In this document: positions 1 through 64,000 of the stretch, in pieces
Layout of the letters: the number at the start of each line of letters is the position of its first letter
Position numbering within the stretch: the stretch's first letter is position 1
Source of the DNA: Octopus vulgaris
Taxonomy: Eukaryota
Direction: 5' to 3'
Assembly (NCBI GenBank): GCA_951406725.2
Contig: OX597820.1
Coordinates: 124,992,001 to 125,056,000 of the forward strand
Length of the DNA: 64,000 nt
Made by a program: the position numbers and the translations under genes
The notes under the pieces: generated by a model
Database searches by the model: none
The model's input: the letters and a program-made list of their open reading frames with translations, nothing else
What the model was told of the DNA's origin: nothing

Positions 1-194
1 ATCTGGAAGTGAATAGTATTAAATTTACATCTAATACAGGATAAAATTTTCGAAGAAATTCTATCAATGATAAAACTTTTTCGAAAATGTTATCCTATAT
101 ATGTATGTATATATATGTAAATATATATAATTATTTTCAGAATGAGATAAAAAATAGAAGAGTGTGAAGATTTTAGAACATTTATAACTAGAAT

Positions 195-243
195 GTTTTA
201 CAGGTGTTTCCAGGATATTTATTATATACCTTCATCGGAGACG
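195..243 (-). ncRNA. Degenerate hammerhead-like motif in a (TA)n-flanked cassette
   Basis: Minus strand: GTCT-CCGATGA-AGGTATAT(AATAA)ATATCCT-G-GAAA-CACCTG-TA-AAAC. U4C in the core; stems I and III imperfect. Confidence 0.33.
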
Positions 244-406
244 GTGTGAGAAAATGGTTACATGCTGATATATGACCTACATCGGACCCCTTATTCACAC
301 AATCACCGATCCTGTGGCTTAACTATGATCCATCTATAGCACTTACTCAGCATCGCCTGACACATTTGGGGCTTACTGGCACCATTATCTCTTATGACCT
401 ATATAC

Positions 407-483
<77 letters not shown>

Positions 484-752
484 CATATACATACATATTT
501 CATATTCCATATGGGTGGGGGTGTATATGTATCGAGAATATGAAAAATTAGGAGGATGGACAAGCAATATATACACAGTTGAACGGCCTAAGAAAATCAC
601 AGTTATATACTCTATATTCATAATAAATTCATATGTATGAATTTACTTGTGACTAACTTTTTACGTGTTTTGCCAGTCAATAGATTTCAAAACGCTCTAT
701 TATGACCAACTTATTTACACTGCGATTAAAAAAAAAAAACAAGGAAAAGCAC

Positions 753-884
753 GAAGAAGGAGAAGAAGAAGAAGAAGAAGAAGAAGGAGAAGAAGAAGAA
801 GAAGAAGAAGAAGAAGAAGAAGAAGAAGAAGAAGAAGAAGAAGAAGAAGAAGAAGAAGAAGAAGAAGAAGAAGAAGAAGAAGAA
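753..884 (+). repeat. (GAA)n microsatellite
   Basis: Seen directly; two GGA interruptions. Confidence 0.98.
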
Positions 885-947
885 GGAAACGATACGAAAA
901 CCTACCACGGACTAAAAAGAACATCGCTCAACTTTATTTTATTATTT

Positions 948-1285
948 ATAATAATTGTTTCAAATTTTTGCTTAAGGCTAAGCAATTTCGGGACGGAAAG
1001 TCGATTATATCGAAATATGTAAGTAAAGGCCAAAACAAAATGACCAATTACTCTGGGCAAATAAGAAATGAATACAAAAATACTCTTTTATGGCATTTAT
1101 TCGATTACTTTTGAATTATCTTTTTTTATTCGTTTTTGCATACACTGGAACTTACTTAATCGATTGCCAAAGGATAACAAGTAGAGTCGCCTTCGGCAAA
1201 TTTGAACGCAGATTATAAAGACTGATGAAATGTCGCTAAGCTTTTAACCTGGGTCTGTTAACGATTCTGCCAGCTCACCGCCTTC
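948..1285 (-). mobile_element. SINE family C (tRNA head, Meta-domain-like core), interrupted by a ~125-bp insert
   Basis: Head aacgattctgccagctcaccgcct at 1260-1284; 3' end aattgtttcaaattttt at 955-970; unrelated insert at 1014-1142. Confidence 0.65.
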
Positions 1286-3283
1286 TTTAGTATTACATAT
1301 ATATATGCATACATACAAACGACTATCCCTCTATCTGTCTGTCTGTCTGTCTGTCTGTCTATTTATCTATCTATCACTTTATGTGTATATATATATATAT
1401 ATATGTACAAATACTCACGCACACGCATACACACATACTCACACACATGTATATAAATAGGAATTGTTGTCAAACAACTGTATTTGTTTGACAACTGTAT
1501 TTACTGTTTTAATGAATAAAGAATAAATCTGAAAATCTTTTCGTTCTTTATATACTACCTATCAGCTTCTGAAGTATTTTTATATACGATAATCCTCTTG
1601 ACTAGCATGTCCCAACTTACATTTTTAGGAGAAAATTTCAAAATCTAAACGTGTGATTGGATCTGAAATCGAATACTATAAGCTTCTCTAATTTTAAAAT
1701 ACCGACTTATTCCGTTTTTGACGATGTCACCATATAATAAAATGGTGAAAGTGTAGCATAGTATTTATTCTGTTGTTCTACCACATATAATAAACAATGA
1801 AAGAAGTCAAGAAGTTTGTTATACATTATATGTCAATCCACGATATTAGCACATGGATAGAAATAATTGGATACCAAAATATACTAAATTAAATATCAAC
1901 GAAAATTCTGTGTAAAAATGATTAGATAATTCGATATCATCGAATAAATGCCGTAAAATTGTATTTTTGTATTGATTTCTTCTTTGCCCAGTGTAATTGT
2001 TCATCAATATTTGGCCTTTACATAAAATTTTCAGTCCATAAAAACTCAAAATGTAGTTCCTCTTTGCATATCAATATCTATATATTATAATTTTAGCTTA
2101 TGATATTATATTGCATAGTAGTAAGGAGGGACTTGTATAATACATATTTTAGGTATCTGTGTATAATAAATTCTGTGTACATAAATATTTCTATAAATAA
2201 ATATATTTTATCTAGTGTTCCCTGTAATTTACAACGAAAAATATAGAAATACAAACCATCATAATATTGATTAAAAATATAATATAAATATATCATACAA
2301 ATATATTTGCAGCATTTTATAGATTGTAATGTTTGCATAGAATATACAAAAGAAAGTCAAAAATAGAAGGGGACAAACATCAAACCCAAATCGTGTTTCA
2401 ATAGATTACGCTAACCTGTGAATGACACCTGATTTATCTCATCTTTCCCTCCTCTACATTTTCTCTTTAATTTTATTTTATGAATGACATTTAATATAAG
2501 AATTTTCCACCCTCTTATTAACTAAGCTTACTAACATAGTAATATCTAATTAAGTTATAATATATTATAACAGTACTTTATGAACTTGACTAGTATTTCT
2601 TCTATCGTACATTTGTTTAAGAGCAGATATACTGTCCTATGGTCTCGCGTATCATAGCTGTTACTACATTAAAGTTATTTATTTAACTCTTCAAATTCAT
2701 TTAGTTTACACTAGCAGAATATTGACGATGTTGCCTTTGTAATATCGGCGTTCAATCGATCTATCAAATCTCTTCTCTATTTTAGTTTATAAGATTCAAT
2801 GCGATATTCCCAAGGCCTTTTCAGTCATTTTTTGTGTCATAGAAAATATTTCTTCATGGAGTCAACATACTTGTTAAACAAATCTTTCAATTATTTCTTC
2901 TTGTCCATGTAATAAAACCATATTGCTTCTAGGAATAGATTTTATTCATCTACATATTTTCCAAACCTTTGATGTTATGAGTATATTCTCATATGACTTT
3001 CATAAACATATTTCTTATATTTTTGATATAAGGTGTGGCGCCTTGTAATTGCGTGTTATAAAAGAAAAATAAAGAACAAAGAAGCGACTAATCATATTTT
3101 ATCTTTCATTACAATATTCCGAACGGTAATATAACTAATAAGGTTTAAGGCAACTATTTTAACCTTGTACATATTTTCGAACCGTTCTTTTACTTCATAA
3201 TATACATTGTGTACACCATTATTTCTTCCGAGTATATATCTTTACAACGTCGAATATAATATTTCATATCACCGACGTTCACT

Positions 3284-3583
3284 GTGGAAGCACATTGCCT
3301 AGTGGTTAGAGCAGCGGACTCGCGATCGAGGAATCGCGGGTTCGAATCTCAGACCGGGCGATATGTGTGTTTACGAGCGAAACACCTAAGCTCCACGCGG
3401 CTCCGGCAGAATGTAAGTGCGAACTTCTGCTGACTCTTTCGCTACATCTTTATCTCACTCTTTCCTCCTGCATCTTGCAGCTCACCTGCGACGGACCGGC
3501 GTCCTGTCCAGGTGGGGGACATGTACGCGAAGGAAATCGGGAAACCGGCCCTTAAGAGCCAGGCATGGCTTGAGAAGGAACAT
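3284..3583 (+). mobile_element. tRNA-derived SINE, family A
   Basis: A box tgcctagtggttaga and B box ggttcgaatctc followed by a non-tRNA body; related copy at 33380-33616(-). Confidence 0.8.
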
Positions 3584-4344
3584 ATCACTGAAGCTCACGA
3601 ACTTTACCAAGTCGTGATAAATTCTCATACCGATTCCTAAGAAGAGTTCAGAGAGTTGATTTCCTTTGACAAGTTAAATGACTTATTTTCGGACATCTAG
3701 AGAACAACATTGCGATGAGAAATCTTAATAGAGTGAGACCTCGATGAAGAGGACATATATGAACTTAATGAACCCTTGCCCGAAATTTTTTAGAAATCAG
3801 ATATTGATGAGTATGAGCAACACCAGTTTTCTTGGATTTTTGATTTTACTAATTCAAATATTTAGTCTACATGTGAAATATATCTATCAGATTTTTTTCT
3901 TCATTTCATTATAAGCGTATTTACTGTAGTATGAGTAGTGTATTAAATATTTTGAGTTAAATTTCACTCTTAGTAATACAGCGTGCACTTCATGCGCTAC
4001 AGATGACCAATCGAGCATTTAATGTATGCATGAAAGTTATATACTAATTTTACTTAATTTTAAATCAGTTATAGTGAGCCAGTGATTAAACTTTAGAAAC
4101 TTCTGTTTATTTTATCACGTTTCAATACATAAGAAAAGAAAGCAATTTATTTCACTGTTAAAATTATTTAGCCAAAACATGAAAATAGTAATTGTAACAA
4201 TACGAACGTTTAGTGCAATAACAATGCTGCAAATTTAAATACTGCTGTGTCGTAAAGTGTTTCAAGCAGACTATGTTATATTTATAAATTAATTCGTGTA
4301 TTATATTTGTAACATACTTATATAAATTTAACATTCTAACTTAA

Positions 4345-4475
4345 AAAGCGGCGTGCTGGTAGTATCGTAGGCACGTCAAGCAAAATGCCCTGCGGAATTT
4401 CGACCGTCCTTCGTTATGAGATCAAAATTACCTATCACTATTTAGGGGTCGATAAAATAATTGCCAGTTGAGAAT
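4345..4475 (+). mobile_element. SINE family C fragment
   Basis: aagcggcgtgctggtagtatcgtag...tttaggggtcgataaaataattgccagttgag. Confidence 0.55.
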
Positions 4476-5228
4476 TGAATGTATATTAAAGACAAGACCG
4501 AAAACAGTGAAAAAGAAGTAATTATAGCGAAAAATATTACCCACACTCATTAAAGTTGGGAGCATATTTACCGCATGCATTTAGTATCTCCAATGAAAAT
4601 GTAGCTGCTCTACATCATCATGGTTATAGTTTCTGCACAAACGTTTAGGAACAGATAGACGGATACATCAACACATTGATACTGCAGTAAATTTTGAAGA
4701 GCATTCAGCAGAAATACAACACAAACAACGGCAGAAATACGACATAGAAGTAGTCCGGCATTTTGTAACGCACGTCTGAATGCATATTTCTTGTAAAAAG
4801 CATCCGATTTACTAGAGGACGGAGGTATAACGAGTTGTGTGCAGGTACTCTGCAGGATGGGACGTCATTATAAGTCTCAAGAATTGTGGAGTCGAATAAT
4901 AAGCGAATGACAGAAATTCAGTTTGTTCATAGTACACAAGGGTATGTCCGGTGCCATTCAGTTGAAAAACTCCTTTGGAAATTCAAAAATAAAATAATTG
5001 GCATTTGAATTTAGCACTAATTGCCACCGACTTTTGCTTGATCATCACTGGAAGACGAGATAATACATGAAGAATTTCTCTAGCATGTTATTCACGTACA
5101 CTTATTCGATTTTTCACTGACATAAATACCACTGGACACACCGATTCACTTTTAAAAACATATTTCTGTTTCGTTTACATATGTGTGCGCACGCGTATGT
5201 GGGGGCATGCGTTCGTGTGTAGGCGTAA

Positions 5229-5278
<50 letters not shown>

Positions 5279-5941
5279 GCACACTCAAACATACACACAC
5301 TCACACAAAGATATGTTCTATATTGCAAAAAGAAAAAAAAAATAAGTGATATAGAGGTATAAGGACAATATACAGAAACGTACGTGTAACATAATAGAGA
5401 TTACAAACGCATACATCAATTACTACATTATCCTAAGAATTATTCATTGTATATATTACCATAGAAAATGTTATTCTATGCGATACTAGTTTCTTTTCAT
5501 GTCAATGTCTTTATATTCATGTTTTGACATGCAATTATGCATAAACATATTTGCAATACATTTTCTTACATGAAAAGTCAATTATGTGCCTTTCAATCTC
5601 AATATGATTTTAGTGTAGTTTATCTTAATAGTATAAAACGCTATTCCGTATTGAGTTCTATATGTTTCTAATTTTTCTCTTTTGGATTATATTGATATGT
5701 AATTTCTATCGCTCTTTATGAACCTACACACAGACAAATCTAAAAAATATCAATATAAATGCACCTCCTATACATACATACATAGACACATTCATACACA
5801 CATATATATATATATGATATATATATAATATATATATGATATATATATATACAATATATATATATGATATATATACATAATATATATAGAATATATATAT
5901 AATATATTATATATATATAATTTAATATATAATATAATATA

Positions 5942-5987
<46 letters not shown>

Positions 5988-6367
5988 CATGCACGCGTAC
6001 ACATGTTTACATGTTACGTACATAGATATATATACATGAACGCATATTTGTATATAAGAATACGGTGTATGTGCCTGAAGGAGAATGCGGAAAAAATGGA
6101 AAAGCGAAGTGGATATATTTATGACGTAAGATTAAGATATTACATACAATTGATAATCGGAAGTATACAACATGATACGTTGAGCTTTTTTCCATGTCTG
6201 ACATTTTGTAGGCGTTACCGGTTAGAGTACATACTTTCTGCATACATTTCTCAATTTACACTATTCATATTATCTGTAAATTCTCTCTCTCCCCCCTCTC
6301 TCCTACTACAATCACGCGCATATACACACTAGAAGACACACACTCGCGCAAACACAAACGCACATAC

Positions 6368-6457
<90 letters not shown>

Positions 6458-6563
6458 GTGTATATATATTTATCTTTAGCAAAAGTAAGATAGTGACTCA
6501 AGGTTTGACAGTTTCGTGCCATCGCACTCTTGAATACCATTTCTCCTGGTACGATGAACATAA

Positions 6564-6610
<47 letters not shown>

Positions 6611-6820
6611 ACGGGAAGCTTTATGAAACTAAACAAAAGACGAAGGCAGGTGGAATACAAACAAACAATTGTATTAGTATAGCGCTCAGGAATATAAATA
6701 AAACAAGTCTTTTACGTTTCGAGCCTACGCTCTTCAACAGAAAGATGCACAGAAAAGAAACACGGAGAGAAACAAGGAAAGAAAAAAAGTGCGTGCAGAA
6801 GCTAGCGAATCAACATTTAT
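6611..6820 (-). mobile_element. (TA)n-flanked short interspersed cassette (Penelope-like pLTR fragment), copy 1
   Basis: Homologous in opposite orientation to 56540-56709; contains the hammerhead-like motif; directly abuts (TA)n. Confidence 0.55.
6708..6745 (-). ncRNA. Hammerhead-like motif of Penelope-like pLTR type (A6U variant)
   Basis: Minus strand: TCTTT-CTGTTGA-A-GAGC(GTAG)GCTC-GAAA-CG-TA-AAAGA. 5-bp stem I, 4-bp stem II, palindromic ACGT stem III, GUA triplet. Confidence 0.5.
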
Positions 6821-7399
6821 ATATATGAGAGAGAGAGAGAGATGAGTATATTTGCATACATACATATATTTGAATATATCAATATATGTATTGCATACAT
6901 ACATATATTCATACCTGTTCCTCTAGAAGTGCATTCTTTGGAAAGCAGCTACAGGATACTACTGAAACTTCAAATTGTCGGTTGCTACCTGTTCCTTGGA
7001 GGTTCCATCAAATGAAGGAGAGAAAGAACATAGGAAATTTTGAAAGAAGTACCTTTTTTATGGCAAAATAAATTAAATTTCCCATATTTATCAATTCCAA
7101 ATGTACATGCAATATTAGAAAAAGTTCTGATTTACCTACCATAAATGTGTAAAACGCGGAAAATACGTTTCATTGAAGGAGGTTTTGACATCCCAAAGGA
7201 AAACGGTTGTGCAGTGACAATAGAAGTTTATCTAATTTTCAAACTGAAAGCATTGGATAAGGTGTGTATGCAACTGGAAAAGCAGCCAGTTTTGAAACTC
7301 TCCATCCATCCAAAAGAAGAAAAACGTCCTTAATGCCAACTTCAACCAGAGAAACTCCAGTATCATCGTCACTGAAACAGAGACTGGACGTGAATATCA

Positions 7400-8040
7400 A
7401 GAGTTCGAAAATTCAGATGAAGAATCCACGCAATCAAGGAGAAAGTATTGCAAAACTAGAACTGCAACCAAGTTAGTAATATCTTCCAAGCAATCAAACT
7501 GAAATGGAGTAACAGTTTGTCGTCAATTATCTCAAGATGGAATCAATGTAGACTCCTTCCCAATCTGGTATTTACAAACCAACTATCAAAAAGGTGTTAA
7601 ACTTAAAAAGAAAATGAAACAATCTCTACATATAGAAAAACTGGTCATTGCATTTTGATGGTAAACCTATTGATGACTAAGAATACCAAGTGCTAGAGAA
7701 TTTAAGTTAGATGCACTCCAATTAGCAAACGGAAAAGCCGATACTGTTACTTTAGATGAATTGCATTTATGGAGCTGTGTAAAGATGATTGTCACTGATA
7801 CAACGAGTGTGAACACTGGGTAAAAAAACGGCATTGTCATTCAGTTGCAAAGACTGTTTGTTCACAAGGGTTTCAAAGAACCGCTGTTTATTGGTTTTCA
7901 GCATCATAACCTTGATAGACTTCTTCGTGTTGTAGTGGATAATGAACTTAGAGAAAAACGTCATGACCTAATATTAGGAAAAACGTTATCTCCCAACATT
8001 CAAGCACGACAAAATGTAATACAGGGCCAATGTTTCATCT
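7400..8040 (+). mobile_element. Decayed DDE transposase fragment, hAT-like (possibly hATm type)
   Basis: IAFDGK...LANGKADTV...MIVTDTTSVNTG*KNGIVIQLQ...FIGFQHHNLDRLLR (DTT.xNTG and a C/FxHH motif); stops and frameshifts; no TIRs seen. Confidence 0.55.
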
Positions 8041-8347
8041 GAAACAAAAAGAACGCAATCCGAAACATCCACTTATCAGTTGGCAATTAGTTGATTTTTA
8101 CTATAGTTTTAATCGGCCGAAGATCTTTGTACGCTACTGTATATACATATTTACTTACATTTATATATACACAAGCATATATATATATATATATAGACAC
8201 AAACACACAGACATATATATATATATATATATAACATTATTGGTGAATTGAAGAAATTCTGTTTTACTGCTGTGATTTTTGCTACTAAGGTATCGGTTAA
8301 ACTTTTGATTAATCTACTACAAGATTATTCATCTTTCTATTTCACAT

Positions 8348-8405
<58 letters not shown>

Positions 8406-8518
8406 CTGTGTCTGCGTATATATATGTATATACACGCAGAAATACACAGAATCAGAGAGTCTGATAAATTTTGTATTTCATAATATAAAAATAATCGTAT
8501 CTATATGTGTGTGTGTTT

Positions 8519-8558
<40 letters not shown>

Positions 8559-9189
8559 GTGTGTATTTTATGTGTATGTTCATGTATGCACATACCAGTA
8601 GCATGTGAAAACAGCTATTGACATATGTGTCATAGATACATATGTTTATTGACCAGAACACATAACCTATGGTGCAATATATAACACATCGAGTGTTCAG
8701 GTTATTAGGACAATGAATTCATATAAGGAATCAAAGAGACAGATTCTGTGGTGCAGAAATAATTGTATTAGTTCTGGGACCAAGTGATAATATTCTAAAA
8801 CAGTATTATTCTTTAGATTTTCGATTTTCTGAGGTCAAGTTATCATTTACAATTTTCTCAGTCCAACCAAGCATAACAATATATCGTGTGCTGTACCGAT
8901 AGACTATTCCGAAATTAAAGGCACAGTAAAACGAACAGCTGGACTGGAATGAATACCTAAAGATTAGTCTACGAAAGGGAAAACTAATTAGATGATTACA
9001 GATGATGGAAATAATTGGTAAGAACATCCGGGGAAGTGTAGGTTGCAGTTTTAAAATGTTTTTCTTTTTAATTCATTTGAATAAATTCACTTTCCAAAGT
9101 CATTTAGCCATTAAATTCAATTTAATTTTATGTATACGCGTGTATACATATACACATACACACTCTCAATCTAAAAAAAAAGTATATAA

Positions 9190-9276
9190 CTATGTGTACA
9201 TGTATATGCATGTGTATATGTATGTATGTATGTATGTGTATATATATATATAAATATATAAGTATATGTGTATATG

Positions 9277-9309
<33 letters not shown>

Positions 9310-9488
9310 GTGTATATGTAGGTATATATGTATGTATATGTGTATATGTATATGTGTATATGTATAAATATATATATGTATATGTGTATATGTATATATA
9401 TATGTATATGTTTATTTGTATATATATATGTATATGTGTATATGTATATGTGTATATGTATGTGTATATGTATATATGTGTGTATGTA

Positions 9489-9528
<40 letters not shown>

Positions 9529-9570
9529 TACATACACACATATATACATATACACCTATATATATATATA
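9190..9570 (+). repeat. Compound (TA/TG)n low-complexity tract
   Basis: Seen directly. Confidence 0.95.
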
Positions 9571-9841
9571 ATTAGTAATAATTATAACGATAGAGAATAT
9601 GGAGACTAGCGTATTCTCAAAATTTATTTCCTATTATTTTACAATTGCAATTATTGCTATTATACACGCCAGATAATATTATTACACCGTGAAGTGAACA
9701 AGGGATTACCTATCGAAGGAACTTGCAGCGTGAGTGAACACTACTAGAAGTCACAGGTGTTAATTACAAATCGATGCGTTTTAGCCATATCCTGGATGCT
9801 ACCACGGTATCCACCCGGATTATATTTCATTGTAAACTCAC

Positions 9842-9884
<43 letters not shown>

Positions 9885-9889
<5 letters not shown>

Positions 9890-9980
9890 GAGACAAAACC
9901 ACTATTATGCAAATCAAACAAAGAAAGACTTAAGCCAATACATTTGTTTGATTTGCATAATAATGGTTTTGTCTCTAATT
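9885..9980. repeat. Near-perfect 38-bp hairpin at the start of a (TA)n-embedded cassette (to ~10073)
   Basis: aattagagacaaaaccactattatgcaaatcaaacaaa ... tttgtttgatttgcataataatggttttgtctctaatt; 1 mismatch, 20-nt loop. Confidence 0.85.
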
Positions 9981-10069
9981 TAATATAATATAATATTTTA
10001 CTATAAAATTGGATTCAATCCTAAATCTGATTTTTCCCTGTAAATTTGGATTTATTCCCTAATATCTAT

Positions 10070-10128
<59 letters not shown>

Positions 10129-10129
<1 letters not shown>

Positions 10130-10595
10130 CAATTAAGGACAACTACTTAATAAGGAAAACTTAACAAGAAATTGTCAGGTAGATAGCGTGAAAACCTCAT
10201 AAGAGAAAAAATTTCGAAAATAATTATTTCTTATTGAACATATTAATTTATATATAGAGGGCATTATACATACATGCCAGAGGGCATTATACATACATGC
10301 CACACGCTAAGAGGGACAATTAGTCATTTCTACCAAAAATATTACTAATCCCACCGAATGCAATTTTTCAAAGTAAGACATTTAAAAAATATAGAACTGT
10401 ATCACAGTGATTTCATACTTACGTATTCATCAGCAGGCCTGAATGTATCATAAATAAACGACCCTGCCCCGCTTAAGCCGATCAGCTATTGCATTCGGTG
10501 GGATTAGTAATATTTTTGGTAGAAATGACTAATTGTCCCTCTTAGCGTGTGGCATGTATGTATAATGCCCTCTGGCATGTACGTATAATGTCCTC

Positions 10596-10606
<11 letters not shown>
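10129..10606. mobile_element. (TA)n-embedded foldback cassette (Penelope-like pseudo-LTR type): 119-bp inverted arms with a hammerhead in the spacer
   Basis: Arms 10246-10364 and 10488-10606 are reverse complements with 2 mismatches; each contains a tandem duplication of agagggcattatacatacatgcc; (TA)n on both sides. Confidence 0.75.
10393..10440 (-). ncRNA. Minimal type I hammerhead ribozyme with intact catalytic core
   Basis: Minus strand: AGGCCTG-CTGATGA-ATAC(GTAA)GTAT-GAAA-TCAC(T)GTGA-TA-CAGTTCT. Core CUGAUGA and GAAA exact; 4-bp stem II with GNRA loop; near-loopless stem III; AUA cleavage triplet; stem I 6/7 paired including one G-U. Confidence 0.78.
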
Positions 10607-10659
<53 letters not shown>

Positions 10660-13519
10660 TATAGCCTAGGCTTAGCAATACCGATAATCTGGTATTAGAA
10701 CTCAATACAGGTATGCTTCCGAATAAGCGTTAGTCGAATACAGGTTCTAACATAATATTAAGTAAATTACTGAGCTTACAGTTGCTTCTACCATAGTTGC
10801 AGTGCACATAGTACTGAGTATATGTGAATTACCTTGTAATTTAAAAATCTAGGGGAAATATATTTGGGAATGCCTTCACAGAGATTGGAAAGATCGCTCT
10901 CGTAAGAATAAAATGATACATTTGAAATGCTGGTGTATAGAATCTGAAGAAGAAAAGGTCTCTCATAAATAGGAATTTTAGATAAAATGTCGGATGAGGA
11001 CCCTTATATAAGTAACAATATATGCGCATACATAACATTAAGGCAGAATAATATGTTAACATTGATCATAATAACCCAGACGTAAAAGAAGGGCACCCGA
11101 GGCGGATAGAACACGAGATAATACAAGACCTAGGGTGACAGATTGTAAGAACAAAAAAAAGATAATAATGAAGGAATGCTGTCGTCAAGATGTTTGGTTT
11201 TAAGTAACAGTTGGAATGGGCCTGGACAACGCATTCATTAATAAATTTTCAATATTTGAGAGTTTACAAGCCAACCAATGATTTCATGTGAAGAGATTTC
11301 GAAATTCCTCAAGCGATACTACATGGAAGTGCTGACACTCATATTCATTTTGGATGATAATACCCAAGAATGAACGTGATTTCGAAATGAATATACAGAA
11401 AACAGGATATGATTTATATAATATACAGTATCATACACACAGAAAAAACATAATAATACACATACACACACCTGTAAGACACGTTTTATTCATGCTTATG
11501 TCTGTACATATAATTATTTATGGTATCTTTGACTCCAAATTTCGTCCATGGTGTTAGAAGTTTATAAGTTCATGTACATTTGTATTTCCTGTGTAGTATG
11601 TGACGTCTTGAATATGTGCTGTATATACACATATTAACAATATATAAAAAAATACATGTAACGTCGTGAATATATGCTATGCATATAAATCTGTGTATTT
11701 TATTGGTGTTTATATCTTGAATGTATAATGGACATATAAATCATAATGTGCATATAATCGATATAAAAAAGAATAAATAAAACTTGGCCAGACTGGAGCT
11801 GTGGCAGGGATTAATGCATGAAATTTCGAAGTGTGAATTATTTCTTGTACTTACAAAGGGAGAAGGATCTCTCTTTAACATTTAAAATGTTCGCTAATGA
11901 CGTTATGATATTTAATTTTATCCATGAAACAGAGGAGGCATTTGTTAAACCATCCCTATAATAGCGGACCTTAGCTATGATGTTCCTCTTTTTAAGTGTC
12001 CAATCCATTTTGGATAAAGATAATGTGTGTCTTTTGCCTTTTGTCACCGAACGATGCCAAATATTGCCCATATATCTCGTTTTTCCGTTAAGCCCATACT
12101 CTTAATAATGGGAAGAGTCACTTCATTGAATATATTATTGTGTGAAGCTATGTAGATGAATTTGAATTCACTCAATATTTTTACTATATTTAATTAAGAA
12201 AAAGGTTGGATACTATTTCCTGGCAGACGATTAAAAATGATTTTTCAATTTAAGTCGCTCTTGCTCATGCAGAGTTAGTTTGTTTCTTGGTGAAGTTAAA
12301 CTCGATTTGGTGACAACAGCTGCAGTTGAAATAACGGGTTCAATTGAATCGAATACTGTTTTCATGAAAACGCAATTCCTAACTAGGTGAGAGTTAATTT
12401 TTTTTATTGATTATCCAGAACTAGCACATTAAAAAAATTAAATTAAAATTAGAACAGTAACGTTGCTGAAAACACCTTGATCGTAATTGAATTCTATAGT
12501 AGAACAAAGACTTTGAGGGATACATTGAAAGACTATATAACCAATATAGAAGTACAAATTTATTGTGTCGATGTTTAATCTACGCATGCTGAAAACAGCA
12601 TATTGAATTGCTTTGAATTGATGTAACAAGAGCTGCTTTCGACAAGCTGAGCGCCAAATGTTATAGAATACTATGAATGTTAGAGAATGGATTCAATGCA
12701 ATACACTACTAACGCTGAAAATTTTCGGTCTAAAAATTGTTCAATAAATAGGATATGCTTATCTGAGATGGTTTGCTCCGAGCATCTACTTACCATTGAT
12801 TTTCAATAATTTTCAGGTATGTATTTGTGTAAAATTTCAAAATATTTAAGAAGGGCAAAGTTTGGTTAGCTCTCTTCTATACAAAGTAAAGTACACTATT
12901 TGATCACATAGTGGTAATAATGACGTAATTGTCAATATGGAATATTGATATATTTCGAATAAGCAAAGCAATTATTGCAAATATTTGTATGGTAATCACA
13001 ACTAAAGCTGAAAATCACTCGTTAAGGTACCTCAGGGTATTGTCTCAAAAAAGGGATTAAACTATTTTCATATTATTTTAGTCGATAACTTATATCAATA
13101 CATGTGTATGCATATAAATATGTATACACACATAAATGCATAACAATACATATGTATGTATGTGCGTATGTATGTATGTATTATGTATTATGTATGTATC
13201 TATATATATATATATATATATACATACATATTTGCATACCTATATCTGTGTGTATGTATGTGTGTGTGTCTACGACTATGTATATACATACATGCATGTA
13301 TGTATGTGTGTGTATGTATAAATAGAAATGAATGTGTATGTAGAAATTGATAAGATCACGAATAGGTGCTTATAAAGTCAAACACAGATGTTTTATCTCT
13401 TTGTCAGTCTATCTAGCCATCAATGGCTCTGTACATGTATGTATGTGTCAACATATATAGGGAGTGAGAAATAGATAAATATCTAAAATAGAGCGAGAGA
13501 GAAACAATGGAGAAATATA

Positions 13520-13576
<57 letters not shown>

Positions 13577-14300
13577 TAAAAAATGTATGTTTTAGAAGTG
13601 CAAACATAGAAGAGAAAAACATTGCGATTTCTTCTTTAATTTACTTTCAACTTCCGAATAATTTCTCGTTTGCCGACCTGAGGATATTAACCGTAAAACT
13701 AGGCATAAATAAGAAATTAACACATACGGTAAAGGGAATGTGGCTGCGCGTGAGCATGTACTTTTGCTGTGTGTGTGTGTGCGCGTGTATAAGTGTATGT
13801 TTATCTCTCTGTGTGTGTCTGTGTGTGTGAGCGTGAATGTGTGTGTATGAATATGGCAGTGTGTGTATGTGTGTGTGCCAACATTATAAAACACCTAATA
13901 AATATATTTTCGGAAAATGTTATATACTTGACAAAGGACAGGAATTATAATTATGTTTTACATGTGTTGTTATATGATTGTTTAAATGAATGCAACCACC
14001 ATCAGTATCGGATATATACCTACCCCTATATTTCCATTCGTTAATATATGTATGTTTAGAGGGAGGATTGTCAAATATGTAAACACACAGACACGTCTAA
14101 TTTAATGTCCTTCTCCCTAGAAATTTCGAGCTGTGTGCTTCGAGTAGAAAAATATACGGACAATTATTAAGCGTAAATGCATGTTTTTATATCTTTAATA
14201 TATATCATTATGTATTTATGTATATATATATATATTTATATATATTTATATATATAGGCTATCGGGCAAAATAATATTTGTGTAAGAATGCATCATTCCC

Positions 14301-14641
14301 TTTTTACTTGCTTCTGTCATTAGACTGCAGCCATACTGAGGCACTTGATTGAAGAACTGTACTCGAATGAATCGGACCCAGTACATGTCTTTCAGCCTAA
14401 TGCTTATTGTATCGGGCACTTTTGTCGAACCGCCGCTCTACAAAGACGTAAACGCACCGACACAGACATATATACATACAAAAGATACCTTTCAATTTTC
14501 GTCTACGAAGACCCCTCACAAGAATTTGGTCGGCATGGGGCTATTATAAAAGACACTTGCCCAATGTGTCACTAACTGGGACTGAGCCCAGTGCCATGTA
14601 GTAGGGAAGTAAACTTCTTACCACACAGCCACACTTACACC
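14301..14641 (-). mobile_element. SINE family B, diverged
   Basis: cttcttaccacacagccac head end, agacacttgccca, gaaccgccgct, gactgcagccat. Confidence 0.75.
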
Positions 14642-14688
14642 TATGCCACTCTATATCTACCAATGTCTATTTTTATCTCACTGTGTGC

Positions 14689-14727
<39 letters not shown>

Positions 14728-15281
14728 TATATATATATATGAGTGTGTATGTGTTTGAGTATGATTGTATGCGTGAGCGTGTAATTTCGTGTATGCAAGT
14801 TTATACACTTACAAAATATGAGATATTTCAGATAACATCTTCGTAATAGTTTTCTCTCAGAGATGTAAGTTAGATCACAGAAACACATCGGAAACGTTCT
14901 TCCGTTATGGCGATTAAATTTCATTTTGTTTCCGCAAATAGACACACATAAATATAATTTAATTTCATATACGTTTGAATTTTTCACTGTATCCTGTTAT
15001 TTTGTATGGTGGTGATGTTCCGTTTCTGCTGATATATTTGTTGATGGAAGTTAAATGTAAAGATCATTTATGCCCGTGTATTTTTAAATATTTATTCGGA
15101 AGTTGTTTCTGCATAATATTCCTGTTGTATATTCAGCAAATGTATAGATATAACTTGTAAATATACAATAATGAACATATTATGAATCAAGAATTCATAT
15201 ACGATTGTGTGTATATATCTAACTTTCTATGAATCTATGTATCTGTCTATTTATCTATCTATCTCTGTAAATACCTATCTT

Positions 15282-15315
<34 letters not shown>

Positions 15316-15317
15316 TC

Positions 15318-15405
<88 letters not shown>

Positions 15406-16396
15406 CATACATGTGCTTTTAGTATGCATTTTTGCATAATTTTTTCTTGTTATTTACTACTAAATATGCAGAAAGTTAACATCGTATTCATGGAATATTA
15501 TTTTCATAATTGTGATGCGGGTATTTCGAGAAGTCCAGGCATTAATTGAAGTTTTAATATAAAAAGTGATTTTAAATGCATATGCTCTTATTTCTATAAT
15601 TCTATTACATTTTACATTGAATAAATTCAAAACACTTCAATTGTATACAAATATAGCCCTTGATAGTAAAATCTAAACATATCATATCAAAGATAAATAA
15701 TATTACTAAAATTATATCCATACAAAATATTACAATCCCAAAATAGAAATTATATTTAATATACTTCCATGTACGCGTTTTCAAAATGAAAGCTTACTGC
15801 CCAGTTTTTGTCCAAAAATATATGCAAATGTTAAATAACAGATTCTGCTATCAACTTTTTCTTTTATGCTCAAGCTCAGAATATGCACATGGGTGCTTGC
15901 CAATAAATTACAGATTTTTCTTAGTATTGAATTTTATCTTATAAAATCGACTTATTACAGATTTTATCACGTACCTAGTATTATAATTTACCTGGGAATA
16001 GTCTTTGAATAGAATTGCATTTCTTTTCGATATTAAAGATCAGTAAATGAGTTATTAAGACGGGCAATATGATACGCTTCTATAACTTTAGCTGAAGACA
16101 AAATAATGAAAAATACTCTTATGGTTTATTTTATAGATAGAAAATATTGATTTCATATACAAGAACAAAAACGAAATTTGTAAAGAAATAGGTATAATTA
16201 ATAGATTAAAAACAAATATTGATCCTGTGGTTTGTCTAGTTTGTATGTACTATGACGACGAAACCTGCAAAGCAATCCTCGAAAGATCAATAGGTTACAC
16301 AACATTTTGAAAATCGGTGAGATATTTTGAGTTAAGCACTTTCATACCATGGCAATCGTTAAAATGAAATAATTGCTCCTAGCACTAACGAATTGG

Positions 16397-16600
16397 TTCT
16401 GATTTTGGCTTTAGGCCAACAATTTTGTGGAGAGGTAAATGACGATTATACTGACACCAATACTTGAGTGCTATACTATTTTATCGAACTTAAGGCAAAG
16501 CCGACATACGTGGCATTTGAACTCAGGATGTAAACAAAATGCACGAAATGGTACTAAGCAATTTGCTCGGCGTGCTAACGGCTCTGTTAGCTCGTCGCTT
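16397..16600 (-). mobile_element. SINE family C, diverged
   Basis: ggcatttgaactcagg...gctaacggctctgttagctcgtcgc. Confidence 0.6.
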
Positions 16601-17502
16601 TTTTTAAAATTTAATAATCATATCATATATGTGCTATCATAATCTGTTTAGGTATATGACATTTCTTGCTTATTACTACTCAAATGTAAGTACATTTTCC
16701 TAAGTTTTTATACCAAGCGATATCAAAAAGAAGTTCAAAATTTAACTGGAAATCCTTCCAAACATTTCTTCTCTAAATATTTAAATTTCAATATTCAAAA
16801 CAAAGATTTTGAAATAGCAACGTGTACGTTCACTTTTGAAAAATCTGTTTATGACTATGTTTAAAAATGTGGAAAATGTATCAAATGCATAAATCTGTAA
16901 TAAGGATTAATATAAGGCGATTTTATTGGTAGTTGACTTATTTAGGTTAAGATCATAAGGGCAGAAGTTCAGCTCCTAAAGTGGTGGAGATATTTGTATA
17001 GTTGAGCAAGGCATTTCATTACTTGTTGCTTCTGTACCAATCGGTTGCTAGTGCAGCTCTCTCACCTACTAAATATCACAACAGCCATATATGCCACTGG
17101 GTCGCAAATGAAGGAGCAGAGAATATGTGTATGGCTGCTGGCGGATACATTTTCAGTTACGAGTGATTAATGAATCTGCTTGTAATTTGATGTTCAGACA
17201 GATTAAATGTTTTATTAACAGTAGACGTAGAGTGAAATATTTTGCGATTTGTAACGAAGAGATAAAAAAAAAACTCGCTTCAACATTATATATTCGTGAT
17301 ATCTTCAAAGCACAGTGTTATAAATTGTAGAAAAGGGTGTGTTTTATGTTAATGCAATAGGTACAAAGAACTTATTTCCTGTAAGATGAAAATAGATAGA
17401 TAAATAAAATATGTCAATATCTATTTTGTCTTATTCATTATTCTAAATGCGATTTAGGATTCGTGGTATATATTTTCATCGTAATATAAACTGAGTCTGA
17501 AG

Positions 17503-17670
17503 AGCGGCAGATGGCAGTCTTTATGCATTTCGTCCATCTTTACATTTCGAGTTCTTATTCTACCGAGTCCGATTTTGCTTTCATGGTTTCGGGGTCGATA
17601 AAATAGACACCATTTGTACAATCGAATCGAATTATTTGGTTTTGTGCCGAGGATTTGAAACCAATATTAG
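17503..17670 (+). mobile_element. SINE family C, internally deleted
   Basis: gcggcagatggcag...gctttcatggtttcggggtcgataaaa...tttgtgccgaggatttgaaaccaatatt. Confidence 0.6.
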
Positions 17671-18207
17671 CTGAATCGATGAAAATCTTCGATACAAAAT
17701 CTTCATTGGCTCCTGAGGTTACATTTATGTATTTTTTTCCATTCATAATGCTATGTATTGATGAATGGACAGTACCTATGGCTTTCTAGAAGCACTGAAA
17801 TATACGTTACCTAGAGCAATTAAATACTTTCAAGTCAAAAAGACATGAGATGGAATTAGATTATAAAGATATGCATTCTATTGAGAAGGACATGATGCGC
17901 TTTTTATTGTACAACATCGGGAACATAGCTACAACACAGGGATGAGAAGAGGAGAGCTAAGTCACGAATGGTTGACTGGATATGATATAAGATCAGTCAG
18001 CTCTAAGAAACACACATCATTGTAGTAAAGGAAGAAATATCTGAGGGTGGCCACAGTATAGTGGTAAACTGCGTGATTTTATGACACCAAATCTAGTGAC
18101 CCTTCTCTGGATGCGACTTTCAGTGCCCGAGTACAGTAGCAACGTCACAGAAGAAGGAATGGTACCCTTTTGCGTGACTCTTTTGTTTCCTAGGATGACA
18201 GTAATAT

Positions 18208-18450
18208 TTGTGTCTAGGGAGAGTCATTTTCTTTTTGTGCTTTATAATGTAACACACTCACCGGTAAAATTTCCACTTTTTCTTATTTTTGTTTTCCTAA
18301 AATTGACACTTATTAGTCAAGACTATTAAAAAAGGCGGCAAGAGGCAAGGAAAATTTTATGAAAATAAAAATAAGGAAAAAGTGGAAATTTTACCGGTGA
18401 GTGTGTCACATTATAAGGCACAATAGGAAAATAACTCACTCCAGACACAA
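18208..18450. repeat. Inverted repeat, ~97-bp arms, 48-bp spacer
   Basis: 18208-18304 vs 18353-18450; core acacactcaccggtaaaatttccacttttt / aaaaagtggaaattttaccggtgagtgtgt is perfect. Confidence 0.8.
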
Positions 18451-18798
18451 CAGAATGAGCTTCAACACACGAACTCGTATAAAGAATCTTGCAAACCAAA
18501 TTCAAAAACGAAATATATATTTATATATATATATATATAAACTGCATTTTGAAATATTAACATGAAATTGAATATTAAAAGAATTCCTCACGACGATATG
18601 TGTCTAAAATAGTATTATATTAAAATTATATGTAAATATATGAAGTATGATTTTAAAAGTTTGATAATTAATGGATCTTACGAGCGGTTCACTCGTATTA
18701 AATATCAAAATGCTTAATAGTATTCATATTTTCGACACTTTATGCAAAGAGCACTCATTATATATTCAACGTATAATATTCTCACAGTATATATTTAA

Positions 18799-18847
<49 letters not shown>

Positions 18848-19685
18848 TAAAGTGAACAAGAGCTCTAATCAGCACAAGTATTGCTATAAATAAGAGGCAA
18901 AACAAAACAGTCACAAAAGCACTATCTTAATAAGGCGACAAGTGAGACAATCTCCCTAGGGTAACAGATAGAACCAGATCACCGATGATTTCGTATTTCG
19001 ATGCTCTCCCCGCGCCTACGGTTAAGCACATCACGCCTCGTCAGCTAAATATATTTCCTTTGATATAATACGCTGATTTCATAAACGGTACAAGTGAAAA
19101 TTATAAATGATATGCGTGGCTAATTCGAAAATTAAAAAACGAAAGCCGAAAGATATATGTCACTAAAGTAAATAAGGGCGCTAATCAGAAATAATCAACA
19201 CCAGTATTACTGGAAATATCAGTGAAAACAACTCAATAGCCACAAAAGCACACTCGTAAGGAGTTAAATGCGAAATCATCGTTAATCTGGCTCTATCTGC
19301 CACTGTAGGGAGCTTTTCTTCTGGTCAGCTCATTAATCCCCCTATATTTTGCTTAGATAATATACTGAATATCTTGATGACACCTTCGGCATTCCGATCA
19401 TTGAAATGTGACAAATTAGTGTAGATTATATATATTTCATGTCGTTCTACTGATATTCTAATTGAAAATTAATATATATTAAGTAAAAGATGTATCAATT
19501 TAGTTTTCCTTGCATCCGTTAGTACTACAAATGATTTCTTTAAACAACTAAATCCATAGATATATATCCTATCCATATTCACAGAAAGTGGCCATTTGCA
19601 AACATCTTCACTACAAAATATTGATTTTGTAAATAATTACTTCACATATTGTTTACTAAATTCATTTTCATTTATTATTTTGCAG

Positions 19686-19856
19686 TTATCCTATGCTGAC
19701 ACAAATCCTTTACTGTCAGATCGAAAGGAATATGAAAATTTTTTCCGAACAGTACCCAGTGATAGTGATTTTAATCCGGCCAGACTTGCACTTTTGAAAC
19801 TTTTCCAATGGTCCCGAGTTGGGACCCTCTTTGAAGATACATCCGAACATGGATAT
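19686..19856 (+). CDS. GABBR2: Internal coding exon (57 codons, phase 0/0) of a GABA-B receptor subunit 2-like class C GPCR, Venus-flytrap domain
   Basis: Acceptor ttttcatttattattttgcag|TTA and donor TAT|gtaagt. Translation LSYADTNPLLSDRKEYENFFRTVPSDSDFNPARLALLKLFQWSRVGTLFEDTSEHGY matches the GABA-B signature LS(Y/F)xxxxPxLxDxxxYxxFFRTVPSD...W.RVGT. Subunit assignment is by recalled similarity to GABBR2/GABA-B-R2 rather than R1, so a paralogue is possible. Confidence 0.88.
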
Positions 19857-19946
19857 GTAAGTAATACTTTTTTGTGTTTCCTTAATATAAGGGACTCGTT
19901 TTTAATAGAAGAGAAACATGGCTAGTAATTTCAATGGGGAAAATTG

Positions 19947-20050
19947 ATTTGTAAAACGAGTAATTCGCATAACGAGTTATTTATTTGTAAAACGAGTAAT
20001 TCGCATAACGAGTTATTTATTTGTAAAACGAGTAATTCGCATAACGAGTT
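19947..20050 (+). repeat. 36-bp tandem repeat, ~2.9 identical copies
   Basis: Unit atttgtaaaacgagtaattcgcataacgagttattt at 19947, 19983 and 20019; probably inside a decayed MITE, 90 bp after the GABA-B donor site. Confidence 0.9.
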
Positions 20051-21408
20051 CGCTCTTGGAAAGAAGTAAACTGGCACAGCGAGTTATGTAACAAGATATC
20101 GCCGATACAAATACTTTAAGCAAAGGATGTAATGTTATATCGAGGTTGATGCAATGCAGATCAAGATCGGCACATAACTATTTGCTATAATATTGATTGA
20201 TCCAGGATGATCAGAATCCAGTTGTCTCTGGCAGGGTTTCAATTCTTACACAAAAGAGTTGCAACTACATAGAGATATAGTATTTATCGTTTGTTCTTCC
20301 GATTTAGCCAGTCATCACCCTCAGCATTCTAGGCTTAGCATGTCATTTAATTTAAGCCAAATATTTTATCTCGATTAAACTACTACAGATAGATGCCAAC
20401 TTTTATCTCTCAAACGAAATCTGACTAATTTAAGAAGGGATACAACACTTTAATATTGAATAATGTGATATTGGTTGTAAAATTCCAGCCAAAATCCAGT
20501 ATTGTCATAGCTTGATTCTCTTTCATTTTTGGTGGACACATTTACAGCATCATGGAGCTTCACAAGAAAGAAAAAAAATGTCTAATATTTACCCAAAGCA
20601 ATGATTATTATAGCAGGTTAATGTTATATATTCTACATATATTAATGTCACAATATATTGTAGCTGACTAAATGTATTCTAGAATTAAAAAAAAAAAGTA
20701 TCGAATTTGTTTCATCCGTTCAATGCGTTGCAAGATAAACTGTTATAGCATCAGAATACTAGGAATTAGAATAATAGTTACATTCATAATAATCCAAGGT
20801 TAAATTTTATATTAACCTCAGTATCATTTGATGTAAATGCTATTTCAACTGACTCTCCCATTGTCAGACAAATTGGTGACATAGTGGGCTCATTCAAGAC
20901 AAACCCCATCAAACATGTTGGTGCCAATCATTTGTCAATAAAAGGAGCATCATCACATGATATCCAGTAGATGTTGTTTGTAACCAAAACAATATTTCTG
21001 CTTTACTTGTCTTAAGAGATTACCCTTGAATAACATTAAGACGGCTCTCAATTCAAAAATCATGTACATGTACAGTTAAATAAATAAAATGTCAAATAGC
21101 TTTCATTGTATGAGCTGTGATCCGGTATTCGATAAAAATATAATTATAAGTAATAGTATTTGGTCAAAAGGTGAATGTTCTCTAATCTTATTTTAAGACT
21201 AATACATTACGTATCACTTAAATCTCAGAGGTTCATAATTGTTTAACACCTTCAAAAAAATATACTCCGATCTCAACAATATACCAGCACACATAAACCA
21301 GTGTATATTATAACGCATGTATTACCATTTTGAAATCACTCAAATTTTCAGAGCACCTTTGTGTGTGCGCGCATGCGTACATATATACATACCTACATAA
21401 ATGTATAC

Positions 21409-21448
<40 letters not shown>

Positions 21449-21503
21449 GTATACATATACATACATATATATACATATACATTTATGTATGTGTATATAT
21501 ATG

Positions 21504-21555
<52 letters not shown>

Positions 21556-22017
21556 CAATAATAAAAAGGTAAAATTAATTAATTATTAATTCATTTTACC
21601 AAGTAGTGTTCAGTATGTAAAAAGACCATTTACGGTATATTTAAAACATTACGTTATATAATTAGGGTTCAGTAAAAAAATTTACTTTACCACACACCGA
21701 ACTTTTAGAAATAGCAGTCCACAAATTTTAGCTATTTCTTCTACTATAAGGAAAGTCTATATACATACATAGATACATACATTCATTACTTGCCAGTACA
21801 GAGCTGCTGCTGGTGGATCCTATTTATTTATGTAATCATTTATAAAATAATGTATTTAATGGTGTAATAGGTAAAACTCAGCAGCGAATAGCTGATAACA
21901 GTGCACAGGAACAATTGTGTCATTTGTAATTAAAGCAGCTTCAATGCAGCTTCATGATTTAAGGTTTTTTTTAATATAAAACCTGTACATGCAAACGGAG
22001 ATCTATGTGTATATCCA

Positions 22018-23318
22018 GTTCAATAAGTAATGCCTCTGACCCACTTCCCATGGCAGTAGAGCAACGAAACTTGGCACAGTTATTAGTCTTTTTCTACATA
22101 GGAACCACCCAGAGTTACGCATTTCTCCCATCGTTTGATGACTCTGGAGACAGTTTTTGTAGAGGACCCCAGCTTGGTCCTCCAACCACGACGTGACTTC
22201 AGAAATCTAGGCTGTATCATCTGGGAAACGCTTTCCTTTCAAAAACAACATCATGGCTGGAAAGAGGTGAAAATCAGAGAGTGCAAGGTCAGGAGAGTTG
22301 GGGATGGGGGAGGAGTTCATAGCCGCATGCCTGTGCTTCTGATCTGGCAACACGTGAGTTGTGGACCTGAGCGTTGTCCTGCAGGAGGAGGATGCCTTTA
22401 CTGATCTTGCTCCGCCTCTTGATTTTGATAGCTTCTCTTAATTTCCTCAAAAGTGAAGCATAATAGGCTCCTGTAATTGTGGAACCCTTTGCCAGGAAAC
22501 CTGTCATCACTATTCCGTCCTGGTCTCAGAAGACTGTGAGCATGACCTTACCAGCGGAGGGCTGCACTCTCGCCTTCTTTGGAGGAGGTGAGTCACGGTG
22601 CTTCCACTGCATTGACTGGGCTTTGGTCTCTAGATCATAGTGATAGACCCAGGTTTCATCCTGTGTGATCAGTCTTTTGAAAGATTTTGACTCATCTTCT
22701 TGGCACATCTCCAAATTCATCCTCGAGCACTCAACGCGTTCTTGCTTCTGGAAAGGTGTGAGAAACTTGGGAATCCATCTGGCAGACACCTTTTGCATAT
22801 GCAAATGGTCATGAATGATAGTTTCCACAGACCCGGTACTAATATTGACCTCATAGGCTATTTGGCGAATAGTTATGCGTCGATCTTCCAAAATGGCAGC
22901 CTCAACTTAATGGACAGATGCCTCATCAATGGCAGAAAGGGGGCAACCAGATCTGGGAGCTGTTTCCACAGAGCTCCGACCATGTTTGAATTCACTATGC
23001 CAGGGTTTTACAAGGTCATATGATGGGGCATCATCACCATAAGTTACTTTCATTTCATCAAACGTCTCTCGTGGTGTGCGTCCTTTCAAATACAAAAACC
23101 GGATCACTGCTCGACACTCAACAGGCTCCATTTCACACTTGACTCAGTTCAAACACCTGTAAATCAGAAACCACAATTAGATCAGAGCCACTTCATCTAT
23201 TGCCACTTCATCTATTGCCACTTCATCTATTGAGATAAAAATGTTTTCACATGCAAAATTTCAGCAAGATCAAACAACTGCAAATGGGCCAGGGGCATTA
23301 CTTATTGATCGTCCCTCG
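22018..23318 (-). mobile_element. Mariner (DD34D) DNA transposon, near full length, transposase pseudogene
   Basis: TIRs gttcaataagtaatgcctctgacc (outer ~8 bp lost) and ggccaggggcattacttattgatcgtccctcg-TA. ORF 23131-~22080 (MEPVECRAVIRFLYLKG, WIPKFL, TQDETW, LQDNA) has two in-frame stops and a frameshift at HPPYSPDL. Confidence 0.93.
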
Positions 23319-25875
23319 TATGTATGCATGTATGCATGTATGAATATATCTATTTGTGTGTCTGTCTACCTACCTATATGTATGTCTGTCTGTCTCTCTA
23401 TCTATGTATCATTCTATCTATTTATCTCTCTCTTTCTCTCTCTCTCTCTCTGTATATATATATTAGGTTGTTTCACATGAAATGTTGCATTTTTAATTAC
23501 TTGTTATTTCAGTCATTTAAACGTTCAATTATGTATACTTTACATTTAATGTTGACATTCCTTTCCCAACAATATTGGTATACAAAATTCGTGCCCACAG
23601 ACCTTATGATAATGATAATATGTGTGTGTGTAACAAATTAAAATGGTAGCTTATTAGTAATTAAATTGTGCCCTCTGTTAAGTTTACCTTTAGGTTATAA
23701 TTTCTAATGAGACACCCTTTTAATTTGTAGTTTTTAAAATATTTTTCTTTCGTTTTTTTTATTTTATGTGAATTTTCTAACCTACAATTGAGAAATACGT
23801 CATTTTCAAAAGATAAACTATATAATAGCAATCATATCTCACTGCACAATACATTTTGCTACTCTGTGGCTGCGTAATCTATTAATCACACATAATTAAA
23901 AATACTTTGATAAAATTGGTTTTCGAGCATTCATTCACGATACAACCTTTTATGAATAACCAGATTCAATTCTTTTAGTGAAAAAATGAAAAGTATCCGT
24001 AACTGTTTGGAAATACAGATATATTGTCATATATATGTTATGATATATTTCTAATCTCTAACGTTATTATCATTCAAAAATTACGGGTATATTATTAGAA
24101 GGTGTGCAAAATTATTTTTTGGATTTTTGACAGAATGTATATGATGATTGTTTCAGTCATTGGACTACGGCCATTCTCGAGTATCGCTTTCTTTACACAA
24201 CTTATTTCGACACTGAATTAAATTCTATAAATGAATTTGCAGAATTACCCATCGATTTCAACATACAAGTGCTGTTGAATAGCCGATTTTCAGTGTTATT
24301 ACAGTTGCACTCGTGGCATCAAAGCTTAAATACTCTATCTATTGCAAAATCGCATGGACAGAGGAAATAAATAATAGTCACTCTTTTAAATCTTTGTGAT
24401 ATCTGCGTTTTACTGCAAGGTGTCAGCTATACGTATAGTCAACTATAATGTAATGGAATGTAGCTTGGTTTTAAACACTTGTTATATGTTCTTATGTTTC
24501 AAAATATTTACGTATAAATCTAGTATGAAGTCTCAGGTTTACTGTTTCACTGTTATATGCAGCTGTAATATAGAAATAATATCTAGGATATTTGTTATTG
24601 TAGGCATCAGATTTGAAGGTGCATGTATGTAGCTTTTATTTTAAGTTTAATAGTTGAATATTTGTATAAAATTTAATGATTTATCTAGAAAATTAGTCAC
24701 AAGAAAATGTATATCAACGGTAATTTGAATGTTTCATTCCTGGAGTGGTAGAGCTTTCCTTTTAATATATTACATAATAATAAGGTATATAAACTGCTTC
24801 TTATCAATAGCGCATTATCTTGATAAATCTGAGTGATATCTTATTGAATCATTTATCTAATGAAATTAAAGTATATGCGGAAATTAACTCGTAAATTATA
24901 CTAAGAATATAGAGAATAAATGCAATTTTCCTCTGACCATATATCACGAAAAGGTAATGATTTTTATGCATTTATGGTGTTTCGTTCCCCAATTCACTGA
25001 CTCAGAGGAAATTTTCAGTGAAATGCAATGCACCTCGGAGCAAACATCTAGTTATATAAAGGGGGGGGGGGGGAGATTTTCATTTATGATTATTTGGGTA
25101 AATTTGTATTGCTAATTATTACTGGTATTTTTAAACAACTTATTACCATAGTGTAATTATTTTATGTAATTCTATGTAATTTTATGTAATTTTATGTAAT
25201 TACCATAGTGTAATTAGTTTATGAAATTCTAACAATTTTTTGGTTTGCTGTATTCAGTGCGAATGTAATTGAGTTTCTTAACATGCTAACTAGAATGTTT
25301 ACAAAATTATATTTACGATCCTTCACAGTAATACAACTTTGTGGTGCAGCAACACGTTAAATATAAATGTATCAACATTAAGTATACGTCTTTGGCCTTT
25401 CACCCTGCATTTGTAATAACCAGGAGCGTGGGTTTCAGGTTATCGTTCAAGCTATCAGTCAAGCCTCAGCAAATTACACTCTACTATTTTAAAGAAAAAG
25501 TAGGTGAGATCTGAAAGCGTAATCCTAGATGTACTGAAAGATATAATACCCACTAAAACATCGTGTGCTTAAGGATAATTTCCGAGTAGGTTTTCGACTA
25601 TAATCAAACTAAATATGAGAGAAATTCTTCAGAATATTGATTTTCTGATGACGTTATATGCTTAAGGGTTAGCTTATTTTAAAAATTTATTCACTATAGT
25701 TTACAGCAAACAATTTTATGCTGAAGCATCACATACCACATCAAATGAAATTTATGAAATATTTAATCAACACACATTAATAATGGCTATTGGAAATAAG
25801 CGCGAATCCTTTACTTGACGCAACATTCCGGTTGAGCTGAGAACAATTATTTGAGGATTTATGAAGATGAAGATA

Positions 25876-26028
25876 TTTATTATTATTATTATTATTATCA
25901 TTATTATTATCATTATTATTATTATTATCATTATTATTATCATTATTATTATCATTTTTATCATTATTATTATTATTATCATTATTATTATTATCTTCAT
26001 CATTCTTCTTCTTCTTCGTCTTCTTCTT

Positions 26029-26059
<31 letters not shown>

Positions 26060-26080
26060 TTATTATTATTATTATTATTA

Positions 26081-26111
<31 letters not shown>

Positions 26112-26112
26112 C
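25876..26112 (+). repeat. Compound (ATT/ATC)n-(CTT)n-(ATT)n microsatellite
   Basis: Seen directly. Confidence 0.97.
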
Positions 26113-26264
26113 ATAGTTATCATTTTTTAATATTTCATTAAAAAGACTTGAATAAAACTATACGTTTCTATTCTATTAATAATAATGTCCTTACAATTTT
26201 ACATATTAATTCTGTTGAGTTTAAGTTTAATTTATATAAGGAGAAGATTTAAAAGACAGCACGT

Positions 26265-28089
26265 GTATCATTTAATGTTTAATTAAATAAATGTGTGGAA
26301 TAGCTGAGAACGTGTATGCACTGATTAATAAAAGTATTCTTAGTTGGAAAATGCGTCTTTCCTGTAACGACCAATACTTGGCCGAGGTAAAAATCAAAAG
26401 CGATATCTTCCAAGGAGACTCTTGTTTACCTTTGTTATTTGTTATAGCCTTGATCCAATTTTCTAGTGTCCTATGTAAAACCAACGTGCAATATGAGCTG
26501 AGAAAGAACGGACTTCATTTCAACCAACTTCTCTTCGTGGATGATTTGAAACTGTTCGCAAAAACAGACTCTCAAATAGAGAGGCTGGTTGAGACTGTGC
26601 AAATGTGCAGCAAGGGTATAGGAATAGAATTCGGTATCTCGAAGTGTGCGGTACTTACTTTGAAGCAGAGAAAGAGAGTAAATTGTAGAGGCATAAAATT
26701 CCAAAATAGAGACAGAACGGAAGACTCGGATGATGATGGGTACAATACCTTGGGATCCTAGAGGTGGACAATATCTTGCACAGAGAAATATAAGACATGT
26801 AACCACAGTATATTTCAAGCGCCTGAAACTTCTCTTGAAATCAAAGCTCAACTCAAGGAAACTTGTAACTGTCACCAACATAAGGGCTGTTGCATTAGTC
26901 CGCTGTAGTGCACAGTCCGCTGAGATGGACACAAGCGGAGTTTGACCAACTCCATCGCACTAACCGAAAGACAATGCCAATGCATGGTGCTCTCCACTCT
27001 AAGACAAATGTACACAAGCTCTATATGAGAGAGGTAAGGGTGAACGTGGGCTGACTAGAGTACGGGAGTGCATTAACAGTGAAAGAAGAAACATGGCAGT
27101 GTATTTGGTAAACAGGAAAGAAGACCTGCTACAGTATGCTGCTGGTGCAGAAGGAGTTAACAAAAATGAACTTGAGAGTGCCTATGAATTCCGATCTAGA
27201 ACAGCCAACGGAGACAGAAGAAACTCTACTTCGTATGGAATTACATTGTCAGTTCCACCGTGAAACTAACAAATGAAAAGACCAGGAAGCATCATGGTGG
27301 TAGCTCAACAAGGGGACCTAAAATAGAATACTGGAAGCCTAACCATCGCGGCCCAGGACCAGGCATTGAATACCAACTCAGTGAAAAAGAATATATAGGA
27401 CACAAATGCATCGCAATTCTGCAGAATGTGTGGGAAGAGGGTCGAAAGCGTGACTCCCATTCCTAGTGCTTGTGAAAGTCCTGCGGAGAAAGAGTACAAG
27501 CGTAGATGCAACAATGTAGCCCAAAACCTCCACTGTCTACTATGCTGTAAGTATCGATATAAGGTTACGGGTACTTGGTATCACCACACACTAGAAAAAG
27601 TAATGGACAAAAGGGGGAAGGCAAAAATCCTATGGGAATTCGATTTCCAGACAAAGTGTTACAGCACCGAAGGCCGGATATAGTAACCTTTAGTTGGGAC
27701 AAACCAGAGTGCCTAATTATCGACGTCGTAGTCCCAAGAGATTATCGCATCATCATGAAAGAAAGAGAAAAAGCTGATAATTATGGAGACCTGAGAATTG
27801 AGATCGGTATCCTGTGGCAGCTACGAGTGTCGAATATAAAGTTTATCCCTATTGTCATCAGAGCATTGGGTTCAATACTACCCAATCTGATAAGAACATC
27901 TGAAAACCTTAGAAATACCCTGCAATCTAGATGAATTGCAAAACTCGGCATTACTTGGAACTGTACACATATTGCGTAAAATACTCTCTGTCTTAGGTCC
28001 TTGTTGTTACTTAACAAACAGTACAAACCCCCGCTAGACACAATATCTTCAATCAACAACCTCATATTGTACACTGTGCGACATCTATC

Positions 28090-28090
<1 letters not shown>
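26265..28090 (+). mobile_element. 5'-truncated R4/Dong-clade non-LTR retrotransposon (RT, CCHC, restriction-like endonuclease), decayed
   Basis: IFQGDSCLPLLF, LLFVDDLKLFAK, EFGISKCA, CRMC..VES...SAC, RRPDIV...CLIIDVVVP...KEREK..Y.DL; ends directly at (TAA)n 28091-28123. Confidence 0.88.
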
Positions 28091-28124
<34 letters not shown>

Positions 28125-28134
28125 CATCCTAACC

Positions 28135-28352
28135 ATAATGGTTTCAAATTTAGCTTGAAGAGCAGCAATTTTCTACGAGGAGATAAGTCGATTGTATCGA
28201 CTCCATTGTTTAATTGATACTTATTTTATCGACCCTCAAACGATGGAAAAGGGAAGTCGACCTCACCGGAATTTGAACTCAGAACGTAGCGATGATCGCA
28301 ATATCTCTCAGCATTCTGTCCAGTCTGCTAACAATTCTGCCTCTCGCCGCTT
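28135..28352 (-). mobile_element. SINE family C
   Basis: ggtttcaaattt...ttatcgaccc...ggaatttgaactcagaacg...aacaattctgcc. Confidence 0.75.
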
Positions 28353-29889
28353 TTTCAATAATAGTAATAATGATGATGATGACCATAACGGGATTTTACT
28401 TGAAATGAGAAAGGAGTTTAGGCTATCGAATATACGTATTACAGATGTAAATTTTAAAAGAGGCTGATACATAAAATAGATGAACTGGATATATCTTCGA
28501 TACGATGCTGCTAACTGACTTGGATTTAAAAGCATATCGTATTAATTCTTAGTGTCCGTATGGAAAGTTATCACTAGCATAAATAACGAAAACCTGAATA
28601 GTGTTAATACATATTCATGAGAGAGTTGAAATCAGTAATTATAAGCCTGTTATAAACTTAATATTGATCAGCAAATTAATAACTGATGACATTGCATTTA
28701 AACCTATGTCTTTCTGGGTCATAACTTATTAACGGAAGAAGAAAAGTGCTACAGAGTGATATCAAAGGTACTATTGATTTATTGCATACCTATCGAATGA
28801 TACTACGGAAAGGCCAAATCAAAATGAAGTGAACAGTTCTTTGAATAAACTTCAAAAAAGCATATGAGAATGCACCATATTGTCATATTTCGGATTGCCT
28901 AGAGACATTCGATATCCATACGTTGTTGTATCAGAATCTAGAAAAATCGATACGGTCATGGCAGAAAGAAATATTTGGTGGGAAATAATCATTAGGGAAT
29001 ATGAAAGACCGGAGAGACTCATATTTTTATTTGAGGAGACTCGCGTATTTTTAGGGACACTCATCTTTTCAATTTTTTCTTCTTTGTATCTATTTCTTTG
29101 ACAACATACTGAGAAGATTCAGGTCTGCTTGAGAAGAACATGAAAATTCTAAATCATTTGCTATAGAACGATAAACTCAAATTATTCACTGGAAATGAAA
29201 ATTGAAGTGCTTCTAATAGTTTTTTTTTAAGCAAGGATATTTGGTAACAATAATGGAATATAGTTTGTTTTCAGTATGAACACGAGTGCAGTATTAACCA
29301 TGAAGAACATTGCATTATCAGACAAATTTGCCATAATTTGATATCATCTGAAAGAAAATGTTGGCTGCAAATATCGAGCGGTGCATCTAAATGCGTAATC
29401 GATCACTAAAGCAGTCTGTACGCGGACTATGTCAGTGTTGAAAAAAAAAAGATTTTTTATTTTATAACTACAAAGGAAGAATCACATAAATGGCAAAACA
29501 GAAGGAAGATACTAACAATGTATGATGCCCAACACTCTAAACAAATTATCGATAGGTTTTATTTACCTAGGGACAAGGAAGACGAACATGTGTTAAATAC
29601 AGCACAAGTGTTGTAATTTTGGCTTTCGTATGTTGTACTTATTGCAGCGAAAAATGTAAATTCACTGAAACAATGAAAGATTTCCTGATCCGAACGAAGA
29701 ATCCACTAAACAAAGATCTAGAAGCAGAAAGTATTATACGGTCATTCCATAAGACAAGGTGAATATGACGGAAACAATGAAAGCTGGTTATTACTGAAAA
29801 ACGGAATTTTGAAATGAGAAACGGATACACTAATCATTTCCTCTCTAACAGAATACCTTGAAAACGTACAGGTAACTATCAAACATCTA

Positions 29890-30105
29890 AGTGATTAGAA
29901 ATGATTACAAAAGCTCGCATGATTGCGTCGGTAAAACTGTGCACTGGGATGTTATCCAAATCGTTGCATTCCAAATGACGGAAAAGTGTTATGGACATAA
30001 GCCAGGGATTGCCATAGGGATTGATTATTGAAGAATTTTGTGGGATTAATTCTTAGATGCTGATCATGCCCTCTCAGCTAGAAAACCCAGATATAAATTA
30101 GGAGA
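29890..30105 (+). mobile_element. Short, highly decayed R4/Dong-like C-terminal fragment
   Basis: Patchwork translation YKSSHDCVGKTVHW...YGHKP...ILWD...DHALSARKPDI. Confidence 0.45.
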
Positions 30106-30610
30106 GAGAGTATGGACAATCAGTGCAAAATTATTGATGTAAATATTCTTTTTTTTTTCTCGGTTTACATTAAGGGAAGGTTTGCTTTAACACATCAGTT
30201 GCATGAGAGGACTACACTCCGCTACTGCTGTTGTTGCTATTATGCTTAATCTGGTGTGTTTTCATACTTTGATTATTTACTAAAATATCTCAATATTTAC
30301 TCTCGTTCATGCCATTGTGTTTTGGTTTTGTGTTGCTTTGTTTACCATTGCAGCTTTTTTTTTGCGGTTCGTCTAAAGAGACTGATAGAATAAGTACTAG
30401 GCTTTAAAAAATAAGTACTAGAGACTAGACTAAACAATCCTTCAAGAAAGTGTTCCAGTATGGCCGTAGCCAAATGACTGAAACGAGTTCTATAAAAGAT
30501 AAAAGGAAAAATAAGTCTTCTATTCTTTACTTGTAGCTTAGTTATGTTTGGTGGTCATTGTGGATGGGAAAATTTAATGCGTGTCAAAGATGTTTACAGC
30601 TTATCAGACG

Positions 30611-31035
30611 TGTCTGTGTGGTAAAAAGCTTGTTTCTCAGCGACATAGTTCCGGGATCAGTCCCACTCCGTTACACCTTAGGTAAATGTCTTCTGCCATA
30701 ACGTCGAGGCGATCAAAGCCTTGTGAGTTGATTTTGTAGGCGGAAACTGAAAGAAACCTGTTGTATAAATATATATGTATATATTTGTGTGTGCGTGCCG
30801 GTGTGTGTGTGTGTGTGTCTTTGTTTGCCACCACCTCCATTACCGCTTGATATCTGGCGTTGATATGTTTACGACCTCGTAACTTAGCGCTTCGGATAAA
30901 GTGAATGATAGAATAAGTACTAGGCTTTAAAAAATAAGTACTGTAGTCTATTTCTTCGACTAAAACAATCCTTCACGGTGGTGCTCCACTATGGCCGTAG
31001 TCAAATGACTGAAACGTGTCCAATAAAAGATAAAA
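30611..31035 (+). mobile_element. SINE family B (a further 3' fragment at ~30364-30510)
   Basis: Same head, internal (TA/TG)n and 3' region as 38834-39243. Confidence 0.82.
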
Positions 31036-32631
31036 TATCAAATAAGCTTTGTATGCATTACTTGAGTGACGCGGCCGATAATATTTGTTCATACCAGTGC
31101 TCCAATGACAATTTCCTTTCGTAATAATTGAACAGATCGTATTTCGAATAAAGATGCAGCAACACAAGACGTAACAAATCTTTCTAATTTTGTCTCAATG
31201 CCAATAGTTCGTGGTATATTGATTACATCGACAATATTTTGTTTACTTATCGACCTCGAAAGAATAAAAGGCAAAGTTGGCCGCGCTGTATTTTGACACC
31301 GGGACCTAATGAGTCGAAAGAAATACTCCTAGCTTTCTTACCTGTCTTTTTCTGTGCGATCCTCAAATATTCTTCCAGTTTACTGCCTTAACAACATGCT
31401 TGAAAGCAATAATGATATATTTCTCATAGGCATTAATAGCCAGAGCGACCAATCATCGGGCTCAATTTCTTTTCACTGGCAGCATAATATCTTCATCTCC
31501 ATTTCCAATTCGCAATTACTTGTATCCCGAATATGCTAATTAAGCCATCAGTAGATTTAATCAGGTATGCTGCAGAGACATGTATGGACTTTTTAGTTTT
31601 CCTTCAGATGCAATGATAAAATATTTAATAAAATATAAATGTCTTTTCAATACATTAACCATTTTCCGGAGGAGAACTTAGAGTTAAGTGATCCATTTTT
31701 ATCTCGGAATGATGCACATTTACTTTCTATTATATACTTTTTTAAGAATATATTTACTCGTATTTACAGCTCTTTTCTTTTCCAATCACAATTTACTTTG
31801 ATGTCTTTTCCATAGCTATCTTTGTTATCAGTTTCATAAATGTCATCCAAGTCTCGTACACTTCCTGAGTTGAAACGACATGTAAGTTTATGTCGCTTAA
31901 TTATCATTTCTGTTTCCTGAACACATTCTAACTCACCTCAGAATACAGATCTTTTAACTAGTTTAAAATTAACAATATACAATGATATCTGGATTATACA
32001 TCACAGCAAAATATGAGACAATCACAGTAGATGTACAACAATCTCTGTTATAGGTTTACAACACCGTAAGATGATTGAAAATCGTGGCCACGAGTATTTC
32101 GCTTTTTCTCAAATGCATCTTGTCTAAATTGAAGTTGGAATTTTATGCCATTCCTTATTTCAAAGTTTCTTTTTTAATTCCTTAATTTCTTCTCTCTAAT
32201 TGCCTGTTTTTGTATACGTAAACAGAGCGACCAATCATCGGGCTCAATTTTTTTAAATGTATTTCCTCATTGATGCCGACTTTTTCTAACGTTTCACAAG
32301 ATTTCTTGTTTTTTAAATACTTTTTCTAAATTCTTCGGAATAAAAGATTCAGCATGGGCTGCCGAAGACACTCACAATTTCTAAATTCCTCGTTAAGTCC
32401 TGATTTAGTAATAACATTTTTCTTTACTTTTCCTCTTTACTTTGAGACATTTCTTTCGTGGCAGAAAGCTCTTACAAACTCGTATCAAATTTTCCACACA
32501 CACACACACAAACACGTACACACATACACACACACACACACGCACACGCACACACATATACGACGATTTAAAAGTCTGTTAGCAGCATAGTGGCATAGAA
32601 ATAATTTTCTTTAGCACTTGTTTATAAGTTG

Positions 32632-32675
<44 letters not shown>

Positions 32676-32678
<3 letters not shown>

Positions 32679-33133
32679 AATATGGCTAACCCCTAAGGGT
32701 GGATGCTACTGTAGTTTTTAGCCCCAGGAAGACATCTCCCCCAGCTGGCTATATATACACTTTCTGTGTCCTCTCAGTATTTGCAAAGGGAAGCCATCCT
32801 TACCGTCTTCAACTTATGATACACAGGGACCCGAGATTCAAGGTATTGACCTATCATCAGCGTGTGACAATCACAGTTGTCGATAGGAAGGAGGTTCTCC
32901 TTACAAATACATATACTTTTTCCAGTGTTCATAAGTTGAAGACGGGAAGGATGGCTTCCCTTTGCAAATACTGAGAGGACACAGAAATTGTGTCTATAGC
33001 CAGCTGGAGGAGATGTCTTCCTGGGGCTAAAAACTACAGTAGCATCCACCCTTAGGGGTTAGCCATATTCAAATGGCATATTTACATCACGATGTGTTTC
33101 TGCTACTGTTGAAAACTCACTCTGATATTTATC

Positions 33134-33135
<2 letters not shown>
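32676..33135. mobile_element. (TA)n-embedded foldback cassette: 144-bp inverted arms with a hammerhead in the spacer
   Basis: Arms 32676-32819 and 32929-33072, about 5 mismatches; 109-bp spacer; (TA)n both sides. Explains the mirror ORFs 32699..32974(+) and 32774..33049(-). Confidence 0.78.
32822..32866 (-). ncRNA. Minimal type I hammerhead ribozyme with one core substitution (GAAA to GAAT)
   Basis: Minus strand: CACACG-CTGATGA-TAGGT(CAAT)ACCTT-GAAT-CTCGGG-TC-CCTGTG. GUC triplet, near-palindromic stem III, stem I 5/6 paired. Lies in the spacer of a 144-bp inverted repeat. Confidence 0.62.
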
Positions 33136-33174
<39 letters not shown>

Positions 33175-33237
33175 GTGTGTGTCTATTTGAGCTTATAAGT
33201 GTGTCTGTCTGAACAATTAGATACGTATTACATACGC

Positions 33238-33275
<38 letters not shown>

Positions 33276-33379
33276 CTGTGTCTGTGTCTGTGTGTGTGTA
33301 TGTGTATATATATATATATGTGTGTGTGTGTGTGCATATATATATATGTATATGTATATATATATATATGTATATATTT

Positions 33380-33616
33380 TTCTCCCCTTTTCAACCCTAC
33401 CCAGGCCCATGGGCCCGGTTCCCCGGTTTCTGTGGCGTATGTGTTCCCCCACCCCGATCCAACACAAAATAGGATGCCACCCACCCCCTACCGGAGATCA
33501 TGGAGCTTTAGGTGTTTTCGCTTAATAAACTCCCACCATGCCCGGCCTCGTAATTGAAACCGCGATCCTCCGACCACAAGTCCGCTGCCCTAACCACCGG
33601 GCCATTGCGTCTCCAC
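33380..33616 (-). mobile_element. tRNA-derived SINE, family A
   Basis: Minus strand gtggagacgcaatggcccggtggttagggcagcggac...cggtttcaattac...gcgaaaacacctaaagctcca...gaaaccggg. Confidence 0.75.
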
Positions 33617-33740
33617 ACACACACACCCACACAAACACACACACACACACACACACATGTATATATATATATAAATATAAATATAAGAAATTAAAAACGG
33701 AAAATACGCACACTTACACAGTTTTAATATCATTTTTAAT

Positions 33741-33775
33741 ATATCGACAGGTTTCGCTATCACTATTCATGATAT
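33741..33775 (-). ncRNA. Second, inverted copy of the A3:U8 hammerhead-like motif
   Basis: Minus strand: ATATC-ATGAATA-GT(GATA)GC-GAAA-CCTG-TC-GATAT; 5-bp stem I and the same variant core. Confidence 0.5.
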
Positions 33776-33980
33776 TATGTTTTACTTATTTGAATATATA
33801 TTTGGTCAATGCTTTGTGTGATGAAATTCACGAGTGAATGACTTCACAAGTAGATAAATAGAGGGAGTTAATTGGTTGTCGTTATTATTGTTATTGTTGT
33901 TGGTAAGAGAGATAATTGTTCAGCTTTCGGTAATGGGTGGGGATTTAAGAAAAAATATATATTAAAATAAATGAAACATA

Positions 33981-34015
33981 TTATCATGAATAGCGACAGC
34001 GAAACCGGTCGATAT
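33981..34015 (+). ncRNA. Minimal type I hammerhead-like motif with A3:U8 core covariation
   Basis: TTATC-ATGAATA-GC(GACA)GC-GAAA-CCGG-TC-GATAT. Palindromic stem III (ACCGGT), GUC triplet, stem I TATC/GATA; core A3 U4 G5 A6 A7 U8 A9. Confidence 0.55.
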
Positions 34016-34122
34016 ATTAAAAATTATATTATAACTATGTAACTGTGCGTATTTTTCTTTTTTAAATTCTTATATACATTACAACTCACCACGTAGGGAT
34101 AATCGAAATTCCTCTTTTCTGT

Positions 34123-34225
<103 letters not shown>

Positions 34226-34801
34226 CATACATACATGCTTAACAAAGGAGAACTAGAGATTCATATTATAGGAAACATTTAGTAGAGCTTTAATAATTTG
34301 AATTTACACTTCAAGACCATTACCGAATACCAAGTCCACAAGATACGGAATGAATAGAAAATGAATATATATTGTGACAATGATCCGAATACATAAATGA
34401 AACCGTTTGCGTTTGATATACAAGATATTTATGGCTGTATATTATAAAAATGAGAAAGCGAAAACGGAAATCTTTCAGACGATGATTCTAGAAGTATACT
34501 TATATAAAATAACAGAACAAACTTACACAGAATATAAAGACACAGAAAATTAAAGGTGAGAAGCTGTGGTATTACAAGTCCAACAGCTGTTTCTGATAGC
34601 TCGAATTTATTTCCTAATATTGGACAATGTAGTCCAGCACAATATGCAACCAGTAATGGAAGCATATAGATATTGGATAGATCCGATCTCCGTTTTCATG
34701 GCGGAGATAGATAGATATATAGATATGTATCTATGCATGCAACTATCTCTCCCTGTCTCTCTCTCAATACAGTCACATGCACATACAGGCACACACACAC
34801 A

Positions 34802-34846
<45 letters not shown>

Positions 34847-35108
34847 GTCAATTCAAATAAACGAGTAAAGTTAAAGGAAGAGAACGGGCATAAGGAATAT
34901 ATTAGTTAGACGCTCGGTGAAAAGAGAGAGTTTGACATTTTGAGCATTGCTCTCCGTTGGAATGGGGATAGGGAAGTGTCTAAGAAAAAAAAGAGAATGA
35001 AATCGTCAAAAGCAGGCGTGAAGGTACATTGCTGACGTGAGCGGAAGTAGAAAGAGATAGCGAAAGTGGCTTTTGGAGGCAGGGGATGGGGAAGATGGTC
35101 AGTATGAA

Positions 35109-35142
<34 letters not shown>

Positions 35143-35426
35143 GTATTGTCTGCGTGCACGTATGTTTGTGTTTGTGTGAGTAATGTATGTGTATGCGTGG
35201 TAGTATGTGTGTGCGTCTGTTTGCGTTTGTGTCAGTCACCGAGCAGGTCAGTGGCTCGTGTTGATTCAGTCGAATGTGGTGAAAAGTGTGTGAGTGGGTG
35301 GATGTGGTTGAGTGTGAGTATATGTATGTGCATGTGTGCGTACGACGGAGTGAGATTGTATATGTGTGTGCATGTGCGCATGGGTTTATATATATGTGAA
35401 TGTGTGTTAGTGTGTGTTGAAGAATA

Positions 35427-36297
35427 CGTGTTATGATCTATAAGTATCCGCACTGTTGCCATGGTATCGAAGCTAAAGCAAACAGAGTGAAATTGCTTGG
35501 CACAGATTGACCTTGATTGCTATTGTGCATGAGCCCTTAGTTTTAACGTTCTAGCTTACTTCCGCTGTTTACAACAGTATTTGAAAGAAAGGTGTGCAGC
35601 GGTGTGATCATCACCTTAAAGATAGCAGTGAAAGTTGAGCAGAGAATCTTCATCAAATTTTGCCAATAGCTTGCCAATACTAGGTCAGAGACCTACACAA
35701 AGTTTTCAAAAGGTTTCCATCGATCACGACACAATTAAGGAGATATTGTGCTACTGAAAGGCAAGTGTCTTTTTGGTCGGCTGAATGCAGTTTTAGCACA
35801 CAATTGGCAGACACGCATCTCATACTCAAATCTTTTGTGATAATGGACTGAACTGAACCGAAACTAATCTGCACATTCTCCAATTACTCACGGATGGTGC
35901 TTCGACGATTTCCTCTCACAGCTGAAGGCACATCTGCGATGCTTGTCTCAATTCTGCCCGTTTCGTGTCTCCCAAAGCGTTCGTCAATATTGACATTTTT
36001 GCCGCCATCTTGGAAACATCTGAACCACTCGTACACTTGTGTGGGACTCATACAATTTCTGTGAGTTTCAGTAGGCCTCAGAGTTGGTATCGCCATGACA
36101 ACTTACTCTCTTATGATAAATGCAACGATCACACGCTACACAACTTCTTTCAAAGCACTACTATAAACAACAGAAGTGAGCTAGAACATTAAAACTTAGT
36201 GTGCATACACATCAGCATTCAAGTCCAATCAGTCCCAGGCGGCCTCACTCTGCGTGCGTTAGTGTCGTTACTATGACAACTGTCCCGATAATTATTG

Positions 36298-36299
<2 letters not shown>
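35427..36299. mobile_element. Mariner-derived foldback element: two 5' ends of one family in inverted orientation
   Basis: 35437-35640 is a diverged reverse complement of ~36095-36298. The + strand encodes a transposase start (KVEQRIFIKFCQ); the - strand encodes MSPTQVYEWFRCFQDG...NRRSTIRE...ISFGSVQSIITKDLSMRCVSA. Confidence 0.78.
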
Positions 36300-36334
<35 letters not shown>

Positions 36335-36336
<2 letters not shown>

Positions 36337-36514
36337 GCTGGAGCACCGCTTTTAGTAAAAAAACTACACCCTAGTACTTATTCTTTTTTAAGCCTAGTAC
36401 TTGTTCTATTGGATTCTTTTGCTGAGCCGCTAAGTGGTGGGGATGTAAACATACCAAGATCGGTTGTGAAACGATGATCGAGGACAAACACACACACACA
36501 CACGCACACACACA

Positions 36515-36597
<83 letters not shown>

Positions 36598-36759
36598 GGC
36601 AGACTTCTTTCAGTTTCCGTCTACCAAATCCATTCACGAGGCTTTTGATGGCCTGATGTTACCATAGAAGACACTTGCTCAAGGTGCCACACAGTGGGAC
36701 TGAAGCCGGACCCATGTAGCTGGTAACCAAGCTGCTTACCACACATCCACTCCTGCACC
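36335..36759 (-). mobile_element. SINE family B
   Basis: Reverse complement of family B with internal (CA)n(TA)n. Confidence 0.82.
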
Positions 36760-37171
36760 GTATATGTATATATATATAGAGAGTGAGAGAGAGAGAAAGA
36801 AAGAGACAGAGACAGATAGAATCAGGCACACAGGAAGAAAGATAGATAGATATAGATAGAAAAAAGAAAGAAAGATAGATAGTTAGATAGATAGACAGAC
36901 AAATACATTCATTAGATATATAGATATGAACGCAGGGATTCAAACACGCAAAATGGTGACATATTTGATAATTATATATCCATACGCACACATATATAGG
37001 TATATTTAGACTGAAAGTAGGATATAAATACGTAGCATTCAGGAAATGGTTGTTCTAATGTAAATGTTAATTATGTCCATGAAAAGTTTATCGAGTTCAT
37101 AAAACCATAAATAGAATATTTACATGACAATTTTAAGTTCAGAAGGGAAGGATCATTCTATCGGCGCACTC

Positions 37172-37335
37172 AGGCGTATGCCTGGTTGCGTAGTAAGATG
37201 TTTACGTCTCAGCTACATTGTTCCAGTTTCTTTCCCACTTCGTGGCATGTTGGAACCGTCTCTTCTATATCTACGAGTTGACCAAAGGATTGTGAGTGGA
37301 TTTGTTAGACAGAAGCTGACAGAAGCGCAGCATAT
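37172..37335 (+). mobile_element. SINE family B, 5' half
   Basis: ggcgtatgcctggttgcgtagtaag...gtgagtggatttgttagacagaagctgacagaagc. Confidence 0.6.
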
Positions 37336-37384
37336 ATTTTTCTATATATGCACATGTGTCTCTGCCTCTCAATCTCTCTCCCTG

Positions 37385-37434
<50 letters not shown>

Positions 37435-37435
37435 C

Positions 37436-37470
<35 letters not shown>

Positions 37471-37874
37471 AGGGTACGGAATTTAAGAATTACATTTTTA
37501 TGAATCGGTTTCAGATTTAATATTCTACCCATCATTAATAAATGTGCTGGAAGTCGAGAAGCAATAGTAACGACTGTAAAACGGCGGAAGAGAAGAATCG
37601 AATTATAAAGTCTAAACCTTTATGAGGTCGATTGCATGAACATATTGGATTTAAATTGTTGGTTGATGGTAATATCAAAATTCCTGATAACTTTTATTGC
37701 ATCCTTTGCGACAAATCGTTCCTCACTTCACCATGTCAGCTTCCTATAATTAGTTTACAGGGGCGGTTACAGACTAATATTGCTCGTATTGTTAGTACAT
37801 ATATCATACATATAATATTTTACTACTGCTACTTTGATGACTTTTGCCGCTTCAACTACTACTACTACTACTAT

Positions 37875-37907
<33 letters not shown>

Positions 37908-37910
37908 CAC

Positions 37911-37954
<44 letters not shown>

Positions 37955-38833
37955 TGTGTGAGAGTGAGAGAGAGTAATATAATAATATTTCTAAATCCCT
38001 CTAAATGAGACTACGCCAGCTGTACCTAATATTAACAGTTATCGCCAAGCAAACATGGCAGTCCAGCAAAATAAGACGTATGCTGCCGTTGGTTATCTCC
38101 AAGAGGCCATCGCCTCTAGCTATCTATGTGACACACGACCCTGTGTCCATTATAACCTTCGAAGTGGGGAGGTCAGCCGCTTCCCCTTGCTGGTCTGGCA
38201 CCTAGAGACTACTTTCAGGGTATTTGCCCCCATCTATGTAGAGCAACCGAACCCAGCAGGCGTCGCTTCTGACCGTCTGTTCGAAGGATTATTTCCCGAA
38301 AATTCAGTGGAATACATCCACTGGTTTTCAAAAATAGAAATATTTCGAAGTCTCTGTTTCAGTCACCAGCGAATGTATAATTTGTGTATGTGTATGTTTG
38401 TGTGCATGTGTGTGTGCATATGTTTGTGTGTGTGTGCATGTGTGTTTTTGTGTGTGTCTGTGTGTGTGCACGCATGATTGTTTGTGAATATACTTACAGT
38501 GGTCATGATTGGAGAAAATGACGGGTATCTTTGTCTCTCCGTTACCGCTGTTTTGTGATTCACACAGAACTCGCAACGAATACATAAGATCAAATTTTTT
38601 TATCTCATGCAATGCAAGCCTTGTTTTACGTAGCTCGTCTAGTTGTCACTAAATCCACAGTCAGCTTGTGTCAAATGAAGGCGGGCAAATCCTTCAGTGA
38701 TAAGAAAGCTAATGATGTACTTCATATATAAGACGAACACTTCATATACGACACTTTTGCCTGTATTATGTCACTCTATTAATAAACGTCCATTAAATGG
38801 AATGACCCGCTTTATTGATTTTATGAACAGCAT

Positions 38834-39243
38834 AGGTGCAGGAGTGGCTGTGTGGTAAGTAGCTTGCTTACCAACCACATGGTTCCGGGTTCAGTCCCAC
38901 TGCGTGGCATCCTGGGCAAGTGTCTTCTGCTATAGCCCCGGGTCGACCAATGCCTCGTGAGGGTATTTGGTAGACGGAAACTGAAAGAAGCCTGTCGTAT
39001 ATATGTATATATATGTATGTGTGTGTATATGTTTGTGTGTCTTTGTTTGTCCCCCTAGCATTGCTTGACAACCGATGTTTGTGTGTTTACGTCCCCGTCA
39101 CTTAGCGGTTCGGCAAAATAGACCGATCGAATAAGTACTGGGCTTACAAAGAATAAGTCCCGGGGTCGATTTGCTCGACTAAAGGCGGTGCTCCAGCATG
39201 ACCGCAGTCAAATGACTGAATCAAGTAAAAGAGTAAAAGAGTA
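38834..39243 (+). mobile_element. tRNA-derived SINE, family B, full length with internal microsatellite
   Basis: ggtgcaggagtggctgtgtggtaag...ccgggttcagtccc...gaaactgaaagaagcc (TA/TG)n ...ctccagcatgaccgcagtcaaatgactg, (gtaaaaga)n tail. Confidence 0.88.
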
Positions 39244-39244
39244 T

Positions 39245-39621
39245 TCTTCTATTATTTTCTTCTTTTAACTGTTTCGGTTATTTCACATCGGTCATTCTGG
39301 AATACCGCCTTTGGTCGAACAAATCGACCCCAAGACTTATTATTTGTAAGCTTAGTACTTATTCTCAGTGTCTTTTGCCAAACCGCTAAGTCTTGGGGAC
39401 GTAATTATTTCAAAATCAGTTGTCAAGCGATGGTGGGGCGACCGACACTAAAAAACACACACTCACAAACATACGACGGGATTCTTTCAGTTATTGCCTA
39501 CCAAATCCAGCTTCAGTTCCACTGCATGACCCACGGAGCGAGTGTGTTCTGCTATAGCCTCGGACCGACCAAAGCCCTGTGAATGGATTTGGTAGACCGA
39601 AACAGAAAGAAGCGTGTCGTG

Positions 39622-39653
<32 letters not shown>

Positions 39654-40028
39654 AGTGTGTGTGTGTGTGTGTGTATGTATGTGTATGTGTGTATGTGTGT
39701 GTGTGTGTCTGTGTTTGTCCCCTACCATCGCTTGACAACCGATGTTGCTGTGTCTACGTCCCCGTTACCTAGCAGTTCGGCAAATGTGGACGATAGAATA
39801 AGTACAAGGTGTACAAAGAATAAGTCCTGGGGTCGATTTGTTTGACTAAAGGTGGTGCTCCAGCATCGCCGCGTTTAAATGACTTAAACAAGTCAATTAA
39901 TAATATGATATTCTTTTATTCTTTTATTTGAGTCATTTGACTGCGGCCATGCTGGGGCACGGCCATTAGTCGAACAAATCGACCCCAGGACTTATTCTTT
40001 GTAAGCTTAGTACTTATTCTCTCGGCCG
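39245..40028. mobile_element. Three family-B SINE pieces in alternating orientation (-, +, -)
   Basis: 39245-39507(-), 39508-39895(+) and 39908-40028(-) each match parts of 38834-39243. Confidence 0.8.
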
Positions 40029-41750
40029 GTTTTTAAAATTTACACAGAAACAATTTTTCTAGGTAGTAAATCATGTGGTGCAGGCCACTCACTTCTAAAA
40101 TAACAATATTCTAAAGAGACCTTTTAAATAACATTATTGATTATTATTGTTTGTGTTGTTCCCGTTTCATAGCGCACATGAGGATTTCAGATTAATATAT
40201 CCCGGTATATATATATATATTTTTGTTTTCTTGCAAAATTGTTTTTGGGTGTTTATCAACTAGCAAACAAAGTATAATAATTATATTTTTAATAATGTAG
40301 GCCGAGCCATTTGCGAAACATTTACACCTGGAAATTACACTATTCAGTGCCAGAATTGGATAATTGAGATGGGATTCTTTGGGGAAATAGACATAAAGAA
40401 ACACAGAAAACTCCAATTACAGGAAACTTTAGACAGAATTCTTCTAAAATGGCATGTGGCCAGAAAAGCCAAAGGTTATAAAACGAATAAAATAATGTTC
40501 ATAAAATCAATATAGAAGCACTGCATTCCATTGCTTAATTACGTTTTATAATTAATTTCATTCAAGAAAACTACGAGGCCGCTTTGTATTTCCAGATTTT
40601 ATATACACTTACTTTACATTTATCGAAATATTTCATTTCTAGCGGTTAATTCAAATAGATTGAATAAATAACGAATTTAGTTACTGCCCGAAAGACATAT
40701 ATATTAAATTTCATATTTAGTTCTCATTGGTTCTCATTGGTTAAGCTGAAATAAAATAATATTGAAATTATCTAAAACAAACACATACGCATACGCGCGC
40801 GTGTTGTTCGCGAGCGATTGTATTTAGGAGTATGACAGTAGTTTCCGAAGGATGAATTCGCATCGAGTGCAAATTTTGAATGTAATTAAGTCTGTATTTG
40901 GTTACTGTCACTATTTTGAAATTCACATGTAACTATTGCAGGGTTTAAAGGAGGAACAAATATCAAGAATTTGGTTATCATTATTGCCTTTTTGAGCAGT
41001 AAACGCGACACCGTCAATTGCAGAGATGCCTTTCCACTGATAAGGGAAGTTTGATCTCCAGTTATTAGCGAAAGCATAATCTTCATTATGTTTCATCTTC
41101 CCTATAGCTAGCATTATATGGAAATGTATGTCAAGGTAAAAAAGAAAAGAAAATGAAAAACAGAATGAAGCCTGGAAAATGTGTTTCTTTATTTGCCACA
41201 CAGGGCTGCACACAGACGGGACAGATTACAAAGTAGAGCTTTTCTTTTTGGGGGAGAGAAAAAAAAGTGAGGTAGGTTTTCGATCAAAAGGAATCATAAA
41301 AGGGAAAGGAGAAAAAAACGAAAAGAAAGAGAAAAAACGATCAAAAAAAGAAACGAAAAGGAAAAAGGATTGCTAAGTAGCATATGGCTGAGGCTGACCG
41401 TAGATTTATTGATTTTTAAAATTATTTTTATTTATTTACAACGTTTTCATTACCAGAATTAGGTACAATAGTGATAGGTACTGTAATTAGATTATTGTAT
41501 TGGAAGTTATAATTAAACTAATAACTATAATCCGATTGTTATAAGTAATATGCATAATATGTATCAACTAAATACATTTAGTTGCTCTTTGATATCTCAG
41601 TAAAACATCCTGTTAGAAAATAATTACAAATCTACTTTAAGGAAAGTAATATAATGGATAATGTTTAAGTTTGTTCCCCTGAAATAACTTTAAGGAAAAT
41701 CGGCTCATTCAGTCGGACACTATTTCATCATCATTATTATTATCATTATG

Positions 41751-41798
<48 letters not shown>

Positions 41799-41800
<2 letters not shown>

Positions 41801-42430
41801 GGAAATGAGCTGGCAGAATCGTTAGCGCGCTGGTTGAAATGCTTAGCAATATTTCTCCCATCGTCACGTTATGAGTAGCAGTTTTGTGCTGGGGTCGATT
41901 AAATCGACAAATCCTCTTTCCCAGAAATTGCTAGCTTTGTGCCAGAATTTGAAACCAATATTATTATTATTAATTCTTTTGTTAAGGCGGGGAGCAGGCT
42001 GGGTTTTATTAGCAGGCTGGGTTTTATGCGAAGCGGGAATTCGTCCGTCTCCACGTTCTGAGTGCAAATTCTGCCGATGTCGGCTTCGCCTTTCATTCTT
42101 TCGGGGTCAATGATAAAAGTACCTATCAAGGACTGGGGTCGTTGAAATCGACTATACCCCTCCCCGCAAAAATTCAGCCATTGTACCTGTAGGAGAAAGG
42201 ATTGTTAATTGCCCTGTTAAGGTGGTGATCTGGTAGAATCGTTAGTACGCCAGGCAAAATGCTATGCAGTATTTCGTCCGTGTTTACGTTCTCAGTGAAA
42301 ATTCCGCCGAAGTAGTCATTGCTTTTCATTTTTCGAGATCGATAAAATAAGCACCAGTTCATCACTCGTGCCAATGTGATCGACCAACCTCCTCCTCACA
42401 AATTGTTACCTTGTGCCAATATCTGAAAGG
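41799..42430 (+). mobile_element. Three tandem family-C SINEs
   Basis: Units start at ~41799, 41983 and 42218 (aagg..gagctggcagaatcgttag); shared gcctttcattctttcggggtc core and ttgtgccagaatttgaaacc end. Confidence 0.8.
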
Positions 42431-43403
42431 AATGATTTTGAGCCATTTCATAAATTAATGAACTGCTTGTCAGCAACCTTACTTTAATCCGGTTTCTTTG
42501 TTTGCAATTTTGGCGGAGGGGACTAGGCGATTACAAATGTGTCGTTAGTAGAAATGATATTAATTATCCTGTACATTGTATTTATTAGACTGGTTATTAC
42601 CGTAAGCTAGGACCTAAATGAGTAAAATATATTGAATTTGTTAGAATTTTCGAGTGATGTAGTACTAAACAATTATCATCTGCACCCAATATATACTTCC
42701 AACTGCAGTAATCTTTACGTTGAAAATTTCGGATTTATCGTTACGTTCAATAATTCGGTTTGCTTTCATGATTCGGACAGTTCTCTATTAAAGCAGTGCC
42801 TTATTATGGCCAAAGCAAATTTATTGGAAACGGAATTTATTACCCAAAAGCTATAGACATCACAAGAAATGAAATACGACTCCGTCTCCAGTGAAATATC
42901 TTGTCACCTTTAGATTTTCCTTCAAATAATATTTTCTTTACAATCTTAAAAAAAACCCAACATTATTTCATACAGAATGCTTTCAAATGTAAAAGAAAAA
43001 CATGAACAGAGGATATGATGATGAATTAAATTCTTTGGAAACTAAAGGGCTGCCCTGGGGCAAAAACACTAACGACGTTAATGACAATTATAACTGATAC
43101 ATTAGAAATAAAAGTAATTATTTTATGGCATATTTTCTAAGTTGTCCCACTATTTTTCTTTTTAATGTAAATATATGCAGGAAAATGTAGTCACGCATTT
43201 CAATCGTAAAACCAAACTGCGCCTTCAGATGGGAAACAAATATCCTTTCACGGAACAATTAAATGTCAAAAGTCAGTTAGTTTGAAAGATATTTTGGTTA
43301 GACAAGGTTTTGATACTCAAGATTGAAAAGAAAGCTTAAATTATGATACAAAAATGTGAGTATGTTTTTATGTATACATACACACTCTCACACACACACA
43401 CAA

Positions 43404-43466
<63 letters not shown>

Positions 43467-44065
43467 TAGAGAGATTTAGATATTTATATATTTATATATA
43501 TATGTTATATAGGGGATTGGGTGAGTGTGTATGCGTGTGTGTGTCTAGTAAGAAACGCATTTAGTTATATCGATCATACTTTGAATTTTGTTTTGCCAAT
43601 AAATGAATATATTTTCCCCTTACATCTAAAGGTTAATAGGTCTTATTATAAGCTATTGGCTGCGCTAGATAAACGGGGGTTATTATTGGAAATATATTCT
43701 TTTAAATATGTGTTCTCCGTTGCACTCTGACATATAAAGTTAATCGTTTGACAACTAAATTTTTTTCATAATCAATTAATATCTCGTATATGCATGTTTA
43801 TTCTAAACTATATATTTGCATATGTACACATGCGAGTGTGTGCATGTGTGTATGTGTGTGTATGTATGTATGTGTGTGTGAGAGAGTGAGAGAGATGAAG
43901 AGAGAAAGAGAGCACATCAAATTTAGTCGAAAGAAATTGTGAATTAACTCAAGAGCCGCGGGATTGTGCATGCTTCTTCATTGAGTTTTCCCGTAACTTC
44001 TGCGATTTAAATAGAAGGAATATATATAATTCTGTTTTATATATTTTCTCTGTACTAGCAAGCCC

Positions 44066-44098
<33 letters not shown>

Positions 44099-44104
44099 TA
44101 TAGA

Positions 44105-44805
44105 ATGTATGATGCCTGTGTACGTACATCTATGCTGCATGGCAGTGAAACATGGTCTTTGATTATAGAGGACTTACGAAGGCCTAAATGAAATGAGCTG
44201 GTATCCTCCGCTGGATGGGTAATGTCAATGTGCACACACAACACAATGTAAATGATGTAAGAAGAAGCTGAGAATAAAAGGCATCGGACGTTGTGCGCAA
44301 GCGCGAAGACTGGGCTAGATTGTCCCTGCAATGCCTATGGATGAAGACAGCTTCAGCGTGAAGGGTAGATCCAAGAAGGCGTTGCACGAAGTGGTGACAA
44401 AGGTTCTTCAGACGCTGGGCCTCACCGGGGAAATGACAAGGGACCGGGAAATGTAGGGATTTGCTGTACCTAACGAAACGCACCAAGCTTAGTAAAATCG
44501 CTGTCATCCATACATTCAGGCTTGTCATTTACAAGTGCCGGCGCCACGTAAAGGGCATATCGCCCACATTGCGTGAACGCGCCTATGCCAGTGGCACATA
44601 AAAAGCACCCTCCATTATCTGTCAAGTGGTTCGAATAAGGAAGAGTATCCAGCCGTAGGAACCATTTCGCAAAGACAATTGAAGTCTGGCCAGCTCCTTT
44701 CAAACCGTGCAACCCATGGTAAACGGACGTTAAACGATAATGATGACTATGATGATGATGGTGGTCGTGGTGATGGTGATGATGATAACGATGATGATGA
44801 TGATA
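44105..44805 (+). mobile_element. Decayed RTE-type LINE 3' end with 3' UTR and (GAT)n tail
   Basis: YDACVRTSMLHGSETWSL...ILRWMGNV...GRSKKA; GAT-rich tail at ~44735-44803. Confidence 0.7.
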
Positions 44806-45268
44806 CATGCATGAAAATGATACATTCATGCATAAAAACATACACACACACATATTCCCAATCACATCTAGTTTGCTCGGGATTTCCTTCACACAATCTT
44901 TCTCTCTTTCCCTGAACTTAAAAGGGGCCGTCGGAAAAGAAATGTTGGAACTGCAATCAACAGTTAACATTGGATATGTATTAAGTGTGATCGTCTTCTG
45001 CTGTCTAAAGCAGGATGCCTGAACCATATGAAGTTATGAAAATCGAAATCCTCTGGGAGATGATAATATTGAACCCCACCCGAGTCTTACAACCTGTGTT
45101 ATATGTCAGAAAAACTTGTAAGACGATATCTGGCCTTAAAAGACATGTGATTGTTCCCATAAACATCCTCTCAGAATCAGGTACCAAACGGCAAAGAGGT
45201 AGAAGAAACTTGAATGCCTGTCACGTGTGTTTTAATGTCTGTCAAAGTGAATCGCTGTGTATATATAT

Positions 45269-45270
<2 letters not shown>

Positions 45271-45363
<93 letters not shown>
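45271..45363 (+). repeat. (AG)n microsatellite
   Basis: Seen directly. Confidence 0.98.
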
Positions 45364-45365
<2 letters not shown>

Positions 45366-45559
45366 CATGACAATCTGATAGAGCAATGCCGGCGATTATG
45401 GTGAGTGGTACATCGTTTCCCATTGAAACTGCTTAAGCCTTTGGAATGTCATCTTCGATGGATGTGGCCGGATGGAATAAACAAAGATGGCTGTTTTTTT
45501 TCTAGCGCTGACCTAAGCCTCTCAAGCTGTTCGCATTAGATCTCCTTTGTTATAGTTTA

Positions 45560-46345
45560 TAAACTAAACGTTTGTATCCCATGAAAGAGATAACAACACC
45601 CTATGTCGAAGAAGACCTTCGTTAGCATGGTGTGCCCCTAATTCTCCTTTCCCATCACACTGTCTCCAGCGCTTGATATTTGTATAGAGAACCCATTTCT
45701 CATCTCCAGTCCTTATTCGGTCCAAAAAAAGGTTCAATTGTGAGACGTGACAACAAAGAAGTGCACACATGCACGCTCTGCGCGCGATTAGACTCGGAAA
45801 GTTTCTGAAGAATCCATTGATCCAATTCGCTGACTTTCCCGATGGCTTACAGATGTTCAATGAATGTTTGAATGACCAAATCCAAGCTTCTCTGCTAGGT
45901 TCTCTACAGTAGCGATGGGGTTACGTTCTACTAGAGTTTGCAGGACGTCCGCCTCGAGCTCTACATATTGTCCAGGAGGCAGCTCGCTTTCTAGGCTGTA
46001 TTTCCGGGCTCGGAATTTCTGGAACCACCGTCGAAACGGGCTACACTTATTGTCCGATCCCCATATACTGTGCTAATATTCCTGGGTCTTTCCATTACGT
46101 TGTTGCCATTATTGAACTCATAAATCAAAATATGCCGAATATGCTCCTTTGTCACTGCCTTTATAGTTTTGAAAAAATAACTATCAAAATCGAACTGCAC
46201 ACTTCAAAGTTTGCAATAAAAATAAGGACAGTGTGAAATTATTACCTGCCTTCATTGCAAGTGATGCAGGTAGTTTATACCGTTCCCACTTCGACTTTTA
46301 TTTCATGCAATGGAAAAAAGCCGCATTATATATTGGATGATCTAA
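45560..46345 (-). mobile_element. Different mariner family, 3'-truncated decayed copy
   Basis: 5' TIR TA-ttagatcatccaatatataatgcgg at 46321-46347; peptides KEHIRHILIYEFNNG...VYGDRTIS and FLDRIRTGDEKWVLYTN. Confidence 0.85.
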
Positions 46346-46349
46346 TAGA

Positions 46350-47558
46350 CGAGGGACGTTCAATAAGTAATGCCTCTGACCTACTTGCATTTGTTTGATC
46401 TACTAGCATTTGTTTGAACTGAGTCAAGTGTGAAATGGAGCCAGTTGAGTGGCGAGCAGTGATCCGGTTTCTGCATTTGAAAGGACGCACACCACGGAAG
46501 ACTTTTGATGAAATGAATGTAACTTATGGTGATGATGCCCCATCATATGACCTTGTAAAACCCTGGCATAGTGAATTCAAACATGGTCGGAACTCTGTGG
46601 AAACAGCTCACAGATCTGGTCACCCCCTTCTGCCATTGATGGGGCACCTGTCCGTCAAGTTGAGGCTGCCATTTTGGAAGATCGACGCATAACTATTCGC
46701 CAAATAGCCCATGGGGTCAAGATTAATACCGGGTCTGTGGAAACTATCATTGATGACCATCTGCACATGGCAAAGGTGTCTGCCAAATGGATTCCCAGGT
46801 TGCTCACACCTTTCCAGAAGCAAGAACGCGTCGAGTGCTTGAAGATTAATTTGGAGATGTGCCAAGAAGATGAGTCAAAATTTTTCAAACTTCTAATTTC
46901 ACAGGATGAAACCTGGGTCCATCACTATGATCCAGAGACCAAAGCCCAGTCAATGCAGAGGAAGCACCGTGACTCACTTCCCCCAAAGAAGGCAAGCGTG
47001 CAGCCCTCACCTGGTAAGGTCATGCTCACAGTCTTCTGGGACCAGGACGGAGTAGTGATGACAGATTTCCCGGCAAAGGATACCACAATTACAGGAGCCT
47101 ATTATGCTTCACTTTTGAGAAAATTAAGAGAAGCTATCAAAATCAAGAGGCGAGGTAAGATTAACAAAGGCATCCTCCTGCTGCAGGACAACGCTCCGGT
47201 CCACAACTCGCGTGTCACCAGATCAGAAGCACAGGCATGCGGCTATGAACTCCTCCCCCATCCCCCTACTCTCCTGACCTTGCACCCTCTGATTTTCACC
47301 TCTTCCCAGCCATGAAGTTGTTTTTGAAAGGAAAGCGTTTCCCAGATGATGCAGCGTTGATTTCTGAAGTCACGTCGTGGTTGGAGGACCAAGCTGGGGT
47401 CTTCTACAAAAACGGACTCCAGAGCTGCATCAAACAATGGGGAAAATGCGTAACTCTGGGTGGTTTTTACGTAGAAAAATACTAATAACTGTGCCAAATT
47501 TCATTGCTCTACTGCTATGGGAAGTGGGTCAGGGGCATTACTTATTGAACGCCCCTCG
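46350..47558 (+). mobile_element. Mariner (DD34D) DNA transposon, second copy of the same family, transposase pseudogene
   Basis: TIRs cgagggacgttcaataagtaatgcctctgacc and ggtcaggggcattacttattgaacgcccctcg-TA; ORF pieces 46435-46692 and 46674-47315 with frameshifts; 34 residues between DNA and PSDF aspartates when the frame is restored. Confidence 0.95.
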
Positions 47559-50181
47559 TATATTGCATATATACATACATCCTTACATACATTCATACTT
47601 GCATACATACATGCTTACAAACGTACGCCCTGTCAAATCTGGCAGAATAATTAAAGAAATCGTTGGATGAGAATATGATGCTGGTGTCGGTCCTTCTATG
47701 TCGGTTTTTTTATCCTTGGCAAGTGATTGAAAACAAATTTGAATCGATGCACACATTGTTACAGAAACTGTGTAGCCAGAAAATAAGTAGATCTTCCGAT
47801 TGAGTGTATATGCACTTCAGCTGTGGCATAGTATGTCTTGCTCGTTGTAATTAAGGTTTTCATTTGTCCGTAGAAAATTCAACGACTTCGCTTTCATATT
47901 GATTCAGTTCGACGTCAATACATTAAAACCCATGGTAGAGGCTATCAGGCACATGTAGAAATGATGATGAGAATCCCGTAGTACCTAAAGTAAACACTTC
48001 GAAAACTTAGACGTAGACTTTAAAAAATTGTGGATGCGTATAAATTACACGAAGCAATTACAAGTATCTCAGATATAGTGGGGCAGCATCTATATGATAA
48101 TTTCCCAGAAAGCCTATTAAATATATATGTAGATGTTAGTATGTGTGTGTACATATCCATAGTATCAGATACGTTCATATCTATATGCATCTTTCTAACA
48201 TACCTAATCCCATAAACTATTAATAAATTGAAGCTGCTAAATTCAATAATAAATGAAACTATCTGTAACACAATATAACTTTTGACTTGTTCTGTTTTAT
48301 CACTAATATCCTTTTGTTTCGCCGAACACTTGATTTATTTGACTTATCGAGGTGAAATACAACAAATCAATAAATTCTTGTTGCATTACTGGACAGAAGA
48401 CACGTTCAGCTTTGAAAATGATCTGTTTTGCTAGACAACTTACTGTATTTTGCACAAGCTGGAACAGAACCGATGTATAAACACGTTCGTCTTCTCGAAA
48501 ATGTAACAAAATATCAAAGAACCGTGTCAGTCGACGTCAGTTGATGCATATTCATTCAACATACTGTTCTGAAAGATATTTAGTCATTAACGTAGCATGG
48601 TATATAATCTGGTAATTGCTTCCTAAGTGTGAGCTTATGTTCTTTTATTGGTTATAAATTAGTCTATAAATGATCTTGTATTTCGCCACATACATTTTGT
48701 AGATTAACCTCGACAGTATGCATATTTTTACCTTATTAACGTCGATGATAGAAACAAGAATCTGCATATAAATTAACCGCTCTATTGCCTTTTACTTTTG
48801 ATTGATTTAATATTTCATGTAACGTTTCAGTTCTAAATTATAGCTTCCGCTTGTTATATGGCATACTAAATTTCATATAAATACTAAAACGTAAACTATA
48901 ATTTCAAATAATCACAGGACTACACCTAATGAAAGCAGTTGTATTCAAATTGAGGGAGAAGCATGCCAGATTTATTGAAATGTCTGAAAAATCATAGCAC
49001 TGAAATAAATCTTCTAAATAAATTACTTTATATATTAATCATGCTAATTTCCAATTCCAGTGCAGTGGGCGTTTGATTCCACCACTCTTCTTGGTTTAGA
49101 TAAATTGCATCCCTTTAATACTTTTGTATCTAGCCAATATACGGTCCCACTTGCTCTAAGGTTATTGAAAACTGAAGTATTACCAGTAAATCGAGCAACT
49201 AGAAGTAGTAGCAAGGAAACCTCCTACTAGATTTTTACATGCTAGACTTTTACAATTGTTAAATATTTTGGTTAACTTACTTCGTGTCAGTAATGCAGAC
49301 CGGTTTCTCATAACTTGATAAAGTTTTGTGTTTTGTTTGTGAAGGATATACTTTCATTATAGAAAATCGTAGATGTTGGGTGTAAATAAATTCCGCGGTT
49401 AAACATGAAAAATGTAAACAGCCCTGACGTTTTAGCTATGCATGAAACAGCGACAATACTCGCATAAATATGTAAAGGCAATATGAAACAAGAAGCATTT
49501 ATACATATGAAGGAACTATAAATTACGAAGTAATGATATGGCAAGTATTAAATTTCTACTTTTCTACTGAATTTAAACAACAAACCTAAACATTGAGTCG
49601 TCTTTCAAAAAATTGTCATCAAACTACGAAATCTAACATACGCTACTTAGACGAATATAAGAAATTCAGGCATGCTACGATACAAAATATATATAATTAA
49701 AGGAACACATTTATGAAAGGACAATATCTTGCTTCGCCACATATTACGTATCTGTCATGCATTATATGAAACAAAGTGCATGTCCATCACATTTCCAATT
49801 AATTTCCAAAACAAATTCCTATAAGACATTGCATACATCAAATCGTACGTGCAGCTAAATAATGAAAATTACATTCCAGCATTAACAACGTCCAATATTA
49901 TATAAGATAACAAAGTATTCAAAAGAAATGAGGATAATAGAAATATAATGATGCAGCAACGTGTATATCAACCCACTGGATTATATGTACCAACAATCAA
50001 AGGTATCCAAGCAATGGTACTGAGAAACTTTACAGACCCAAACACAGAATGAATACAAAAAACATACCTCTCGTTATGTTCTAAACGATGTACACCAACT
50101 CTTACACATACAACAATAGGCTGGCCACTCGTCGGTTTTTGCAGTAGACCTCTAGCTATTTCAACCCTATTCCTTGTACTT

Positions 50182-50250
<69 letters not shown>

Positions 50251-51059
50251 GAATAAACATAATCGCTGTAATGTATACGATGAAAAAGTAGACGCTAACA
50301 AATAACCTATCCCACTCAGTTTTGGGTTTGTAGAAATCATAGAATCGTTAAAAACAACAAAAGGGTAATGAAATCGAAAATAAATCGCAGAACACAGAAA
50401 CCAGCATAAAGCGTTTCCAACTTAAAACATGAGCAGACATAAATAAAAATTAAACAGGAATTATCCGCACAACCGACTCTAACAACTGCCACATCACATA
50501 CACATCAGAATAAAATTGTCAGGTTACACATCGTCATACCAAAACTATAGACGCATCCTTGTAAGATAATACGTTTACAAATAGACATGAAAAACAATAT
50601 TACGACAGGAACAAAACACGAGAGTTACGCTCTTTCCACTTATATTATGATATCGGATGCGTTTATTTATCAAAGACCAATACAATTAAACCATAACTCC
50701 AGTAACATCAGATTATGTCAAAATATCAAATAAATATATCGACTATTTAGGAACTGGATAAACTAGTAATCAACGAGTAACACTACGCCAATCACAAGGC
50801 AATAGGGGATTGACTTTGCAATTACTAGATCTAAAAGATGTATCAGAAAGCCTTCTTCCAAATAGTCTGTGTAATCTTTAGCATGAAATACCAAAATGCA
50901 CAGCATACATTACATACATTGTTTTTATTATTTTAGTTTTCTATTTTATGGTGCTAAGTGCTAAGAAAACATCATAAACATTAGATAAGTCACAAATTGT
51001 CAGGAAATGGGTGTGGCATTTTTTCTAAAGCAATTCTACAGCTGTAACTAAAAGTGCTT

Positions 51060-51575
51060 GTCAGTCTGCCTCATGGTCCAGGCGGAAAAATGGAAAAGGC
51101 GTTTCCCCGGAGGATGGCGAGGAAGACGCTCATGCAGATAGCCATCCCTTCTCCGATTACAATGAACAAGGATGTAGTTCGGGGGCCAAGAAGGCCGGAG
51201 GTCTCCCCTACTACAGACACGGCCACAAATCTGTCAGAGTGAGTTCAATACTTTGACAGTTTGCCCTTCTCGGCTTCACGAGTAGCGAAACCTGGGCTGG
51301 TTGCCGTACGCGCTAGGTTGCTGCTGGAGTAAGTGTTGCAGCATATGGCATCCCAGATGAAAGGTCTACCATCACGGAACGGGAAAATTACCACACCATC
51401 CGGCTTTTTACCGACTTCTCTGTCCAGCTCTATCACTCGAAATGGGAACGGAAACCTGCGGCATCTGGGCCATGTTTTATGATCTTAGTGGGTTGAGCAT
51501 GGCGTAGATGGCCAGCACTGTTATGACATGACAATAAGTGGAAGCCGAATGAAGCCACAAGGGATCAGCATTTGT
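51060..51575 (-). mobile_element. CRE-like non-LTR retrotransposon C-terminal endonuclease fragment
   Basis: GKKPDGVVIFPFRDGRPFIWDAICCNTY...AE..K.SKY and LAILRGNAFSI, the PD-(D/E)xK region typical of CRE-type elements. Confidence 0.7.
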
Positions 51576-52314
51576 GAGGCTCACAGATCCGAAATTTAAG
51601 TCTCAGAGAAACATCGAACGTTTATTTGTTTTAGAATTTTTAGCGCGTTGGACACAAAGGATAGCGGCATTGCTTAAACACTTTTCGTTCTGAGTTTAAA
51701 ACCCTCCCCATCTATATTTTTCTTCATTTCGGAATCGATAAAATTAAAGTAACTGTGAATTGATGGTGCGCTAACCTCCAAATTGCTAGCTTCGTTTTAA
51801 AAGTAAAAGGAGATATGTTACAAATAACAAAGCAAGAAATAATTATATCAATACTTTAAAAATAGAATAATAATTGAAATATATCGTAGATTCAGTTTAT
51901 CGCTGCAAGGTATCATGTTTTACATTACAAATACCAAATGTCTTATTTCTAGAAGAAACGTATTAATTGGAATTCCAATAAAGTACTTATATTTATATAT
52001 ATATTAGTAAACATGACTTAATGGTCAGAAAATTACTTTGCGTCCGAAATGCAAGAATAACTAATGACTGCCTATATATCCATTGTGTTTTGTCAGAGAT
52101 ATAAGGATTCGTCCTATTAACTTTATTTGATAAATTTTATATTGTCAAAAACCCATCGTTGGTAAACACTGAGTGACTGGACATATGATGTATGATATGA
52201 TCTTTCAATAATTATAGCCGACAGAAATATGACTAATTTCTCTGGCACACTGATATAGATTTCCTGGAGATGCTAACATTACAACCTAAATTCTTTCAAA
52301 TGCAACCAGGCGCC

Positions 52315-53050
52315 TTAACCCATTAATACCCAAAATTTTAAAAAAATTGAATTTTTTTTTGTTATTTTCACATAGGTTGTATACTTTTATGTTCACAACA
52401 AAATTTTGTGAATTTCATAATAGTACAGTTATTTTTAGACTCGTATGATGTATCATACGCTGTGTATATAGGGTTAACATTTTGAAATAAGGATGAGGAA
52501 AACAGTTTTTAATCTCATTTTTTTACAAAAATTTTTGATGATAAGTAAATATAATATTGCTAAGAGGAATACCATTTATTGATGAAAATGAATAAAGCAT
52601 GTATCAAGATGTAGGCCTACATTGCATTTGATGCAAACTGATTTGATGCATTTTCCAGAAGCTGCGCACCGCCTTTGAGTTTCAACTTTCTTGACAAGGT
52701 GGTGTTATCGAAACGTGCCCTTTGCGGAACTTGCTTCTTTGATTTGCGACGTACCACTATTTTCTTTTCTAATTCTGGTGCAGCAAGCAATGCAGTAATT
52801 ATTTGCCCTGTAATTTCCAGGAGAGAAATATTCCTCTGAATGCAGCGGAATAAATTTACAATGAATCCGTTGAAGCAAAACCTAAACAAAGGCCAGTGCC
52901 ATTTTCTTGATCGTATTCTAATTCGATAATGAATTCTCAATTTGTCAATTAGAATGATACCTCCAATGTGTTTGTTAGATAGCTTCACAATATTTGGTTG
53001 AAGTACTGATGCTGTATTTCGCTCAGATTTTTTGCCATCGTTTGTAGTTG
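52315..53050 (-). mobile_element. piggyBac transposon 3' fragment (end of catalytic domain, Cys-rich domain, terminus)
   Basis: NKHIGGIILID...YRIRIRSRKWHWPLF, then after a frameshift QRRCAASGKCIKSVCIKCNVGLHLDTCFIHFHQ* (stop ~52576); TTAA-CCC terminus at 52315-52321. Confidence 0.85.
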
Positions 53051-53054
53051 CCAA

Positions 53055-53492
53055 CATCGATCTAATCGACTGGCCCACTCCCCCAAAATTTCGCGCCTTG
53101 TGCCTACAGTAGAAAAGAATAATAAATATAGCATAACGATTGGCTTCAAATTTTAGCACAAAGTGATCAATTTCGGGGAAAGGAGTATCAACTCCAGATG
53201 TCAGTTGGTACCTAATTTATCGACTCCGAAATTTTGAAAGGCAAAGTTGACACCGGCGGCATTTGAACTCAACCAGTAAAAACGGAAGAGATGCCGCCAA
53301 GCATTTAGCCTGTGCCGTAACAATTCTGCCAGCTCCATGCCTTATACGATATCAATATTGATTTCAAAGTTTGGCACAAGATCAGCAATTTCACGCTCAA
53401 CATGTGCTTATTTTATTAACGTCGAAAGGATGAAATGCGAAATCGAACTCAAAGCGTAAGGACAGCGAGTTAAGAATTCTGCCAACTTGCCA
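53055..53492. mobile_element. Family-C SINE pieces abutting the piggyBac fragment
   Basis: 3' part (+) 53055-53125; full copy (-) 53138-53344; deleted copy (-) 53356-53492. Confidence 0.7.
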
Positions 53493-55067
53493 ATTAATAA
53501 AATATTGATATTGACTACGTTTTTATATTCCTCTTCTATATGCATACAGAGAAGGGGAGATAGAACGATAGGGAGAGAAAAAATAGAGACAGAAAGGGAT
53601 ACATTTATATCATAAAAAGGACAGTGGTGAGTGAATAAAGGAACATTTCACTGCTAATTTATAAGGTCTAGGAGTATTTAAAATATGTTAAGTTCATTAT
53701 TAAATGACCTATACCGGATCTACTTCTTCCGTTATACAATCGTTTCTACTGTGTATTTTACTTAATCTGCTTCGTCTTTCGTACTATTTGGTTTCAAGTC
53801 TCCCTTCCTCTCATACTTCACTAACTATATTAAAAGTATCATATGTTCTCCTTGAAGCTCAGTAAACATCTCAAAACATATAAATGAATCAGAAGGAAGC
53901 ATTTGACCAGAAGTTCAGTTGTAGCTGCTCCTCAAAAGTACATGAGACACGTAATAAGATCAATCGAGGAGGAGATGTAAGACACACTTTATACACCTAC
54001 ACACGAATCAAAATTACTTCTATCATTTCAGTGGAACGCAATCATGCTTGTATTTTTCTGTTTCTTTCAATAACATTCTCTCTCACACACGCAGAGTAGC
54101 TTCTTAAAGATATACACATATGTGTGTGTGTATGCGCACGTGCGTGTCTGGGTCTGAGTGTTTGTGTGTATGTGTGTAATTATACCAATACTACTATACA
54201 TACATGAATAAGTACGTGCATACACATACTCTTTTGTGAAGTGTTATCCTAAATAGTCATTTGTGAGTAAGTTACATAGAATTATGGATAGACGAATTCT
54301 TTTCGAAGAGACTCCACGAAAGGCTCGGTAAGAAGTAGCACCAATTCGCAATAGTCACACAACCAAACAATTCTCCAGTTAACCTTTCGTTACATTCTAA
54401 TTTTTCGTAAGAAAGGGCAAAGGAATTTCCTCAAACGGAAAGGAATGAGAGTTCGGTTCCCGAAGGAAATGGCGAATGAGTTGCTTTAAATAAATTTTAC
54501 GATAGAATAACTATATTAAATGTTATAAAGCGATAGCATACTTATATACTAGAGAAATACCTCTCTCACCCTATCTGTGTCACTGTCGAAGTCTATCTCT
54601 CTCTGCATATACATGTATGTATGTGTGTGGGTGTATATATATATATATATATATATATATGAACACATATGCTTTGTGTGTTGTGTGTGTGCGCGCGAGT
54701 GTACGTGTAATATCACAAGAAAGACAATCAATTAGACAGCAACCAAAATGTTAAAAAACATGAGTCCAGGAAGCTACAACGAAATTCTACTTGTAGGTAT
54801 GCCGAAAGATGTTCTTTCCGTACATTAGTTAAAAGTTAGATATCTTTCAGGTGACATCTTGAAAACATATATTCTAATATTGTCTGGGTCAGAAGAAAAG
54901 AACCAAATATGAGTGGAATACAGTTCCAGAAACCTTGTTGAAGACCGGAGAATAGGCTTCTAAATTTAATGATAGATAAAACCAGTCCAAATTTTGGATG
55001 GAAAAAATGAAAGACCAGCATGAAGTTTGCTCTTTGGAAGTATTCCTACTGGGGACTTTGTCGTATG

Positions 55068-55122
<55 letters not shown>

Positions 55123-55345
55123 GGAGAGAGAGAGAGAGCGAGAGAGAGAGAGAGATAGAGAGATAGAGAGATAGATAGATAGATAGATAGATATATAGAG
55201 GGATTGATACATATATACGTAGCTACCTGCCTGCCTACATACATACATACATATATACATACATACATACATACATACACACACACATACATACATACAT
55301 ACATACATACATACACACATACATACATACATACGTACATACACA

Positions 55346-56368
55346 CGTGGTGGTATCAAAAACTTCCTGCACTTGCTATCTTTAATAAAAATAGTTATCT
55401 TATTTACTTAAGTTTTATCAACATCTGATTCTAGGTAGTCACCTGGCGCAGGGTTATACCGGTCGCTTTCACTGAATGCCTTCCCTCAAATGCTTCAAAA
55501 ACGTCGCAGCGAAACTCTCGATTGACAATCTGGCCGTGAGGTGGGGTGGGGGTTGGGAGAATTCTCGATGCAAAATACCACGTATTTCGAGAAAACACGA
55601 TGAGCTCTTGATTGTATTGAGTCTCTGCTGTGCCTTCTTCGATCGTGGAGATGAATGGCTCTTCCAATGTACTACTGCTGTTTCGTCTCAGGCTCGCACC
55701 CTTACACCAAACTCACAGGTCATGATCTTCGATAAGAAGGATGGGTTATCAGCGGCACTCTGGCGGAGTTCTTGGCAGACTTCGAAGCGGTGTTTTCTTG
55801 GCTCGGTGATCAGCATGCGTGAGACAAGCTTGGCACAGATACGCCGCAACTTCAATTCAGATATTAGAATTGTCCGCACTGAACCATATGACAGACCGTC
55901 AACACCAATAACGTCGTTGAGTGTTATCCGATGACTCTCATGCACAAGCTGATTACGTTTCCGGGCGTGATGCACGTGGCCGGTCTTCCAGATCGCCCTT
56001 TGTCTTCAAGGGACGTTCTTCTGCTTCTAAAGCGCCAGCGCCAATCGAAACATTGCGTACGACTCATTGCCTTTTCACCGTAAGCTTGTCGACGCATGCT
56101 CAACGACTCTGTAGCAGACTTACCAAGTTTAACGCAAAATTTTACGTTGGCTCTTTGTGCAAAGATCCTATCCATGACAAAATCACAGACTATAGAATGC
56201 ATGTGACCAAAAAACACGAATTTCGAAACTTGCGAAGTAAACATAACAACGTCATTGGACACACTGCCTCATGAAGATCACTAGTAGCTATTACCGCGCA
56301 CGCCACCGTGTACTGCCATCTCTTGACGCGTTAGAGAACAAGTCCGGGAAATTTTTGATACCACATTG
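55346..56368 (-). mobile_element. Mariner DNA transposon, internally deleted and decayed
   Basis: TIRs gtggtatcaaaaacttcctgcacttg and caagtccgggaaatttttgataccac; peptides QRANVKFCVKLGKSATE...RSGRP and GLSYGSVRTILISELKLRRICAKLVSRML. Confidence 0.88.
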
Positions 56369-56539
56369 TATACACACACTTCCGTGCACGCAAACACGTA
56401 TTTGTCTAGCCACTACACACAGACGCCGCTACACACACATTCTCTCTCCTTGTGTCTCTCCTTGTTTTTCTCTTCTTTTTCATCTCTCCTTTTATTCTCT
56501 ACTATTTTTATCTCCTTTTTTTTCTCTCCATTTTTCTCC

Positions 56540-56807
<268 letters not shown>

Positions 56808-57387
56808 GTGTGTGTGTATGTATGTATGCATGTAGGTCGTTAGGAATAAACGGTGAGAATAGTAGAGAATGAAATGCAATTGTAAAATGTACTGAATCAG
56901 GAAGAAAGACATATACAAAACAAAATATTGGTATTTGTAGCAACTGTAAAATCGGATGGAAAGCTCAGGAAATACCATATGCTATATTTAATTATACGTT
57001 GAGGTCGATGCAGTTTATCTTAGTTCCAGCATGTGAACTCTGATGCCTGTGCGATAAATGTGTGCCGGTAAGATGTCAGAAACCTTTAATTTGGAGATTG
57101 CTTTTTGCACAAATACGTTTAGTGAGGAAATTAGTAAGTTTTAAAATACAAAATATAATAGGAAGCTGATAAGCGAGTTCGTAGCATTGTTATAGAGCAT
57201 AGGTGTTTTGTGAACGAAGAATAGAAATATCAAGTGCGCGTACTACATTTTATATTGTATATTAGCGAATGCAGAATTATCAGTAAACACGTGTTGTTTT
57301 TCTAGAGGTTGTATGTCCAAATTAGGTGAATATTATTGTATACTCTCATGAAATTTAACTGAGAGAGAATAATCAAACGGACAGGGT

Positions 57388-57651
<264 letters not shown>

Positions 57652-57774
57652 ATCTCTCTATCTATATATCTTTTTATCTATCTATCTATCTTGCATGAGT
57701 GAGTGTACTCGTGACATGCAGTTTGCCTGATGGCGTTTATACATCCATATTTGTTAACGGTTATCTTTAATACT

Positions 57775-57931
57775 TGGCTGTGGAAAGAAGCTTGTTTCCC
57801 AATCACACGGTTCTGGGTTAAGCTGCACTGCGTGGCACCTTGGGCTACTGTTGACTCGGGGCGACCAAAGCCTTCTGAGTGGATTTGGCAGGCTGAAAAC
57901 TGAAAGAAGCTCGTCGTTTATATATATAAGG

Positions 57932-57964
<33 letters not shown>

Positions 57965-60031
57965 CCAACTCATAGCTGCCAAGAAGAATCTTGATGAGGC
58001 TTACTTGAACGCCGTGGTCGACTTTATCAATGGCAAAATTAGTAAACTATTCAAAGAGCACATTAGTAAAAAACACCATCTGGCCTGGAAATCTATCAAA
58101 GACCTATCAGGCAAAAATTCTGGGTCATCAATTAGAATTAAAGGGGGATCAGCTAAGAAGCGTTTAGAAAATTGGTCAACCCATTTTAAAAACCTCCTTG
58201 GGAAGAATGCCAAAATCCCTGATAACCCCACTCTTCCAAGTGTGCCTATATCAGACACGCTGGACATCAACACCTCTCCTTTTCCCATATTTAAACTTAC
58301 AGCAGCCACCAAGCAACTAAAAGCCTGGAAAGCATTTGGTCCCGACAACATCCCAGCTGTAATTTGGAAGGATGATAGATTTCACACACCTTTGCTCAAC
58401 CTCTGCAACCACACACTTTCCACCTTTGTCGCTCCAAAGATTTGGCACCAATCTCAAATCATTCCAGTACCCAAAAAAGGCGATTTATCCCTCGTCACCA
58501 ACTACAGGGGTATATCTCTAATACCAATTGCTGCAAAACTGTACAACAAACTGATCCTAAATCGTCTTGTCCGTTTTGTTGAACCTTTGCTCCGAAAGAA
58601 CCAAAATGGATTCAGACATGGGCGCTCAACGCTGAGCCAGATACTATGCCTACGCAGACTTATTGAAGAATCAAAAGCATATAATCGCGATCTTGCAATG
58701 GTATTTGTAGACTTTTCTAAAGCGTTCGATTCTGTAGATAGGTACAAGATGTTTGAAATCCTTAAGCTCTATGGGATACCAGACAAAATCATTTCTGCCA
58801 TCAAGGTCCTCTACACAGATACGTTTTCAACCATCTTAACCCCTGACGGAGAAACATCATCTTTCTCAATCAAAGCCGGAATACTGCAGGGAGACACACT
58901 CGCCCCATTTCTTTTCATCATTGTTGTTGATTATGTGCTACGTATGTCAGTTGATACCATTCCTGGCAAGGGCTTTGAAATAAAACCAAGAAGAAGTTCC
59001 AGACACCCAGCTGAGTACTTGACAGAACTGACTTTGCTGACGACATCACTCTTATCAGTGATTCTCTCTCCAATGCCCAGTCTCTTTTACAATCCCTTGA
59101 ACAAGCCTCAAATTGTGTAGGTCTTTATCTCAATGAGGCCAAAACTGAATACATAAACAAGTGCCTGTCCAACAGTGACTGCATCATCCATACTCTCAAC
59201 AATGCGCCCTTAAATATGGTTTCTGATTATAAATATCTCGGGTCATACATATCATCATCTGGAAAAGACTTTCTAACTAGAAAGGGTATGGCCTGGTCAG
59301 TCTGTAATGACATGCATAAGATCTGGTCATCAAATTTAAGTAGAGACTTCAAACTTGAAATATTCAAAGCCACAGTCGAACCAATTCTACTATATGGCTC
59401 AGAAACCTGGACGTTATCAAAGAAGCTTGAGAGGCGGTTGGATGGAACCTACACTCGCCTCCTTATGAGAGCTCAAAATCTCTCGTGGAAGCGCCATCCA
59501 ACCAAAATGCAGATATATGGGAAACCACCACCTGTGTCATCTCTTGTGAAAGGTAGGAGAGTCCAGTTTGCTGGACATTGTTGTAGAGCTGAAAAAGAAG
59601 TAATTTCTACTCTTCTCCTCTGGAAGCCATCTATTCGCAATACCAGAGGGCGCACACTCTCCTACCCTAATGTAATCTCCAGGGATACAGGCATCCAGCA
59701 ACAGGACCTCCGTAATGTCATGATGGACCGTGAAGTCTGGCGTAGCATGGTAAATTCCATTGTCTCGACCACAGTCGAACAATGATGATGATGATATGTG
59801 TGTGTGTGTGTGTTTGTGTCTCTGTTTGACCTCCCCATCACCGCTTGAAAACTGGTGCTGGTGTATTTATGTCCCCCGTAATTAGCGGTTCGGCAAAAGG
59901 ACCTGATAGAATAAGTACCAGGCTTTAACAAAGTATGTCCTGGAGTCTAAGTGTTCAACTAAAAGGTAGTGTCCCAGCATGGCCGCAGTCATATGACAGA
60001 AACCGATAAAAGAATAACAGAATAAAAGAAT
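57775..60031 (+). mobile_element. SINE family B split by the RTE LINE (5' half 57775-57916, 3' half ~59797-60031)
   Basis: 5' half ends at gaaagaagctcgtcg plus TA tract; 3' half resumes with (TG)n tttgtgtctctgtttg...cagcatggccgcagtc...aataaaagaat. Confidence 0.85.
57965..59794 (+). mobile_element. 5'-truncated RTE-clade LINE (RT domain and C-terminus), one frameshift, (TGA)n tail
   Basis: NYRGISL, QNGFR, FVDFSKAFDSV, GILQGDTLAP, frameshift just before DFADD (~59025), YKYLGS, LLYGSETW, QFAGHC; stop at 59783 followed by (TGA)n. Confidence 0.92.
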
Positions 60032-60332
60032 GTATAATGTTAGCTGTGTCTTCGTGAAGCACTGTAATCAAGTGCATTTATATCGATATTCTAAACGAGG
60101 CAGGTAGAGCATTCAAAATTTCTGGTCAATTCTGTTAGCAGAATAATTACATGTTACACGGTTAGGAATTACAAAGGTATACATGCAGGAAAAAAAAAAC
60201 ATAGTGAAACTCGTATTGGTAATTTCTCAAAGATTAAAAAAATCATGCGCACACACGGGGACACACGCACCGGAAACCCACACACACATATACACACACT
60301 CGCAAGTAGATGAATATCAATTTACACACACG

Positions 60333-60840
<508 letters not shown>

Positions 60841-61014
60841 TTAAATAAGTATTTGTCTTTCTTTGTATAAATAAGCATAATTATTTCTATTCATGCAATA
60901 TTTTGTGCCATAGATTGCATAAAATAAACTTACAGAAGAATCTTTCTGAAATGTATTTCCGAAAGAGATATCTCACTTCTATACAAAAGTAGCAGTATTG
61001 AGTTAAACACGTAC

Positions 61015-61255
61015 ATTTTGTCCTTTGTGTGCTGGTAAACATCGAGTATGGTTGTGTAAATAATTGATGACGGATCTGCAACTACAATCCCTTAGGCATT
61101 CCAACGTTCCGTGCTGATTTGTGGTTGCAATTCTTGGAACGGCACTTGTATCAAAATCTATGAAGCAAATTTCGTCCTTCCCCTTCAATATATGGATAAC
61201 GGGAAGAGTTGGGGTATGCTCTCTTGAAGCGGCATTTTCATTCATTCTCTTAGAT
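61015..61255 (-). CDS. Candidate coding exon of an unknown gene with a PAN/apple-like Cys pattern
   Basis: Minus-strand acceptor ctttcttacttttttcccctttgttgttacag|A; only one frame open for about 240 nt (SKRMNENAASREHTPTLPVIHILKGKDEICFIDFDTSAVPRIATTNQHGTLECLRDCSCRSVINYLHNHTRCLPAHKGQN); possible donor AAT|gtacgt, or stop at 61003. Visibly less AT-rich than the flanks. Homology not confirmed. Confidence 0.38.
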
Positions 61256-61794
61256 CTGTAACAACAAAGGGGAAAAAAGTAAGAAAGAAAGTACGTATTT
61301 GAATCTGTAGAGCCATGTTCGTACGTAACATCCAATTATGAAACCTTATATAATTTCTCGTGTTCCGTTGATGAAAAATTATGGTAATATTCTGATTCCC
61401 ATTCATATACACGTATTCATTACATTAATTGTTATATATATCTTTGAATAGTTGTAAAGCATTTCATAATTTAGATATTTCATTCCTGGAGATGTATCAT
61501 AACTGATACAACGTTTGTTGCGTTCGCTTTAAAAATTTATTCGTTCATTGTCTGCATGTTCTTTGGCTATGATTCGCTATTAAGATATATCCAAACAGAG
61601 CAATTGAATGATTGAGGTCACTAACCTTTAATATTAAGACATTTCTTTATGAAATATACTTTAAATAATAAATGAACGCGATATGTTCAATTTAATGCCA
61701 TATGAAATTACAGTAGCTTATATCCATTTACTATTATGCATTTCTTGCCTGAAAGTATTTGATTTCAAATAGAATGTCTTTATGTGGTATAATA

Positions 61795-62056
61795 ATAATA
61801 GATTCAAATGTTGGTTCTAGGCCAGCAATTGCAGAGAAGTGTGGAAGTCGAAAACAGCAACGCCAGTGTTCAACTGGCACTTGTTTTATTGACTGCGAAA
61901 GGATGAAAAGTAAAGTCAACCTCGGTGGAATTTGACCACGGGTTGTATAGACGGACAAAATACTGCTGAGCATTTTCCCCCGCTTGTTGACTATTCTGCC
62001 AGCTCACCGCCTTAAAAATGATGATGATAATGATGATGATGATGATAATGATGATG

Positions 62057-62087
<31 letters not shown>

Positions 62088-62322
62088 TAATAATAATAAA
62101 AATATCCCTTTTCTACTATAGGTACAAATCCTGAAATTTAAGAGGAGGGGCCTGTCAATTAGATTGACTCCAGTACATAAATGCTAATTAATTTATCGAC
62201 TCGGAAAGGATGAAAGGCAAAGTCGATCTTGGCGGAATTTGAACTCAGAACGTAGCGGCAGACGAAATACAGCTAAGCATTTCGCCCGTCTTGCTAAGGA
62301 TTCTTCCAGCTCAACGCCTTAT
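61795..62322 (-). mobile_element. Two family-C SINEs separated by a (GAT/AAT)n tract
   Basis: 61795-62014 and 62107-62322 both carry gaaaggatgaaa..aaagtc, ggaatttga and ccagctca.cgcctt. Confidence 0.8.
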
Positions 62323-62339
62323 CAATAATAATAATAATA

Positions 62340-62395
<56 letters not shown>

Positions 62396-62427
62396 AATAA
62401 CAAAAACAACAACAACAATAATAATAA
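62323..62427 (+). repeat. (AAT)n(GAT)n(AAC)n compound microsatellite
   Basis: Seen directly. Confidence 0.95.
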
Positions 62428-62590
62428 CATGACTCAGTGGTTGAAACATGGGGTTCACAATCATGAGGTAATGAGTTCGATTCCCTGACCGGACCGAGCT
62501 GTGTGTTGTGTTCTTGTGCAAGACACTTTATTTCACGTTGCCCCATGGCACTCAGCTGTAGAAATGAGTTGTAACGTTACTGGCGCCACA
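62425..62590 (+). mobile_element. tRNA-derived SINE, family D fragment
   Basis: A box tgactcagtggttg, B box gagttcgattccc, then ttgtgttcttgtgcaagacacttta. Confidence 0.6.
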
Positions 62591-62970
62591 GAAACAGTAG
62601 GATGTATTTTTCCAGCAGAAATATTCGGAGACAGAAACATTCGAAATCTCAATAGAAAATGCTTATCAAAATCGTTTGTATATTATGCTACAAAGGAACA
62701 AATAACAACATATATTACTGAAATTGTGTATATATATGGTTAGCATAGAATCTGCTAAAATCTAAGTAAGCACTGCATGCATATTCCTTCATATACAGTA
62801 ACAAAACAAAGCAATAAAAAGATTCTACATTTTCTAAGACTAATAGGTTTACCTCAAAAGAATATAGTTAGGACTTAATAAGTACATAGTATTTGTACTC
62901 CAAGGAAGACAACAACAACAAGAACACAACTGTGATTTTAGCATAGCGAAATATCAATCGTGTATACGCC

Positions 62971-63024
<54 letters not shown>

Positions 63025-63365
63025 TATAATAAATATATCAATCGTGTATACTTTTTTTACCCCCACTAATTTTTATCGTATGACCCGCTTTTGTCTTGGC
63101 TACGGGTGGAAGGGGCTGGTAAAACTTTCATTCAAACTTTGAATTTCTGGTACTGGTCATGCTTTCTGTCGACACTGAGTTGAGATAATGCCTTCGTATC
63201 TCAAAATTACAATTATTAAATTGTAGTATCCGCCGATAAAGTTTGGAATAAATTTTCATTCTTATCCTTAAAACTTGATTTGAAACGTACGTCCGTAGGT
63301 AATTAAATTGTATGATAGATTGCCGTCATTTCATTCTTTCTCTAGTCGTGTTGCCTTTAGTGCTG

Positions 63366-63425
<60 letters not shown>

Positions 63426-64000
63426 AAATAAGCAACAAGTATGACTCCGGTAATTTGGTAAGATCGTTTCTTACTACATCATTTTATTAAATGTTGTATG
63501 TATTACAACAGATTTAAGATGCTGAGCACTCATCAGTCAATTATAGAGGTTTTCCATTAATACAAACATTTTCAAATCAAGTGGCAACCTTATAGAGAAG
63601 GTAGATACACAGACAAAGATGTGGATTTAAATTTTAAGAACATATGAGGTAGTGAAGTCCTTCCACTGACTGACTAAGATGTGGCTGTCCCTAACTGCTG
63701 TAAGGTTAGAAGCAATAAAGGTTTTTTAATTGTAGAAATGGGGTAAAGGAGGTTTCAGAACTCCATAAAAGGAATTCATGTTGAAGACCGCAATTGCCAC
63801 TAATAAATGCCAATTACTGCTATTTGGTAAGAGAAACTAGGTCAGTGTTTCATATATATATATGCAAACACATACACTCTCATATACATGCAACGAAGAT
63901 AAGAATGGAGAAATTAGCATGTTTAGTTGGTGATTACACCCCATACAATACCGACGGTCGTTTCTGTTGGGTCAACATATGCAAACAGAAGTTAGTGAAA

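Follow-up and report, generated by a model that had tools for sequence, protein, structure and literature searches.

Hammerhead-bearing fold-back repeats at (TA)n tracts in Octopus vulgaris: a likely non-LTR retrozyme and likely leftover ends of Penelope-like elements

The 64,000-nucleotide stretch of Octopus vulgaris DNA analysed here (contig OX597820.1, positions 124,992,001–125,056,000; the window) contains three non-coding fold-backs (C1, C2 and C3) with predicted hammerhead ribozymes, which raises the question of whether they form a new mobile system or are products of known ones. Local alignment gives inverted arms of 123–151 nt that are 89–97% identical: 121/125 positions for C1 (10240–10364 and 10488–10612), 145/151 for C2 (32676–32827 and 32922–33072) and 109/123 for C3 (33681–33803 and 33953–34075). 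A preliminary description of the locus had proposed three sequence-unrelated cassettes of one architecture with arms of ∼120–145 bp; apart from the arm length, this is borne out by the alignments and by an all-against-all BLAST of 11 stretches, in which no sequence was common to C1, C2 and C3 and the sole match between stretches was 22 nt of C3 against a fold-back at 9886. Fold-backs lacking a hammerhead are also present in the window (9886–10061, 18208–18450 and 39053–39438).

All three cassettes have the same geometry, a 5′-truncated direct copy joined to an inverted 5′-truncated copy with the 3′ ends facing outwards, as judged from public contigs for C1, from hammerhead polarity in both arms for C3 and by analogy with C1 for C2. 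Local alignment shows a one-sided end extension of ∼115 nt in C1 and 63 nt in C2 and none in C3. The (TA)n said to flank the cassettes adjoins five of the six ends, the left tract of C3 being imperfect, but not the right end of C3, which has just a short TATATA, the nearest long TA tract lying at 34162. Among the top hammerhead-scan matches, five of seven are followed within 160 nt by (TA)5 or longer, compared with 0.106 for the background; since one of these five is probably noise and another noise match also lies within 245 nt, the adjacency is weaker than it appears.

A host exon at 19677–19860 (+ strand) belongs to a GABA-B receptor subunit 2-like gene and matches an octopod GABA-B-receptor-like protein at 97% identity. 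No other exon of the matched protein was found in the window, and the cassettes are therefore likely to sit in introns of the receptor gene. A Pfam scan of 300 of the 379 stop-to-stop frames in the window found no Penelope-like element (PLE) reverse transcriptase (RT) or GIY-YIG domain, in agreement with the preliminary description. Elements bearing RVT_1 are located at 26291–27934 and 57930–59785 and read, by motif, as RTE-like and R4-like; mariner elements are also present.

The direct copy of C1 (10129–10487, − strand, 359 nt), delimited using public contigs, has its 3′ end in (TA)n at 10062–10128, a GC content of 33% and stops in all three sense frames. It is truncated 54 nt upstream of the core of a type I hammerhead (10393–10440, − strand), which is supported by motif scans, public contigs and folding and comprises the core CUGAUGA (10433–10427), a 4-bp stem II with a tetraloop, GAAA and a palindromic stem III, with predicted cleavage after 10400. 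The core is complete in type I order (CUGANGA, GAAA, UH), with no core mismatch in the motif scan, and the 272 nt downstream of the cleavage site contain stops in all frames. The inverted copy (10488–10596, + strand) corresponds to 10364 down to ∼10250, has its 3′ end in (TA)n at 10596–10663 and shares a 23-nt duplication with the direct copy; the inner 65 nt of the arms are identical. C1 has two 3′ ends, at ∼10245 and 10129, the former of which recurs in other copies. The cassette had been placed at 10129–10606; public contigs assign 10129–10240 to the C1 element itself and not to its flank.

The C1 stretch is present in 20 of the 24 public sequencing runs listed (17 at at least half its words), from eight studies with three organism labels. 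Single-copy status had been named as grounds for abandoning the proposal; the C1 family is high-copy, with 959 contigs in one DNA run and 878 in another. A single contig covers 10129–10425 unbroken and, past 10488, other C1 copies run into a common, different sequence (eight, three and two contigs in three of four runs), which together indicate that the right arm is an added inverted copy. Five contigs from two runs enter (TA)n at 10244–10246, the same end as that of the inverted copy. The inversion junction of the window locus is crossed by none of the contigs listed.

In two contigs, taken from separate runs and separate studies, the C1 sequence comes round again, with periods of 476 nt (from 10488 to 10129 via 116 letters) and 480 nt (from 10390 to 10160 via 263 letters); the contigs represent two diverged C1 subfamilies, and one carries the C1 hammerhead with one difference. 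A period of ∼476–480 nt is too short for an RT and an endonuclease and therefore points to a unit like that of a non-LTR retrozyme, as seen in these two contigs in two of four runs, for which an RNA origin is a guess and tandem DNA and circular RNA would look alike. A 510-nt contig in which 10180–10209 is covered at both ends has the appearance that we infer a closed loop would give. The pieces listed for the two DNA runs, at most 142 nt long, showed no tandem C1 joint.

Nearly all of the depth carries C at 10396, the family majority allele, which gives a 7-bp stem I; the window copy has a stem I change here that is absent from the family majority. Pair probabilities for stem I are 0.92–1.0 with the majority C versus at most 0.01 in the window copy, so that the family allele improves on the hammerhead first noticed. 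The second hammerhead position that varies, 10426, remains paired, as G·U. No variant was found at core positions among those listed for the two DNA runs; with variable positions at 0/13 core sites versus 13/347 elsewhere (Fisher p = 1), the direction is consistent with preferential conservation of the core but is not significant.

The direct copy of C2 (32676–32921, − strand; geometry by analogy with C1) ends 3′ in (TA)n at 32634–32676 and contains a type I hammerhead with an extended helix I (32810–32880, − strand; motif scans and folding). Its motif, running from 32860 to 32828, has GAAU in place of GAAA (U at 15.1), a U·U at the base of stem II and one stem I mismatch, with predicted cleavage after 32828. 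The inverted copy (32922–33135, + strand) outruns the direct copy by 63 nt on the 3′ side, reaching (TA)n at 33136–33173; on the inner side it may begin immediately after the predicted cleavage site. In C3 both copies carry a minimal hammerhead. The inverted copy (33681–33803, − strand), with its 3′ end in the imperfect TA tract, has a motif at 33770–33746 (core from 33770, predicted cleavage after 33746); the direct copy (33804–34075, + strand), with a 65-nt tail ending in the short TATATA, has a hammerhead at 33982–34014 whose motif (33986–34010) shows the core AUGAAUA, a 2-bp stem II, a CCGG palindrome and predicted cleavage after 34010. An A3–U8 swap is present in both arms.

C1 is the sole zero-mismatch hammerhead match in the window, with none in six shuffles or in the reversed window; a strict descriptor requiring a 4-bp stem I matched nowhere in the window. 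A relaxed descriptor, which allows any Watson–Crick 3–8 pair and was adjusted after the data had been seen, gave three zero-mismatch matches scoring at least 7 versus none in 20 shuffles, and three matches of any kind scoring at least 9 versus a shuffle mean of 0.65 and maximum of 3. The cassettes share the three-stem core of the Rfam hammerhead families by motif scan, but no Rfam hammerhead model matched in focused scans at E up to 10 (0/8 matches) and no hammerhead appeared among the 150 of 196 matches listed from a scan of the window. The minimal type I hammerheads originally proposed are thus upheld by the motif scans and by the complete C1 core, but are qualified by the core change in C2, the A3–U8 pair in C3 and the Rfam result. 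As a monomer, the C1 family allele forms stems I and II with pair probabilities of at least 0.92 and stem III with at most 0.03; self-duplexes through stem III are calculated at −10.1 (C1), −6.9 (C2), −8.9 (C3 right) and +1.3 kcal/mol (C3 left). Compared with shuffles, the C1 and C2 direct copies have better predicted folds (z of −2.2 and −2.6), whereas the isolated motifs do not (z of 0.56 to −1.75).

Further TA-adjacent relics had been reported. Two of these are copies of one family (F; 148/172 aligned positions identical) with a decayed hammerhead: 6611–6780 (− strand), a minimal hammerhead relic with a ∼100-nt tail into (TA)n, core at 6740, an A6U change, an extra base before stem II and predicted cleavage after 6713, and 56548–56709 (+ strand), more decayed, with the hammerhead at 56586–56613 and a tail of 97 nt that runs into (TA)n at 56710. 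Both copies have U at position 6. Two other sites, read from the sequence, are just plausible as relics: 6474–6540 (− strand), with a 4-bp stem II, GAAA and UC intact and a short tail into (TA)n, and 34847–34965 (− strand), with stem II and the 3′ half kept and a tail of ∼85–90 nt into (TA)n, the 5′ core being decayed in both. The region 130–400 is absent from the relaxed-descriptor matches.

We propose, with a probability of roughly 0.74, that the cassettes are 5′-truncated direct and inverted copies of repeats with predicted hammerheads, their 3′ ends facing outwards and in most cases running into (TA)n, and that a Penelope-like RT and endonuclease likely inserted them; the C1 family is likely to be a non-LTR retrozyme whose unit measures ∼450–480 nt, and C3 and the relics are likely to be truncated pLTR ends. 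A tandem C1 array would be transcribed and its hammerheads are predicted to cleave as dimers via the palindromic stem III. A PLE protein acting in trans would nick (TA)n, whose sequence is the same on either strand, and cDNA synthesis would start from both broken ends at internal AT-rich sites lying 3′ of the ribozyme, which in C1 would be ∼10245 or 10129. Two truncated cDNAs would then join head to head, the geometry observed. Because the cleavage site lies within the C1 direct copy, its template was presumably uncleaved or re-ligated RNA.

PLE insertions are known to comprise an inverted 5′-truncated copy, an optional tail and a bias towards (TA)n (PMC8557442), and minimal hammerheads occur in pairs on opposite strands 100–700 bp apart (PMC4209133), as do the paired motifs of C3. 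PLEs cut AT-rich DNA on both strands, initiate internally and use unprocessed RNA (PMC11167929), and 31 recently active Penelope-like families have been described in O. vulgaris (PMC13282606). The pLTR ends of EN+ PLEs (PMC4209133; PMC8557442; PMC3846280; PMC11167929) resemble the cassettes in having an inverted 5′-truncated copy placed head to head, (TA)n or AT-rich DNA as the target, a palindromic stem III, a ribozyme 65–270 nt inside the 3′ end and, optionally, a 3′ extension on one side; they resemble family F in the extra base before stem II and in G10.1–C11.1. Unlike autonomous PLEs, however, the window contains no PLE RT or GIY-YIG frame (300 of 379 frames) and no ORF starting in the C1 ribozyme, and the end differences of ∼115 nt (C1) and 63 nt (C2) exceed PLE tails of 30–40 nt. 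The A3–U8 core of C3 also differs from the natural swap, U3–A8, in the parts of the PLE-hammerhead literature consulted.

C1 and non-LTR retrozymes alike are non-coding, below 50% GC and high-copy, with a type I hammerhead, a short head-to-tail or circular unit, ∼20-nt indel polymorphism and dispersed monomer-scale copies. Its 476–480-nt unit lies just above the 150–450 bp given in PMC7229834 and within the 51–972 bp of a 2026 preprint (Li, Clavereau and Pollet, bioRxiv 10.64898/2026.07.22.740005), and C2 shares the U·U at the base of stem II with axolotl HHR_Amex2. The mobilizer of animal retrozymes has only been hypothesised, with PLEs as a strong candidate and LINEs left open (Cervera and de la Pena 2020, PMC7229834); the preprint adds PLE co-occurrence and pLTR homology but no insertion structure, and neither work reports inverted insertions, microsatellite targeting or cephalopods.

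That geometry also fits an account in which every cassette, C1 included, is an ordinary 5′-truncated end (pLTR plus tail) of an autonomous PLE and the looping contigs are stacked truncated insertions. The short period is seen in just two contigs, and such ends are already the preferred reading for C3 and family F; for the whole set, nevertheless, we regard this as unlikely, as two diverged subfamilies give nearly equal periods (476 and 480 nt), the direct copies of C1 and C2 are structured and stops fill all frames over the 272 nt past the C1 cleavage site, in contrast to an Anolis PLE whose ORF starts inside the ribozyme (PMC11167929). It is quite improbable that retrozyme-like units acquired their fold-back form after insertion, when TA hairpins caused template switching or were repaired, or that some other non-LTR element, for instance one of the RTE-like or R4-like kinds in the window, mobilized them. 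These RVT_1-bearing elements, the hammerhead-free fold-backs at 9886–10061, 18208–18450 and 39053–39438 and the LINE option of PMC7229834 lend this account some weight. Against it, three unrelated families share one polarity, the C1 inverted copy ends where other copies enter (TA)n, which points to an insertion endpoint, and self-BLAST of the window reveals no cassette-type inversion in the RTE-like and R4-like copies.

MITEs with TA targets are short and non-coding, with inverted repeats in a TA context. The long inverted arms flanked by TA, together with the mariner elements of the window, would suit MITE-like DNA transposons with chance or captured hammerheads, which we consider very improbable: both C1 and C2 have unequal ends and zero-mismatch hammerhead matches exceed those in shuffles. 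For C1 such an origin is largely refuted and its inverted repeats were rejected as unit ends, because the left arm lies within a longer, unbroken unit, the family continues past 10488 with other sequence and the inversion junction, absent from other copies, is not its normal sequence. Assembly artefacts at microsatellites are scarcely credible; the identical inner 65 nt of the C1 arms and the C1 junction crossed by none of the contigs listed would be expected of them, but arms differing by 3% (C1), 4% (C2) and 11% (C3) would not arise from a fold-back read.

Our preferred reading, that of hammerhead-bearing repeats inserted by Penelope-like machinery, retains the core of the preliminary description: a tie to PLEs, as non-autonomous retroelements with self-cleaving RNA or as solo pLTRs, is supported by the high copy number and short unit of C1 and by the published PLE geometry in all three cassettes. 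The suggestion of a new system is not, as retrozymes and PLE pLTR ends have both been described already; the cassettes are likely to be passengers and leftover ends of known PLEs. A bolder version, which we hold tentatively and think doubtful as a whole, would make C1 an abundant undescribed octopod retrozyme, expressed as a ∼480-nt circle or multimer that Penelope-like machinery would integrate by twin priming at (TA)n with cDNA crossing the cleavage–ligation site, the C2 inverted arm beginning at the cleavage site as a footprint of cleavage in vivo, and C3 running on a natural A3–U8 core. If true, the way in which animal retrozymes move would have direct support from genome sequence, and a new natural core variant would be gained.

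Beyond the question of the mobilizer, the cassettes are ordinary repeat debris. What they add is a retrozyme-type unit with a PLE insertion signature: head-to-head inversion, a (TA)n target, recurrent internal 3′ ends and an intact cleavage site. With this combination, junction counts in a cephalopod assembly that already exists could put the mobilizer question to the test. It also suggests that ribozyme-bearing retroelements are among the many octopus repeat families annotated as unclassified SINEs or as unknown.

The three fold-back cassettes with predicted hammerheads, C1 (10129-10596), C2 (32676-33135) and C3 (33681-34075), have arms that are 121/125, 145/151 and 109/123 identical by local alignment, respectively, and share no common sequence. 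An assembly artefact was rejected as the source of the fold-backs, as the arms of C1-C3 are not identical. The C1 hammerhead is of type I with a complete core, lies on the minus strand (core from 10433, predicted cleavage after 10400) and is the sole zero-mismatch descriptor match in the window, compared with none in six shuffles. The preliminary description of three unrelated fold-backs with hammerhead motifs is upheld. The flanking (TA)n that it also reported adjoins five of the six cassette ends, but the right end of C3 has TATATA only. In the C2 hammerhead (32860 to 32828, minus strand), GAAU replaces GAAA and stem II has a U.U at its base, while each arm of C3 holds a motif with the core AUGAAUA and an A3-U8 in place of the C3-G8 pair.

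With the descriptor broadened post hoc to accept any 3-8 pair, three zero-mismatch matches with a score of at least 7 were found in the window, compared with none in 20 shuffles; counting all matches with a score of at least 9, the window again gave three, against a shuffle mean of 0.65 and maximum of 3. (TA)5 or longer lies within 160 nt downstream of five of the seven top scan matches (background 0.106), one of the five probably being noise. A strict descriptor requiring a 4 bp stem I had no match in the window, and the suggested comparison with Rfam hammerhead models was negative (0/8 matches in focused scans and none among the 150 listed of 196 whole-window rows), both kinds of Rfam output, as listed, containing weak and microsatellite-driven matches only. 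In isolation, the hammerhead motifs were not predicted to fold better than shuffles. Exact-pattern scans of metagenome contigs for the C1 and C3 motifs gave no match for either; the single match in viral contigs (L001) is without stem I and was taken as chance.

Sequence 10129-10595 is present in 20 of 24 listed public runs, 17 of them with half of its words or more; these runs represent eight studies and three organism labels, and none is on record as RNA, which has no bearing on whether C1 is expressed. Contigs from four runs were mapped to C1, and the findings below are among the contig pieces and loose ends listed. In two DNA runs, 959 and 878 contigs map to the C1 stretch and the summed depth over 10129-10488 reaches tens to hundreds of thousands; C1 is therefore a high-copy family that includes 10129-10240, which answers the question of multiple copies in the affirmative for C1. 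A single contig covers 10129-10425, and behind 10488 the family copies share a different continuation in three of the four runs (8, 3 and 2 contigs among those listed). On the ribozyme-sense strand, the direct copy thus starts at 10487 and ends at 10129, and the inverted copy added to it occupies 10488-10596; the 3' ends of both face outwards. A first reading of C1 and C2, with the 5' ends outward or the ribozymes antisense, was rejected because C1 has its left arm within the direct copy; for C1, a MITE was largely rejected on the same ground and because family copies continue behind 10488 with different sequence.

The C1 direct copy has a GC content of 33% and stops in every sense frame. In five listed contigs from two runs, the sequence turns into (TA)n at 10244-10246. 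As the inverted copy stops there too, this is a recurrent endpoint. Two contigs loop back on themselves, each from a different run and study, with both runs only guessed to be RNA. One passes from 10488 to 10129 via 116 letters (period 476 nt) and contains the ribozyme with one difference; the other, a 510 nt record of a diverged subfamily with 10180-10209 covered at both ends, passes from 10390 to 10160 via 263 letters (period 480 nt). No looping joint occurs among the listed pieces of the DNA runs, all of which are at most 142 nt. From window letters and contig loose ends, the 5' truncation point (10478-10488) lies in the loop of a 6 bp hairpin of the family sequence, which recalls the palindromes reported at inversion junctions of Penelope-like elements (PLEs).

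Position 10396 is C in nearly all of the family depth, and with this C stem I is predicted to form 7 bp with pair probabilities of 0.92-1.0, compared with at most 0.01 in the window copy. Stem III as a monomer has a predicted probability of at most 0.03, also with C at 10396, and its palindrome is predicted to self-pair at -10.1 kcal/mol, from which action of the C1 ribozyme as a dimer is predicted. Variation of at least 5% in a DNA run affects thirteen C1 positions: two are in stems, with pairing kept or restored, and four are within the 13 nt directly upstream of stem I. None of the 13 core positions is among them, which is consistent with the proposed conservation of the core, but the difference between core and flank lacks significance (Fisher p = 1). 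Both arms carry G at the position of 10282, whereas about 90% of the family depth has A; this suggests that both arms came from one template, although a 23 nt duplication complicates the picture.

Read with the polarity of C1, the direct copy of C2 runs from 32921 to 32676, and its inverted counterpart (32922-33135) continues beyond it for 63 nt in the 3' direction. The extended helix I of C2 is paired in the predicted fold, and the direct copy is predicted to be structured (z = -2.6). Local alignment places the inner boundary of the inverted arm at 32827, the first base past the predicted cleavage site; given a mismatch and a gap in the last ten alignment columns, this may be microhomology. 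The direct (33804-34075) and inverted (33803 to 33681) copies of C3 have equal 3' ends, 65 nt past the predicted cleavage sites, and C3 is unstructured in predicted folding (z = +0.95). Among the secondary relics listed previously, 6611-6780 (minus strand) and 56548-56709 (plus strand) form one family, F (148/172 aligned positions identical), with U at core position 6 in both copies; for 130-400 no convincing fold was predicted. Judging from sequence, 6474-6540 and 34847-34965 are plausible relics, though they may be chance matches. Two more possible decayed hammerhead halves, at 21700-21750 (minus strand) and 63270-63297 (plus strand) (an 8 bp stem II; GAAA, a 6 nt palindrome and UC), each lead into (TA)n through a tail, 150 or 75 nt long, and may likewise be chance matches. 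A fold-back without a hammerhead (9886-10061; arms 51/54 identical, right side longer by about 85 nt) adjoins C1 between two (TA)n tracts with the geometry of the cassettes, and another at 18208-18450 (arms 87/97 identical) has no abutting TA.

The cassette geometry, the TA-anchored ends, the high copy number of C1, the recurrent internal end and the two looping contigs are directly seen, and the C1 direct copy spans the predicted cleavage site. We infer a tandem or circular C1 unit that a PLE protein would mobilize in trans; priming would occur on both sides of a (TA)n break, followed by head-to-head joining, and the template RNA would be uncleaved or re-ligated. An Anolis PLE is reported to cut both strands of AT-rich DNA, to start reverse transcription internally and to use unprocessed RNA (PMC11167929), with which the mechanism proposed for C1 agrees. 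Inversion by self-priming on an antisense template, as proposed in PMC3846280, is an alternative to this two-sided priming.

In line with the reported lack of a Penelope GIY-YIG ORF, Pfam gave no GIY-YIG match in 300 of the 379 non-repetitive stop-to-stop frames of the window; RVT_1 matches are read from their motifs as R4-like and RTE-like. The former belongs to a decayed R4/Dong-like element (26291-27934, plus strand; RVT_1 at 26291-26758) in which RT and restriction-like endonuclease motifs are read, flanked by (TTA)n on one side and (TAA)n on the other. The latter (57930-59785, plus strand; RVT_1 at 57930-59782) has RT motifs and a frameshift near 59030 and is inserted at a TA stretch between the two halves of a SINE-like repeat. 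A SINE-like family with internal (TG)n (14306-14646, 30364-31064, 36335-36717, 38830-40033 and 57779-60003) includes copies in partial tandem and tail-to-tail (39053-39438, 39788-40027). Mariner-like copies at 46411-47550 (plus strand; 246-residue transposase frame kept) and 22018-23155 (minus strand) are 92% identical, inverted and 23 kb apart, with further fragments at about 45567-46203 and 55476-56268. A 199-residue frame at 52617-53216 (minus strand) has a weak DDE_Tnp_1_7 (piggyBac-like) match under the curated cut-off. The repeats described for O. vulgaris (PMC13282606) include 31 Penelope-like families with recent activity and, among SINEs, 893 families left unclassified; the portion of that paper considered here mentions neither ribozymes nor retrozymes.

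The window is AT-rich with many microsatellites, and its sole non-transposon Pfam match over the curated cut-off is ANF_receptor (19560-19922). A single GABA-B receptor subunit 2-like exon (19677-19860, plus strand) encodes a peptide 97% identical to the octopod-labelled protein P0002, in which GABA-B-receptor domains are present; the identity to other molluscan relatives is 63-77%. A tblastn search with P0002 returned this exon alone, so C1-C3 are likely to be intronic. The right C3 motif has the orientation of the exon, and the ribozymes of C1 and C2 have the opposite one. A 36 nt tandem repeat (three copies, 98% identical, 19943-20050) lies immediately 3' of the exon.

PLE insertions are described with an inverted 5'-truncated copy, an optional tail and a (TA)n bias (PMC8557442), as are minimal hammerheads, opposite-strand pairs and a U3-A8 core (PMC4209133; PMC3088659) and hammerhead action as dimers (PMC6765202). 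Non-LTR retrozymes (non-autonomous ribozyme-bearing retroelements) were defined in PMC7229834, which names PLEs merely as candidates and, in the text available, lacks the words 'inverted', 'microsatellite' and 'cephalopod'; a 2026 preprint (bioRxiv 10.64898/2026.07.22.740005) derives retrozymes, mostly of vertebrates, from PLE pseudo-LTRs by homology. In the features tested, C1 works like a non-LTR retrozyme, whereas C3 and family F resemble PLE ends, for which membership needs the ORF. Main-text literature, with subscription papers mostly outside its scope, yielded no report of cephalopod retrozymes or of PLE-type inversions on retrozymes, and main texts none of a natural A3-U8 core, although supplements may list it or octopus motifs. 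The earlier interpretation as a possible retrozyme or Penelope system was mostly right, but the cassettes, which are real, are made of known kinds and are probably not a new system. The added value lies in a retrozyme-type unit that bears the insertion signature of PLEs, with two further leads in the A3-U8 core of C3 and the C2 arm end at the predicted cleavage site.

Follow-up and report, generated by a model that had tools for sequence, protein, structure and literature searches.

An A3:U8 core pair in the minimal type I hammerhead motif of Penelope-like elements in Octopus vulgaris

The window analysed here is a 64,000-nt stretch of Octopus vulgaris DNA (assembly GCA_951406725.2, contig OX597820.1, positions 124,992,001 to 125,056,000 of the forward strand). 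It contains two hammerhead motifs in inverted arms (123 nt each, 89% complementary), and both motifs are parts of one 5′-truncated Penelope-like element (PLE), whose inverted pseudo-LTR and tail are included in its span of 33682 to ~34125. The native 3′ end of the element (3′ UTR/pseudo-LTR, its last 264 nt) lies on the minus strand at 33682–33945 and shares 85% identity (282 columns) with the 3′ region of L033, a family copy in which this region is downstream of the GIY-YIG frame. The coding sequence is gone from this copy; relative to a longer copy it has an 18-nt deletion, and a (TA)n/(CA)n microsatellite is present at its end. The plus-strand piece at 33945–34075 is an inverted, 5′-truncated pseudo-LTR of the same element, 89% identical to the L033 3′ region and 91 to 95% identical to 40 other best-scored genomic copies (of 1276 candidates). 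It is followed at 34076–34125 (plus strand) by a ~50-nt tail, which is present in this arm only, is common to many copies of the family, and runs into (TAC)n(TA)n. Family copies end at ~34079 or ~34130 on this scale. Microsatellites flank the window copy, and a tblastn search of the window with PLE protein gave no match. The PLE insertion anatomy described in PMC8557442 matches the window copy, and an optional one-ended tail is described both there and in PMC11167929. Two further inverted repeats in the window, at 32661–33087 (159-nt arms, 92%) and 35436–36299 (166-nt arms, 73%), gave neither a hammerhead match nor a PLE protein match and are probably other transposons.

In the plus arm, the minimal type I hammerhead motif occupies 33981–34015. 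Its core, AUGAAUA at 33986–33992, has A3 at 33986 and U8 at 33991. Stem I is formed by 33982–33985 and 34011–34014, and is only 4 bp long with a U.U mismatch at 33981/34015. Stem II (2 bp and a tetraloop) covers 33993–34000 and is followed by GAAA at 34001–34004; the stem III palindrome ACCGGU at 34004–34009 is intact, and the GUC triplet at 34008–34010 places the predicted cleavage at 34010/34011. The minus-arm motif (33741–33775) also has an A3:U8 core, at 33770–33764, with predicted cleavage at 33746/33745. Here stem I has 5 bp, stem II contains one U.G, and the stem III palindrome is broken (self-duplex at +1.6 vs −8.3 kcal/mol). The layout given for both arms in the first-pass annotation is thus reproduced, with cores, stems, GAAA and GUC in place. 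Its statement that all parts are correctly placed holds fully for the modal sequence of the family, not for the window copies, given the 4-bp stem I of the plus arm and the defects in stems III and II of the minus arm. When the window was scanned with a strict hammerhead pattern in which 3 and 8 could be any base, one match was found vs 0.2 per dinucleotide-type shuffle, so that a chance match is unlikely.

Folding of the arms as single strands gave no hammerhead and no unusual stability. As monomers, the hammerhead folds of the two arms are not favoured by free energy (z 0.19 and −0.85), which is expected of minimal hammerheads of the dimer type. The monomeric hammerhead fold comes out at an unfavourable +2.5 to +4.8 kcal/mol. 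Since the motifs lie on opposite strands, one RNA never carries both. Moreover, a transcript of 33681–34075 folds into a hairpin of −144.6 kcal/mol with the motif paired inside. The opposite strands and this hairpin rule out that the window arms serve as each other's active dimer. The "hammerhead pair" is a by-product of PLE insertion, i.e., of the inverted pseudo-LTR, and not a functional dimer. Both window copies are probably inert relics.

The nature of the element is clearer in other copies of its family (family A). In L033, the motif is preceded on its own strand by a GIY-YIG frame, and an inverted copy lies at the 5′ end of the locus. The 635-aa frame of L053 matches RVT_1 (E 1e-6; at 28.9 bits it narrowly misses the cut-off of 29.6) and GIY-YIG (28.8 bits, above the cut-off), the two being joined by a linker that is cysteine-rich as judged by eye. 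The motif is usually found ~270 to 290 nt past the end of the PLE frame. The combination of RT and C-terminal GIY-YIG that defines endonuclease-positive PLEs is present in the family, not in the window copy itself, and the family also displays the inverted pseudo-LTRs, 5′ truncation and optional tail of PLEs. Direct tandem pseudo-LTRs occur in the sister family L160 (3468 bp) and in L208, not in family A. Among six candidate regions no tandem family A element was found; the same-strand pairs L031 and L032 are local duplications without PLE frames, L158 and L159 likewise lack a PLE frame, and 11 copies with long frames have no direct upstream pseudo-LTR.

The closest named protein relatives of the element are from bivalve molluscs. 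It shares with Neptune/Nematis-type PLEs (PMC8557442) the RT, the cysteine-rich zinc-finger-like linker and the C-terminal GIY-YIG, together with 5′ truncation, the inverted pseudo-LTR, the one-ended tail and microsatellite flanks. The linker was recognised by eye and is common to Neptune and Nematis, and the tree contains no reference sequences. The tail here is ~50 nt long, not 30 to 40 nt, and in several relatives another frame of ~400 aa precedes the RT-endonuclease frame (L208:71–1372, L160 upstream of 3648, L161 from 3100). These extra frames gave no confident Pfam match; canonical PLEs, unlike these relatives, are described with a single ORF. A non-LTR retrozyme, which consists of short tandem non-coding repeats of ~170 to 400 nt that each bear a hammerhead, was considered and rejected, as copies of the family occur dispersed and in association with an RT-endonuclease frame, and the true arrays in the genome belong to other families. 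Such retrozyme-like tandem arrays of ~359 to 361 bp were seen at L080–L088, L090–L096 and L144–L147, with C3:G8 in one group and U3:A8 in another.

The same searches brought up further elements. At L165:1822–2056 and L165:7472–7705, direct repeats 5.65 kb apart each carry a U3:A8 motif with a longer stem II. The 470-aa frame between them encodes a CCHC zinc knuckle (PF00098) and does not match PLE protein, so that the whole may be a retroelement of a different class that bears hammerheads. L184, L189 and many further places belong to a young PLE family that has U3:A8, a 5-bp stem II and numerous identical open frames of 781 aa, and that is a good candidate for an active element. The PLE-like RT-GIY-YIG contigs L288–L294 lie within bacterial genome bins and are likely host or eukaryote contamination. 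In L181, a PLE that is ~38% identical, a canonical C3:G8 motif follows the endonuclease frame by ~600 nt, apparently with G at position 17 (by eye). At L254:116–150, a G3:C8 motif is located directly upstream of an 810-aa PLE-like frame in a single contig. Finally, in the matches of a small repeat family (G000:C1:4454815–4454845 and similar places) A3 is accompanied by G8 and stem III is not palindromic; they may represent a mis-registered core or something unrelated.

The first-pass annotation left it to be checked whether ATGAATA is the family consensus or copy-specific decay. A DNA search of the 2.8-Gb genome returned 1276 candidates, 40 of which were scored, and 29 of 30 loci contained a total of 34 motif matches, all A3:U8 (the window is among these loci, and one place is counted twice). 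An anchored pattern with positions 3, 7 and 8 free had 258 exact matches in the genome vs 0 for its reversed control, and among the first 100 listed, 97 read AUGAAUA and none had C3 or G8. With all seven core positions free, the matches rose to 659 (vs 0); the first 100 listed, counted by eye, comprised AUGAAUA in 86, A3 in 99 and U8 in 99, again with C3 or G8 in none. Contigs from four runs with four organism codes cover the motif, and the 40 matches listed out of 92 show no other core letter, an observation with no bearing on cleavage. A3:U8 is thus the norm throughout the family and not decay of one copy: AUGAAUA, not CUGANGA, is the family form. The variant was said to predate the inversion, which is right as to its greater age and understates it, since the fixation of A3:U8 extends to a clade of PLE families.

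The literal consensus with C3 and G8 (CUGANGA) is absent from the family. The other hallmarks of a hammerhead are present, i.e., three helices, U4, G5, A6 and A9, G12, A13 and A14, A15.1–U16.1 and H17, with helix III formed only as an intermolecular palindrome. The string cuganga serves as the hammerhead search descriptor in PMC8557442. Searches based on CUGANGA would overlook the A3:U8 form, as had been anticipated.

The 3:8 pair was then compared beyond the family. Counts with one genome-wide pattern in which only the core was varied (matches, not copy numbers, each with a reversed-pattern control; C3 with non-G8 and U3 with non-A8 left out) gave 904 matches vs 29 for A3:U8 with A at N7 and 331 vs 50 with C, G or U at N7. 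U3:A8 had 3591 matches vs 86 and C3:G8 had 384 vs 70. The count for A3 with a base other than U8 was 280 vs 172, and for G3 with any base at 8 it was 122 vs 232. The sister PLE family B keeps A3:U8 and has U at N7 and a different stem I, which is still paired through compensation. At five of five loci, its coding DNA is 76 to 83% alike to that of family A and 60 to 66% to that of families C and D, a comparison that doubled as a control for reference bias, the tree alignment being scaffolded on family A. Families C and D (~60% amino-acid identity) have U3:A8; in family C, stem II is likewise short and GC-closed, and stem III is of the CCGG form. N17 is C, U or A in the families compared (the scans excluded G at 17). 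In a third A3:U8 group, with a stem I of the UAGUC type, no PLE frame was found in 20 loci; a weak 32% fragment between inverted arms in L120/L121 was the only trace.

In 87 outside loci, a scan with positions 3 and 8 free produced 21 matches in 18 loci, and all 21 are Watson–Crick at 3:8 (C3:G8 in 17, U3:A8 in two, A3:U8 and G3:C8 in one each); shuffles gave 0.8 matches per pass, half of these paired. L208 (46% identical) is a tandem PLE with a period of 3699 and a C3:G8 core in the same architecture of 2-bp stem II, tetraloop and CCGG as in family A. L235 carries A3:U8 ~80 nt past the stop of an RT-GIY-YIG element, and its sister locus L233 (53% identical) carries U3:A8. L235, the independent A3:U8 case, and L254, the G3:C8 case, each rest on one contig, and shuffles gave ~0.15 such matches per pass for either. 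In an alignment of 13 motifs, which were hand-picked and related and whose search patterns prescribed GAAA and some of stem III, the inner four pairs of stem I are formed in 52 of 52 cells although both of their strands vary; the outer three positions are mostly unpaired, and 3:8 is paired in 13 of 13 (AU 10, CG 2, UA 1). The covariation score is 0.467 vs 0.199 in shuffles, none of 500 shuffles scored as high, and slid registers reached at most 0.164. Pairing between positions 3 and 8 is deduced from this covariation. The proposal of a natural hammerhead with covariant 3:8 is borne out to this extent: 3:8 and the stems covary across related PLEs, and the stems are kept.

These data bear on whether the motif could be a chance likeness, or a hammerhead that died by decay in a single master copy and then spread by passive amplification. 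Any mutation can be spread by one master element, decay is seen in both window copies, and the Rfam hammerhead models gave no match at the gathering threshold or at E ≤ 10. The Rfam models also missed the canonical C3:G8 motifs of L208 and L080, however, so that the negative result is uninformative. Moreover, A3:U8 persists among families that are 76 to 83% alike in coding DNA while stem I and N7 change, and the motif is at the expected position of a PLE. The A3:U8 matches with variant N7, family B, the 21 of 21 outside pairs and the covariation score all contradict decay or chance, which we regard as scarcely credible.

Alternatively, A3 might be fixed because A3-U4-G5 forms an AUG used in translation, U8 having followed by chance or by repair of the pair. 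The core does start with AUG, which opens a frame in the plus arm, and in an anole PLE the ORF starts inside the hammerhead (PMC11167929). Yet the frame is only 18 codons long (the copies covered do not include the 5′ stretch of family A from the tail to the first frame), the first long frame of a U3:A8 sister family begins ~200 nt past the motif, and a role of AUG leaves U3:A8, G3:C8 and the covariation of the stems unexplained. This explanation is accordingly very improbable.

Protein trees (22 rows, 539 columns, rooted at the midpoint with no true outgroup; L216, L260 and L286 left out) nest the A3:U8 families among U3:A8 families, beside C3:G8 relatives. The nesting recurs in a tree with a divergent outgroup (21 of 33 rows, alignment scaffolded on family A). 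A single origin of A3:U8 is rejected (p-AU 0.009), and a single clade of the U3:A8 families of the genome is rejected weakly (p 0.037, in a test named after the tree was seen). Parsimony suggests that the pair changed from C3:G8 to U3:A8 and from there to A3:U8, at least twice among PLEs.

From its sequence context, the motif is most probably a minimal type I hammerhead with an A3:U8 core in the PLE pseudo-LTR, a predicted self-cleaving ribozyme of tandem transcripts that is likely slow, dependent on dimers and possibly assisted by protein. In the hammerhead, the 2′-OH of residue 8 is the general acid. As this residue acts through its 2′-OH, its base would be free to vary if it is still paired. 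In a transcript that runs through two same-strand pseudo-LTRs, the two motifs would pair via the palindromic stem III, the pairing of A3 with U8 would position the 2′-OH of residue 8, and the RNA would be cut after GUC, ~65 nt before the usual end of the element. Przybilski and Hammann reportedly found in 2007 that one natural hammerhead tolerates every Watson–Crick 3:8 pair and that another prefers Y3:R8.

The element resembles the PLE minimal hammerheads of PMC4209133 in several respects. Both are located in the pseudo-LTR, have type I topology, a short helix I and G10.1–C11.1, and have a palindromic helix III that implies cleavage as dimers; both also occur mostly as solitary copies or as inverted copies 100 to 700 bp apart on opposite strands. 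They differ in the core (A3:U8 here, C3:G8 or the reported U3:A8 there), in helix II (2 bp and a tetraloop, not 6 to 8 bp) and in that no extra nucleotide lies between 9 and 10.1 here. The published motifs cleave weakly and only as dimers or multimers. Natural U3:A8 hammerheads have been published (PMC3088659; also PMC4209133, in the Schistosoma PLE Cercyon), and a U3:A8 core occurs in two sister families of this genome. These share with A3:U8 a compensatory change at 3:8 in nature, whereas the polarity is reversed here, with the purine at 3 and the pyrimidine at 8. No report of a natural A3:U8 was found in the literature searched, which was mainly open-access text, so that one may exist elsewhere in print. 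None appears in the parts searched of PMC6765202, PMC7229834, PMC2920678, PMC10085705, PMC13481778, PMC6155905 and bioRxiv 2026.07.22.740005, or in the searchable supplements of PMC4209133.

The main rival accepts a real fold under selection but holds that it has lost catalysis and serves as a structural handle for the protein of the element or for dimerising transcripts, with A3:U8 kept only for shape. The first-pass annotation states that compensatory double mutants at 3 and 8 partly rescue cleavage. For G3:C8 this is correct. In the Poseidon PLE hammerhead of Anolis (PAc), the C3G/G8C swap partly restores cleavage (PMC11167929), and when every pairwise combination of mutations was scanned in a type III hammerhead, the G:C swap alone gave rescue, all other double mutants in the region being low (PMC9901934). 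Natural U3:A8 is a further case in favour of compensation. For A3:U8 the claim is not borne out, as the scan implies low activity and thus speaks for a non-catalytic fold. The low set would, however, include natural U3:A8 too, so that a natural pair would fail the same test. PAc, too, is a PLE hammerhead, and one whose cleavage needs the PAc protein; it differs in that its natural core is C3:G8, it belongs to another PLE clade and its ORF starts in the motif. Mutating the PAc hammerhead left insertion in vitro unaffected, and RNA-seq showed no ends at its cut site (PMC11167929), which leaves the biological need for cleavage unproven and, again, is in line with a fold that has lost catalysis. 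Cervera and de la Peña left open functions besides cleavage (PMC4209133), and stem II is very short here. On the other hand, the cleavage triplet, G5, A6, A9 and GAAA are all kept, and 3:8, which is paired in the active conformation, is Watson–Crick in every lineage seen. A conserved non-catalytic fold is therefore an unlikely explanation, less so than the use of AUG or passive decay, and the catalytic reading is preferred.

Collectively, A3:U8 is a genuine variant of the minimal hammerhead of PLEs, one that extends over the whole family, has arisen more than once and is predicted to self-cleave. What appears to be new is a natural A3:U8; natural U3:A8 and the minimal hammerheads of PLEs were already known, and the finding extends this theme and defines no new class. 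C3 and G8 have been treated as near-invariant, and search descriptors rest on them. The occurrence of A3:U8 in several families, with more than 1,000 matches and with U3:A8 and C3:G8 kin of nearly the same architecture, indicates that the pair and not the bases is selected. The elements provide a natural series with which to gauge the cost of 3:8 polarity and its compensation by dimerisation or PLE protein, and they bear on whether PLE hammerheads must cleave at all. More tentatively, position 3:8 may covary freely in PLE hammerheads, with all four Watson–Crick pairs natural, A3:U8 arising repeatedly from U3:A8, and cleavage retained because dimerisation or the PLE protein eases the constraint that isolated ribozymes show at the core. 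If this somewhat doubtful scenario were true, CUGANGA-based censuses would miss most hammerheads in some genomes (here C3:G8 accounts for 384 of 5210 pattern matches with a Watson–Crick core), and some "hammerhead-less" PLEs may carry such variants.
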